43,382 bases of DNA from Deinococcales bacterium. GTDB taxonomy: Bacteria > Deinococcota > Deinococci > Deinococcales > JAAFIG01. The notes beneath the pieces were generated by a model. The model made no database searches and had not been told where the DNA came from. It worked only from the letters and a program-made list of their open reading frames with translations. Positions 1 to 43,382 of the stretch are shown piece by piece. The position numbers were made by a program, and so were the translations under genes. Numbering within the stretch: the first letter of the stretch is position 1; every line of letters begins with the position of its first letter. The stretch lies in assembly GCA_031414595.1 (NCBI GenBank), contig JANNVX010000022.1, forward strand, positions 1 to 43,382, read 5' to 3'.

Positions 1-130
1 CTTCTTGAAAGTATGGAAGTAAGGCTTGGAATTCTTTTTTGGTTAGTCCAGTCAGGGCTAAGAAGCGAGTTTTATTCTTGACGAGTTTGTCGTAATGCAG
101 CACTCGAATAGTTTATCCTAATTTCCGATA

Positions 131-271
131 ACGTCTAATAAACAACGCTACGAACCCCCGAAACTCGAGGAATTCCAATACATTCAAATCACGGCTGGGA
201 TTAGTTTACCGATTGGTACGAACAGCCTAGACCCTATGAATGATTTTCTCGAAGTGACGGAGCAACAATGA
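131..271 (+). CDS. Small peptide with lasso/RiPP-type leader motif (YEPPKL...TAG), about 46 aa; start codon non-canonical (ACG) or mutated
   Basis: Frame reads (T/M)SNKQRYEPPKLEEFQYIQITAGISLPIGTNSLDPMNDFLEVTEQQ*. The TGA at 269-271 overlaps the ATG at 268 (ATGA). An in-frame TAA lies at 119-121 and there is no in-frame ATG before the motif. Confidence 0.5.
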   Translation, partial: TSNKQRYEPPKLEEFQYIQITAGISLPIGTNSLDPMNDFLEVTEQQ

Positions 272-1971
272 AACGTTTTTTTCTTAGTTTACCAATTTTA
301 GCAATGGCATTTATGGCATGTCAGCAAGCCCCAACCGCCATTCCGAGTATCAACAATCCTAAAGCCATTGGTCAACTCGAGCTAACCTTTGACTCAATTT
401 CTAGTAAAGCCACGGCTTTGATTCGTTCTGGTCTGCAAACCCAAGCGGTGCAAACCTCGAGCAATGTCAGTTTTACCGCGCCGACTTCGCTGAGTGTTCT
501 GAGTAATGCCTCTAAGCAGTACATCACCGCGCAATTCAATGTTAATAATTTACTACCCAGCACAAGTTTAACCGATTTAACCCTAATTGCGTATCAAAAA
601 ACGGGCAATATCGGTGGGACAGCCTTAAAGAATGTCTATAACTTTGCTGGCTCGAGTGTATACCCAATCAATGACCCAGTAGGGATTACTTTTGCTCGAG
701 GTGTCAAACCCAGTAATACACCAAGTAGTTTAGCTCCGTTCACAGTCAATAATGTTGTTTCAGATGTCCAATTTTTTACTGAAAGCGAAGTAACTGCTCT
801 GCAAACATCTGCCAATACTGCAAGTCAACTCAGTGTGGCTGGAGGGGAATACTTATTGCCGTATGGTTTTGTGGCTCGGAACAGCAGCACCTCGAGAACC
901 TTAGCTGCCAATACCAACAATGCTGGTGTGGTGAACATTGCCATTGAAATTCCAATCAGTAACTCGAGCAGTGCTACGACTAGCTATAGATTTAGCATGA
1001 CCTTTATTATTTTTGATGCTCCAGTGGCAACTCGAGTTTCCGAAAGCCTGCAAGAACAAGGCGCGAGTAGCGGAGCAAATACCCGTAAGACTGGTTTTGC
1101 TGCCACACAATTATTTGCGCTTGGCGGCTCGAGTTTACCAGCCAGTCAAATAAGCAATCGTGAATGTGTGCTTCGCACGGCTGGGTCTTCCAGTACACCA
1201 CTGGATTACTTAGTCAATACTTTTAACTTCTCGAGTGTTTCACCAACCATCAATACTAACACAGCCGCCAATAACGCCAATGTCAGAGTAACCACCAATC
1301 AGAATATGAGCGCAGCAACAACTGGTAATTTCGTGGTGCGTGGTGAGTTTACAGGACTTAAAGCTGGAACGTACAGTGGAACAGGCTCGAGTACACTCAC
1401 CTTTGACCCAACCACCGATTTTATGCCGGGTGAATTGGTGACGGCTCAAACCCTTGGTTTAACCAATACTTCTGGTCAAGGTGCGTGTGAACAGGGAAGC
1501 AGAATTTGGCAGTACCGAGCAAATGTGGCAGCAAGGGGGACATTCCAAGCAAAAACCGATTACACCACGGGTACAAATCCTTATTCTGTGGTTTTGGGTG
1601 ATGTGAATAATGACACCAAACTCGACATCATCACCGCAAACTTTAATGTTAATTCCTCGAGTGTCTTGCTCGGTAATGGCGATGGGACATTCCAAGTAAA
1701 AACCGATTACCCCTCGGATTCATTTCTTCAATCTGTCGTTTTGGGTGATGTGAATAATGACACCAAACTCGACATCATCACCGCAAACCTTGGTAATTCC
1801 TTGAGTGTCTTGCTTGGCAATGGCGATGGGACTTTCCAAGCAAAAATCGATTACACCACGGGTTCAAATCCTATTTCTGTGGTTTTGGGTGATGTGAATG
1901 GCGATGCCAAACTCGACATCATCACCGCAAACAATGCTGCTGCTTCCTCGAGTGTACTGCTCAACCGTTAA
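268..1971 (+). CDS. Lipoprotein with Ig-like domain and three C-terminal FG-GAP/VCBS repeats
   Basis: Signal peptide ending AFMA-C; Ser/Thr/Asn-rich body; Ig-like segment (SVSPTIN...TLTFDPTTDFMPGE); three GDVNxDxKLDIITAN repeats. Confidence 0.85.
   Translation: MKRFFLSLPILAMAFMACQQAPTAIPSINNPKAIGQLELTFDSISSKATALIRSGLQTQAVQTSSNVSFTAPTSLSVLSNASKQYITAQFNVNNLLPSTSLTDLTLIAYQKTGNIGGTALKNVYNFAGSSVYPINDPVGITFARGVKPSNTPSSLAPFTVNNVVSDVQFFTESEVTALQTSANTASQLSVAGGEYLLPYGFVARNSSTSRTLAANTNNAGVVNIAIEIPISNSSSATTSYRFSMTFIIFDAPVATRVSESLQEQGASSGANTRKTGFAATQLFALGGSSLPASQISNRECVLRTAGSSSTPLDYLVNTFNFSSVSPTINTNTAANNANVRVTTNQNMSAATTGNFVVRGEFTGLKAGTYSGTGSSTLTFDPTTDFMPGELVTAQTLGLTNTSGQGACEQGSRIWQYRANVAARGTFQAKTDYTTGTNPYSVVLGDVNNDTKLDIITANFNVNSSSVLLGNGDGTFQVKTDYPSDSFLQSVVLGDVNNDTKLDIITANLGNSLSVLLGNGDGTFQAKIDYTTGSNPISVVLGDVNGDAKLDIITANNAAASSSVLLNR
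1537..1968 (+). repeat. Three near-identical tandem coding repeats (147, 144 and about 141 nt) encoding FG-GAP blades
   Basis: Units start at 1537, 1684 and 1828 and share gggac(a/t)ttccaag...ttgggtgatgtgaat...aaactcgacatcatcaccgcaaac. Confidence 0.9.
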
Positions 1972-1986
1972 TTGTACAAACTCAAC

Positions 1987-2018
1987 CACCCCCAATCTGA
2001 ATCCAAAGGTTGGGGGTG
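1987..2018 (+). terminator. Stem-loop downstream of the lipoprotein gene, probable terminator
   Basis: cacccccaa ... ttgggggtg inverted repeat 16 nt after the stop codon. Confidence 0.5.
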
Positions 2019-2139
2019 CGTTCTAAATTGAATTTTTGAATTGACCATGTACGATTAGATAAGTAAAGCGAGAAGTCATGCTTATGATACCAAATTGAGA
2101 AAGTTCGTAGAACTTCCCGACTAAAAGGAGTATCAATAA

Positions 2140-2211
2140 ATACCGTCTTTGACAGGTACGGAGCAATCCGCGTTTTTTGCGGATTGCATAGTATCTAAAT
2201 AAAGACGGTAT
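2140..2211. repeat. Long nested inverted repeat (bidirectional terminator or MITE-like element)
   Basis: Outer arms ataccgtcttt/aaagacggtat and inner arms gcaatccgc/gcggattgc, lying between convergent genes. Confidence 0.6.
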
Positions 2212-2266
2212 GAGAGATGTTGAATTGGTTACTCTACCGAGATTTTGACCTTCACTACCTGAACCC

Positions 2267-3340
2267 CTATGTGGTGGGGAATAAACTGCCTTGTTGCAAT
2301 TCTCGAGTGGCTTTTTGTTGCTTTAAGACCGCCTCGAGTTTAACAAGCATTTCAGGGTCAAAACGAGTTCCAGCTTCGGCTCTGATTTTATCAATCGCCT
2401 CGTTGTTGTTCAGGTCTTCGCCTCGGTCAGTGGTCAGCATATCAAAGGCGTTGGCAATGGCAATAATTCTCGAGAACATTGGAATAGCTTGTCCGCGTAA
2501 GCCACGCGGTCCGCCAGTGCCATCAAAACGTTCATGGGTGTGTAAAATCGCAATTCTCGAGGCTTCGAGTTCCGAGACCCGCTCGAGCAGATTAAAACCT
2601 AAACTGGCAAGGCTAACTTCATCTGCCCCGGGGTCAGATAAACGCCCTAGGTCGTGGAGCATGGCAGTAAACCAAAGGTCGCTTTGTTCTGGGGCGGTTA
2701 AACCAAGTTCTCGAGCCATTGCCATGGCGTAACTGGTGACCCGCACGGCATGTCCGAGTTGATTAAATTCTTGGGCTTCGATGGCTTCGACAAAGGTTAG
2801 GGTTAAATTCCAAGCAAGGGAACGCTGCTTAGACATGTCCATAAAACCAGCCAGAATACTGGTGACAATACTGCCCCAACGAGTTAGGTTTTCTAAGGCG
2901 CTTGGCGCAAAAGAATCCCCACCGTAATTATCGAGCATCATTGCCCCGCGTACTCCACTGCCACGGTCTTTGAAAGGAATCACCAGACTTTGCTTATATT
3001 CGCGTAAACCCATGCTGGATAACTTGGCTCGAGCTTCTGGCAAATTGGGATTAAAAAAGTCGCCACTGGCATTGGTGGATAACCGAGATGTCCCATCGTT
3101 CCAAGGTCCGACCAATTCAACCCCAAGGTATTCATTGCCGTAACCTTTAAGCGCCGTTATTTTGTCTGTGCCGTTGGTACGAATCACTGCCCAAGCTCGG
3201 GTAGCAGCAGGGGCAAGGGTTGTGGCACTGTTCATGGCGCTCTCGAGCAGACCTTTGAGTGTCCGCGCAGTCAATAACTCTTGGGCGGCACGCAGATAAT
3301 CAAAGGTCTCGGAGGGTTCGGCTACTTTACGTCGAAACAT
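2267..3340 (-). CDS. GAF-like plus HD-GYP-like domain protein with degenerate motifs
   Basis: GHAVRV...LHDLGR...HTHERFDGTGGPRGLRG...RIIAIANAFD; GGP replaces GYP. Confidence 0.85.
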   Translation of the reverse strand: MFRRKVAEPSETFDYLRAAQELLTARTLKGLLESAMNSATTLAPAATRAWAVIRTNGTDKITALKGYGNEYLGVELVGPWNDGTSRLSTNASGDFFNPNLPEARAKLSSMGLREYKQSLVIPFKDRGSGVRGAMMLDNYGGDSFAPSALENLTRWGSIVTSILAGFMDMSKQRSLAWNLTLTFVEAIEAQEFNQLGHAVRVTSYAMAMARELGLTAPEQSDLWFTAMLHDLGRLSDPGADEVSLASLGFNLLERVSELEASRIAILHTHERFDGTGGPRGLRGQAIPMFSRIIAIANAFDMLTTDRGEDLNNNEAIDKIRAEAGTRFDPEMLVKLEAVLKQQKATRELQQGSLFPTT

Positions 3341-3361
3341 TGTTCTTGAGTATACGCTAAA

Positions 3362-3832
3362 TCACGAGTCTAATAACGACTCGGCTTGGAAAAGATTGAT
3401 GCCGCTTTCTATCAGGGCAATTAGGCGCTCAAAAGTGGCTTCTTCCTCGACTTGTTCGGCTAAAAACCATTGCAAAAAACCAAAACCAGTAAAGTCAGCT
3501 TCTTTTAAGGCAGTGGCTGCCATATTCTGAAACGACTTGGTGACTTTTTGTTCTTGCTCTAAACTCTTTTGGACAGTCTCGAGGGCGCTGGCATACTGCA
3601 CTGGGGCTTCTGGGATGGCTGGGAGTTTAGTTGGGCTACCAGTCTCGAGTAGAAAATGAAAGATTTTTAAGGCATGTTCGCGTTCTTCTGCCGCTTGAGC
3701 TTCAAAAAACTTTGCCCAACCATTCAGGTTTTGGGCATGAAAATAAGCCGCCATACCAAGGTAGTTTTGTGAGGCGCTCAGTTCATATCCGATTTGTGTT
3801 TGCAGGGCTTGGGTTAATGCAGTTGATAGCAT
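3362..3832 (-). CDS. ftn: Non-heme ferritin
   Basis: ELSASQNYLGMA...EEREHA...FLQWFLAEQVEEE ferroxidase motifs; RBS (aaggag) upstream. Confidence 0.9.
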   Translation of the reverse strand: MLSTALTQALQTQIGYELSASQNYLGMAAYFHAQNLNGWAKFFEAQAAEEREHALKIFHFLLETGSPTKLPAIPEAPVQYASALETVQKSLEQEQKVTKSFQNMAATALKEADFTGFGFLQWFLAEQVEEEATFERLIALIESGINLFQAESLLDS

Positions 3833-3876
3833 ATTTTTCTCCTTTAGGAATCTTCTTATGAGGAATCTTAAACTCC

Positions 3877-3901
3877 CTTATTAGGAATGATTCCTAATAA
3901 G
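3877..3901. promoter_or_regulatory. Perfect 12-1-12 palindrome upstream of ferritin, putative Fur/PerR-family operator
   Basis: cttattaggaat-g-attcctaataag; a degenerate copy (ttaggaat-c-ttctta) lies at about 3844-3858, overlapping the RBS region. Confidence 0.6.
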
Positions 3902-3967
3902 CATAGCAGATTTCTCGAGCCAGCACGTTAGCTGGCACACGAAATTCAACCGACTACGAATTTGGTA

Positions 3968-4873
3968 TTAGACCAATGCCAGTACAATCGTTAATACAGG
4001 TAGTGCCAGTAAAGTGCTGAGCATCACAGATGCCATCACAAAATTAGGCTCGAGGTCGTTCTCCAAGGCAATAATACTGGCAAGTACCGCCGTCGGCATC
4101 GTGGCTTGGATAATCCCTACCGCCCGCTCGAGTCCAGTCACGCCAAAAACGGGCGCAAGCGCAAAAGCAAGCGCGGCTGCGCCAATTAAGCGGATACTGC
4201 TGGCTATCCAGACATCAGGGGTGAATTTTGGCATTCCAGTGTTGGCAAGTTGCACCCCTAGCCCAACCAGCATCACAGGAATCATTGCCTCTGCCAGTAA
4301 CTGTCCGCCTCGAGCAATCGGTGTGGGTAGCTCGAGACCAAGCAGATTAACCACAATGGCGGGGATGAGGGCAATTAAAGCTGGGGTTTTGAGGACGCTA
4401 AAAAGCGCATTGAAGCTGATGCCTTTGTGCCAATTGGCGGCGGCGACACCGACAATAAAACTGATTGTTAGAATCGCCAGAAAGTAAACCACAGCAATCG
4501 GTAGGGCTTCTGCGCCCATGTCAAATTTAACAATCGGTAAGCCCATATTGCCCGTATTGCCAAAAATAGCAATCAGCACATAAGCGGCAATCGTGGCAGG
4601 TGGGCGTTTGAGCAGGGTTGCAACCAGAAACCCTAGCACCGCCACGCCCAAATGCACCGCCGTGGTGTAGAGCGTCACTCGAGCCGCCACAGTTAAATCT
4701 ATTTTGGCACTGGAAAGGGTCTGAAAAACAAAAGCGGGAATAAATAAGTAGTAGGCGGCTCGAGAAAGTGTACGGGCTTGTAGCTCGAGGGGTTTAGCAA
4801 TCCATGCGCCGAGTCCAACCAAGGCAAAGACGGGCAGCAGTGTGCCAATGAAAATACTGAGTAGTCCGGTCAT
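3968..4873 (-). CDS. AEC family (auxin efflux carrier-like) membrane transporter
   Basis: About 10 hydrophobic segments; FGNTGNMGLPI and QATMPTAV motifs. Confidence 0.88.
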   Translation of the reverse strand: MTGLLSIFIGTLLPVFALVGLGAWIAKPLELQARTLSRAAYYLFIPAFVFQTLSSAKIDLTVAARVTLYTTAVHLGVAVLGFLVATLLKRPPATIAAYVLIAIFGNTGNMGLPIVKFDMGAEALPIAVVYFLAILTISFIVGVAAANWHKGISFNALFSVLKTPALIALIPAIVVNLLGLELPTPIARGGQLLAEAMIPVMLVGLGVQLANTGMPKFTPDVWIASSIRLIGAAALAFALAPVFGVTGLERAVGIIQATMPTAVLASIIALENDLEPNFVMASVMLSTLLALPVLTIVLALV

Positions 4874-4893
4874 GTTAAGTCTCGAGGGGGTGA

Positions 4894-4993
4894 GGCTATG
4901 GGCTATGAGCTTTGGGCTTTGAGGGTTAAAGGGTTAAAGGGTTAAAGGGTTAAAGTTTTCTACCTTTTTACCTTTTTACCTTCGCCCTTTGCC
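4894..4993. repeat. Short tandem repeat array (7-mers and 8-mers)
   Basis: (r)gct(a/t)tg x4, agggttaa x4, then tttt(t/c)acc-like units x3; intergenic between galK and the transporter. Confidence 0.9.
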
Positions 4994-6103
4994 TTACTGT
5001 GGGCTAAGTAATCTTGGCGTAATACCTGTGCGTTTACTGTACTCTTCGGCAATGCCTTCCCCAGCAATGCGCCCATGTCCAACATCGGCAATCATCACCA
5101 CACTGCCGCCAAAACCTCCGCCAGTCAGCCTTGCGCCGTAAATCCCTTTGCTGTTGCGTGCCAGTTCGACAATCAAATCTATTTCGGGTTCGGAGACATC
5201 ATAATCATCAGTCATCGAGGCGTGCGAGGCGTAGAACAATGTACCAAGGGTGGCGAGGTCGCCCGTTTCTAAGGCAGCCACAGCTTTTAAGACTCGAGCG
5301 TTTTCGCTAATCACATGCTTGGCGCGGCTCGAGAAGGGCTTGGGTAGACCCGCAACCCGTTCAAGGTCGTGCGGTAGTAAGTCGCGTAGGCTCGAGATTC
5401 CCAGTAATTCGCAAGCTTGTTCGCATTCAGCACGGCGGGTTTTGTAATTGCGGCTGCCATGTTCGGTAGCGGATAAACTATGGCTGATACCACTGTGCAG
5501 GATCACCAACTCGAGGTTCTTGGGTAGTGGCACAGTGTGGGTTTCAAAGGTCTTAAAGTCAATAAAGAGGGCTTCGCCGTCTTTACCTAAGCTACATGCC
5601 ATCTGGTCAAGCAGTCCAACTCTTGCACCAACCAAACCGTTCTCGGCACGTTGGGCAATTTTGGCGATTTCTAAATCAGATAACCCTAGTCCGTAAGCGG
5701 TTCTTAGGGCTTTGGCAGTACAGACGAGTAAGGCAGCACTCGAAGATAAACCACTGCCAAGCGGAACATCGCTCGAGAAGACCGCATTAAAGCCTTTGAG
5801 GTGATGCTTGTCTGTAGAAAGTACCTCGGTGATGCCTTGGATGTAATCGAGCCAGTCCAGTCCAGCCGCTTCTTGTCCTAGCTTATATTCCATGGTCTGA
5901 TTTTTTTGGACGCTAAAAATCCGTACTGTTTGGTCGGCTCGAGGTTCGAGCAACATCGTGCAGCGCTGTATAATTGGTGTTGGCAACACCAGTCCATCGT
6001 TGTAATCGGTATGTTCACCAATTAAATTGACCCTACCCGGACTCGAAGCGAGGGTACTGGCGTGGCTGCCAAAATGATTTTTGAAAATTGTCTGTAAATC
6101 CAT
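4994..6103 (-). CDS. galK: Galactokinase
   Basis: PGRVNLIGEHTDYN, PLGSGLSSSAA and GARLTGGGFGG motifs. Confidence 0.96.
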   Translation of the reverse strand: MDLQTIFKNHFGSHASTLASSPGRVNLIGEHTDYNDGLVLPTPIIQRCTMLLEPRADQTVRIFSVQKNQTMEYKLGQEAAGLDWLDYIQGITEVLSTDKHHLKGFNAVFSSDVPLGSGLSSSAALLVCTAKALRTAYGLGLSDLEIAKIAQRAENGLVGARVGLLDQMACSLGKDGEALFIDFKTFETHTVPLPKNLELVILHSGISHSLSATEHGSRNYKTRRAECEQACELLGISSLRDLLPHDLERVAGLPKPFSSRAKHVISENARVLKAVAALETGDLATLGTLFYASHASMTDDYDVSEPEIDLIVELARNSKGIYGARLTGGGFGGSVVMIADVGHGRIAGEGIAEEYSKRTGITPRLLSPQ

Positions 6104-6287
6104 ATCTTTAGTTTAGCGTTTTTTCATCTATTACAATGGTTGCTTTGCTCATTTTGTATTTTTGCTGTCTTGAACGGGTTTTTTGATTTTTTACCAAATT
6201 CTACGCTGTTCGTACTCGAGTGCATTTGTGCAAGGGGTGCTTGCAAGTGAGGGCTTGGGGCTTTAGGATACGCAACACCGAATTATT

Positions 6288-7265
6288 ATGATTCTTAAAG
6301 AACACTACGAACAGGACTTACGTCTGGTTGCCTCAAGGCAAGGTTGGATTGTCTTTGTATTGCTGATTGCTTGGCTGCTTTTAATCCCGCAGCTTTTTCC
6401 TGCTTATGCTTATCCTGTGGCGCTTTTTATGGTTTACAGCTTGGTGGCAATTGGCTTAAATATCCTCGTGGGTTTTACAGGGCAGATTTCTTTAGGTCAT
6501 GCGGGGTTCTTTGCAATTGGGGCATACACGATTGCTAAGCTCGCGCCAATCATCACTTTTCCAGCCGCGCTACTGGTGGTGGTGGTCTTATGTGCGGTGA
6601 TTGGCTATCTGGTCGGTATTCCAGCCTTAAAACTCGAGGGTCCGTACTTAGCAATTGCCACTAGCGGCTTTGGTTTAGCGGTTCAACAATTTTTTGGCAA
6701 CACCCCCAGCGACTGGTTTGGCGGGCAATCTGGGTTAAACGTTGAAAAAAGCCAGTTGTTTGGCGATTTGTTTGCCAGAGACCGTGCCTACTACTACATC
6801 ATCTTAGGGGTGGTACTGCTGATGGTTTACATGGCGTTTAATTTGGCACGTTCACACATTGGCAGGGCATTTGTGGCAGTGCGTGACGCAGAACTGGCAG
6901 CCCAGACCAGTGGGGTCAATGTGGCGCAAATAAAAACCCTTGCCTTTGCAATTTCGGCGGTCTATGCAGGAGTCGGCGGGGCGTTATTTGCGCCGTTACT
7001 GGGTATTGTCTCGCCCGAGAGTTTTAGTTTGCTCTTAAGTGTTCAGTTCTTAAGCATGATTGTGATTGGTGGAATTGGCACGGTGGCTGGTGGCATCCTC
7101 GGGGCTGGTTTGGTGACTGTGCTTCAAGACCAATTGGCACAAGCCGGAGGTTGGTCTGGTTTGCTGTACGGTTTGGTGGTTTTAGTGGTGATGATTGTCG
7201 AACCACTTGGACTATACGGACGCTGGGTAAAAATTAAACTGTACTGGAAAGCGTGGCCATTCTAA
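6288..7265 (+). CDS. Branched-chain amino acid-type ABC transporter permease (LivM-like)
   Basis: GLNILVGFTGQISLGHAGFFAIGAY; GRAFVAVRDAELAA. Confidence 0.92.
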   Translation: MILKEHYEQDLRLVASRQGWIVFVLLIAWLLLIPQLFPAYAYPVALFMVYSLVAIGLNILVGFTGQISLGHAGFFAIGAYTIAKLAPIITFPAALLVVVVLCAVIGYLVGIPALKLEGPYLAIATSGFGLAVQQFFGNTPSDWFGGQSGLNVEKSQLFGDLFARDRAYYYIILGVVLLMVYMAFNLARSHIGRAFVAVRDAELAAQTSGVNVAQIKTLAFAISAVYAGVGGALFAPLLGIVSPESFSLLLSVQFLSMIVIGGIGTVAGGILGAGLVTVLQDQLAQAGGWSGLLYGLVVLVVMIVEPLGLYGRWVKIKLYWKAWPF

Positions 7266-7287
7266 TGAAGAACACAAGAGGCACTTT

Positions 7288-8169
7288 ATGACTTTTGAAC
7301 AAGCCATTCGCTTACTGATTATTGGTGTCGAAATCGGCAGTATTTACGCACTGGTGGCTTTAAGTGTGGTGCTTTTATATCGTACCTCAAGGGTTCTAAA
7401 TTTTGGTCAGGGTGAACTGGCACTGCTGGCTTGTTTCTTAACCTTTACGCTGACTTCCCGCATGGGTGTGCCGTTGTGGTTGTCGTTTTTAGCGGGTTTA
7501 GCCGCCAGTGCCGTGGCGGCTGGAGCGTTTTACTTTTTTTTAATGCGCCGCGCTAAAGCCCAAGACCCGATGGGGTTACTGATTCTGACGCTTGGCTTTA
7601 GTTTATTTGCCAATGGTGGTTTATCGCTGCTTTTTGGAGTGGATAATAAGCAACTGCCCGGTTTTGTGGATGTGATTGAAACATGGACAATCGGTGGATT
7701 CTCGATTTCTAAAAATTCGGTACTGGTGGCAGTGGCGGGTTTAATTCTGATGGTGGCATTGTATTTATTTGTGCAAAAAAGTAAAATTGGGCTGGCAATG
7801 CGGGCTGTTTCGCAAAACCCCGAAGTGGCAAAAGCCCTTGGTATTCCTGTCAATCTAGTGTTGGTCTCGAGTTGGGCGGTAGCGGCGATTCTTGGTAGTG
7901 CGGCAGCGTTACTACTTGCCCCCGCGATTTCCTTAAATCCAAGTATTATGCTTGACCCTCTGAATAAAGGTTTTGCTGCTGCCGTGGTTGGTGGCATGAC
8001 CAGTTTGCCGGGGGCGGTACTTGGTGGGTATTTACTAGGGATTATCGAAGCCTATGTGGGCAATTTTGTTCCAGCCTTTAAGTTAGCACTTGCTTTTATT
8101 TTGGTTATTTTGGTGTTGGTGTTTCGTCCTCATGGTTTGCTCGGCGAGAAAGAAACTCGTCGCGCTTAG
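7288..8169 (+). CDS. Branched-chain amino acid-type ABC transporter permease (LivH-like)
   Basis: YALVALS...VLNFGQGE; GLAMRAVSQN; RPHGLLG. Confidence 0.92.
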   Translation: MTFEQAIRLLIIGVEIGSIYALVALSVVLLYRTSRVLNFGQGELALLACFLTFTLTSRMGVPLWLSFLAGLAASAVAAGAFYFFLMRRAKAQDPMGLLILTLGFSLFANGGLSLLFGVDNKQLPGFVDVIETWTIGGFSISKNSVLVAVAGLILMVALYLFVQKSKIGLAMRAVSQNPEVAKALGIPVNLVLVSSWAVAAILGSAAALLLAPAISLNPSIMLDPLNKGFAAAVVGGMTSLPGAVLGGYLLGIIEAYVGNFVPAFKLALAFILVILVLVFRPHGLLGEKETRRA

Positions 8170-8188
8170 GGAAACAAAAGGAGTATGT

Positions 8189-9421
8189 ATGCGTAAGAGA
8201 GTGGTACTTGGTGTAACAGCAGGGTTATTTGCGATTGCCGCAGGGCTTTCGGGTATGGCACAAGATATTGGTGTGACCAAAACCAAAATTAAAATTGGCA
8301 CTTGGGGACCAACTTCTGGACCATTCCAACAATTCGGACGGGTGATGATTGGGATTGAAGCCTTGGTCAATAAAGTCAATCGTGAAGGCGGCATCAATGG
8401 TCGTCAAATCGAACTCTTAAAACGCGATGATGGTTACGATCCAGCCCGTACAAAATTGGTGGTTAAAGAATTGGTCGAACGTCAAGGTGTCTTTGGACTG
8501 GTTGGTGGGGTTGGCACAGCCAACGGCGCTGCTATTCTCGAGGATGTACGTTTGAATCAAATCCCTTGGGTTTCGCCAGCCACAGGCAGTACCCTATTTA
8601 GTCAAATTAAAGATGGTAAGCCACGCACCCCAAGTGTCTTTGCAACCTACACCAATTATGTGATTGAAAGCACCTTGTTGTTGCGTTACGCCGTCAATAC
8701 CTTAAAGTTTGATAAAATCGCTGTTGCTTATGTCAATAATAGCTTTGGTAAAGAAGGTCTGGGTGGCGTAAAAGCCGAAATCGCCGAACTAAAAGGTAAA
8801 GCCAATTTGGTTGGCGAAGTTTCACACGAACAAACCGAGAGCAACTTGGCACTGCAAGCCCTGAAACTCAAAGACAGTGGTGCAGAAGCCCTTGTGTTGT
8901 ACACCGCAGGCGATGCGATGCTTTCCTTGCTACGCGAAATGGCTAAAATTGGTTATAAGCCACAAGTCCTTGCTTCCAGTGTTGTAGCGGGTGCAATTCT
9001 CCAAGCTGGTCCTGCTACCCAAGCCAATGGTGCAATTATTGCCAGTTACATTCCAATTCCAACAGCCGCCCTTGCCGACGGTAAAAACGGCGACCCTCGA
9101 GCCGATGCCGCTTTTGCTGAACTCTTAAAACTTGCACCTGATGCAGTCAAAGCCGATCCGCTATCAACCATTGCAGGTTGGGCATTTGCCGAACCGCTCA
9201 TTGAAGGTTTGCGCCGCGCTGGTCCAAACTTGACCCGTGATAGTTTTGTCAAAGCCATGGAAGGTATCACCAATTGGAAAGGCAGTTTATTCAACAGCAT
9301 TTCCTTTAGTCCAACTGATCGTCAAGGCAACAACAGCGTCTTTTTAGTCAAAGGTGTCTACGCACCACGACCAGGTTTTGTGGCACTGAGCGGCTGGGTT
9401 TCTTTTAACAGCGAACGCTAA
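8189..9421 (+). CDS. ABC transporter substrate-binding protein (LivJ/LivK-like)
   Basis: Start placed at ATG 8189 behind aaaggag; signal peptide; GGINGRQIELLKRDDGYDP. Confidence 0.92.
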   Translation: MRKRVVLGVTAGLFAIAAGLSGMAQDIGVTKTKIKIGTWGPTSGPFQQFGRVMIGIEALVNKVNREGGINGRQIELLKRDDGYDPARTKLVVKELVERQGVFGLVGGVGTANGAAILEDVRLNQIPWVSPATGSTLFSQIKDGKPRTPSVFATYTNYVIESTLLLRYAVNTLKFDKIAVAYVNNSFGKEGLGGVKAEIAELKGKANLVGEVSHEQTESNLALQALKLKDSGAEALVLYTAGDAMLSLLREMAKIGYKPQVLASSVVAGAILQAGPATQANGAIIASYIPIPTAALADGKNGDPRADAAFAELLKLAPDAVKADPLSTIAGWAFAEPLIEGLRRAGPNLTRDSFVKAMEGITNWKGSLFNSISFSPTDRQGNNSVFLVKGVYAPRPGFVALSGWVSFNSER

Positions 9422-9435
9422 ATTATTGTTTCTCG

Positions 9436-9459
9436 AGGGGCGCAAAGTTTCGCGCCCCT
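9436..9459 (+). terminator. Intra-operon stem-loop after the substrate-binding protein gene
   Basis: aggggcgc-aaagtttc-gcgcccct. Confidence 0.6.
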
Positions 9460-9494
9460 TATTCAAATAAAAATATGAAAAATTGGAATTTACA

Positions 9495-10286
9495 ATGAGT
9501 ACCTTACTTGAAGCAAAAAATGTCACCCTGCGTTTTGGTGGGGTAACGGCTGTCAACGATGTTTCTTTTAGCGTTGGTACAAACGAAACCGTGGCGCTGA
9601 TTGGACCCAACGGCGCAGGGAAAAGCAGTTTATTTAACTGTATTACCGCCCTTTATAAACCCCAAGTCGGCAGTATTCTTTTCGCGGGGCAAGAACTGAC
9701 CAAAGCCAGCCCAGACAGCGTAGCCAGTCTTGGCATCTCGAGGACATTTCAGAACATCGAGCTTTTTGGTGGCTTAACGGTTCTCGAGAATTTATTACTC
9801 GGGCGGCATCAGCATATGAAGGTCAGTTTATTTCACGCCATGCTCGGCACACCGACTTGGGTCAAGAGCGAAGTCCAACAAATTAAACGTGCCGAAGCCA
9901 TGATTGAACTGCTCGAGTTACAGCCATACCGTGACCGCCGAGTACGCGGGTTGCCCTATGGAGTACAAAAAATAGTCGAAATCGGACGTGCCTTGGTCTC
10001 TGAACCAAAACTGCTTTTGATGGATGAACCCGTGGCGGGTTTAACTTCGGACGAAAAAGACGAATTGGTACAGCGCTTAGGCGAACTAAAAAACGAACTC
10101 GGTTTAAGTATTTTACTGGTCGAACACGATATCCGCGTGGTCTCGAGCCTAGCCGAACGAATTGTGGTCTTGGAGTACGGACGTAAAATTGCTGACGGCA
10201 CACCCGAACAAATTCGCAACGACCCTGTGGTGATTGCTGCTTACCTAGGCGAAGAAGCCGAAACCCTCGAGGGACAAAAAAAATGA
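9495..10286 (+). CDS. ABC transporter ATP-binding protein (LivG-like)
   Basis: GPNGAGKS Walker A, LPYGVQK, LLLMDEP, VEHD. Confidence 0.93.
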   Translation: MSTLLEAKNVTLRFGGVTAVNDVSFSVGTNETVALIGPNGAGKSSLFNCITALYKPQVGSILFAGQELTKASPDSVASLGISRTFQNIELFGGLTVLENLLLGRHQHMKVSLFHAMLGTPTWVKSEVQQIKRAEAMIELLELQPYRDRRVRGLPYGVQKIVEIGRALVSEPKLLLMDEPVAGLTSDEKDELVQRLGELKNELGLSILLVEHDIRVVSSLAERIVVLEYGRKIADGTPEQIRNDPVVIAAYLGEEAETLEGQKK

Positions 10287-10298
10287 AACAACCCTTAT

Positions 10299-10327
10299 CT
10301 TTTGCCTTTTGTCTTTTGCCTTTCGCC
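10299..10327. repeat. Heptamer tandem array (ctttt/cgc-like x4)
   Basis: cttttgc cttttgt cttttgc ctttcgc. Confidence 0.85.
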
Positions 10328-10405
10328 TTCTTGACCCCTACAGCAGCACCTGCGGGCTTCTTGCTCATAAAACAGCACCTGTCGGGCTATTCGCGCTTGG
10401 GTCGC
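10328..10405 (+). mobile_element. Two nested copies of a 39-nt dispersed element (outer 10328-10357 plus 10397-10405; inner 10358-10396)
   Basis: ttcttgacccctacagcagcacctgcgggc[ttcttgctcataaaacagcacctgtcgggctattcgcgc]ttgggtcgc; 78 nt = 2 x 39. Mobility is inferred. Confidence 0.75.
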
Positions 10406-10416
10406 TCGGTGTCACC

Positions 10417-11178
10417 ATGTTAAAACTTGAGAATATCGAAGCGGGTTATAGTCGCCAGACGATTGTGCTGCGCGGAGTTTCTTTGGAAGTGCCGCAGGGT
10501 AAAATCGTCACCTTACTCGGTGCAAATGGCGCAGGTAAAAGCACTACCTTAAAAACAATTATGGGTTTAATAGATGATGAACCACGCAAAGGTAGTGTGG
10601 TTTTTGCTGGTCAGACCCTGACCCATAAGGACACCGAAAGTATTGCCAGAAGCGGTATTGCCCTTGTGCCAGAAGGTCGGGGGATGTTCAAGGACTTAAC
10701 CGTTTTTGAGAATTTAATGCTGGGTGCGTATCACCACAGCGCCACAGCCCAAAACACTTTGCAAGATGTCTTTAAGCGCTTTCCTCGGCTCGAGGAACGC
10801 AAAAGCCAACACGCGGGGACATTATCGGGTGGTGAACAACAAATGCTGGCGATTGGACGGGCTTTAATGAGTCGTCCTAAACTGATTTTACTCGACGAAC
10901 CGAGCCTTGGACTTGCACCAAAATTTGTCCAAGAAGTCTTTAATGCGATTGCCAGCATCAATGCCGAAGGGGTCAGCGTCATGCTGATTGAACAGAACGC
11001 CAAAAAAGCCCTCGAGATTGCCGATTATGCCTACGTTCTCGAGCATGGCAGAATTGTTCTCGAGGGAACTGGCACAGAGTTACGCGAGAATGAAAATGTC
11101 AAGGAATTGTATTTGGGCATGACCCATGTGCCGGATACCGGTGTTGGACGGTTTAGACGCAAGCGGCGCTGGAATTAG
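10417..11178 (+). CDS. ABC transporter ATP-binding protein (LivF-like)
   Basis: Start placed at ATG 10417; GANGAGKS, LSGGEQQM, LLDEPSLGLAP. Confidence 0.93.
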   Translation: MLKLENIEAGYSRQTIVLRGVSLEVPQGKIVTLLGANGAGKSTTLKTIMGLIDDEPRKGSVVFAGQTLTHKDTESIARSGIALVPEGRGMFKDLTVFENLMLGAYHHSATAQNTLQDVFKRFPRLEERKSQHAGTLSGGEQQMLAIGRALMSRPKLILLDEPSLGLAPKFVQEVFNAIASINAEGVSVMLIEQNAKKALEIADYAYVLEHGRIVLEGTGTELRENENVKELYLGMTHVPDTGVGRFRRKRRWN

Positions 11179-11490
11179 ATGAGACAGGGGTTTGATTTTT
11201 CTACCTCAGAAATTCTGAATTGGGAACTCGAGGCGATTAGTCAGTCCTTATTTGCCCAGCAACTCGAAATTAGTCCTCATGCGTATAAAGCGGCTCGAGA
11301 CGAACAAATTCCGTATCACGCAATTCTGGAAACGATTATGGTTGGTGTTGCAGTCAGTAAAGATTTGCCAGATAATCCGCTTAGTCGTCAGGCAGGCATT
11401 AACTTTGAGTATTTGTTTGTTGGGCGTTGGCTTCGTGCTAAAGTCAGTTGGGAAGATGAGTATTACGCCGTCACGATTCATACCCTTTAG
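11179..11490 (+). CDS. DUF4258-like putative toxin (RelE/BrnT-like fold)
   Basis: ISPHAYKAARDEQI...ILETIMVG...AVTIH pattern; paired with a small downstream ORF. Confidence 0.55.
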   Translation: MRQGFDFSTSEILNWELEAISQSLFAQQLEISPHAYKAARDEQIPYHAILETIMVGVAVSKDLPDNPLSRQAGINFEYLFVGRWLRAKVSWEDEYYAVTIHTL

Positions 11491-11498
11491 GAGTTTTT

Positions 11499-11714
11499 AT
11501 GACCTTAATTTCTAATGAAATAGCTAAAGATTATACATTCCACAGTAAGGGAGTAACGTTTATCGTTCATAATATTCCAACTCGGATTCGTACTTCTCGG
11601 AGTGGGGAAATTATTGAAACTTTTTCGATGCCAATTGCCTCGAGACTCGATCAATTGCTTGATGATGTTCTGGCAAAAGACCCTACACCACGCACGGTTG
11701 AACTCGAGTTTTAG
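11499..11714 (+). CDS. YgiT/MqsA-type zinc-finger-like partner protein lacking cysteines, putative antitoxin
   Basis: YTFHSKGVTFIVHNIP...SGE...FS..IASRLDQLL follows the YgiT-type pattern; RBS aggag. Confidence 0.5.
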   Translation: MTLISNEIAKDYTFHSKGVTFIVHNIPTRIRTSRSGEIIETFSMPIASRLDQLLDDVLAKDPTPRTVELEF

Positions 11715-11767
11715 AATACATACAAGCGCGGCTCTAATACGTTAGAATATAGCTCGGAGTGGGAAAA

Positions 11768-12442
11768 ATGGCTGAGACTGCACGGATTTTGGTAATTGAA
11801 GACGACCCTGATATTACTCGGGTCTTGCGTTTTGAACTCGAAGAAGCTGGTTTTGTGGTTCACACTGCCATAGACGGGGTGAGTGGCTTGACGGCTGCTC
11901 GAGAAGTGATGCCCGATTTGGTCATTTTGGATTTGGGCTTACCGGATTTTGATGGGGCTGAAATTGCCCGTCGGGTTCGTAAAACCTCAGATATTCCAAT
12001 TATTATTCTGACCGCTTTGGACGCAATTAGCACCAAGGTCTCCTTACTCGAGGGTGGCGCAGATGATTACCTAACCAAACCCTTTGAACCCGCCGAATTG
12101 GTGGCTCGAGTGCGGGTGCAACTTCGTAAACACCGTGGTGGCGACGCAATTGTGCTGGGCTTACTCGAGATTCATATGGAAAAACGCTTGGTGCGTTATA
12201 ACACCAAGGAAATCCGTTTATCGCCTAAAGAATTTGAATTGCTGGCATTCTTGGCGCGTCAACCGGGTCGGGTCTATGCCCGAGATGAAATCGAACGTGG
12301 CGTTTGGGGCAGTAACCTAGATGAAAACAGCAATGTTGTGGATGTGCATATGGCAAATATCCGTTCTAAGTTGCGTGACATGGATGGTTATGGTGTGATT
12401 CGTACCGTGCGCGGCATTGGCTATGCCTTAAAAGGGCAATAA
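11768..12442 (+). CDS. OmpR-family response regulator
   Basis: ILVIEDD, DLVILDLGLP, GADDYLTKPF, winged-helix IRTVRGIGY. Confidence 0.95.
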   Translation: MAETARILVIEDDPDITRVLRFELEEAGFVVHTAIDGVSGLTAAREVMPDLVILDLGLPDFDGAEIARRVRKTSDIPIIILTALDAISTKVSLLEGGADDYLTKPFEPAELVARVRVQLRKHRGGDAIVLGLLEIHMEKRLVRYNTKEIRLSPKEFELLAFLARQPGRVYARDEIERGVWGSNLDENSNVVDVHMANIRSKLRDMDGYGVIRTVRGIGYALKGQ

Positions 12443-12465
12443 TGGCTGTTGGTGATGATCTAGCC

Positions 12466-12486
12466 CTCAAAGCTCAAAGCTCATAA
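12466..12486. repeat. Heptamer tandem array (ctcaaag x2, ctcataa)
   Basis: Related to the reverse complement of the (r)gct(a/t)tg units at 4894-4921. Confidence 0.6.
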
Positions 12487-12493
12487 CTATCTT

Positions 12494-13783
12494 ATGAGTA
12501 TCCGTTGGCGCGTGGCTGTGGCAATGGCTGCCTTGTTGGTGTTGTTTGCCTTGACGCTAGGGGCAGTGGTCAGTGCCGTGGTCTTAAACACCTTAGAGAC
12601 CTATCAGCGTGGGTTGCTCGAGGCGGATGCAACCCAGTTACAGCAATTGTATGCCTCGAGTACACCGGGGGTTGTGCCAGCCCAAGAACTGCTTGGTGGG
12701 GCAAGGGTGGCTATTTTTAAGAGCGATGGTTCGGAGTTCCAGAACCTCAGTCAGCTTCAAATTCCAGTATCCGAAATTCAGGCAGTTGGTCAATCAAGGC
12801 GTTTTTGGCAATCTGAAAATTTAATTGTGCTGCTCGAGCCGTTGCCACGCCTGCCAAGTAAGCCGCAAGTGCTGGTGGTGGCTGCCAGTGCCGAATACAT
12901 CAATAATTTGGCGGCTCGAGTGCGGGTAGCCACGCTGATTGTCACGGGAATTTTGGTTTTGTTGGCGGTCTTGGGTGGGTATTTGCTGACCCAACTTGGT
13001 TTGCGCCCTTTAATCAGTGTGGCGCGGCAAGCGCAAGAATTAAGCGAAAGCAACCTTAAACCACTGGTCTACGCTGGCGCTCGAGATGAACTTGGGGTGC
13101 TGGTCGAGACCCTAAATCGTATGGTCTTGCGTTTGAATTCGGCTTTTGCCGCCCAAAAGACTTTTTTAGCCGAGGTTGCCCATGAACTGCGGACTCCTGT
13201 CACGGCGATAGAGGGTTATGTGCGTCAAGCCAAGCGTGATGCCTCGCCAGAAAGCAGTAAAACCCTTGATGACGCGACTCGAGTCGCCAAGAACATGACC
13301 CGTTTGGTGTCGGATTTATTGCAACTCTCGAGGGGCGAGGTTGTTCAAGAACTTGTGCCGCACGTGCTAGATGCCAAAGAATTACTTTACGGGGTTGCCA
13401 GTGAATTTAATATCAAAGCCGTAATTGTGCCGCCTCAAACCGTAGAACTGCTTGGCGACCCAGACCGTTTAGCCCAGTTGTTGCGTAACCTAACCTCAAA
13501 TGCAGTTCGGGCAGCTGGGATAGATAAGGTACAACTCGAGTTGACCTCTAACCAAAAGAATTTAATGTTTATCGTGACTGACCAAGGGGCTGGGATTGCC
13601 CCAGAATTGCTCCCTCGGATTTTTGAAAAATTTGTCAAAGGTGCGACTTCAAGAGGAGCAGGTTTAGGTTTAGCAATCGTGGCACAAATCGCCAAAGTCC
13701 ACGGTGGTGCCGTGGCTGTGAAATCCGAACTTGGAACAGGTACGGTCTTTACGATTACGCTGCCATTACTCGAGGAGGAATAA
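12494..13783 (+). CDS. Sensor histidine kinase (HAMP-HisKA-HATPase)
   Basis: Two transmembrane segments; AHELRTP H-box; NLTSNA, DQGAGI, GAGLGLAI. Confidence 0.95.
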   Translation: MSIRWRVAVAMAALLVLFALTLGAVVSAVVLNTLETYQRGLLEADATQLQQLYASSTPGVVPAQELLGGARVAIFKSDGSEFQNLSQLQIPVSEIQAVGQSRRFWQSENLIVLLEPLPRLPSKPQVLVVAASAEYINNLAARVRVATLIVTGILVLLAVLGGYLLTQLGLRPLISVARQAQELSESNLKPLVYAGARDELGVLVETLNRMVLRLNSAFAAQKTFLAEVAHELRTPVTAIEGYVRQAKRDASPESSKTLDDATRVAKNMTRLVSDLLQLSRGEVVQELVPHVLDAKELLYGVASEFNIKAVIVPPQTVELLGDPDRLAQLLRNLTSNAVRAAGIDKVQLELTSNQKNLMFIVTDQGAGIAPELLPRIFEKFVKGATSRGAGLGLAIVAQIAKVHGGAVAVKSELGTGTVFTITLPLLEEE

Positions 13784-13809
13784 GTGAAAAGCACAGGGTC
13801 AAAAAGCAC

Positions 13810-14598
13810 TCAAGAAATATCCATGCCCATAACGCTGTACCCACCGTCCACGTAAATCGTTTCGCCTGTGGTTGCGCCAGACATTGGACTGAACAAAAAT
13901 AAGCACATGTTGCCAACATCATCAAAAGAGGCATTCTTGCCCATGGCGCTCATTTTTGCGGTCTTCTCGAGCATCTGCGTAAAGCCCGGAATGCTTTTGG
14001 CAGCCACGGTTCGCATCGGTCCCGGGCTAACACAATTGACACGAATCCCAGCGCTGCCAAGGTCATAAGCAAGGTAGCGACTGGTGGCTTCTAAAGCGGC
14101 TTTGGCGACACCCATGACGTTGTATTTGGGAATAACTTTTTCCGAGGCATAATAAGTTAATGCCACAATACTCGAGCCGGCTGGCATGATTGGCGCGGCG
14201 CGTTGGGCAAGGGCAAGTAAGCTGTACGCACTCACATCCAAGGCGATTTTCCAGCCCTCACGCGAAGTTTGCACAAATGGGTTTTCTTGGGTTTCGCGGG
14301 GCGTAAAGGCAATGGCGTGCATTAAATAATCTATCCGCCCGAATTTGGCTTTGATTTTTTCAAACATCGAATCTATTTGCTCGTCATACATCACATCGCA
14401 AACCTCGAGCATTAAAACCTGTTCGCCGTATGGCGCGGTTAGTTTCTCGAGCGCGGGGATGTTGCGTTCGCCTTGGAACGAAAAAATGCACTTGCAACCA
14501 GCCGCCAATAATTTCTTGGCAGCCGCCCAGCCAAGGCTGTATTCGTTCTGCACACCAGCAATTAAAGCGATTTTATCGGATAAATCTATATTAACCAT
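13810..14598 (-). CDS. fabI: Enoyl-ACP reductase
   Basis: Start placed at ATG 14598; GVQNEYSLGW, YNVMGVAKAALE, SPGPMRT, TGETIYVDGG. Confidence 0.93.
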   Translation of the reverse strand: MVNIDLSDKIALIAGVQNEYSLGWAAAKKLLAAGCKCIFSFQGERNIPALEKLTAPYGEQVLMLEVCDVMYDEQIDSMFEKIKAKFGRIDYLMHAIAFTPRETQENPFVQTSREGWKIALDVSAYSLLALAQRAAPIMPAGSSIVALTYYASEKVIPKYNVMGVAKAALEATSRYLAYDLGSAGIRVNCVSPGPMRTVAAKSIPGFTQMLEKTAKMSAMGKNASFDDVGNMCLFLFSPMSGATTGETIYVDGGYSVMGMDIS

Positions 14599-14651
14599 GC
14601 CAAACGATAGCACGAGCGGGGGAATAGGCGCGAGCATTGTAGACTGGAGGC

Positions 14652-15791
14652 ATGAATTCCCTAAGCACCATTTACCAAGATTTACACCAACACCCAGAGC
14701 TTTGTTACCAAGAACACCGCACCGCCAGTGTCGTGGCTCGAGAACTCGAGGGCTTGGGCTTAAGCCCACAAACGGGGATTGCCGTCACGGGTGTGGTTGC
14801 CGATTTGGTGCGTGGCACAGGTAAAACCATTGCCTTACGAGCCGACATGGATGCCTTGCCGTTATCTGAACAAACAGACTTAGCATTCTCGAGTATCCAC
14901 ACTGGAAAAATGCACGCTTGCGGACATGATGCCCACACGACCATGCTGATTGGCGCAGCTAGAATTCTGGCAAAAAGCCAATTTAACGGCACGGTGCGTT
15001 TTGTCTTCCAACCCGCCGAGGAAAGTTGCGGCGCAGACCCAGACAAAAAATCTGGGGCAGAGCGAATGCTTGAGGCTGGTGTGTACGATGGCGTAGACGC
15101 AGCCGTGGCACTGCACAACGAACCGAGTATTGGTGTGGGAACAATTGGTTTTTGTGACGCTGAAATCATGGGGTGCTGCTTAGATTTTCGGATTGTCGTG
15201 CATGGGCGCTCGGCTCACGCTGGCGCAGAGCCAGAACGGGGTATTGATGCCATCGTGGTTGGCTCGAGTATTGTGCTGCAAGCCCAAACCTTGGTCAGCC
15301 GTAACGTTGCGCCACTCGATGCCGCCGCCGTTAGTTTTGGCATTATGCACGGTGGCACAGCCGAAAACATTGTTGCCGATGAACTTATTCTGCGTGGCAC
15401 AATCCGCACCATGCGCCTTAGTACCATAAAAAATTTACAAGCCCGTCTCGAGCAACTCGCCACTGGAATCGCCCAAGCCCACGGTGCAACCCTCGAGTTT
15501 AGTGCCACACCGATTTTGCCCAGTACGATCAATGACCAACAAATCAACGATTTACTTAAAGCAACGGCTCGAGAAGCTGGTATGACCACAGAAGAAATCC
15601 CACCCAGTCTAGGGGTGGAGGATTTTGCTTATGTTTCACAACGTATTCCCAGTGCTTACGCGATGATTGGTTCAAAAGTAGAGGGGTTTGAACAGTATGG
15701 ACTGCATCATCCAAAAGTACGCTGCCATGAGGATGTGTTACCGCTTGGTGCAGCATTATTGGCAAAAGTTGCCTTGAATTTCTTAAGGTAG
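14652..15791 (+). CDS. M20D family amidohydrolase
   Basis: LHQHPEL, ALRADMDALP, MHACGHDAH, FQPAEE, EDFAY, LHHPK. Confidence 0.93.
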   Translation: MNSLSTIYQDLHQHPELCYQEHRTASVVARELEGLGLSPQTGIAVTGVVADLVRGTGKTIALRADMDALPLSEQTDLAFSSIHTGKMHACGHDAHTTMLIGAARILAKSQFNGTVRFVFQPAEESCGADPDKKSGAERMLEAGVYDGVDAAVALHNEPSIGVGTIGFCDAEIMGCCLDFRIVVHGRSAHAGAEPERGIDAIVVGSSIVLQAQTLVSRNVAPLDAAAVSFGIMHGGTAENIVADELILRGTIRTMRLSTIKNLQARLEQLATGIAQAHGATLEFSATPILPSTINDQQINDLLKATAREAGMTTEEIPPSLGVEDFAYVSQRIPSAYAMIGSKVEGFEQYGLHHPKVRCHEDVLPLGAALLAKVALNFLR

Positions 15792-15861
15792 TAACTTAGG
15801 TTCGTTGCAAAAAAAACACCTAAACTCGAGAAGGTGTAAACTAAGAACGTTGAGGTGAATC

Positions 15862-16128
15862 ATGCAAAGTACACTTGAAAAAACAGAGAACACATGGCAA
15901 TTCCAAGATGCACAAGTGCAATTCGTCGAGTTAATTTCTAAAGCCTTGGCGGGAAAACCACAAACTGTAACAAACGGTGACCAATCTGTGGTGATTGTCT
16001 CGAGTGGGCAATTTACGGGACAAGACATCAGTGGTTGGGATTCTTTACGTCCTGGAATTCTACTCGATAATGACGAAGTAGACAGGCTTTTTGATCGTCA
16101 CTATAGTGAACATGAGGCAACAAAGTGA
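15862..16128 (+). CDS. Phd/YefM-family antitoxin
   Basis: WQFQDAQVQFVELISKA...PQTVT pattern; overlaps the PIN toxin start (GTGA). Confidence 0.8.
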   Translation: MQSTLEKTENTWQFQDAQVQFVELISKALAGKPQTVTNGDQSVVIVSSGQFTGQDISGWDSLRPGILLDNDEVDRLFDRHYSEHEATK

Positions 16129-16544
16129 GTTATTTACTGGATACCAATATCATCTCAGAACCCAGAAAACGCACCCCAAATCCACAAGTTGTTCATTGGC
16201 TTAAAACGACTCCAAAAACACAGCTTTTTATTTCAAGTATTACCATTGCAGAAATTAGTGCAGGTCAGCACCTTGCAAAGAACCCAGAAATACAAGAATC
16301 TTTGTTGGCTTGGCTCGAGTACCGGGTTAAACCACAATTTGCAAGTCAAACTTTAGCTGTCACCACAGAAATCGCTGAGGTTTTAGGTCGTAGTCTCAAA
16401 CACGCCCAAGAGCTTGAGCAATCAAATCGAGTATTTGACTTGATTATTGCAGCAACGGCTATTGTCCATGATTTGGTTGTCGTTACAAGGAACGTAAAGC
16501 ACTTTAAGCCTTTCCCGATAAAGGTTTTGAACCCTTTTATTTGA
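16125..16544 (+). CDS. vapC: VapC/PIN-domain toxin
   Basis: YLLDTNIISE, SITIAEI, DLIIAATA, VTRNVKHF. Confidence 0.92.
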   Translation: MSYLLDTNIISEPRKRTPNPQVVHWLKTTPKTQLFISSITIAEISAGQHLAKNPEIQESLLAWLEYRVKPQFASQTLAVTTEIAEVLGRSLKHAQELEQSNRVFDLIIAATAIVHDLVVVTRNVKHFKPFPIKVLNPFI

Positions 16545-16567
16545 TTTTGCACACTTTAACCAGACTT

Positions 16568-19817
<3,250 letters not shown>

Positions 19818-19840
19818 CCAGTCTGGAATCTCGAGGAACA

Positions 19841-19870
19841 AAAAAAGGACGCATTGATTTGCGCCCTTTT
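19841..19870. terminator. Bidirectional intrinsic terminator
   Basis: aaaaaaggacgca-ttgatt-tgcgccctttt between convergent genes. Confidence 0.7.
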
Positions 19871-19883
19871 CGCTTTATGTCTG

Positions 19884-21542
19884 TTACCACTTTACAGGTT
19901 GGAAACTCCGTGTTTTTGTACCAACTGGGACAATTTCTGTCCAAGAAACTGCAAAGCCAGCGCGGTCTCCGAGGGCGTTGAGCATTCCAACAATACCGCT
20001 AACCAATTTTTTGCTGGTGCTTGGTTTTAAGTCCAGTCCTAGGCTTAAACCTAACTCGAGGATTTGTCCAGCCCCTTCGGCGGCGCTTTTTAAGCTGGTG
20101 GTGGTGTCACCGTAACTCCAGCCTAGGGCATCTTTGGGGACTCGAGCCGTGGCGGTTTTATAGTTGCTGCTGGTCTCGAGTTTCGCACCGCTTGAAAGAG
20201 CGGCAGTGATGCCTGTGTCGGAGGTGGCAACCATCAAGAAACCATCTTTGACGGCGAGTATAAACGGTGTGTTATCGGCAACTAAGAAGCGGTAAATGTC
20301 GGTGTTGCCGATTTTGGCTTTGAAAAATTTGTTGTTGACTTTTTGCTGCGCCAGTTTCTGACCAATTTCAATCAGTTTCGGGAGGACTTTTTCGATCATA
20401 TCTACAGTGGCTTTTTCGTCTTTTGTACCGATGTAATTAACACTTTCACCGATGGATTGGGTTGCACCTTTGCCAATAAAGGTGGCGCTGGCAAGTTCGC
20501 CAGTCATCCAACCGAGGATGCTTTTACGGGCATCAATGCCAAATTCGCCTTTGAAGAATGTGTCTAAGCCGCCGGGGTTCGCGCCAGTGCGGTCAAGCAT
20601 ACTCGAGAGCCAATCGTACCAAAGGGTTAAATTGTTGCTGCTGGTGCTAAAACCAGTGGCGGTGGCTGGGACGACGCTGGCGGCTTTCAGGTCAATTGCG
20701 TCTTTTGGGGTTAAGACCCGTGCAAATTGGGTATCTGCGCCTCGAGCTTCTGGAACGGTGATGGTGGTGGTGTCAATGCCATCGGTGGTAATTCGCCAAG
20801 CACCGGCAAAACGTCCGTAGGTGGTCAGGGCATCTAAGACTGGCTCGAGTTTAATTCCGGGCAGTTCTGGGTCTACCATGTCTATGATGCCCCTTGCCAA
20901 TTGGCTGGCATTGCGAAGGTCAAAGTACATCCGCATGTTGCCTGTACCGACTTGGTTCATGACTTCCGAATAGCTGTTGCTGGCGGCAAGGCTGGGTTTA
21001 CTAAAGTTCCCTTGGTTGCGAAAACGACTTAGGAATTCGTTTAGGGTCGCGGTATCCGAAGCGGCATAGGCTAGTCCGCCCATATAGCCAAAATTGACCA
21101 AACTGCTTTGGTAAACAGGAAAACCTAAAATTCGGCTGCCACGGGCGCTCATGCTTTTGGCACTCTCGAGCATCCATTTATTCATTTTGGCATCGGTGTT
21201 GGCGGCAGGTCGGGCTGCCAGTAAAAACCCAACTTGTCCGTTTTTTGGGCTTAGGTACAAAGAAACCAGTCCTTCACGGTCTACTAAAGACCCAAAATCG
21301 TTTAGCATTGTTTCAAGGTCGCGTTGTTCTTTTTTGCTGCTGCCTGTAGCTTCGGCAAGTACCGCCCCGATGTTTAAGTCAGATAACTGTTTGACCAGTG
21401 CAGCGCTTTGTTTACGAGCGCCACCGATGTCGTTTAGTTCGATGGCGGCTAGGGCATTGGCGGGTGCGAATTTCGAGAGGGTTTGGGCGTTGGCAACACC
21501 TAAACTCGAGATGGCAATGGCGGAAAGTAAAAAGGTTTTCAT
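19884..21542 (-). CDS. Secreted protein, DUF3352-like
   Basis: Sec signal (ANA-Q); 552-aa ORF; the family call is by resemblance only. Confidence 0.6.
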   Translation of the reverse strand: MKTFLLSAIAISSLGVANAQTLSKFAPANALAAIELNDIGGARKQSAALVKQLSDLNIGAVLAEATGSSKKEQRDLETMLNDFGSLVDREGLVSLYLSPKNGQVGFLLAARPAANTDAKMNKWMLESAKSMSARGSRILGFPVYQSSLVNFGYMGGLAYAASDTATLNEFLSRFRNQGNFSKPSLAASNSYSEVMNQVGTGNMRMYFDLRNASQLARGIIDMVDPELPGIKLEPVLDALTTYGRFAGAWRITTDGIDTTTITVPEARGADTQFARVLTPKDAIDLKAASVVPATATGFSTSSNNLTLWYDWLSSMLDRTGANPGGLDTFFKGEFGIDARKSILGWMTGELASATFIGKGATQSIGESVNYIGTKDEKATVDMIEKVLPKLIEIGQKLAQQKVNNKFFKAKIGNTDIYRFLVADNTPFILAVKDGFLMVATSDTGITAALSSGAKLETSSNYKTATARVPKDALGWSYGDTTTSLKSAAEGAGQILELGLSLGLDLKPSTSKKLVSGIVGMLNALGDRAGFAVSWTEIVPVGTKTRSFQPVKW

Positions 21543-21558
21543 GAGTCTCCTTCGGAGA

Positions 21559-21596
21559 GGTAAAAAGGCGAAAGGCGAAAGGCGAAAGGCAAAGGT
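21559..21596. repeat. Heptamer tandem array (aaaggcg x3-4)
   Basis: aaaggcg aaaggcg aaaggcg aaaggca; reverse-complement relative of the array at 10299. Confidence 0.85.
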
Positions 21597-21696
21597 TAGC
21601 TTGGATGATTGTGCTTGAAATTTGAGGATTTGTCATCGTCCTAAAGACCTATAAAAAGAGTATGCACTTTTTTTCTGACCACAGTCTGACAATAAA

Positions 21697-22677
21697 TTAC
21701 GATTTTACAGTGATAATCACTTTGCCTCGAACATGACCTTGTTCTAGGTAGGCAATCGCATCAGCAACTTGACTTAATGGATAGGTTCTGTCAATAACGG
21801 GAACAATTTTATGGGTTTCAAGAAGTTCTTTTAGCACCAGTAAATCTTCTTGATTTGGTTTGGCTACGCCCATTAAACCAATTTTTTGAGCCTTGGTTCT
21901 GGAAACCCATCCGCCCAGCAGAATCACTTGGAATAAATGGGATAAGGTGCTGAATCCAGCAACTGAACAGATTCCATTGGGTTTTAAGGCTCGTTGATAA
22001 TCCGATACAGAGCGGTTTCCGACCGCATCAAAAATCAGGTCGTAACGCTGTTCACCTCGAGTAAAATCTTCTTGGCTGTAATCAATCACATGGTCTGCTC
22101 CGATTGAACGCACCATTTCCATATTTCGGGTGCTGCACACCCCCGTTACTTTCGCGCCATAAGACTTAGCGATTTGGACAGCAAATGTTCCAACACCTCC
22201 AGATGCACCGTTAATCAGAACATCTTGTCCTGTTTTAATCTGTCCTGTGTCACGCAGACCTTGCAAAGCTGTAATTGCTGCCACAGGTACAGCCGCCGCC
22301 GCTTCAAAAGACATATTGCTTGGCTTTAAGACCACAAGATTTTCTTTGATACAAGCATATTCTGCAAATCCACCCAAGCCAGAAGCTGATAATTCACCAA
22401 ACACTTCGTCGCCGATTTGAAATTTAGTAATGTTCTTACCAATGGCAATAACTCGCCCCGCGACATCCGCTCCGAGTTTTGGGTTCTTGGGTTTTAGAAA
22501 CCCATTGTCTAAACGCACCAAAAAAGGCTCGGCTCGCATCATGTGCCAGTCGAGTGGATTCGCCGAAGCCGCATAAATTTCGATCAACACTTGGTCATCT
22601 TTGGGGGTGGGTTTTTCGACTTCTATCAGTCGTAGCACATTTGCAGAGCCGTATTCGGTGTAGACAATCGCTTTCAT
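21697..22677 (-). CDS. NAD(P)-dependent MDR-family oxidoreductase (quinone oxidoreductase-like)
   Basis: Start placed at ATG 22677; MKAIVYTEYG, ASANPLDW, VLINGASGGVG, GHVRGKVII. Confidence 0.92.
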   Translation of the reverse strand: MKAIVYTEYGSANVLRLIEVEKPTPKDDQVLIEIYAASANPLDWHMMRAEPFLVRLDNGFLKPKNPKLGADVAGRVIAIGKNITKFQIGDEVFGELSASGLGGFAEYACIKENLVVLKPSNMSFEAAAAVPVAAITALQGLRDTGQIKTGQDVLINGASGGVGTFAVQIAKSYGAKVTGVCSTRNMEMVRSIGADHVIDYSQEDFTRGEQRYDLIFDAVGNRSVSDYQRALKPNGICSVAGFSTLSHLFQVILLGGWVSRTKAQKIGLMGVAKPNQEDLLVLKELLETHKIVPVIDRTYPLSQVADAIAYLEQGHVRGKVIITVKS

Positions 22678-22793
22678 AGATTTCCTTTGCTGATTCGACA
22701 ATGAGAAACTGGCTTCCCAAGCAGCTTTGGCTCGAGAACGGTTGAATTTTCAAGTTCTTAAATCCTAGGAATTTGGGACTTATTTTCCCGCCT

Positions 22794-25268
22794 TTACCGT
22801 AACTGCTCGAGCGGTAACATGGTTACGAGACGAAACCCAAATCCGTTCCCAGTAGTAAAACTAAACTCGAGTCCAAATGAAACAGGGGCATAGTAATTAA
22901 AAATGGCATCTGCCAGAACCCGCAGCCCAAGGGTGTACTCGAGTGAATTGCTGTATAAAAAATTGATAAATGGTTGAAAAGTGATTCGCTCTACGGCTAA
23001 AAAACCATCATCTAAGCGCCAACGAAGCCCAAAAGAGGTTTGGGTTTGCAGTCCAGCACTTAAAATTGGCTTGCTCGAGAATTGCCCACTCAGTCCTAGA
23101 TTTAAGCGAATTGGTAAACCAGAAACATTGTCCGACAAAACAATCCCGAGATTATAACCATCCAAAGAAATAGCGCCAGTGATTCCCCAACCATACTCGA
23201 GATAATTCCAGTCATCGCTCTGAGCAATGCCAAGAAAAGTAAACAGGTTGGCAAACAGCAGACCATTCACAATTCCGACGCTTGGACGAATAATGTACCC
23301 AGCCCGTCCAGAGAACTGTGTTTCGCCTTTGCCAATCCAAGAATTTGATAAGCGCACGCCCCAAGTATTGGCATCGGCACTAGCAAATAAATTGGCGCTC
23401 CACTCGAGACTCGGGGCAAAATTTAGACTAAAATTCGTACCAAAACCAGTGCCACCCAGTACATCAAAGCCAGCCGCCAATTGCCAAGAAAAAATTCCCG
23501 CAGGGTCAGCCCCAACAATTGTTGCACCAAACCCGTTTTGGGTCAGTGGATACCAAAAAAGCGGCGCTGGGAAGGCATTATAGCTTTCTATCGGGTACTC
23601 GAGACCAGACAGATTATCCACTGGTACAGGTTGTGTTTTCTCGAGCGGCACGACATTTTTTAGTTTTGGAGTAACTATTCTGGTTTCAAAACCCCTACTG
23701 GTGTAACTCGAGAAGGTCAGTTCGCCACTTGGTTTACGGCTGGTGCTGTACGCTCCGCCCGTGGCGGCGGTCAGAGGGTAAACTTGGGACTCACCGATTT
23801 TTATTTGGTAAAGTTGGGCGATTCCGCTTCGGTCACTCGAGAAAATAATTTGCGAATCCGAAACCCATGTTGGAAATTGGTCTTGGGCGCGGTCAGAGGT
23901 TAAAAACTCGAGTTCTTGGTTTTTCAGCACCGCCACATCTGAAAAGCCACCCGGTCGCCAAACTGTTAAAGCTATTTTATCAGCCCTTGGCGCAAGATGA
24001 AACAAATGCCAGCCCGTTGGGGCGTTGTACAGCAATTCATCTTTTGACCCACAAATACGACGAATACTCGAATCATCCAAGTAATCCTGCACGTACAAAA
24101 TACATTCTCCATTGGCAACAGCATCTCGAGCGCGAGCATTTTTAGTCAGTTGCTTTTCTATCCCATTACTGAGTCTAAACACTTCACCGTAAGTGGTTGC
24201 ACCACGCACCACATTCCTCGAGTACACCAAATCATTTTCCGCCCATGACAAGCGATTTGGACGCGAAGGCAAGGCAATACTGCGTGGCTCGAGTTGACCG
24301 TTCTCATCCACAAGACGTAAGGTTAAACCGCTCATAAAAGCATATGAACCGTCGAGTTTCCAAGCGGGTGTACCACTGCCCAAATGCAATAGTTGCCCAT
24401 TCTCGAGACCAGTGACCTTTAAGGCTTGCGTCTCCTCAGAGGCTCGAGAACGCTCGAGGGCTGTCCAATCTGCCCAAAGACTGACAAGCGAAGTTTGAGT
24501 GACTTCCTGCCACGCCTCCGCAAATGTTAAACGCTGATTATAAAGCCGAATGACTTGACGAATGGTTGGCTCACCAAAACGCTCGACGAGAAATGTTACA
24601 AAACCCGCTCCAAAGGCGTAGCGGATATTGCCAAACGGGTATTCTTCATTCACCCCAATCCCAGCTTCGGACAGACTTGGAAAAACACCCGCCCTTGCCA
24701 TTTGCGCTCGTAAAGTACGAATTCCACTGTCCTGCACTCGTCCGCCCGAAGTCAGTTTTGTCTCGAGATAGACCGCATATCCTTCCACGAACCACGCTGG
24801 TGGAACTCGAGCCTCGAGAATTCCTGGTACAGCCCCAAAAATGCTGCGTAAAGAATTCCTTAAATCATCTCGGGTGCTTAGATGCGCCACATGGGTAAAT
24901 TCGTGAGTGACTAAAACGTGCATGGCATCTTGCCATTGTGCGCCAATATCGGTCGGACGCGGAAATGTTGCAAAAACCCGAATAAACGGATACGGACCCG
25001 GTACGGCAAAACCATTAAAGTCATCGGTTTCGTCATTGACCACAATAAAGGTTCGCCCGGGGTTATTGCCAGTAGTCTCGAGAACTGCACTTCGCATCTT
25101 CTCGGCGGCGGCAGCCACTCGACGCGCAAAGGTTTCTAAACGCGGTGGATGCAGTACATCAAAATGTGGGGTTTTGACGACTTGGAGCGGTAATTCTGCC
25201 CCTTTGCCGGTTAAAAGTTGGGCTTTAGCCGAAGAACAAAACAAAAGAATCAAAAGCCAACGCCACAT
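22794..25268 (-). CDS. Secreted protein with HExxH metallopeptidase domain, TolB/PD40-like propeller and probable C-terminal beta-barrel
   Basis: Signal peptide; THEFTH...WFVEGYA gluzincin-type motif; FSSDRSG PD40-like repeat; alternating aromatic/Gly strands at the C-terminus. Confidence 0.75.
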   Translation of the reverse strand: MWRWLLILLFCSSAKAQLLTGKGAELPLQVVKTPHFDVLHPPRLETFARRVAAAAEKMRSAVLETTGNNPGRTFIVVNDETDDFNGFAVPGPYPFIRVFATFPRPTDIGAQWQDAMHVLVTHEFTHVAHLSTRDDLRNSLRSIFGAVPGILEARVPPAWFVEGYAVYLETKLTSGGRVQDSGIRTLRAQMARAGVFPSLSEAGIGVNEEYPFGNIRYAFGAGFVTFLVERFGEPTIRQVIRLYNQRLTFAEAWQEVTQTSLVSLWADWTALERSRASEETQALKVTGLENGQLLHLGSGTPAWKLDGSYAFMSGLTLRLVDENGQLEPRSIALPSRPNRLSWAENDLVYSRNVVRGATTYGEVFRLSNGIEKQLTKNARARDAVANGECILYVQDYLDDSSIRRICGSKDELLYNAPTGWHLFHLAPRADKIALTVWRPGGFSDVAVLKNQELEFLTSDRAQDQFPTWVSDSQIIFSSDRSGIAQLYQIKIGESQVYPLTAATGGAYSTSRKPSGELTFSSYTSRGFETRIVTPKLKNVVPLEKTQPVPVDNLSGLEYPIESYNAFPAPLFWYPLTQNGFGATIVGADPAGIFSWQLAAGFDVLGGTGFGTNFSLNFAPSLEWSANLFASADANTWGVRLSNSWIGKGETQFSGRAGYIIRPSVGIVNGLLFANLFTFLGIAQSDDWNYLEYGWGITGAISLDGYNLGIVLSDNVSGLPIRLNLGLSGQFSSKPILSAGLQTQTSFGLRWRLDDGFLAVERITFQPFINFLYSNSLEYTLGLRVLADAIFNYYAPVSFGLEFSFTTGNGFGFRLVTMLPLEQLR

Positions 25269-25350
25269 GGGTTTAGTCTAACAAAAACCACCTCGAGACA
25301 GCACCCCCAAGACCACGAGGTACAAACAACTTATTTGGCTTAAACGGCTG

Positions 25351-25659
25351 CTATACCGAGTTGCTCAATTCTCGCAGTTTTACAAGGTGTTCTCGAGCCT
25401 CGAGCAACCCCATATCCTCTAAGGTTTTCATGGCACGTTCTGCCACGGGCAAGTTAATCTCCGAGGCGTTCCAACTAGCAGTTAATTGGGCGAGGTCTTG
25501 CAGCACACTTTTTTGGCTTTCGGTAAAAAACATTTTAGCTACCGCACTCGAGGCAGCCAAAGCCGGTGGTTTTGCGTCCAGCACACTGACACGCACCACC
25601 GCAAGAAGTTCCATAAAGGTTTGGTCGGCTGCCATGCGAACTTTGGGGTCGAGTTTCAT
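25351..25659 (-). CDS. Hypothetical protein (102 aa)
   Basis: ATG-started ORF filling the gap and divergent from the esterase; no motif recognised. Confidence 0.6.
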   Translation of the reverse strand: MKLDPKVRMAADQTFMELLAVVRVSVLDAKPPALAASSAVAKMFFTESQKSVLQDLAQLTASWNASEINLPVAERAMKTLEDMGLLEAREHLVKLRELSNSV

Positions 25660-25696
25660 GTTTATTAGCCTACTAAAATGCAGTAGTATTTTACCA

Positions 25697-26419
25697 ATGA
25701 AATCGTCTCTTGGTGTTTTGGTCTGTCATGGTTTTACAGCCCAACCTAAAACCGTAAATTATATTGCCCCGTTTCTGGAAAAAGCGGGTTTGCCATTTGA
25801 AATTCCCGCGTTGCGTGGACACGGCACCGTCTGGACAGATTTACGGGGGGTCACATGGGGGGATTGGCTCGAAGATGCCCTAGCCGCCTATACCCGTCTC
25901 GAGACCCAGTGTGACCAAGTGGCAGTGGTGGGGCATAGCATGGGTGGTTTGGTGGCGGCTCAGATTGCAGTTCAAAAACCAGTCTCGAGCTTGGTGCTGG
26001 TTGCTCCTGCCTTAAAATTTGCCAGTCCACTCGCGCCTTTTGTGGGTTTGTTACAGAATTTGGTTAAGGATTTCAAAGGTGATGGTTCTTCGGTACTTGA
26101 CCCTGTGTTGCGAGCCGAAGCCGAAGCCCAGAACGTGACCTATCAGCAGTTCCCAACAGTTGCTTTTGGTGAACTTTACAAAATGGCTCGAGAGACCACA
26201 AAAATCTTACCGAAAATAACTGTCCCAACCTTAATTTTGCACTCACTTAAAGACACCGTGATACCACCAGCCGCTTCTGACCTTGCTTTAGAAAAAATCG
26301 GCAGTGCAGTTAAACGCATTCGTTGGCTACAAAACTGTAACCACGAGGTTTTCTGGGATGCCGAACGCGACACCATCTGTGAGGAAATCACCAAGTTTAT
26401 TCTCGAGATGAAGACGTAA
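25697..26419 (+). CDS. Carboxylesterase/lipase, alpha/beta hydrolase
   Basis: Start placed at ATG 25697; HGFT, GHSMGG, D-TVIP, NHEV. Confidence 0.9.
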   Translation: MKSSLGVLVCHGFTAQPKTVNYIAPFLEKAGLPFEIPALRGHGTVWTDLRGVTWGDWLEDALAAYTRLETQCDQVAVVGHSMGGLVAAQIAVQKPVSSLVLVAPALKFASPLAPFVGLLQNLVKDFKGDGSSVLDPVLRAEAEAQNVTYQQFPTVAFGELYKMARETTKILPKITVPTLILHSLKDTVIPPAASDLALEKIGSAVKRIRWLQNCNHEVFWDAERDTICEEITKFILEMKT

Positions 26420-26434
26420 CCCAATCCTCTGGTT

Positions 26435-27157
26435 TTACCGACCGACCAGAATCACATTGAGCGGCAACTCACGGTTTCCCTGCAAACCAAGTAAAAACGA
26501 GAGTTCATCATCAAAAAAAGTGCTGATAGACCGTACCGAAAGCCCAAGGGCTGTTCCAGCCAGCAAGACATTCTGGGCGGCATAGCCTGCCTCGAGATAT
26601 AAGTGCCTGTAGCCCCGTTCGGCATGGGCTGTGACGGTGCGTTCAACCACACCCGTAAAAATCAGGGCAATGGCACTGGTGTCCACACTCGAGTCGTTTA
26701 GTAATGCCCCAGTTAAATCTTTGGTGGTGTCGCCAATTCGCACTTGCTCGAGTTGATGTTCGCGCACCACATAATGGTAAACCCCTGCAAAGGTATCGGT
26801 CACACTTCGCGCCACCAAATAAACCTCGAGCGGATATGCCCCAGAAGGACTTGGCACAGTTCGGTACGGTAGGTTAGAGCCGCCCGGACGTTGCCCGGTA
26901 ATCCCTTGGGCAGCCCAAAGAAGTTGTGCCACTTCAGAAATGGTGATTGAACTCCCCACCTCGGGGGTTTGCGAACGCCGCGCCGTGACCACACTCCAAA
27001 AACCCGCGCCGCCTTTTTGCTTAGCCGAAGGCAAACGAATCGTCTCGAGTGGGCTGGCATAAACCTTAAAAGCTGGGACACGTTTCCCGACAGGAAAGGT
27101 GTCGCCGCGTTTAAGTTTGGTTTGGTCAATGAATTTCTCGCCAATCGATTCTTTCAT
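26435..27157 (-). CDS. SagB/ThcOx-family nitroreductase-fold protein
   Basis: ARRS, LLWAAQG, RTVPSPSGAYPLEVY, LEAGYAAQN. Confidence 0.88.
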   Translation of the reverse strand: MKESIGEKFIDQTKLKRGDTFPVGKRVPAFKVYASPLETIRLPSAKQKGGAGFWSVVTARRSQTPEVGSSITISEVAQLLWAAQGITGQRPGGSNLPYRTVPSPSGAYPLEVYLVARSVTDTFAGVYHYVVREHQLEQVRIGDTTKDLTGALLNDSSVDTSAIALIFTGVVERTVTAHAERGYRHLYLEAGYAAQNVLLAGTALGLSVRSISTFFDDELSFLLGLQGNRELPLNVILVGR

Positions 27158-27226
27158 GTGTCCTCGAGATGCACTCCCGTATCAGGGTAGGATGCGCGAG
27201 TTTAACACAAGGGGGTAAGATAATTC

Positions 27227-27859
27227 ATGCTCGTTCAAGATTGGATGACCCCTGCTCCCTTAACCATCGCCCCAAATACCGTAGTTCTCGAGGCGCTAAA
27301 GCTGCTGCAAAAACGAGGCTTCAGGCGTTTACCCGTGGTGGACGGCGCGACCTTGGTGGGTATTGTCACCGATAAGGACTTAAAAGATGCCATGCCGAGT
27401 AAAGCCACAACGCTTTCTGTCTGGGAAATGAATTACTTACTGGCAAAATTAACAGTACGTGAAGTCATGGCAAGCCCCGTTAAAACTTGCCGCGCTTCGG
27501 ACACGCTCGAGAGTGCTGCCCTGATTATGCAGTTCAGTAAAATTGCTGGTTTACCAGTGCTGGACAAAGCTGGCGCACTGGTTGGAATGCTGACCATCAC
27601 CGATGTCTTGGGGGCATTTACCCAAGTGCTTGGGCTAAAAGAAGGCGGGGTACGCCTAACCCTCGAGATGCCCGACGTACCCGGAAGCCTGATGACCGCC
27701 AGTCAAGCGATTCAGCCCGCCAATATCGTCAGTGTTGCCACGGCGGGACACAGCCAAGGCAACCGCAGATTTGTGATTCGCGTGGTCGGGGAAACCGCCC
27801 AAGACCTCGCAGAACGACTGACCAAGGCAGGAATCAATGTGCTGAATGTGCAAGGGTGA
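27227..27859 (+). CDS. CBS-domain plus ACT protein (AcuB-like)
   Basis: [31 protein letters not shown]. Confidence 0.9.
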
Positions 27860-27903
27860 AAGTTTCACCTTTTACCCTATGCTTTGCAGTGGTAACATCA
27901 GAT

Positions 27904-29055
27904 ATGCTCAAACCTCGAGTGCCGCTTTTTCCTGCTTACCAAATTCCAGCTTTTCGGTTCGTGGATATTTTTGCGGGTATTGGTGGGATGCGGCTTGGAT
28001 TTGAAGCGGCTGGTGGGCAATGTGTGTTTTCATCAGAATGGGATGTGCATTCACAAAAAACCTATTTTGCCAATCATGGGGATTTCCCAAAGGGCGATAT
28101 TACACGCATTCCCTCGAGTGACATCCCAAATTTTGACGTACTGCTGGCGGGGTTTCCTTGTCAGCCTTTTAGTAGTATTGGCTTGCGACAGGGGTTTTTA
28201 CATCAGACCCAAGGCACACTTTTTTATGAAATTGCCAGAATTTTAGCGGATAAAAAACCACTGGCTTTTCTGCTCGAGAATGTCGAAGGGTTGGTGACGC
28301 ATAATAACGGTCAGACGATGCAAATTATCCTCGAGACGCTGCGCGAACTTGGGTATGTGGTCACGTATCAAGTGCTGGATGCTTCTGAATTTGGTGTGCC
28401 TCAGAAACGCAAACGAATTTATATTGTTGGACATAGACTGGGGAATGCAAAGTTTAGTTTCCCAAAAGGCACAGGCTCAGATGTTTTTATTGGGCAGTTT
28501 ATTGAAACGGGTGTGGAGGGTTACGGGATTTCTGAACACCTGCAAAAAACCTATATTTTCAAAAAAGACGATGGTAAACCCGCGATTGTTAGCCCAGACT
28601 CGAGCATACACATCAAAACCCAAGTGGCTTCGTACCACAAAATTCAGCGTTTAACCGGAACGTTCGTGCGTGATGGTAAAACAGGTTTGCGTTTACTGAC
28701 TGAGAACGAATGCAAAGCGATTATGGGTTTCCCATCCCACTTTGTATTCCCTGTCTCGAGAACCCAGATGTATCGGCAAATTGGAAATTCGGTGGCTGTA
28801 CCCGTGATTAGTGCTATTGCAAGGGAAATTCAAAAACAAATTATTGGAAAACATATGAATAAAAAACAATATTCTCTCAGTCGGGTGGGTACAAGACCCA
28901 CCCCTACGAAAAACCCTTCCCCTAAAATAAATGTGGTTCGTGTAGGGGCGACCCTTCTTGACCCCAAAGCAGCACCTCACGGGCTTGGGTCGCTTGTGGT
29001 CGCCCTGTTTCAATTTGTTCAATGGTCTGTTCCAATTTCTGTGGTGTTTTTATGA
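27904..29055 (+). CDS. C5-cytosine DNA methyltransferase, M.MspI-like (predicted CCGG), with repeat-derived C-terminal tail
   Basis: FAGIGG, GFPCQPFS, ENVEGL, QKRKRIY, YRQIGNSV. The target-recognition region ISEHLQKTYIFKKDDGKP...YHKIQRLTGTFVRDG matches my recollection of M.MspI. GTG at 27856 is an alternative start. Confidence 0.9.
   Translation: MLKPRVPLFPAYQIPAFRFVDIFAGIGGMRLGFEAAGGQCVFSSEWDVHSQKTYFANHGDFPKGDITRIPSSDIPNFDVLLAGFPCQPFSSIGLRQGFLHQTQGTLFYEIARILADKKPLAFLLENVEGLVTHNNGQTMQIILETLRELGYVVTYQVLDASEFGVPQKRKRIYIVGHRLGNAKFSFPKGTGSDVFIGQFIETGVEGYGISEHLQKTYIFKKDDGKPAIVSPDSSIHIKTQVASYHKIQRLTGTFVRDGKTGLRLLTENECKAIMGFPSHFVFPVSRTQMYRQIGNSVAVPVISAIAREIQKQIIGKHMNKKQYSLSRVGTRPTPTKNPSPKINVVRVGATLLDPKAAPHGLGSLVVALFQFVQWSVPISVVFL
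28883..29005. repeat. Inverted doublet of GTAG-type REP hairpins (28883-28907 minus; 28942-29005 plus)
   Basis: gggtgggt-acaag-acccacccctac and gtaggggcgacc-c[39 nt]ttgt-ggtcgccc. Confidence 0.8.
28955..28993 (+). mobile_element. 39-nt dispersed element inserted in a REP loop
   Basis: ttcttgaccccaaagcagcacctcacgggcttgggtcgc; removing it restores the cttgt loop. Confidence 0.75.
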
Positions 29056-30263
29056 ATCCAATCCTTTCTAAACCCCTGACTTTTGAACTCTTCGCCGCCC
29101 CCGGCTGTCTCGAGGAGGCGCTGCTCGAGACAGAAGTGATTGTCGCAAAACCTTGGAAACCGCATAAATTCGCACCAATTTTGACCCTCGAGAAGGGTTT
29201 TGTTCGGGTCAAGAACGCCTCGTGGGATTTTGCCTGTGAACTGGCGGCTCGAGCCACAACTCTGCATGACGTGCGACTCAATTTCCCCACGGCTCGGGTG
29301 CATGGTTGGAACGATTTGCCACGGGTGTTAGAAAAATTACCGTGGGGATTTTTACTGCCTGAGCGTGCCAACCTCGAGTTTCGTTGTGAGGCGTTTGCGG
29401 GTGTGATTCCTCACGCTGGGCGGATGACTAAAATTGTCGAAGAATTATTTGTCAGTAATGGTTTTAAGCTCTCCGCTACCGAGCCGCATTTTAGAATTCA
29501 TGTCACCTCGAGTGGCGATTATTTGCGGGTGGCGGTTAGCCTTGGCAACGATGCCCTGCATAAGCGTGGTTGGCGTGCCAGCACTGGAACACTTGCGCCG
29601 CTCCGTGAGGACATTGCCAGCGCTGCCCTGTGGCGTTTAGCCAGCTTCGAGCCGCGTGTTCTCGAGGCAATGCAAATTGCTGTGCCGTTCGCGGGGAGCG
29701 GTACACTTGGTTTAGAAGCATGGCAGTCGTTGTTTGGGTTGCCGCCGTCGGTCTGGGGGGTGGAACGTCCTTGGCAGTTATTGACCATGCCAAATGCCCA
29801 AACCCTTGAGTGGTGGCGTAATCGCATGGCTCGAGCCGCCGCCGAAGCCTTACTGCCCGAAATTGTGTTTGTTGAAAATGACCCAGCCCAATTTCTAGAA
29901 CTCGAGGGCAATGTCGGACAGGTGCAAAAATTGGTGCAAGGCAATATTTTGTGCATAGAAGCGGATGCTTTCAAAACAGATTTTTTAACTCGGGATGGGG
30001 TTGTCTTATTGCCACTTCATCCGCCGTATGGCTTGCGGATGGTTTCGGAGAATCCAGATGCCTTGTATGGCAAAATTGGTCAATCGGTGCAGAAATGGGC
30101 AGCCAAGTCCAGTCTGGTCGGGTTTTGTTTATGCCCGTCCGAAAGCACTTGGCGGGCGTTTCGGGCGGGTCTCGAGGGGATGAGAGTAGAAACTTCGCAC
30201 TTAACCCAAGGTGGTTTGGATATTCGGGTCTGCTGCTTTAGCAATTTACAGAACCCAGCCTAG
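29052..30263 (+). CDS. THUMP-domain SAM-dependent RNA methyltransferase (RlmL/UPF0020-like)
   Basis: Start placed at ATG 29052 (ATGA overlap); LHKRGWR, APLREDIA, PFAGSGT, HPPYG. Confidence 0.8.
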   Translation: MNPILSKPLTFELFAAPGCLEEALLETEVIVAKPWKPHKFAPILTLEKGFVRVKNASWDFACELAARATTLHDVRLNFPTARVHGWNDLPRVLEKLPWGFLLPERANLEFRCEAFAGVIPHAGRMTKIVEELFVSNGFKLSATEPHFRIHVTSSGDYLRVAVSLGNDALHKRGWRASTGTLAPLREDIASAALWRLASFEPRVLEAMQIAVPFAGSGTLGLEAWQSLFGLPPSVWGVERPWQLLTMPNAQTLEWWRNRMARAAAEALLPEIVFVENDPAQFLELEGNVGQVQKLVQGNILCIEADAFKTDFLTRDGVVLLPLHPPYGLRMVSENPDALYGKIGQSVQKWAAKSSLVGFCLCPSESTWRAFRAGLEGMRVETSHLTQGGLDIRVCCFSNLQNPA

Positions 30264-30379
30264 AATAAGGCAGCCTAAAACATTCCGAACTATTGAGACC
30301 TCAAACTACATTTTTACACGGGGCATCACACCCACGCTGTCGGGGCATCACACCCACACCAAAAACGTAAAATCGCTTT

Positions 30380-31432
30380 GTGAAACGCTGGTGGAAACTG
30401 ATTGTCTTTGGAATTTTCTTTGCGATAGCTGCGGGTTTGGCTTGGGGCTTTGTACAGATTTTGTCGTTGCAACCGCCAGTCCAAGAACCGAATATCAACA
30501 CCCGCCGTGCGGCTAGAACATACCGTGACAGTACGGTTTTTGCGCCAATGACTTCATATAAGCTCCAAAATGGTGTTTTTAGCGCCTCTGGTGCGTCTCG
30601 AGTGCTAATTATGCTGCCAGACCTTGGGACAGGCGCGTGGAGTTTTGCGCCGTGGATGCAAGAACTGCGTGGTTTTGAGCGTCATGCGGTGGCGTACCGC
30701 AATATGCTTGGGGGACAGCCAGCCAGCAATGCCAATCTTGCCGATTATGAAGCCGATGCTCGTGAAGCAATAGAAAAAATGCGGCGTGGGCGTAAAATTG
30801 TGCTGCTCGGTCAAGGTATTGGGGCGTTATTTGCGCTAAAAATTGCAGCAGAACATCCAGCGTGGCTCGAGGGGCTGATTCTGGTTGCGCCGTATACCCC
30901 GCGTCCGTGGTCTGGAGTGCAGTTGGGCGTGGCGCAATTTGTTGGACAGCAGATTTACAACGGTGTCTACTCGAGTCCAGCCGCCAGCACAGATTTTTGG
31001 CGTAAGAATTTTGGCAATGGTTTTGTACAACTGGGTTTACGAGACAAATTCCTCGAGCAGTACGCCTTAAAACGCCAACCCTTTGAATTTAGAGAGGCGT
31101 TAATGCAGTCGCTTTTTGATCCGTTTCCGGAATTGCAAACTTGGTACAACAAGCTCGAGCAAGCCAATTTCCCTGTGCTGCACATTATTGCCCGCTTTGA
31201 TACCAGCAATGCAATCGGTGGGCAGAGAATGTTGCGGGAGGATTTAGCTAAGCAACTTGGCTCGAGATACAGTGTGGCGATTGTCAATTCTGGCAAGTAT
31301 GTTTCTTTGGATTGGCGTTGGCGAGAATCGGCTCAAGTCATCACTGAGTTTCTCAAAGATTTGAAACTAAAACAAAATTTTATCGAAAACGAGGTTTTCC
31401 TTGACCCATTAACCGATAAGGCAGATAAGTGA
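30380..31432 (+). CDS. Membrane-anchored alpha/beta hydrolase-fold protein lacking the nucleophile Ser
   Basis: N-terminal transmembrane segment; IVLLGQGIGALFALKIA where GxSxG is expected; LEGLILVAP. Confidence 0.7.
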   Translation: MKRWWKLIVFGIFFAIAAGLAWGFVQILSLQPPVQEPNINTRRAARTYRDSTVFAPMTSYKLQNGVFSASGASRVLIMLPDLGTGAWSFAPWMQELRGFERHAVAYRNMLGGQPASNANLADYEADAREAIEKMRRGRKIVLLGQGIGALFALKIAAEHPAWLEGLILVAPYTPRPWSGVQLGVAQFVGQQIYNGVYSSPAASTDFWRKNFGNGFVQLGLRDKFLEQYALKRQPFEFREALMQSLFDPFPELQTWYNKLEQANFPVLHIIARFDTSNAIGGQRMLREDLAKQLGSRYSVAIVNSGKYVSLDWRWRESAQVITEFLKDLKLKQNFIENEVFLDPLTDKADK

Positions 31433-32412
31433 TTGAAATTCGCGGGCGGCGAGTGACCTTTATTGCTCCAGCAGGGGCAACCCATTTAATCGGGGATTTT
31501 AGCGATGATAAAGACCGCCCAATCCCACTGGGGGCTGGTCAAAGCCTCACCCTCGAGTTTCCAGTATCAGCGTTTATCGAATACTGTTTTTTAGATGCCA
31601 ATGGTAATCGGCTGACCGACCCCGATAACCCCGACAACGCCGAGAATCCGTGGTGGCGAGAGTACCGTGCTGTACAACTCGAGGGGTACGCCGCTCATCC
31701 GCTGCGTGAAGCCTTGCCAGATGCACCACAAGGCACAAGCCAGTCTTTAAGTTGGGAAAGCCAAATCCTGAGTGGTAAACGCCGAGCTTATTTGCATTTG
31801 CCACCACACTTTAACCCAAGTCTCGAGTACCCAGTATTTATTGTCCAAGACGGTGTAGCCTTTCGGCGCACAGGTAAACTTGGGGTAACGCATGATAACT
31901 TATTGCACCTAGGTAAAATTCGCCCGTGTATCTTTTGTTTTTTAGAACCACAAGACCGCACACAAGAGTATTACTTTAATTCTGAGTACCTAGAATTTTT
32001 ACTTCAAGATGTTTTGCCTCGTCTCAAGCAACTCTATAAAATAAGTCAGTACGGACTCTGGGGTGCAAGCCTAGGTGGTCTCGCCAGCTTATATGCGGCG
32101 ATGCAAGCCCCAAAGACTTTTCCAATGGTGGTGACGCAAAGCGGCGCATTCCAAGGCAACCCAAGCACCCCATATGCTCGAGGCGGTGAGGATTGGCTGA
32201 CCAAGCAACTCGAGCAGCGAGAAACCCTACCCTTAAGAATCAGTGCTGACTGCGGCACACTCGAATGGCTAATCGGCACAAATCGTCACTTTGCTGCCAT
32301 GCTTCACAACAAGGGCTATGTACATCAGTACCTCGAGCGACCCAGTGGTCATAATTGGGTCACATGGCGAAACGGACTGGCATCACATCTCGAGTGGCAT
32401 TTGGGGGCATAG
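31429..32412 (+). CDS. Fes-like esterase with N-terminal domain
   Basis: YLHLPP, VQDG, GASLGG, DCGTLE, SGHNW. Confidence 0.85.
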   Translation: MIEIRGRRVTFIAPAGATHLIGDFSDDKDRPIPLGAGQSLTLEFPVSAFIEYCFLDANGNRLTDPDNPDNAENPWWREYRAVQLEGYAAHPLREALPDAPQGTSQSLSWESQILSGKRRAYLHLPPHFNPSLEYPVFIVQDGVAFRRTGKLGVTHDNLLHLGKIRPCIFCFLEPQDRTQEYYFNSEYLEFLLQDVLPRLKQLYKISQYGLWGASLGGLASLYAAMQAPKTFPMVVTQSGAFQGNPSTPYARGGEDWLTKQLEQRETLPLRISADCGTLEWLIGTNRHFAAMLHNKGYVHQYLERPSGHNWVTWRNGLASHLEWHLGA

Positions 32413-32517
32413 GGTAAAAAGGTGAAAAGTAGAAAAGGTAAAAAGGTTAAAGACAAAACATTTCTCAATACTTTAACCCTTTAACCTTTTTACCTTTTAA
32501 CCCTGCCCTTTACCCCT
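32412..32517. repeat. Inverted pair of short tandem arrays (ggtaaaaa-like, then tttaaccc-like)
   Basis: Same 8-mer families as 4922-4980; the two arms are mutually complementary. Confidence 0.85.
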
Positions 32518-32573
32518 ACATCTTGCGTTTAGAATTTCACTGACCTCGAGTACCAGTATGATAGAGTGTTTTT

Positions 32574-35500
32574 ATGGCTAGTCCTGAAGTTTCTCCTCGT
32601 CCTACGGTTAAACCGAAATCATCTCGGAAACGCAAGAAAACTGCGTCGGTCAGTTCTCCTGCTCGAGTGGCGGATGTTGAAGCGATTGGTTTAATTTTAT
32701 TTGGTGTGGGAATTATGGCGTTGTTCACAGTGCTTGCTCCGCCAAGTATCGCAGCTTTTGCGGCTTGGCAAAAGGCTTTACGGACATCCTTGGGTTGGGG
32801 AATGTATTATTTACCGCTTCCTTTTTTTGTCTTTGGGGCATTGCTACTCTTAAAGAAAAAAGTCGGTTTTGCGGCTCGAGTGCTGCTTGGTGTTTTGGTG
32901 ATGACAGTGGCGGGCTTGTTGGGAACAGCTTTTTTTGATGCAAAATTAGCAGGGAGTTTTGCTGTGGCGGTTATGACTCCAATGAAAGTGGTGATGCCAT
33001 TGCCGTTGGTGCTGATTGCTTTTTTGGGTAGTCTGGGCTTAGAAATCTCGCTTGGTTGGCAACGCACCCGAATTGCTCGAGCCGCCGCCCGAATTACCAG
33101 TTTAGGTATGCTTTCGGCTGCCAGTGCCACGGGTGCAGCCGCCAAAAGAGCCAAGGATGCCACCAATCGGCTGAGTCTGCAAATTGCAGCGCGGCGTGGG
33201 TTCGACAGCGCCAGCCGCGACATCACCGAATTACAGGATTTATACACGGGTTCAAGCGATTTATCGTCTTGGAAACGCGAAATTGAGCGCAGCAGCGATG
33301 CAATTAACGATGCTGACGAAGCGCGTTTAACCAGTTTACGTGACGAAGCCGGTTCGGTTCGTTCCAGAGTTTCGGCTTTTACCCAAGCTCGAGGTAAAGA
33401 CATCACTCAGAATTTGGCACTCGAGGATGTTGGCGCATTACTGTTAATAGATGAAGCCCGTAAGCAATTATTAAACCCTGTGTTAAGTAAAAACGCTGCC
33501 GCGATTGCGCTCGAGGATGTGCGTCGGGCGTTGCAACTCGAGACCAAAGCTGTCGAGGAAACCGAACGTAAATTGGTGCGTGAACGTGACAACGCCAGTC
33601 GCGCCTTAAGTGCCTCGCTTCGTCCAATGGATTTACGGCTTGAACTTGAACGACATGAAGAGCGTTTGGAGCGCAGTAAACAGTTGCGGGTCAAATGTGA
33701 GCATCTGTTGACACGGGTTGCGCCGTTAGCTGGATGGCATGAGTTTATCGCTCGGCTCGAGAACCGCCAAGAAGCCGATGTGCTTGGGTTTATCAAGAAT
33801 CTCGAGTCTAGTTTGCAAAATGGTTTAGCCGATGTGCTGCCAGAGTTACCGCACTGGACAAGTGACTTGGATACCTTAGAGCGCAATTTGGCTGTACAAG
33901 CAATTGCATTGGAGCAAGCCCAAGCTGTGGCGGTTGAACAAACCCAAATGGTCTGGGATGAACTCGATAAAAAAAGCCAAGCTGAGGTGGTCTACAACGC
34001 CACGTTTGAACTCGAGTATCCAAATGGGCAGTTTGTGTCTGGTGAGGATGCTCACCGAGTCATTCGTGGTTTAGAGACGGTTGACATTGGACTCGAGGAC
34101 GAAGACGATGCTGCCCCGTGGCAAGAATCCACATGGGTATCGCCTGCCGAACGTGCTGCCCAGAAAATGGAAGAAGCACGAATTAAAAAAGCCAGTGCCT
34201 TACAACAAAACACTGACCGAAATTTTCAGGATAATAACGGTTTCGCGCCCGGAATCGCTGATAGTGGCGTGGGTGAACGTCTGCGTTTTGACCCAAGTAA
34301 AGCCGTTGGCGCAATTCCAATTCAAGTTCCTGGTACGGCTTTTCTCGACCCAATGCAGGTTTCGGGGATTGACATGGTGGCTTTTGACCGTGCGGCAAGG
34401 GAACGCGGTGCGATTCTCGATGAGTGCTTCAAGAACTTTGGGGTCAATGCCAAAGTTTTGACCTTCGCCAGAGGTCCAACCGTCACGCGCTTTGAAGTTG
34501 AACCTGCGCCCGGCGAAAAAATTGCTCGAATTGCCAGTTTACAAAACGATATTGCTCGAGTCTTATCTGTGGGTGGGATTCGTTTAGAAGCCCCTGTTCC
34601 TGGCAAAAGCGTGGTTGGTATCGAAGTGCCAAATATCGAGCGCGAACCAATTACCTTTAGGCAAGGTATCGAAAGTAAAAGTTTTCAGAGTGGTAAACAA
34701 AAACTGCCGCTTATGCTCGGTAAAAGTATAGACGGTGAAATGGTGGTGGATGACCTTGTGCGAATGCCGCACTTATTGATTGCGGGCAGCACAGGCTCTG
34801 GTAAATCGGTCTGTGTCAACACCCTGATTATGAGCTTGCTGTTTCGGTATTTACCGACCCAAATGCGTTTTGTGATGATAGACCCAAAAATGGTTGAACT
34901 TACGCCTTACGACGGCATTCCGCACTTGGTACGCCCTGTGGTTACTAATCCATCTGATGCCGCAGGGGTGTTGCTTGGGTGTGTGGCGCACATGGAACGA
35001 CGTTACAAAATGATGTCTGAGGTGCAAGCCAAGAATTTAGAACAGTACAACGAAAAAGCCCGAGCCGTCGGCGACCCTGAATTGCCATTTCTAGTGATTA
35101 TCATTGACGAACTTGCTGACTTGATGATTACTTCGCCCAAAGAAGTCGAAAGCAGCATTATGCGTTTAGCGCAAATGGCTCGAGCCACGGGGATGCACCT
35201 AGTATTAGCCACCCAACGCCCAAGTGCCGATGTGCTGACCGGCTTAATTAAAGTCAATGTGCCAGCCCGAATTGCCTTTGCGGTGTCTTCGGGTATTGAC
35301 AGTCGCACGATTTTGGACAGCACCGGCGCAGAACGTTTAACGGGTAACGGCGACATGCTTTTTTACCGCCCCGGACTAAGCAAAGCCACTCGTCTTCAAG
35401 GACCGTATATTTCCGAAGCAGAACTTGCCCGAATTACCGAATTCTTGCGTAAACAACACTATGAAGACGATTTTGGCGAGACGTATGGCTCGGACTTTGA

Positions 35501-35777
35501 TGGTGTGGTTGAAGCTGCCAGTTCTGGCAAAGTTGACTCGAGCATGATTGACTTTGGCGACCCTTTAATCAAAAAAGCTGCCGAAGTGGTGGTCGAAGAA
35601 GGCTACGCGGCTGTCTCGAGATTGCAACGCCGTTTAAGTGTTGGTCATGCTCGAGGTGGTAAATTGATTGATGCGCTTGAATCTATGGGTATTGTTGGTG
35701 GCTATAAAGGAAGTAAATCCAGAGAAGTCTTAATCACCGCCGATCAGTTACCCGAGTATTTTGGTAAGCCGAATTAA
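32574..35777 (+). CDS. ftsK: DNA translocase FtsK
   Basis: N-terminal transmembrane segments, coiled-coil linker, [38 protein letters not shown], gamma domain ([17 protein letters not shown]). Confidence 0.96.
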
Positions 35778-35865
35778 AGTTAAAATCGCAAGGCTAACCT
35801 ACAGGAAAATCATAGTGAAAGAGATAGCCAGAATTTATGTAGACTACCAATTAAATGAATTAGGG

Positions 35866-36342
35866 ATGTATTTTTTTGGATTCTTAATTTATTTTATCTA
35901 TTGTTCCATTTCTGCTTCAGTCTACTTAATATCACTGTCTTTTGCAGCCAGCTTTTTGGGTTTAAGAACTCGACAATTACACATTGGCAGAATAGCCTTG
36001 ATAAAAGTCCGAGAGAAGTGGGTACTTTCACTGAAAAATCAGCCGTTTCGTATTGCTGGTAGTGTTCGATTTGAAAAAAGTGAATTGGGTTTGAGCCTTT
36101 GGAAAAAGTTATTTTTTGGTTTTATTGGCGTATCCTCTTCCATTATTTTAATTACCCTTTTGATTTTACGACCATTTTTGTTGCCAATAGTTAATTCAAA
36201 TCACAATTTTATTACTATGCTGAGATTTCTGAATATGTTTCTTCCAATAATGGAAATTGTTTTTTTGACTTACAATTTAATGCCGAAAAAGTTTGGATTC
36301 AATTATTTCACATTGGGCTATATCGTTTTCCATAAAAGTTAG
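35866..36342 (+). CDS. AT-rich membrane protein resembling a degenerate site-2 protease (M50) without HExxH
   Basis: Start placed at ATG 35866; hydrophobic helices; LHIG...AGSVRF...WKKLFFGFIG...YNLMP. Confidence 0.45.
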   Translation: MYFFGFLIYFIYCSISASVYLISLSFAASFLGLRTRQLHIGRIALIKVREKWVLSLKNQPFRIAGSVRFEKSELGLSLWKKLFFGFIGVSSSIILITLLILRPFLLPIVNSNHNFITMLRFLNMFLPIMEIVFLTYNLMPKKFGFNYFTLGYIVFHKS

Positions 36343-36407
36343 ACTATTTGACAAGAAAGTTACACGAGTTCTTGATGGGGTTTTTGCAAATCTATTTTGG
36401 TATTCAG

Positions 36408-36920
36408 ATGTCTAAATTACAGTTGTCAATTATCATTATGGGAGTCTCGGGTTGCGGTAAAACCACGCTTGGGCAAAAATTAGCTGCTCGGCTCGAGTAT
36501 CCGTTTTTTGATGCCGATGATTTTCACGACACCACAAACAAAGAAAAAATGGCGGCTGGTATTCCTTTAACCGACGCTGACCGAGCCACTTGGCTGGAGA
36601 CGCTGGCAAATCTTCTGGAGACATATTCTCCGTGTGTGCTGGCATGTTCGGCATTAAAAGAACAGTACCGTTTACAGTTGGCTAGAAACTCAAAACTGCA
36701 TTGGGTCTATTTGCGTGGTAGCAAGGAGTTAATTGCGGCACGGCTGCAAACTCGAGAACACTTTTTTAATCCCAAGCTGCTGGCTTCGCAGTTTGAAATT
36801 CTTGAAGAACCTCAAAATGCGATTGTGGTTTCGATTGAACATTCCCTCGAGACAATCGTCGAAATGGTGCTTGGTGTATTGTCCAATTCGGTTTTACAAT
36901 CAGGTTTACCCGTAGAATAA
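36408..36920 (+). CDS. gntK: Gluconokinase
   Basis: MGVSGCGKTT, DADDFH, PLTDADR, ACSALK, SQFEILEEP. Confidence 0.93.
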   Translation: MSKLQLSIIIMGVSGCGKTTLGQKLAARLEYPFFDADDFHDTTNKEKMAAGIPLTDADRATWLETLANLLETYSPCVLACSALKEQYRLQLARNSKLHWVYLRGSKELIAARLQTREHFFNPKLLASQFEILEEPQNAIVVSIEHSLETIVEMVLGVLSNSVLQSGLPVE

Positions 36921-36939
36921 ACCATGAAAAGGAAAAATC

Positions 36940-38397
36940 ATGACCACACCAACGGCTGACATCGGCATTATCGGACTCGCTGTAATGGGCGAGAATTTGG
37001 TTCTGAACATGGCAAGCAAAGGTTTTACGGTTGCGGCATTTAATCGCACCATAGAAAAAGTAACGGCGTTTAAGGCAGCCCGAGGCTCGAGTGACAAAAT
37101 TCTTGGAGCGGGTAGTTTAGCCGAGTTTGTTGGGTCGTTAAAACATCCGCGTCGGGTGATGCTGATGGTCAAGGCGGGCGCAGCCGTGGATGCAACCATC
37201 GCCCAACTCGTACCGATGCTCAAAGCTGGGGATATTATTGTAGACGGTGGCAATAGTCATTTTGATGACACCAACCGACGGGTCAAGGAACTCGAGACGC
37301 ATGGGATTTTATTTGTCGGTTCGGGGGTGTCTGGCGGTGAAGAAGGCGCACTAAAAGGACCCAGTATCATGCCGGGCGGGTCAGTTGCAGCTTGGGAGCA
37401 TATCAAACCAATTTTTCAGGGCATTGCGGCTCGAGCCACAGACAACGCGCCATGTTGTGAATGGCTGGGCAAGGCTGGGGCTGGGCATTTTGTAAAAATG
37501 GTACATAACGGCATCGAGTACGGCGATATGCAAATGATTGCTGAAGCCTACAGTTTACTGCGATACGCTGGTCTGGGGAATTCGGAAATTGCTGATGTTT
37601 TTTCGCAGTGGAACAAAGGCGAATTGGAAAGTTACTTGGTCGAAATTACCGCCGATATTCTGCGTAAAAAAGATGATGCCACTGGGCTTGACCTTGTGGA
37701 CGTAATTTTAGACACGGCTGGGCAAAAAGGCACTGGTAAATGGACTTCTACAGTTGCACTTGATGTCGGCAGCCCCGCCAATACGATTGCCGAAGCGGTT
37801 TTTGCACGCTGCTTATCTGCCTTAAAAGAAGAACGGGTTCATGCCTCGAGTATTCTCAAAGCTCCACCAAGCGCCCCGATTACCGACCAAGCCGCCTTTA
37901 TCGAAGATGTACGCCAAGCGCTGTTTGCCAGTAAAATCTGTTCTTATGCCCAAGGTTTCCAGTTAATGAAAATGGTGGCAGCCGAACAACAATGGAATCT
38001 CGAGTATGGCACAATTGCGGCTGTTTGGCGCGGCGGTTGTATTATTCGGGCTGGATTCTTAGAGAACATCAGGCAGGCTTACGGCACAGACTCGAGCCTA
38101 GCCAATTTATTACTGGATTCGTACTTTGCACAGGTTATAGAAAATCATCAAGCCGCATGGCGGCGAGTCATTTGCAGTGCCACGATGAACGGCATCTGGA
38201 TACCTGCCTTCTCGAGTGCCTTGGCGTACTTTGACGGCTACCGCACTGCCCGTCTAAGCACCAATATCCTCCAAGCCCAACGGGATTACTTTGGGGCGCA
38301 TACTTATGAGCGCACCGATAAGGCTCGAGGTGAGTTTTTTCATACCAATTGGACAGGTGAGGGCGGGACAACCAGTGCCAGCACCTACAGCGTTTAG
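36940..38397 (+). CDS. gnd: 6-phosphogluconate dehydrogenase (decarboxylating, NADP+)
   Basis: GLAVMGENL, VSGGEEGA, KMVHNGIEYGDMQ, QAQRDYFGAHTY. Confidence 0.97.
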   Translation: MTTPTADIGIIGLAVMGENLVLNMASKGFTVAAFNRTIEKVTAFKAARGSSDKILGAGSLAEFVGSLKHPRRVMLMVKAGAAVDATIAQLVPMLKAGDIIVDGGNSHFDDTNRRVKELETHGILFVGSGVSGGEEGALKGPSIMPGGSVAAWEHIKPIFQGIAARATDNAPCCEWLGKAGAGHFVKMVHNGIEYGDMQMIAEAYSLLRYAGLGNSEIADVFSQWNKGELESYLVEITADILRKKDDATGLDLVDVILDTAGQKGTGKWTSTVALDVGSPANTIAEAVFARCLSALKEERVHASSILKAPPSAPITDQAAFIEDVRQALFASKICSYAQGFQLMKMVAAEQQWNLEYGTIAAVWRGGCIIRAGFLENIRQAYGTDSSLANLLLDSYFAQVIENHQAAWRRVICSATMNGIWIPAFSSALAYFDGYRTARLSTNILQAQRDYFGAHTYERTDKARGEFFHTNWTGEGGTTSASTYSV

Positions 38398-38456
38398 AAA
38401 AAACGTCAACTCTTACGGACTCCCTCGAAAGAGCGGGGTCAAAGGTCAAGGAAAAT

Positions 38457-39929
38457 ATGCCTAATTCCCTCGAGCCAACTGCCATAATTATTTTTGGTGC
38501 TTCTGGCGATTTAACCAAACGCAAACTTTTACCAGCACTGTATCAATTGGTCTTGGATGGTCATGCCCCAGAGCGCTTTAGCATCATTGGTGTGGCTCGG
38601 ACAGTCATGTCTCGAGACGAGTATCAAGCGATTGCTAAAGAAGCCCTTGAACGCGCCTACAAGCAACCACTCGAGGAAGAGGCATGGCAGCGTTTTGCAG
38701 CCATGCTCGATTACAAACCACTTGATTTTAATAATGTGCAGGATTTTATTGCCCTGCGGCTTGAACTCGAGCAAGCTGGGTTCTTAAATTGGTTGTTTTA
38801 TTGTTCTGTGCCGCCAAGTGTCTTTCCGACCATTACCCAACAACTTGGTGAGTCTGGTTTGAGTTCTGAAACCTTGGGCTATACCCGTATTATTGTCGAA
38901 AAACCCTTTGGGACAAACCTCGAGACTGCTAAAATCTTAAATCTCGAGTTACACAAGGTCTTTACCGAAAGCCAAATTTACCGCATAGACCATTTTCTGG
39001 GCAAAGAAACAGTCCAGAACATTCTAGCATTGCGTTTTGCCAACACGATTTTTGAACCGCTTTGGAATCGTAATTATGTAGATCATATTCAGATTACGGT
39101 TGCCGAGGACTTGGGCATGGAAGGACGCGGCGGATTTTACGAAGAAGCTGGAATTCTGCGTGACATGGTGCAGAATCACATGATGCAACTGCTTTGTTTT
39201 ATTGCCCTCGAGCCTCCCGTTGGTCCTTGGCAGGGCAGCATTCATCCATTAGAAGCTGGGGCGCTGCGCGACGAAAAAGCCAAAGTGATTCGGGCTTTGC
39301 GTCCGATTACTGCCGAATTTCTCGAGCATTCGATTGTGCTGGGGCAGTACAGCGCTGGACAAATTGGTTCAGAACCGGCGGTAAGCTATCTTGAAGAAGC
39401 CAAAGTTAGCCCAGACTCGAAAACCGCCACCTATGCAGCCTTAAAAGTCGAAATAGACAATTGGCGTTGGGCGGGTGTGCCTTTTTACCTGCGGAGTGGT
39501 AAGCGTTTGCCAGTCAAAAACACCGAAATTGCGATTGTCTTTAAGCGTCCGCCACTTGATTTATTCCCACAACCCAGCCAGCCGAACATGCTCAGGATTA
39601 ACATTCAACCACACGATGGGGTGAACCTGAGTTTTGATGCCAAAATGCCGGGTTTAACCGCCGATTTACGCCCCGTCAACATGGATTTTAATTACTCAGA
39701 TTTTGGCGCAAGTGGACCCAGTGCTTATGAGCGCCTGATACTCGACGCGATGCACGGCGATGCTTCTCTGTTCCCTCGCGGCGATGAAGTCGAAGCGTCT
39801 TGGGCATGGATTGCGCCTCTGCTCGAGTGCCAAGTGCCTTTGCATTCATATGCGGCGGGGACTTGGGGTCCTGAGCAAGCTGATGGGTTACTGGCTGCCA
39901 ATCAAACTTGGCATAAACTAAAATCATGA
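38457..39929 (+). CDS. zwf: Glucose-6-phosphate dehydrogenase
   Basis: FGASGDLTKRKLLP, VEKPFG, YRIDHFLGKE, RDMVQNH. Confidence 0.97.
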   Translation: MPNSLEPTAIIIFGASGDLTKRKLLPALYQLVLDGHAPERFSIIGVARTVMSRDEYQAIAKEALERAYKQPLEEEAWQRFAAMLDYKPLDFNNVQDFIALRLELEQAGFLNWLFYCSVPPSVFPTITQQLGESGLSSETLGYTRIIVEKPFGTNLETAKILNLELHKVFTESQIYRIDHFLGKETVQNILALRFANTIFEPLWNRNYVDHIQITVAEDLGMEGRGGFYEEAGILRDMVQNHMMQLLCFIALEPPVGPWQGSIHPLEAGALRDEKAKVIRALRPITAEFLEHSIVLGQYSAGQIGSEPAVSYLEEAKVSPDSKTATYAALKVEIDNWRWAGVPFYLRSGKRLPVKNTEIAIVFKRPPLDLFPQPSQPNMLRINIQPHDGVNLSFDAKMPGLTADLRPVNMDFNYSDFGASGPSAYERLILDAMHGDASLFPRGDEVEASWAWIAPLLECQVPLHSYAAGTWGPEQADGLLAANQTWHKLKS

Positions 39930-40747
39930 AGCAACTTATTTTTGAAAACCCCGAAAGCCTAGCGAAGGCTGCCGCACAATCTTTTGGGGAATTGGCACAA
40001 GAGGCGATAACTTCTCGAGGGCGGTTCAATGTGGCATTGGCAGGTGGCAGCACACCCAAAGTGATTTACGAAAAACTGGCAATACTGCCCTTACCTTGGG
40101 CGCAAATTCATTTTTTTTGGGGCGATGAACGGCTTGTACCAATCACTGACTCGAGGTCAAATTACCGCATGGTATTTGAGGCGCTACTCGAGAAAATACA
40201 GATTCCACCTGAAAATGTGCATCGGGTTCAAACTAGGCTCGAGACTGAAATGGAAAATCATGTTCTCTTACAGGGAGACCACTTCTTGACCACAACTACA
40301 GCACCTTCGGGCTTGGGTCGCAAGGGTCTCCCCTACAAAAAACCATTTGCCGTAGGGGAGGGGCTTGTCCCCTCCCTGCCCTTTACGGATTCTGATTTTG
40401 AACACATCCTCAAGTCGTACATTACCGAACTCGAGGGTCTGCAATTTGACTTAATACACCTTGGACTCGGCACGGATGGACACATGGCTTCACTTTTCCC
40501 CGCCACCAACCTCGAGATGAATGCACTTGCCCAGCTGACTTTCCCTACGGCTGGACTCGAGCCTCAAGTGCAGCGCATCAGCCTGAGCTTACAAACCATT
40601 AACGCTGCTCGAGTTAAACAATTTTTTGTGACTGGCACAAGTAAAAAACCCATTCTCGAGCAGATTAGAAACGGTGTAGATTATCCTGCTGCTCAAGTTC
40701 AAAATGCCCAATGGTGGTTAGACCAAGCTGCCAGCACAGACGAGTAG
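39926..40747 (+). CDS. pgl: 6-phosphogluconolactonase with in-frame repeat-derived insertion
   Basis: ALAGGSTP, WGDERLVP, SNY, LGLGTDGHMASLFP; extra segment between ENVHRV and FDLIHLG. Confidence 0.92.
   Translation: MKQLIFENPESLAKAAAQSFGELAQEAITSRGRFNVALAGGSTPKVIYEKLAILPLPWAQIHFFWGDERLVPITDSRSNYRMVFEALLEKIQIPPENVHRVQTRLETEMENHVLLQGDHFLTTTTAPSGLGRKGLPYKKPFAVGEGLVPSLPFTDSDFEHILKSYITELEGLQFDLIHLGLGTDGHMASLFPATNLEMNALAQLTFPTAGLEPQVQRISLSLQTINAARVKQFFVTGTSKKPILEQIRNGVDYPAAQVQNAQWWLDQAASTDE
40271..40378. repeat. Inverted doublet of GTAG-type REP hairpins inside pgl (40271-40336 minus; 40352-40378 plus)
   Basis: cagggagacc-ac[39 nt]aag-ggtctcccctac and gtaggggagggg-cttgt-cccctccctg. Confidence 0.8.
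40283..40321 (+). mobile_element. 39-nt dispersed element inserted in a REP loop
   Basis: ttcttgaccacaactacagcaccttcgggcttgggtcgc; removing it restores the acaag loop. Confidence 0.75.
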
Positions 40748-40755
40748 AATACGCC

Positions 40756-41847
40756 ATGCCCAAATTTGATTGGATCAAATACTTCCCCCTGATTTGGCTA
40801 ATTTTCATGATTTTTCCTGTGCTAGGCGTACTCGAGAAACCCCGTTTGGTTTTAGAATATATTTTTGCATTTGGCTTACAAATCAGTTTCATCGGTGTTT
40901 TCATTTGGTGTTATTACATTGCGCCTTCTGATTATGAACTCGAGCTTCGTCCCGCCAGTTCTTTTGGCATGATTTGGTCATTGTTGATGTTTGCCCTACT
41001 TTTTCCAATGATTGGTTGGGATGGCGTGGGCTTTTTAATTTACAGTGGAACTTTTGGTGGTTTTCAACGTTCGGCTCGAGTTTTTGCAATTAACGTAACC
41101 CTGATTTCTGTTTTTATTGGCATTCTTGTGGGGCTAAATATCTTATCTTGGCAATTTTTGATCATGCCTTTTTTTGCTGTGGTCGGCGGGGCGGGTAATC
41201 ACATCGGGTATTTGGCGGGAATCAGCAGCCGTAATCTTCGCACTGCCCAAGCCGAGGTCGAACGGATTGCCCAACTTGCCGAACGCGAACGTATCGCTCG
41301 AGATGTCCATGACCTGATGGGACACAGCCTAAGTGTGATTGTCCTTAAAGCCGAATTAGCAGCGCGGTTACTCGAGAAAAACCCACCAAGAGCCAAACAA
41401 GAAATCCTTGAAATTGAACATTTAGCCCGCTCTGGACTACAAGAAGTGCGAGCCGCCGTGCGAGGCTACAGAAGCCTCAATTTAAGCAGTGAACTCGAGA
41501 ATGCCAAACTTGCCCTAAGTGCCGCCAGCATTAAACTCGAATTGCTTAGCCTGCCTTTGCAACTCGAGTGGGCGCAAGAAAGTGCGCTGGCGTATGCGCT
41601 GCGTGAAGCCATCACCAACACGATTCGGCACTCGAGCGCTCAGGTTTGCTGGATTACCCTAGAACCACACGGCACAAATGCCCAACTCGAGATTTGGGAC
41701 GATGGAAGCGGCACAATCACCGAAGGCAACGGGATTAAAGGAATGCGCGAACGCCTAGAAAAAGCAGGTGGGCAACTCAGACTCGAGACGAGTAACGGCG
41801 CTCATGGGATGCGCTTACTTGTACCACTACAAAAGGTGCAAGCATGA
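40756..41847 (+). CDS. DesK-like sensor histidine kinase (HisKA_3)
   Basis: Multiple transmembrane segments; ERERIARDVHDLMGHSLS; REAITNTIRHS; GNGIKGMRER. Confidence 0.93.
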   Translation: MPKFDWIKYFPLIWLIFMIFPVLGVLEKPRLVLEYIFAFGLQISFIGVFIWCYYIAPSDYELELRPASSFGMIWSLLMFALLFPMIGWDGVGFLIYSGTFGGFQRSARVFAINVTLISVFIGILVGLNILSWQFLIMPFFAVVGGAGNHIGYLAGISSRNLRTAQAEVERIAQLAERERIARDVHDLMGHSLSVIVLKAELAARLLEKNPPRAKQEILEIEHLARSGLQEVRAAVRGYRSLNLSSELENAKLALSAASIKLELLSLPLQLEWAQESALAYALREAITNTIRHSSAQVCWITLEPHGTNAQLEIWDDGSGTITEGNGIKGMRERLEKAGGQLRLETSNGAHGMRLLVPLQKVQA

Positions 41848-42446
41848 TTCGGGTTTTACTAGCCGAAGACCAAACCCTTGTTTTGGGTGCATTATCGGCA
41901 CTGCTCGAGCTAGAAGACGATATAACTGTGGTTGCCCAATGCACCGACGGACAAGAAGCCCTAGAACAAACCCTGCGCTTACAACCTGATGTGATTTTGA
42001 CCGATATTGAAATGCCGTTCATGACTGGACTTGAGTTAGCCGCAGAACTCAAAAAACAAGGCTGTCAAAGCAAAGTAATTATTGTTACAACCTTTGCCCG
42101 AAGTGGCTATCTGCGCCGCGCTTTAAAGGTTGGGGCAGCTGGCTATTTACTCAAAGACACACCCGCCTCGCAACTTGCCGAAGCCGTCCGCCGAGTCCAC
42201 CAAGGTTTACGCGCCATAGACCCGAACTTAGCCGCCGAAGCATGGAGCGAACCCGACCCACTAACCGACCGCGAACGCCAAGTCTTGCGCCTAGCTGCAA
42301 CAGGAATCTCGAGCAACGAAATAGCTGGGCTTTTAGGTTTATCCGAAGGCACAATTCGCAATTACTTATCTGAAGCCAGTAGCAAACTGGGCGCGAACAA
42401 CCGTATCGAAGCGGCTCGAATTGCCCGAGAAAAAGGGTTTTTATGA
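41844..42446 (+). CDS. DesR-like NarL/LuxR response regulator
   Basis: VLLAEDQ, DIEMP, TTFARSGY, LTDRERQVL, GTIRNYLS. Confidence 0.94.
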   Translation: MIRVLLAEDQTLVLGALSALLELEDDITVVAQCTDGQEALEQTLRLQPDVILTDIEMPFMTGLELAAELKKQGCQSKVIIVTTFARSGYLRRALKVGAAGYLLKDTPASQLAEAVRRVHQGLRAIDPNLAAEAWSEPDPLTDRERQVLRLAATGISSNEIAGLLGLSEGTIRNYLSEASSKLGANNRIEAARIAREKGFL

Positions 42447-43223
42447 TTAACGATAATTTGTGCCTTCGTCGCGTTTGTAAGCCCAGACTGCCAGCGCCAC
42501 AAATACAACCGTGTAGCCTAAAATCCAAATCAGGTGTTCTAAACTGCTTTCGCGGTTAATGCCGACCGCCGCTCGAGCAAACGCACCACTGTGGTACGAT
42601 GGTAAGTACGGCGCGATCTGCTGCATAATTTTTGGTAAAGTCTCGAGCGGTACAAATAAGCCCGAACCAAAAGCCATTGGGAAAAAAACCAAATTGATAA
42701 TTGGACTGGCCGTCTGAGCGCCTTTGGAAACATAACCAATAAATGCACCTAGGGCAGCAAAAGGAAGCATTCCGATTAAGGCTCGAATCAGCATCTCGAG
42801 CCAAATGTTTAGCGGTTGGTCTAAGTTAATGCTGAATTTTCCATAAACCAGTAATAAAATTAGGGCAACAGCAGCTAAACCGAGTGTGGCGAGCATTTTT
42901 GCGCCCAGTACCTGCCATACCTTCATCGGTGTGACCCGAACCAATTTATAAAAACCTTGAGCGCGTTCCGAAGCAATCCCAATGCCAATGTTAAAGAATA
43001 CAGTTTGAATCGCACTGTACGCCGCAAAAGAACACAGCAAGTATGCCCCTACCGAGAATCCATTGATTTCACGTCCAGCGTTGGGAATTCCAAAGAAAGT
43101 CCAGAACATAATTGGAAAAATAAAAGTTGGTACAAGTGCGGACGGTGAACGCAGCACCGCAATCATTTCGGTATACAACAAGTAAGTAAATGCTCCTAAA
43201 CTCGAGTTGGTGGTGTTTTGCAT
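42447..43223 (-). CDS. ABC-2 type exporter permease
   Basis: Six transmembrane segments; IASERAQG...VTP; GSGLFVPLETLP...PYLPSYH; RBS aaggag. Confidence 0.9.
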   Translation of the reverse strand: MQNTTNSSLGAFTYLLYTEMIAVLRSPSALVPTFIFPIMFWTFFGIPNAGREINGFSVGAYLLCSFAAYSAIQTVFFNIGIGIASERAQGFYKLVRVTPMKVWQVLGAKMLATLGLAAVALILLLVYGKFSINLDQPLNIWLEMLIRALIGMLPFAALGAFIGYVSKGAQTASPIINLVFFPMAFGSGLFVPLETLPKIMQQIAPYLPSYHSGAFARAAVGINRESSLEHLIWILGYTVVFVALAVWAYKRDEGTNYR

Positions 43224-43242
43224 TTTTGCTCCTTTTAGATTT

Positions 43243-43382
43243 TATACCAAATTTACTTAGATAGTATTTAATCATCGAGCCAGCTAAAACCAGCCCGACC
43301 ACGAACCAGTTCAGGATTCTGCATCAGAAAAGCACAACGGTCACACAAAATATCTTCCAAAGCATCCAAATCAGCAAAGATA
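43243..43382 (-). mobile_element. Right end of an IS630-family element (transposase C-terminus 43268-43381, truncated by the window edge)
   Basis: Minus frame IFADLDALEDILCDRCAFLMQNPELVRGRAGFSWLDD* resembles IS630 transposase C-termini; followed by ...aaatttggta-TA, consistent with a terminal inverted repeat and TA target. Confidence 0.6.

Follow-up and report, generated by a model that had tools for sequence, protein, structure and literature searches.

Results

CTCGAG in the Window and in the Genome

The stretch of DNA analysed here (the window) comprises 43,382 bases of a draft genome from an uncultured Deinococcales family. It contains 242 exact copies of the palindrome CTCGAG, or 5.58 per kb, the first at 164–169 and the last at 43201–43206. 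Gene calls in the window are approximate (36 ORFs); relative to these calls, the copies fall into the three reading frames as 124, 51 and 49, and 18 lie outside ORFs. The features referred to below are:

164–43206, no strand: CTCGAG copies, n = 242, by exact count, in every reading frame as well as in intergenic DNA
3914–3919, no strand: example of an intergenic CTCGAG, a real site outside the called ORFs
24443–24448, no strand: CTCGAG gained in the lineage of this genome, from a multi-genome alignment, within an ORF at 22794–25268 (− strand)
27856–29055, + strand: C5 cytosine DNA methyltransferase (PF00145, 7.9e-92; closest to M.HhaI, 1.4e-61)
29052–30263, + strand: family-specific methyltransferase-fold gene of THUMP/RlmL/TrmN type, whose first bases still lie within the C5 gene
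37999–38004, + strand: CTCGAG encoding Leu-Glu, residues 354–355 of 6-phosphogluconate dehydrogenase (gnd), from a homolog comparison

A previous sequence-only reading of the window had put the count at about 240 against 9–11 expected, and had described the word as present in all three frames, between genes and in close pairs. These observations were accurate. Base composition predicts 9.5 copies, and dinucleotide-preserving shuffles of the window gave a mean of 4.86 (sd 2.32) and a maximum of 11, with 0/100 reaching 242. Along with the site at 3914, the eight other intergenic copies listed in that reading (4881, 6215, 9432, 15825, 19830, 22731, 25292 and 32545) are real and lie outside the called ORFs. 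The close pairs at 14737/14745, 24806/24813 and 25392/25399 also exist, and one more was found at 24443/24453.

The enrichment extends far beyond this contig. The whole assembly (G000; 4.49 Mb in 120 contigs) contains 23,235 copies, equivalent to 5.18 per kb or about one every 190 bases, making CTCGAG the commonest hexamer of the genome. Density per contig ranged from 2.4 to 6.4 per kb (40 contigs), and only four overlapping 5-kb windows contained six copies or fewer. The Markov test that had been proposed for the hexamer gave observed/expected (O/E) ratios of 23.9, 43.6, 18.1 and 3.8 at orders 0, 1, 2 and 3, respectively. The mirror word, GAGCTC, occurs six times in the genome, and 34 of the 64 palindromic hexamers have O/E < 0.1.

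The bases flanking CTCGAG are nearly uniform (NCTCGAGN table), and all four palindromic 8-mers around it have O/E of 0.25–0.90 relative to the flanks, showing that the word has no conserved extension. A dispersed repeat of the REP or MITE kind was ruled out by the same lack of conservation in the flanks. The spacing is essentially Poisson, with a gap CV of 0.99 and a variance/mean ratio of 1.01 per kb, on which grounds even spacing was rejected. There is short-range exclusion below about 60 bp, and the only periodicity up to 600 bp is the 3-base codon period.

Codon Usage, Protein Sequence and Artefact

We considered the possibility that CTCGAG is a by-product of codon usage or amino-acid composition, or an artefact of assembly or library construction. 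The Leu-Glu frame (CTC-GAG) is indeed the commonest, with 12,104 of 20,418 genic sites (4001 and 4313 in the other two frames), and the fourth-order Markov O/E is just 1.16. However, the argument from order four runs in a circle, as its pentamers hardly occur outside CTCGAG. The word is equally dense in coding and non-coding DNA (5.15 and 5.34 per kb, respectively), and short intergenic segments of 50–400 bp carry 5.29 per kb (O/E 30). A synonymous-codon shuffle of the genome retained only ≈2,030 of the genic sites (≈10%), in agreement with the previous argument that codon usage is insufficient. (A dicodon-preserving shuffle would not be a meaningful test, since it keeps CTC-GAG, a dicodon, by design.) CTC and GAG are minor codons outside CTCGAG, and GAGCTC, which encodes Glu-Leu with the identical codons, is limited to its few copies. 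An artefact, for example of XhoI-based library construction, is excluded by the occurrence of the trait in 19 independent assemblies. We regard this explanation as refuted; the enrichment acts at the level of DNA and is not produced by codon usage.

The codons themselves are altered where they can complete the word. CTC makes up 7.9% of leucine codons in general and 64.8% of those before glutamate. In the equivalent contexts, the share of CGA climbs from 13.6% to 82% and that of TCG from 13% to 81%; the odds ratios of codon choice lie between 29 and 93. The effect reaches the protein sequence as well: Leu-Glu is the most over-represented dipeptide of the G000 proteome, with an O/E of 2.22. In gnd, residues 354–355 are Leu-Asn in 71/80 homologs and Leu-Glu in 0/80, so the CTCGAG at this position was made by amino-acid replacement. 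Thus, the force behind the word overrides codon preference and replaces amino acids.

Distribution in the Family and Its Relatives

CTCGAG occurs at 4.3–6.8 per kb in 19/19 genomes of the family, representing five genera, including the closed genome G013 with 23,515 sites. The other 18 are drafts, 57–94% complete and apparently metagenome-derived. The enrichment is therefore inherited throughout one uncultured Deinococcales family, and CTCGAG is a true HIP1-type iterated palindrome in a lineage outside the cyanobacteria, as the sequence-only reading had proposed. No report of CTCGAG over-representation was found in searches of the published literature. The mention of CTCGAG-rich relatives in the sequence-only reading is plausible: several sister-family genera have densities of 2–3.4 per kb, with GAGCTC remaining rare. 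One large genus avoids the word. Composition-based binning may have dropped contigs that lack CTCGAG from the family drafts.

Conservation and Turnover of the Sites

Between genomes of the same genus, 58–90% of G000 CTCGAG sites were conserved, compared to 17–72% for all hexamers, and CTCGAG was conserved two to four times as often as other hexamers. Against each of the four genomes of the most divergent group, 58–82% of the sites were conserved. In this group, CTCGAG came 6th for conservation among the 680 hexamers that occur 12 times or more, for which the median was 28%. Identity at third codon positions was 0.83–0.89 inside the word and 0.61–0.68 in its flanks.

The sites also turn over. 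Among 129 CTCGAG positions in a multi-genome alignment there were 27 gains, 25 losses and 35 universal positions, and gains often required two or three changes. At position 29328, G003 has CTCGAG while four other genomes have TTAGAA, and at 24443–24448, where the word was gained in the G000 lineage, G005, G001 and G004 of the same genus read CCCGTG, two bases off. Only 3 of 798 instances lay opposite an alignment gap (gap columns make up 1.3% of all alignment columns), showing that CTCGAG spreads by substitution rather than by insertion of a unit. The word is thus made by point substitutions and held at ≈5 per kb by a directional force.

One force that could act in this way is selection on chromosome structure, in which a nucleoid-associated protein would bind CTCGAG and purifying selection would keep each site. 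Such a role is consistent with conservation well above background, synonymous positions included, with the equal density in coding and non-coding DNA and with the scarcity of site-poor 5-kb windows; selection and a structural function have also been argued for HIP1 (Xu et al. 2018, PMC5861425). However, the spacing is Poisson-like, with 3 bases as the sole period (in contigs of at most about 205 kb), the turnover is high, and the binding protein is hypothetical. We consider a structuring role distinctly unlikely.

DNA Methyltransferases and Repair Genes

In the model that Elhai proposed for HIP1, methylation acts as a ratchet: an orphan methyltransferase would modify the word, or just the TCGA within it, and the sites would be restored and fixed through methyl-directed or short-patch repair. 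The word is a typical type II target, and Nocardia is reported to have an orphan methyltransferase for CTCGAG (Blow et al. 2016, PMC4752239). Each cyanobacterial HIP is described as having a cognate methyltransferase, with m4C sometimes replacing m5C (Elhai 2015, PMC4390886). Furthermore, at least one gamma-class N6 enzyme is present in every family genome examined, although its target specificity is not readable from sequence, and among one-base variants of CTCGAG those at the outer positions are the commonest (5,263, compared to 3,208 and 3,572 at the two remaining pairs of positions).

G000 encodes about two dozen DNA methyltransferases. The sequence-only reading had predicted a TCGA- or CTCGAG-specific enzyme elsewhere in the genome, but none was found that is orthologous across the six family genomes compared: no C5, beta, gamma or D12 ortholog group spans them, and, the C5 enzyme of the window and a TaqI_C-type N6 enzyme aside, the G000 enzymes have no ortholog-level match in G006, G009, G010, G011 or G013. 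The closed genome G013 has seven methyltransferase candidates, none orthologous to any in G000, and no beta-class N4/N6 enzyme (PF01555). The C5 search gave no match at 1e-20 in G010, G011 or G014. Vsr was found in 0/19 family genomes, and the only MutH-like gene adjoins a D12 enzyme, with which it likely forms a GATC restriction pair. The deamination products CTTGAG and CTCAAG are unremarkable among the transition variants. To operate throughout the family, the ratchet would need repeated replacement by enzymes of the same specificity, or an unrecognised enzyme family; it is possible that the family genomes carry such unrelated enzymes with a shared specificity. All considered, we find the ratchet improbable.

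Several individual candidates were set aside. The C5 enzyme in the window has orthologs of 80–99% identity in 6/7 same-genus genomes and of no more than 63% elsewhere; it was rejected as the driver, being M.HhaI-like and genus-restricted while CTCGAG is family-wide. A TaqI_C-type N6 enzyme on contig C89 was rejected for its narrow distribution, with close matches only in G001 (86%) and G016 (81%) and weaker ones in G009 and G019. The MutH-like gene was discounted as a CTCGAG factor, since it is most simply part of a GATC-type restriction pair. The XhoI family (PF04555) had no match in G000, and the control genomes were silent too; moreover, CTCGAG is enriched, unlike the usual avoidance of restriction sites, and so does not behave as the target of an XhoI-type restriction–modification system. 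The best methyltransferase pair involving G000 has 59% identity, with G010 only, and one D12 group (A) is common to G009, G011 and G013 only.

A Family-Specific Methyltransferase-Fold Gene

The gene that overlaps the C5 gene encodes a protein with HPPYG in place of the NPPYG motif, a substitution invariant in 15/15 family proteins; one homolog in group f2 has NPPYG. Full-length orthologs with 51–96% identity are present in 17/18 other family genomes, the exception being G010, where no match was found. Elsewhere there are only partial homologs of 25–42% identity, in 20/53 f2 and 2/53 f5 genomes, and none in 53 f3 or 23 f4 genomes. The HPPY protein scores 2e-5 against PF01170, compared to 1e-38 to 1e-40 for canonical f2 homologs, and its family comprises 59 proteins among 5.8 billion. 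A homolog with 27% identity is found in Pigmentibacter.

The predicted structure (pLDDT 86) matches RlmL with a TM score of 0.74, and also Trm14 and TrmN, over its full length, and no DNA methyltransferase is among the best 50 structural matches listed. The predicted fold is thus that of the THUMP-containing RNA m2G methyltransferases, which points to an RNA target. As a CTCGAG factor, the gene is a weak lead. The enzyme might have been recruited from RNA to DNA, to write or read CTCGAG; its distribution matches that of the trait, it has diverged strongly from the canonical f2 homologs, its HPPYG motif is invariant and the protein family is very narrow. However, the fold is that of RNA enzymes, and the phyletic pattern represents a single evolutionary event, as expected of any family-specific gene. 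The gene has no match in G010, which has the CTCGAG trait, it is absent from the f5 genera of intermediate CTCGAG content, and the genes next to it in G013 have no link to DNA metabolism. We consider such a recruitment very improbable.

Discussion

Until now, to our knowledge, cyanobacteria were the only organisms in which highly iterated palindromes had been described, and the function of these words has been debated for thirty years. CTCGAG adds a second case, independent of the first and at higher density, from a different phylum. Like HIP1 (GCGATCGC) and the alternate cyanobacterial HIPs, it is a short palindrome containing GC that is extremely abundant throughout the genome, inside and outside coding DNA. 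Both kinds of word spread by substitution rather than insertion, are conserved above background and are common to a whole lineage. The differences are in the word, with six bases instead of eight, in the density, with 4.3–6.8 per kb compared to 0.3–2.7 per kb for HIP1 (PMC4390886), and in the co-distributed methyltransferase, for which no equivalent was found in the six family genomes compared. For HIP1, periods of 10–90 kb are reported (Xu, Lawrence & Durand 2018, PMC5861425). For CTCGAG, in contigs of at most about 205 kb, the 3-base codon period was the only one seen up to 600 bp.

Uptake sequences (USS in Pasteurellaceae, DUS in Neisseriaceae) measure 9–12 bases, are not palindromic and recur roughly once per kb. 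They share with CTCGAG a lineage-specific word that runs through genes and spacers and shapes peptide content, foreign DNA that lacks the word, a possible molecular drive and the presence of the core competence genes ComEC and DprA; CTCGAG differs in being a 6-base palindrome and, at 5.2 per kb, five times denser. Chi sites, recognised by RecBCD or AddAB, are frequent short words that mark self DNA in recombinational repair, but are non-palindromic and strand-biased. CTCGAG is palindromic and cannot be strand-biased, and RecC was found in 0/31 genomes searched. The identical hexamer, also a palindromic type II-like target, is reported in Nocardia to cluster at the replication origin and to track an orphan methyltransferase (Blow et al. 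2016, PMC4752239), whereas here it occurs genome-wide and no co-distributed enzyme was found.

We tentatively prefer a model in which a protein recognises CTCGAG as a "self" word that gains an advantage when DNA is exchanged or repaired, and rate the chances of this model as somewhat short of even. A sequence-specific, probably dimeric, protein would recognise CTCGAG, and DNA bearing the word would be favoured in uptake, recombination or repair among kin. The result would be a molecular drive, similar to those proposed for uptake sequences and, recently, for HIP1 in transformation, by which resident DNA would accumulate CTCGAG while imported DNA would lack it. On present evidence, such a drive would be independent of a family-wide orthologous DNA methyltransferase. 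ComEC and DprA, each found in 30/31 genomes searched, G000 included, occur order-wide and do not discriminate the CTCGAG-rich genomes.

Several points count against the self-word model. A 6-bp palindrome is a classic methyltransferase or restriction enzyme target, and cultured Deinococcus and Thermus are not known to take up DNA in a sequence-specific way. With six bases, the word would separate self from foreign DNA only about 20-fold, and the Poisson-like spacing gives no sign that one site is needed per fragment. HIP1 is reported to increase transformation efficiency (Kamoku & Nielsen), which speaks for the model; the effect is described there as methylation-dependent, which speaks against it. 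The narrower proposal, that the exchange or recombinational-repair machinery of the family reads CTCGAG directly as a mark of kinship, without DNA methylation, is in our view unlikely. If true, no earlier self signal of this sort would have been both palindromic and hexameric, and the strong avoidance of most other palindromes would reflect the same heavy exchange of DNA among strains. In a bolder version, the family-specific HPPY variant of RlmL type would have been recruited onto CTCGAG.

The strength of the trait is graded: the family is at the extreme, related families with some near-complete genomes hold an intermediate position, and one genus shows the reverse. This series offers a natural comparison by which a methylation ratchet, a drive through uptake or recombination and a structural role could be told apart. 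If the absence of a co-inherited DNA methyltransferase holds, it would argue that the phenomenon does not require methylation. A DNA-level signal strong enough to rewrite proteins is also relevant to codon-usage models, to phylogenetics and to the composition-based binning of genomes from the family.

Motif-Poor Islands and Viral Contigs

The few CTCGAG-poor stretches have low GC and include a polysaccharide biosynthesis cluster, an RHS/HINT toxin gene and a clostripain-like peptidase, which are kinds of genes frequently acquired from elsewhere. Where methyltransferase genes differ between the family genomes, they still carry CTCGAG at full density, which fits gene flow mostly inside the clade. 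The avoidance of 34 of the 64 palindromic hexamers fits heavy exposure of the DNA to varied restriction systems. These three observations speak for CTCGAG as a mark of resident ("self") DNA. The phage portal family PF04860 was found in 0/19 family genomes. Viral contigs with clusters of CTCGAG were found at 80 or more loci, and most of these were generic high-GC phages that retain GGCC and GAGCTC.

Abundance of CTCGAG in the window and the genome

The window contains 242 exact CTCGAG sites, compared to 9.5 expected from base composition and 4.86 in dinucleotide-preserving shuffles, the largest shuffled count being 11. Site starts range from 164 to 43201. The sequence-only reading had described the word as hyper-abundant, in the manner of HIP1, the highly iterated palindrome of cyanobacteria, and the site positions confirmed its account of CTCGAG in all three frames, at nine intergenic positions and in close pairs.

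The window is the entire contig C22 of an assembly (G000) of 4,488,778 bases in 120 contigs, 94% complete, in which CTCGAG occurs 23,235 times (5.18 per kb). It is the commonest hexamer of the genome; the hexamers ranked 2–7 all overlap it, and the first that is independent of it is AAAAAA, with 5,616 copies. The observed/expected ratio of counts (O/E) was 23.9, 43.6, 18.1 and 3.8 under Markov models of order 0, 1, 2 and 3, respectively. The order 4 value of 1.16 is circular, because CTCGA and TCGAG are almost confined to CTCGAG; 69% of the TCGA tetramers in G000 also fall within it. There was no longer consensus around the site: all four palindromic 8-mers were below the flank-based expectation, with CCTCGAGG at 0.25.

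Literature searches returned no report of CTCGAG as a highly iterated palindrome, in Deinococc or Meiothermus, or as an over-represented palindrome. Among the matches listed, work on iterated palindromes since 2016 concerned cyanobacteria or cited HIP1 in passing. The main texts of Elhai 2015 and Rodriguez-Cruz et al. 2026 are without CTCGAG or Deinococc, and the available text of Xu et al. 2018 (PMC5861425) has no occurrence of Deinococc or non-cyanobacteri. Motifs of cultured relatives may be listed in the supplements of the HIP1 and methylome papers.

Relationship to codon usage and protein sequence

Approximate gene calls gave 3,865 ORFs covering 88% of the genome, and by these calls CTCGAG has a density of 5.15 per kb in coding and 5.34 per kb in non-coding sequence. 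Short intergenic segments (n = 1,768; 50–400 bp) had 5.29 per kb, with an O/E of 30. When synonymous codons were shuffled within genes (5 shuffles), only 1,970–2,071 of the 20,418 genic sites survived. Codon choice depended strongly on context: the CTC share of Leu codons rose from 7.9% overall to 64.8% preceding Glu, the GAG share from 20% to 70% following Leu, the CGA share from 13.6% to 82% when flanked by ..CT and G.., and the TCG share from 13% to 81% when flanked by ..C and AG. (odds ratios of 29, 28 and 93 for context-dependent choice). GAGCTC, the mirror word in which these two codons encode Glu-Leu, has 6 copies in G000.

The force behind CTCGAG extends to proteins: no dipeptide is more over-represented than Leu-Glu (20,172 occurrences vs. 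9,074 expected), and in the 6-phosphogluconate dehydrogenase of the window CTCGAG encodes a Leu-Glu that is Leu-Asn in 71 of 80 homologs and Leu-Glu in none of the 80.

Distribution across the family and the order

The family comprises five genera, and each of its 18 other genomes has 4.3–6.8 CTCGAG per kb. The family genomes are 57–94% complete, with the closed chromosome G013 among them, and differ in GC content (47% in G000, 61% in G013). A 21-kb locus from a 'MAG: Deinococcales bacterium' (L001; for a housekeeping gene the nearest named record, at 73% identity) had 4.8 per kb; the median across 80 fetched loci from many phyla was 0.09 per kb.

The order-wide comparison used a sample of 201 genomes. 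In sister family f3, the main genus, g7 (51 genomes), has 26–942 CTCGAG per genome, with GAGCTC similarly scarce. About 1,400 would be expected for 4 Mb at 67% GC, and CTCGAG is therefore avoided in g7. The two remaining f3 genomes (of 53) have 797 and 1,193. Genus g7 strongly avoids the very word that its sister family accumulates. In f5, CTCGAG and GAGCTC are about equally numerous in genus g9; genera g13, g22 and g24, together with several genera of f2, have 2–3.4 CTCGAG per kb and rare GAGCTC. An 18.5-kb sample of genome G128 contained 60 CTCGAG vs. 2 GAGCTC. The family is the extreme end of a broader tendency to CTCGAG in the order. Because densities are graded in the sister families, several genera lying at 2–3.4 per kb, the suggestion of CTCGAG-rich relatives in the sequence-only reading, which named Meiothermus, is plausible.

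Conservation, gain and loss of sites

We aligned 3–13 kb of the window to seven genomes of the same genus (71–92% identity). CTCGAG sites of G000 were kept in 58–90% of cases, compared to 17–72% for hexamers as a whole. When the 680 hexamers that occur 12 times or more were ranked by conservation in the four most divergent genomes, CTCGAG came sixth, and the synonymous alternatives TTAGAA (22%) and CTTGAA (14%) were kept less. Third-codon identity was 0.83–0.89 within CTCGAG vs. 0.61–0.68 in the flanks. Between genera, two genes compared in G000 and G013 shared 4 CTCGAG at identical codon positions, vs. 0.07 by chance.

Turnover was followed at 129 positions where four or more genomes were aligned and one or more of them carried the site. 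The site was universal at 35, present in a single genome at 27 and absent from a single genome at 25. Gains often consisted of several changes together, as at the following positions:

24443: CTCGAG in G000; CCCGTG in three close relatives
29328: CTCGAG in G003; TTAGAA retained in four genomes
37660: CTCGAG in G006; CTGCGT in five genomes (Leu-Arg to Leu-Glu)

Since indels touched only 3 of 798 site instances, CTCGAG sites arise by substitution, the same origin that has been reported for HIP1. The data show a directional, DNA-level force on resident DNA that is inherited in the family and independent of codon usage and insertions.

Spacing and motif-poor regions

The gaps between sites had a coefficient of variation of 0.99, and the variance/mean ratio of per-kb counts was 1.01, which ruled out even spacing. 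Pairs less than about 60 bp apart were depleted (0.44–0.90 of expectation), and no periodicity up to 600 bp was found besides that of 3 bases. A structural role, in which CTCGAG would serve a binding protein, we regard as improbable.

Only four 5-kb windows of G000, which overlap, have 6 or fewer CTCGAG, and no more than four gaps are longer than 2.5 kb. The motif-poor stretches include an RHS/HINT polymorphic-toxin gene and a polysaccharide biosynthesis cluster of low GC; a clostripain-like peptidase gene and the gene of one protein without a Pfam match are also motif-poor.

Contig C46, about 28000–42000 (locus L313): polysaccharide biosynthesis cluster of ~12 genes; GC 31–42%; 0–5 CTCGAG per 2 kb

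The cluster encodes epimerases, glycosyltransferases, an asparagine synthase, a flippase-like protein and an aminotransferase, and was probably imported recently. Polysaccharide, polymorphic-toxin and similar loci often move horizontally. Eighteen of the 19 family genomes are incomplete, apparently metagenomic drafts, and binning by composition may have lost contigs without CTCGAG.

DNA methyltransferases

G000 encodes 5 C5, about 9 gamma-class N6, about 8 beta-class N4/N6 and 1 D12-class DNA methyltransferase; several of the gamma-class enzymes are type I or IIG, and nearly all of the genes have normal CTCGAG density. This large set is consistent with the extreme avoidance of other palindromes in the genome. 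Palindromic hexamers have an O/E below 0.1 in 34 of 64 cases and below 0.5 in 53; there are 152 copies of GGCC (about 14,000 expected), 3 of CGATCG and none of GGGCCC. The window has 0 GAGCTC, 2 GGCC and 16 GATC. Of the other 18 genomes in the family, 15 have at most 25 copies of GAGCTC, the exceptions being G002 (114), G012 (161) and G010 (568). Two adjacent genes belong to this set of observations:

C1:26904–27875 (locus L098): D12-class adenine methyltransferase
C1:28004–28231 (locus L098): MutH/Sau3AI-family gene, directly following

The latter is the only MutH-like gene. The two are probably a GATC-type restriction-modification pair, in keeping with a GATC O/E of 0.14.

A methyltransferase specific for TCGA or CTCGAG had been predicted from the window (the METHYLTRANSFERASE prediction), and an orphan CTCGAG methyltransferase has been described in Nocardia, with motif clusters near the origin (Blow et al. 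2016, PMC4752239). The comparisons did not support the prediction: CTCGAG is family-wide, whereas the methyltransferase repertoire is not. The C5 enzyme of the window, nearest to M.HhaI, has orthologs within the genus only (80–99% identity in 6 of 7) and paralog-level matches outside it; a C5 search with this enzyme at 1e-20 found no match in G010, G011 or G014. The best TaqI_C-type enzyme was rejected as the CTCGAG enzyme, having a sporadic distribution. Using BLASTP, we compared Pfam hits (PF01555, PF07669, PF02384, PF02086) from another five genomes of the family, representing four genera, plus the single C5 gene of G013. No G000 methyltransferase had an ortholog-level match across the five compared genomes; the best pair reached 59% identity, with G010 only. 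A D12 group common to G009, G011 and G013 (58–71% identity) was only 26% identical to the G000 D12 enzyme, and closed G013, with 23,515 CTCGAG sites, had no beta-class enzyme. Vsr was found in none of the 19 family genomes, and RecC in none of the 31 genomes searched.

This non-universal repertoire weakens the model in which a methylation ratchet drives CTCGAG. We consider the model unlikely but still a serious alternative, because a sequence does not reveal an enzyme's specificity and because methyltransferases have undergone non-orthologous replacements in cyanobacteria (Elhai 2015, PMC4390886).

A family-specific RlmL-like protein

29052–30263: HPPY gene, its start overlapping the end of the C5 gene

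Full-length orthologs of this window gene were present in 17 of the 18 other family genomes (51–96% identity); none was found in G010 (91% complete). Other families have only partial homologs, 25–42% identical, in 20 of 53 f2 and 2 of 53 f5 genomes, and none in the 53 f3 and 23 f4 genomes of the order-wide sample. Just 59 relatives were found in the whole protein database. Among the few distant full-length ones, P0055 and P0056 (27% identity) are both from Pigmentibacter, of an unrelated phylum.

Such a distribution is that expected of an enzyme linked to CTCGAG, and an RlmL-like enzyme might have been recruited to the word. However, the distribution amounts to one single evolutionary event, and the predicted fold is of the RNA-methyltransferase type. 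The predicted structure (pLDDT 86) matched THUMP-containing RNA m2G methyltransferases over its full length (RlmL, TM 0.74; Trm14; TrmN), with no DNA methyltransferase among the best 50 structure matches listed, and the modeled fold points to an RNA target. The two f2 homologs scanned are of the RlmL type, both having RlmL_1st and UPF0020, and that of genome G159 THUMP as well; the latter has NPPYG vs. the invariant HPPYG in 15 of 15 family proteins. Recruitment to CTCGAG is a weak lead and very improbable.

Proposed recognition of CTCGAG in kin DNA

We favor, tentatively and at somewhat less than even probability, a mechanism in which a sequence-specific protein would recognize CTCGAG while DNA from kin is being taken up, recombined or repaired, a recognition that would result in molecular drive. 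This model is preferred because it needs no co-inherited methyltransferase, because CTCGAG is missing in gene clusters of often-imported kinds while variable genes that move inside the family have it, and because the avoided palindromes suggest that DNA moves heavily among strains whose restriction systems differ. HIP1 also provides support, since a preprint (Kamoku & Nielsen) reports that it makes transformation more efficient, an effect dependent on methylation, and Rodriguez-Cruz et al. 2026 propose it as an uptake signal. Counting against the drive model are the short and palindromic nature of CTCGAG, its Poisson spacing, the methylation dependence of the HIP1 effect and the lack of a receptor candidate. 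ComEC and DprA are present, but as they are found throughout the order, they only fail to refute it.

Other features of the window and the family

None of the 19 genomes of the family, the closed one of 5.1 Mb among them, gave a match to the phage portal family PF04860. Short stretches (40–110 bp) at about 28911–29015, 32404–32531 and 40260–40415 of the window recur at 75–100% identity on dozens of G000 contigs and in all genomes of the same genus, and resemble small REP- or MITE-type dispersed repeats. One of the three lies where the C5 gene meets the gene that follows it. The window also encodes a kinase:

16541–18769, + strand: Ser/Thr protein kinase, 742 aa; best NCBIfam match MAD6 (methylation-associated defence system kinase), 6e-32, below the curated cut-off

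Follow-up and report, generated by a model that had tools for sequence, protein, structure and literature searches.

A 36–41-nt repeat family inserted into other repeats and into itself in Deinococcales

How does a sequence of some 39 nt come to lie four times in one contig, in two cases inside a repeat of another kind and in one case inside a further copy of itself? This question is raised by a 43,382-nt stretch of DNA from a Deinococcales bacterium (the window), for which a preliminary description had proposed a putative mobile element of exactly 39 nt. The core pattern given there is non-random in the window, with four matches compared with none in each of 100 shuffles. We found all four copies where they had been placed.

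Four copies and their hosts

The copies and the sequences that contain them are as follows.

10297..10327, + strand: host of the nested pair, a heptamer-like, pyrimidine-rich tract between livG and livF (CTTTTGC / CTTTCGC units)
10328..10357, + strand: outer copy, 5′ portion (TTCTTGACC... to ...CGGGC), broken after CGGGC by the inner copy, whose excision restores the host
10358..10396, + strand: 39-nt inner copy belonging to the TCTTGCTC... subfamily and occupying the outer copy's loop
10397..10405, + strand: 3′ part of the outer copy (TTGGGTCGC), rejoined on removal of the inner copy
28942..29005, + strand: host REP (GTAG + GGGCGACC + loop + GGTCGCCC) in the open tail of ORF 27856-29055 (C-5 DNA methylase)
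28955..28993, + strand: 39-nt copy in the loop of this GTAG REP, between C and TTGT, on the same strand as GTAG
40273..40336, − strand: host REP within ORF 39926-40747, reading GGGAGACC ... GGTCTCCC CTAC on the + strand
40283..40321, + strand: 39-nt copy in the loop of this opposite-orientation REP, between AC and AAG, in frame in the 6-phosphogluconolactonase-like ORF

As had been claimed, excision of the copies at 28955-28993 and 40283-40321 gives back GTAG-type REP hairpins with the loops CTTGT and ACAAG, the two insertions have opposite orientations relative to the REP, and excision of the inner copy gives back the outer copy. In the predicted DNA fold of 28930-29015, the element hairpin is nested within the REP hairpin. 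The Pfam Glucosamine_iso match of ORF 39926-40747 consists of two stretches around 40273..40336.

We compared these loci with their counterparts in related genomes. G005 and G007 keep the livG-livF tract without the 78-nt nested pair, and the tract in G001 contains one copy, of another subfamily. G005 also has the copy at 28955, and in G004 and G006 the orthologous REP carries no insertion; one Logan contig (runs X1/X3) covers the 28955 copy and shows no difference. At the 40283 locus, G004 has the REP without the element, and G005 has the copy together with an extra, in-frame 39-nt copy nested after GCACC, with the ORF still intact. Contigs of four runs contained no 39-nt or 78-nt skip; they end at repeats and are thus uninformative on polymorphism within the population. 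No RNA run is listed among those containing the sequence.

Anatomy, length and distribution

A census of the whole genome (G000) yielded 119 complete copies rather than four, nested to at most three levels, and nhmmer matched 18 more variants or fragments at E<=0.01. The consensus runs from T(N)TCTTG through a covarying 6-bp stem and the loop GCACCT-N1-2-CGGGC to CGC. The loop measures 17–21 nt and includes the invariant words GCACCT and CGGGC, and the tails are T(N)TCTT on the 5′ side and GC on the 3′ side. The subfamily of the inner copy at 10358-10396 has 20 or more further genomic sites.

The claim of an exact 39-nt length did not hold. Among the 101 copies with distinct flanks that were used for length and junction counts, with the leading T included in the length, 3 are 36 nt long, 15 are 37, 20 are 38, 56 are 39, 5 are 40 and 2 are 41. 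With this range, the proposed intrinsic constraint to 39 nt fails as well, and an in-frame bias is restricted to copies inside genes: of the 19 copies that lie deep in long ORFs, 17 have a length divisible by three, compared with 52 of 100 otherwise. This restriction makes the in-frame excess look like selection after insertion. It had also been suggested that two internal spacers vary reciprocally. In the subfamily on which the suggestion was based, 15 of 21 copies do total 39 nt, compared with about 11 expected by arithmetic if the spacers were independent, and the other 6 do not; any compensation is weak.

The pairing of GACC with GGTC at the ends, also noted earlier, belongs to a longer terminal stem, of 6 bp, which exists in many covarying versions. 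Stem pairs 1–5 are paired in 0.74 of cells, compared with a mean of 0.52 and a maximum of 0.565 in 1000 shuffles. Fully complementary versions include GACCAT/ATGGTC, GACCCT/AGGGTC, GACCAC/GTGGTC, GATTCT/AGAATC, GATTCC/GGAATC, GATCCC/GGGATC, GAACCC/GGGTTC and GATGCC/GGCATC. The hairpin is thermodynamically weak (z of -0.6 to -1.0 on folding), and thermodynamic folding does not predict the stem of the TCTTGCTC subfamily. Folding alone gives the hairpin no support; the case for it rests on stem covariation.

The consensus contains neither GTAG nor CGTC on either strand, and TTCTTG at one end is no inverted repeat of GTCGC at the other. The sequence had not been recognised in the preliminary description, no Rfam entry comes near any gathering score for it, and literature searches on small dispersed repeats of cyanobacteria, REP/RAYT hairpin insertion and Deinococcales RAYTs yielded no record of it.

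The element is present in 18/18 genomes of one uncultured Deinococcales family and in one further genus, spanning at least six genera in all; elsewhere, matches are at chance level. The number of matches per genome is 98 in G010, 40 in G253, 11 in G197, 8 in G013 and 1 in G002. Viral contigs gave 23 single matches, 9 of which conform to the whole pattern as well; these 9 are poorly paired in the stem and resemble chance matches.

Insertion sites and candidate mechanisms

Precise empty orthologous sites are present in sister species at 8 of the 12 loci compared. Net insertions of 38 and 39 nt were seen, and none of the 8 empty/filled pairs shows a target duplication. Identical copies were found in unrelated flanks, and paralogous host repeats without the element exist. 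The element is hosted by REPs of several types, by two further families of repeats, by heptamer tracts and coding sequence, and by its own copies; insertions lie mostly in hairpin loops. Head-to-tail arrays with a 39-nt period reflect insertion at the end of another copy. The family is real, is among the smallest mobile DNAs seen, and has been inserting recently, with recent gain or loss at orthologous sites. The earlier view of a non-autonomous mobile element that inserts into other repeats and into itself is supported, and we consider it highly probable that the element is both mobile and non-autonomous. It does not belong to any longer IS or MITE end: a search for a longer master element found no stem-matched halves enclosing 60–6000 bp, the 3 matches being nested or separate complete copies. 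Neither this search nor 8 IS200-type loci, which contained no element copy, revealed a cognate IS carrying the element ends.

A C had been reported before every copy, which is correct for the four in the window and does not extend to the genome, where the base at -1 is C in 77/101 copies (24% expected). The last base of the element is always C. The base at +1 is T in 64/101 copies and not T in 37/101, and the base at +2 is T in 60/101. C followed by T spans the left junction in 77/101 copies, the right junction in 64/101 and both in 48/101. Two other readings of the junctions were rejected: an IS91-like insertion 3′ of CTTG, since comparing the filled and empty sites at 28955 places any break before CTTGT or at most two bases into it, and a TT or CTT target duplication, which is excluded by the 40283 site with its flanks AC and AAG.

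Our main reading, to which we assign a probability of roughly 0.4, is a family of non-autonomous miniature elements of 36–41 nt moved by single-strand transfer of the HUH/RAYT type. The element strand would be cut after C on each side by a HUH single-strand nuclease that acts in trans and is of the RAYT or IS200 kind, and the excised strand would be joined, by peel-and-paste, into another single strand cut after C. Insertion would occur mostly just 3′ of C, with no target duplication, where DNA can be single-stranded; preferred sites would be the loops or arms of GTAG REPs, the loop or end of another copy, and short pyrimidine-rich tandem tracts. We infer the single-stranded intermediate and the identity of the enzyme. 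Assigning the movement to an HUH/RAYT-type enzyme is tentative, with indirect support from the C located 5′ of both breaks and from the co-distribution with GTAG REPs and RAYT-like genes. TnpA-REP of E. coli cuts single strands between a 5′ C and a 3′ T, and is capable of strand transfer (PMC3479197); however, it requires the GTAG tag (PMC3479197), which the element does not have.

GTAG REPs occur in 17/18 family genomes. RAYT-like genes occur in 16/18 family genomes. G197 (95% complete, 11 matches) has no Y1_Tnp, RAYT-like or GTAG REP match; three G197 copies share flanks, and may therefore be passengers of a larger repeat. In G253, which represents the second lineage, the 40 matches are accompanied by 34 REPs and by a RAYT-like gene that has REPs in its flanks, and G002, with its single match, has no REPs and no Y1 gene. 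G013 has 71 REP matches and RAYT-like genes, yet only 8 element matches; REPs and RAYT-like genes are present in G019 and G037, where the element is absent. The co-distribution evidence is drawn from few related lineages.

Two proteins of G000 have "REP-associated tyrosine transposase" as their best NCBIfam match, with scores of 53 and 62.9 bits that fall below the curated cut-off of 80 bits, and the C109 paralogue seems, in an alignment by eye, to be without the catalytic tyrosine. No copies lie within about 1.5–3 kb of the two RAYT-like genes of G000. Among the RAYT-like loci of relatives, 4/12 contain an element copy, one each; 3 of those 4 have a readable known host, and the copy there is in a REP-like host. 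Paired copies flanking RAYT-like genes were not found. Pfam PF04986 (Y2, IS91-type) had no match in G000, and the control matched no genome either, making this search uninformative.

A further and doubtful possibility is that the element lives on the REP-RAYT system as a 39-nt "hyperparasite", and that no smaller DNA transposon has demonstrable recent activity. It would consist of a single hairpin between two C-sided cleavage sites, and would borrow a REP-associated HUH nuclease or else some hairpin-specific enzyme. It would be pasted into the hairpin loops occupied by that enzyme, its own loop included, and its modal 13-codon length would permit survival inside genes.

Movement by some other DNA-level process is also rather unlikely. 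Folded hairpins could be acted on by a nuclease or recombinase that has escaped recognition, or template switching during replication or repair could occur at hairpins, guided by short CTT/TT microhomology of the target and element ends. Consistent with such a process, none of the candidate enzymes matches the distribution of the element perfectly, the junctions vary slightly (38/39 nt net, with T or T+N at the 5′ end), insertions also occur in stem arms and heptamer tracts, and the targets share CTT/TT with the element 5′ end, as in the REP loop CTTGT and the frequent T at +1 and +2. However, the strong C at -1 resembles nuclease specificity. Template switching in particular has to account for more than 100 copies across at least six genera with nearly constant boundaries, which are hard to obtain from an undirected process. 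The conserved loop words and the covarying stem imply a dedicated recognition factor.

An RNA route, in which a small structured transcript is copied into nicked DNA by a reverse transcriptase (target-primed reverse transcription), is improbable. The base directly 5′ of TCTTG is not T in 42/119 copies, and the element starts with T, TG, TA or TC, whereas the CGC at its 3′ end is fixed; this asymmetry is expected for cDNA insertion, and a reverse transcriptase gene is present in G000. However, that gene, next to one for a CARF protein, is matched by models of CRISPR-associated RTs, and RVT_1 was not found in G010 (98 matches, 91% complete), G197, G013 or G002, which disfavours the reverse transcriptase suggested in the preliminary description. 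Neither a poly-A-like nor a primer-binding feature is present in the element, no related RNA is found in Rfam, and copies show no preferred orientation with respect to the genes beside them, with 24 co-directional on one strand versus 29 on the other.

Equally improbable is an immobile loop variant of REPs or other repeats, multiplied with its hosts and by array slippage or unequal exchange: about 17 copies at one position of one REP type (the GGACAGAC... host) have similar outer flanks, indicating that they multiplied as a composite, the three G197 copies have shared flanks, and tandem arrays could grow via slippage, but unrelated hosts contain the same element, one host site can hold different subfamilies, array members differ in sequence and subfamily, and element-free hosts at orthologous unique loci largely refute this explanation.

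Known small repeats and the use of the family

The element resembles REPs and cyanobacterial SDRs, and falls outside the definition of either. Like members of REP/REPIN-RAYT systems, it is short, high-copy, hairpin-forming, non-coding and vertically persistent in its lineage, with stem covariation, with copies in frame inside genes, as for the intragenic REPs that have been described (PMC3733652), and with a C 5′ of the break at its junctions, like the C and T of E. coli TnpA-REP. REPs are defined by an unpaired GTAG (or CGTC) tetranucleotide at the hairpin foot (PMC3733652, PMC3479197), whereas the element has a 5′ foot of TCTT before the stem G and a 3′ tail of GC. REPs have a long stem and a small loop, in contrast to the 6-bp stem and sequence-conserved 17–21-nt loop of the element, and their units are often inverted doublets, in contrast to its single units or head-to-tail arrays. 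Moreover, REPs flank a cognate RAYT gene, whereas the element was not found flanking RAYT-like genes and uses REPs as targets.

The element resembles the IS200/IS605 family, which inserts 3′ of a short preferred sequence, in the lack of target duplication at the 8 empty/filled pairs, in a probable hairpin dependence and in a preference for potentially single-stranded sites; the right end of the element finishes in a similar short word. By contrast, IS200/IS605 elements have distinct left and right subterminal hairpins and a specific target word, whereas the element has one hairpin in at most 41 nt and about one strongly preferred base, the C at -1, and shows no replication-strand bias (37/80 copies positive relative to local GC skew). 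MITEs have terminal inverted repeats and a target-site duplication, and the element has neither.

SDRs reportedly have hairpin structure, nest within one another and are associated with heptamer repeats, and their unit length is said to be 21–27 nt, compared with 36–41 nt for the element. Compared by description, SDR4-6 share with the element a very small size and precise insertion into other repeats and each other; they belong to Nostocaceae cyanobacteria rather than Deinococcales. SDR5 of Nostocaceae is inserted between the third and fourth base of HIP1 (PMC4390886), and SDRs, termed "short mobile elements", are reported only in Nostocaceae (PMC5861425). Their mechanism has been described as unexplained. 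Rickettsia palindromic elements (RPEs), which are roughly 100–150 bp long, keep frame in genes, as do 17/19 element copies deep in long ORFs. They are palindromic selfish repeats tolerated in frame in protein-coding genes (PMC3733652) of a different phylum, and they are not known to nest in themselves or to target REP loops.

The element has practical consequences, in that it breaks metagenome assemblies, with Logan contigs stopping at the nested pair, and in that 13-codon segments added to real genes such as pgl can mislead annotation. The spread of the smallest bacterial repeats, REPs and SDRs, has so far been argued from indirect evidence. Here, a clean natural data set is available, with an element of ~39 nt, a defined hairpin, hundreds of copies, about 20 related genomes, and filled and empty alleles between species only a few percent apart. 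Nesting and tandem arrays record target choice, the junction rule is simple, and the data set makes specific enzyme hypotheses testable with oligonucleotides. If the hyperparasite reading is true, the movement of REP- and SDR-like repeats could be studied on the element as a naturally occurring minimal substrate.

Copies, anatomy and length of the element

We confirmed the four copies of the repeat previously described in the window, and found exactly four there. The core pattern of the preliminary description matched 4 times in the window, as against 0 matches in 100 dinucleotide-preserving shuffles. The copy-bearing host hairpins in the window are classical REPs, that is, GTAG-tagged hairpin repeats:

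10328-10357 plus 10397-10405: outer copy, split by the inner copy
10358-10396: inner copy, inside the outer copy
28942-29005: host REP, GTAG-GGGCGACC-C[copy]TTGT-GGTCGCCC
28955-28993: single copy, within this GTAG REP
40273-40336: host REP of the same kind, on the opposite strand to that at 28942-29005
40283-40321: single copy, within the ACAAG loop of this REP

The livG-livF spacer (10297-10327 in the window, and its orthologues) consists of heptamer-like units CTTTTGC/CTTTCGC and is very different among species, with a long GGTGAAAA/GGTCAAA-type array instead in one same-genus relative (G003). At 27856-29055 (+), a C-5 cytosine DNA methylase ORF extends ~70 codons beyond its Pfam domain, crossing two REPs and the 28955 copy, and its end overlaps the start of the next gene.

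A search of the whole genome (G000; 4.49 Mb in 120 contigs, 47% G+C, the window being contig C22) with the full expression, a check proposed in the preliminary description, recovered 30 copies. Relaxing the search to an anchor on GCACC and CGGGC, two invariant words, brought out a much larger and more varied family. Complete units were found, excised and the search repeated through three nesting levels, giving 106 + 11 + 2 = 119 complete copies. An nhmmer profile built from these copies gave 132 hits at E ≤ 0.01, 18 of which are extra variants or fragments beyond the complete copies. All genomes analyzed are metagenome bins, and copy numbers are lower bounds because repeats break such assemblies. 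The element-bearing genomes occur in samples of freshwater sediment and of biofilm.

As a separate observation, no hexamer in this genome comes close in number to CTCGAG (23,235 in 4.49 Mb, or 5.2 per kb; 242 in the window), which has three times the count of the next, and several hexamers are nearly absent: GGGCCC (0), TGCGCA (2), GGCGCC (3), AGGCCT (4), GTGCAC (6) and CGGCCG (10). The picture suggests a highly iterated palindrome akin to HIP1 of cyanobacteria, combined with strong restriction-site avoidance.

The plan of the element is T(N)TCTTG, the 5' arm of a stem, an A-rich spacer, GCACCT, 1-2 nt, CGGGC, the 3' arm of the stem, and CGC. Counting back from the 3' end, the third base is the partner of the G of TCTTG, and covariation is seen at the five pairs that follow. 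Among 156 distinct sequences from G000 and related loci, stem pairs 1-5 were paired in 0.74 of cells; when the 3' arms were shuffled 1000 times, this fraction averaged 0.52 and never exceeded 0.565. Fully complementary stems include GACCAT/ATGGTC, GACCCT/AGGGTC, GACCAC/GTGGTC, GATTCT/AGAATC, GATTCC/GGAATC, GATCCC/GGGATC, GAACCC/GGGTTC and GATGCC/GGCATC. Two constant mismatches interrupt the middle of the stem in the TCTTGCTC subfamily, which includes the inner copy of the window. Our case for the stem rests on covariation, because the hairpin predicted by thermodynamic folding is weak (z-scores of -0.6 to -1.0) and such folding did not predict the stem of the TCTTGCTC subfamily.

A length of exactly 39 nt, as initially proposed, was not borne out: copies in G000 range from 36 to 41 nt. 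Measured from the base before TCTTG (n = 119), there are 3 copies of 36 nt, 22 of 37, 47 of 38, 42 of 39, 4 of 40 and 1 of 41. That base is not T in 42 of the 119, and in 37 of these the preceding base is T; in two such cases, orthologous empty sites reveal the extra T to be part of the insertion. Counting this T, the 101 copies with distinct flanks comprise 3 of 36 nt, 15 of 37, 20 of 38, 56 of 39, 5 of 40 and 2 of 41. The proposal that two spacers vary reciprocally to keep 39 nt holds for 15 of the 21 copies of the subfamily for which it was made, and not for the other 6. At C109:29505, the net insertion relative to the orthologous empty site is 38 nt.

Distribution, empty sites and targets

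Every one of the 18 genomes in the taxonomic family of the window has the core pattern, at 1 to 316 matches each, and it occurs 0-1 times in 22 genomes from four other families of the order; a reversed control pattern gave 0-1 matches. In an even sample of the phylum (301 genomes), the pattern was multi-copy in all 9 of the sampled genomes of this family and, in another family, in the two genomes of a single genus, g36 (G197 with 11 matches, G253 with 40), with 0-2 matches in all remaining genomes. The two g36 genomes carry divergent subfamilies, TCTTGGCCC... and TCTTGGAGC..., that end in CCGC and are nested in one another. When one genome per species was scanned, 42 of the 80 matches listed fell in "Deinococcales/Deinococcota bacterium" MAGs, commonly with several in one MAG; single matches in scattered taxa, at chance expectation, made up the remaining 38. 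Hits to viral contigs were chance-like only and were rejected, and an Rfam search gave no match to the element. In a genome of the genus Deinococcus, two look-alike units lie side by side at a distance of 37 nt (G221:C55:11155-11219).

Twelve loci were compared with five to seven same-genus genomes: the three of the window, plus nine spread over contigs C98, C109 and C73. The empty orthologous sites anticipated in the preliminary description were present at 8 of the 12, where the relative is collinear, the host is intact and the element is absent; the remaining 4 had no collinear match or a rearranged spacer.

Loci with an empty orthologous site
10328-10405, nested pair: absent from G005 and G007; the corresponding heptamer tract in G001 holds a single copy, from a different subfamily
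28955: absent from G004 and G006; REP loop CTTGT intact
40283: absent from G004; REP present
C98:90462: absent from G007
C98:88031: absent from G001 and G003
C109:29505: absent from G004
C109:33545: absent from G001
C73:7224: absent from G005

Gain is the simpler reading at 10328, 28955 and C98:88031, since outgroups exist there; gain and precise loss are not separable site by site. G005, with flanks 93-97% identical to those of G000 at the compared loci, has an extra 39-nt copy nested after GCACC within the 40283 copy. Within G000, identical copies have unrelated flanks, and three other host repeats have paralogues that are not interrupted.

No filled/empty pair had a target duplication. A C immediately precedes the element in 77 of the 101 copies with distinct flanks (24% expected), and the two bases after the element are T in 64 and 60 of them, respectively; the terminal C of the element follows from how the unit is defined. 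By a rough sorting of hosts, 28 copies lie between complementary arms of at least 7 bp (25 with a GTAG/CTAC tag), ~17 in a single REP type (within its 3' arm), multiplied as a composite, 15 within another complete copy (in its 5' arm or following GCACC or CGGGC), ~10 in pyrimidine-rich heptamer-like tracts, and the others in two further repeat families or unique DNA. Both orientations relative to the REP occur, and we found no orientation bias with respect to flanking genes (24 versus 29 co-directional) or local GC skew (37/80 positive). In G010, of genus g4, there are head-to-tail arrays of 2-5 units with a single T between them and a 39-nt period, the members of which differ in sequence and even in subfamily.

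Two structured repeat families share the site ACTCCT(T/G)|TTAGTCG, into which more than one subfamily of the element has inserted; paralogues without an insertion exist. One is ~190 bp with ends ATACCAA...TTGGTAT; the other combines a long GTATCTCACGCT...AGCGTGAGATAC hairpin with a terminator-like one. Their loci in G000 are:

C11:13550-14150, C55:8880-9480, C86:1-500; C101:8450-9050, C106:61850-62450, C67:59330-59930

What moves the element

We rank movement by an HUH single-strand nuclease first, with a probability of about 0.35-0.4. We found no IS200-type transposase in G000. Two genes have "REP-associated tyrosine transposase" (RAYT) as their best NCBIfam match, at 62.9 and 53 bits (cut-off 80), and there is no copy of the element near either:

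C98:106767-107468 (-): RAYT-like gene, HUH and Tyr present
C109:4189-4776 (-): RAYT-like paralogue, apparently Phe-His at the catalytic position where the C98 gene has Tyr-Tyr (alignment by eye)

The C109 paralogue may be inactive, judging from this substitution. The C98 gene has the methylase gene of a type I restriction-modification operon on one side and the specificity gene on the other, and contains a GTAG REP in frame within a low-complexity insert.

E. coli TnpA-REP is described as cutting between a 5' C and a 3' T, and as carrying out strand transfer too (PMC3479197). Both breaks at the element have C 5' and usually T 3', broadly in line with this specificity, and the targets are places able to be single-stranded. 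High copy number, with 74-316 matches in the family, is found only in genomes with GTAG REPs and RAYT-like or IS200-like genes, and G002, without REPs or Y1 (tyrosine transposase) genes, has one copy; GTAG REPs occur in 17 of the 18 family genomes, and G253 has 34. By contrast, a GTAG tag is missing from the element; in G197, which carries 11 copies, neither a Y1 gene nor a REP was found; G013 holds only 8 copies alongside its REPs and RAYT-like genes; and G019 and G037 have both REPs and RAYT-like genes and lack the element. This co-distribution evidence comes from a few related lineages.

Given these opposing points and the reverse transcriptase results, another DNA-level process comes second, and we regard it as a possible but doubtful mover. 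RNA-mediated spread, third, is improbable: the only intact reverse transcriptase of G000 adjoins a CARF gene and matches CRISPR-associated models, and no RVT_1 was found in G010, G197, G013 or G002.

C82:66547-69242 (446-3141 of locus L168): reverse transcriptase, 620 aa, directly downstream of a membrane CARF protein

Purely passive spread ranks last and is similarly improbable. The element as the end of a longer mobile element was rejected, as no longer element carries these ends.

The element works like both REPs and the small dispersed repeats (SDRs) of Nostocaceae, and departs in defining features from REPs, SDRs, IS200/IS605 miniatures and MITEs. Unlike REPs, it has no GTAG or CGTC tag, does not flank RAYT genes and forms no inverted doublets; it apparently differs from SDRs in size and taxon; it has one hairpin only, unlike IS200/IS605 miniatures; and it lacks the inverted ends and duplication of MITEs. 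We found no literature on such an element in Deinococcota.

Copies inside genes

A copy was scored as deep in a gene when its stop-to-stop ORF had at least 150 codons and extended at least 40 codons beyond the copy on each side, which applied to 19 of the 119 copies. Lengths that are multiples of three account for 17 of these 19 (15 of 39 nt and 2 of 36 nt), compared with 52 of the 100 copies elsewhere (Fisher p = 0.002). In the window, the 40283 copy and two REPs are translated in frame within a 273-codon, 6-phosphogluconolactonase-like ORF (39926-40747, +), the Pfam Glucosamine_iso match of which is split around them. The G003 and G006 orthologues lack the whole inserted segment, and the G005 orthologue is still open despite its second, nested copy. 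Sister species have an older, decayed version of the insert at this ORF, or none. Rickettsia palindromic elements are likewise tolerated in frame in genes. Based on the excess of multiples of three among deep copies and the open ORF in G005, frame-keeping looks like the outcome of selection on insertions in genes, and not a property of the mechanism.
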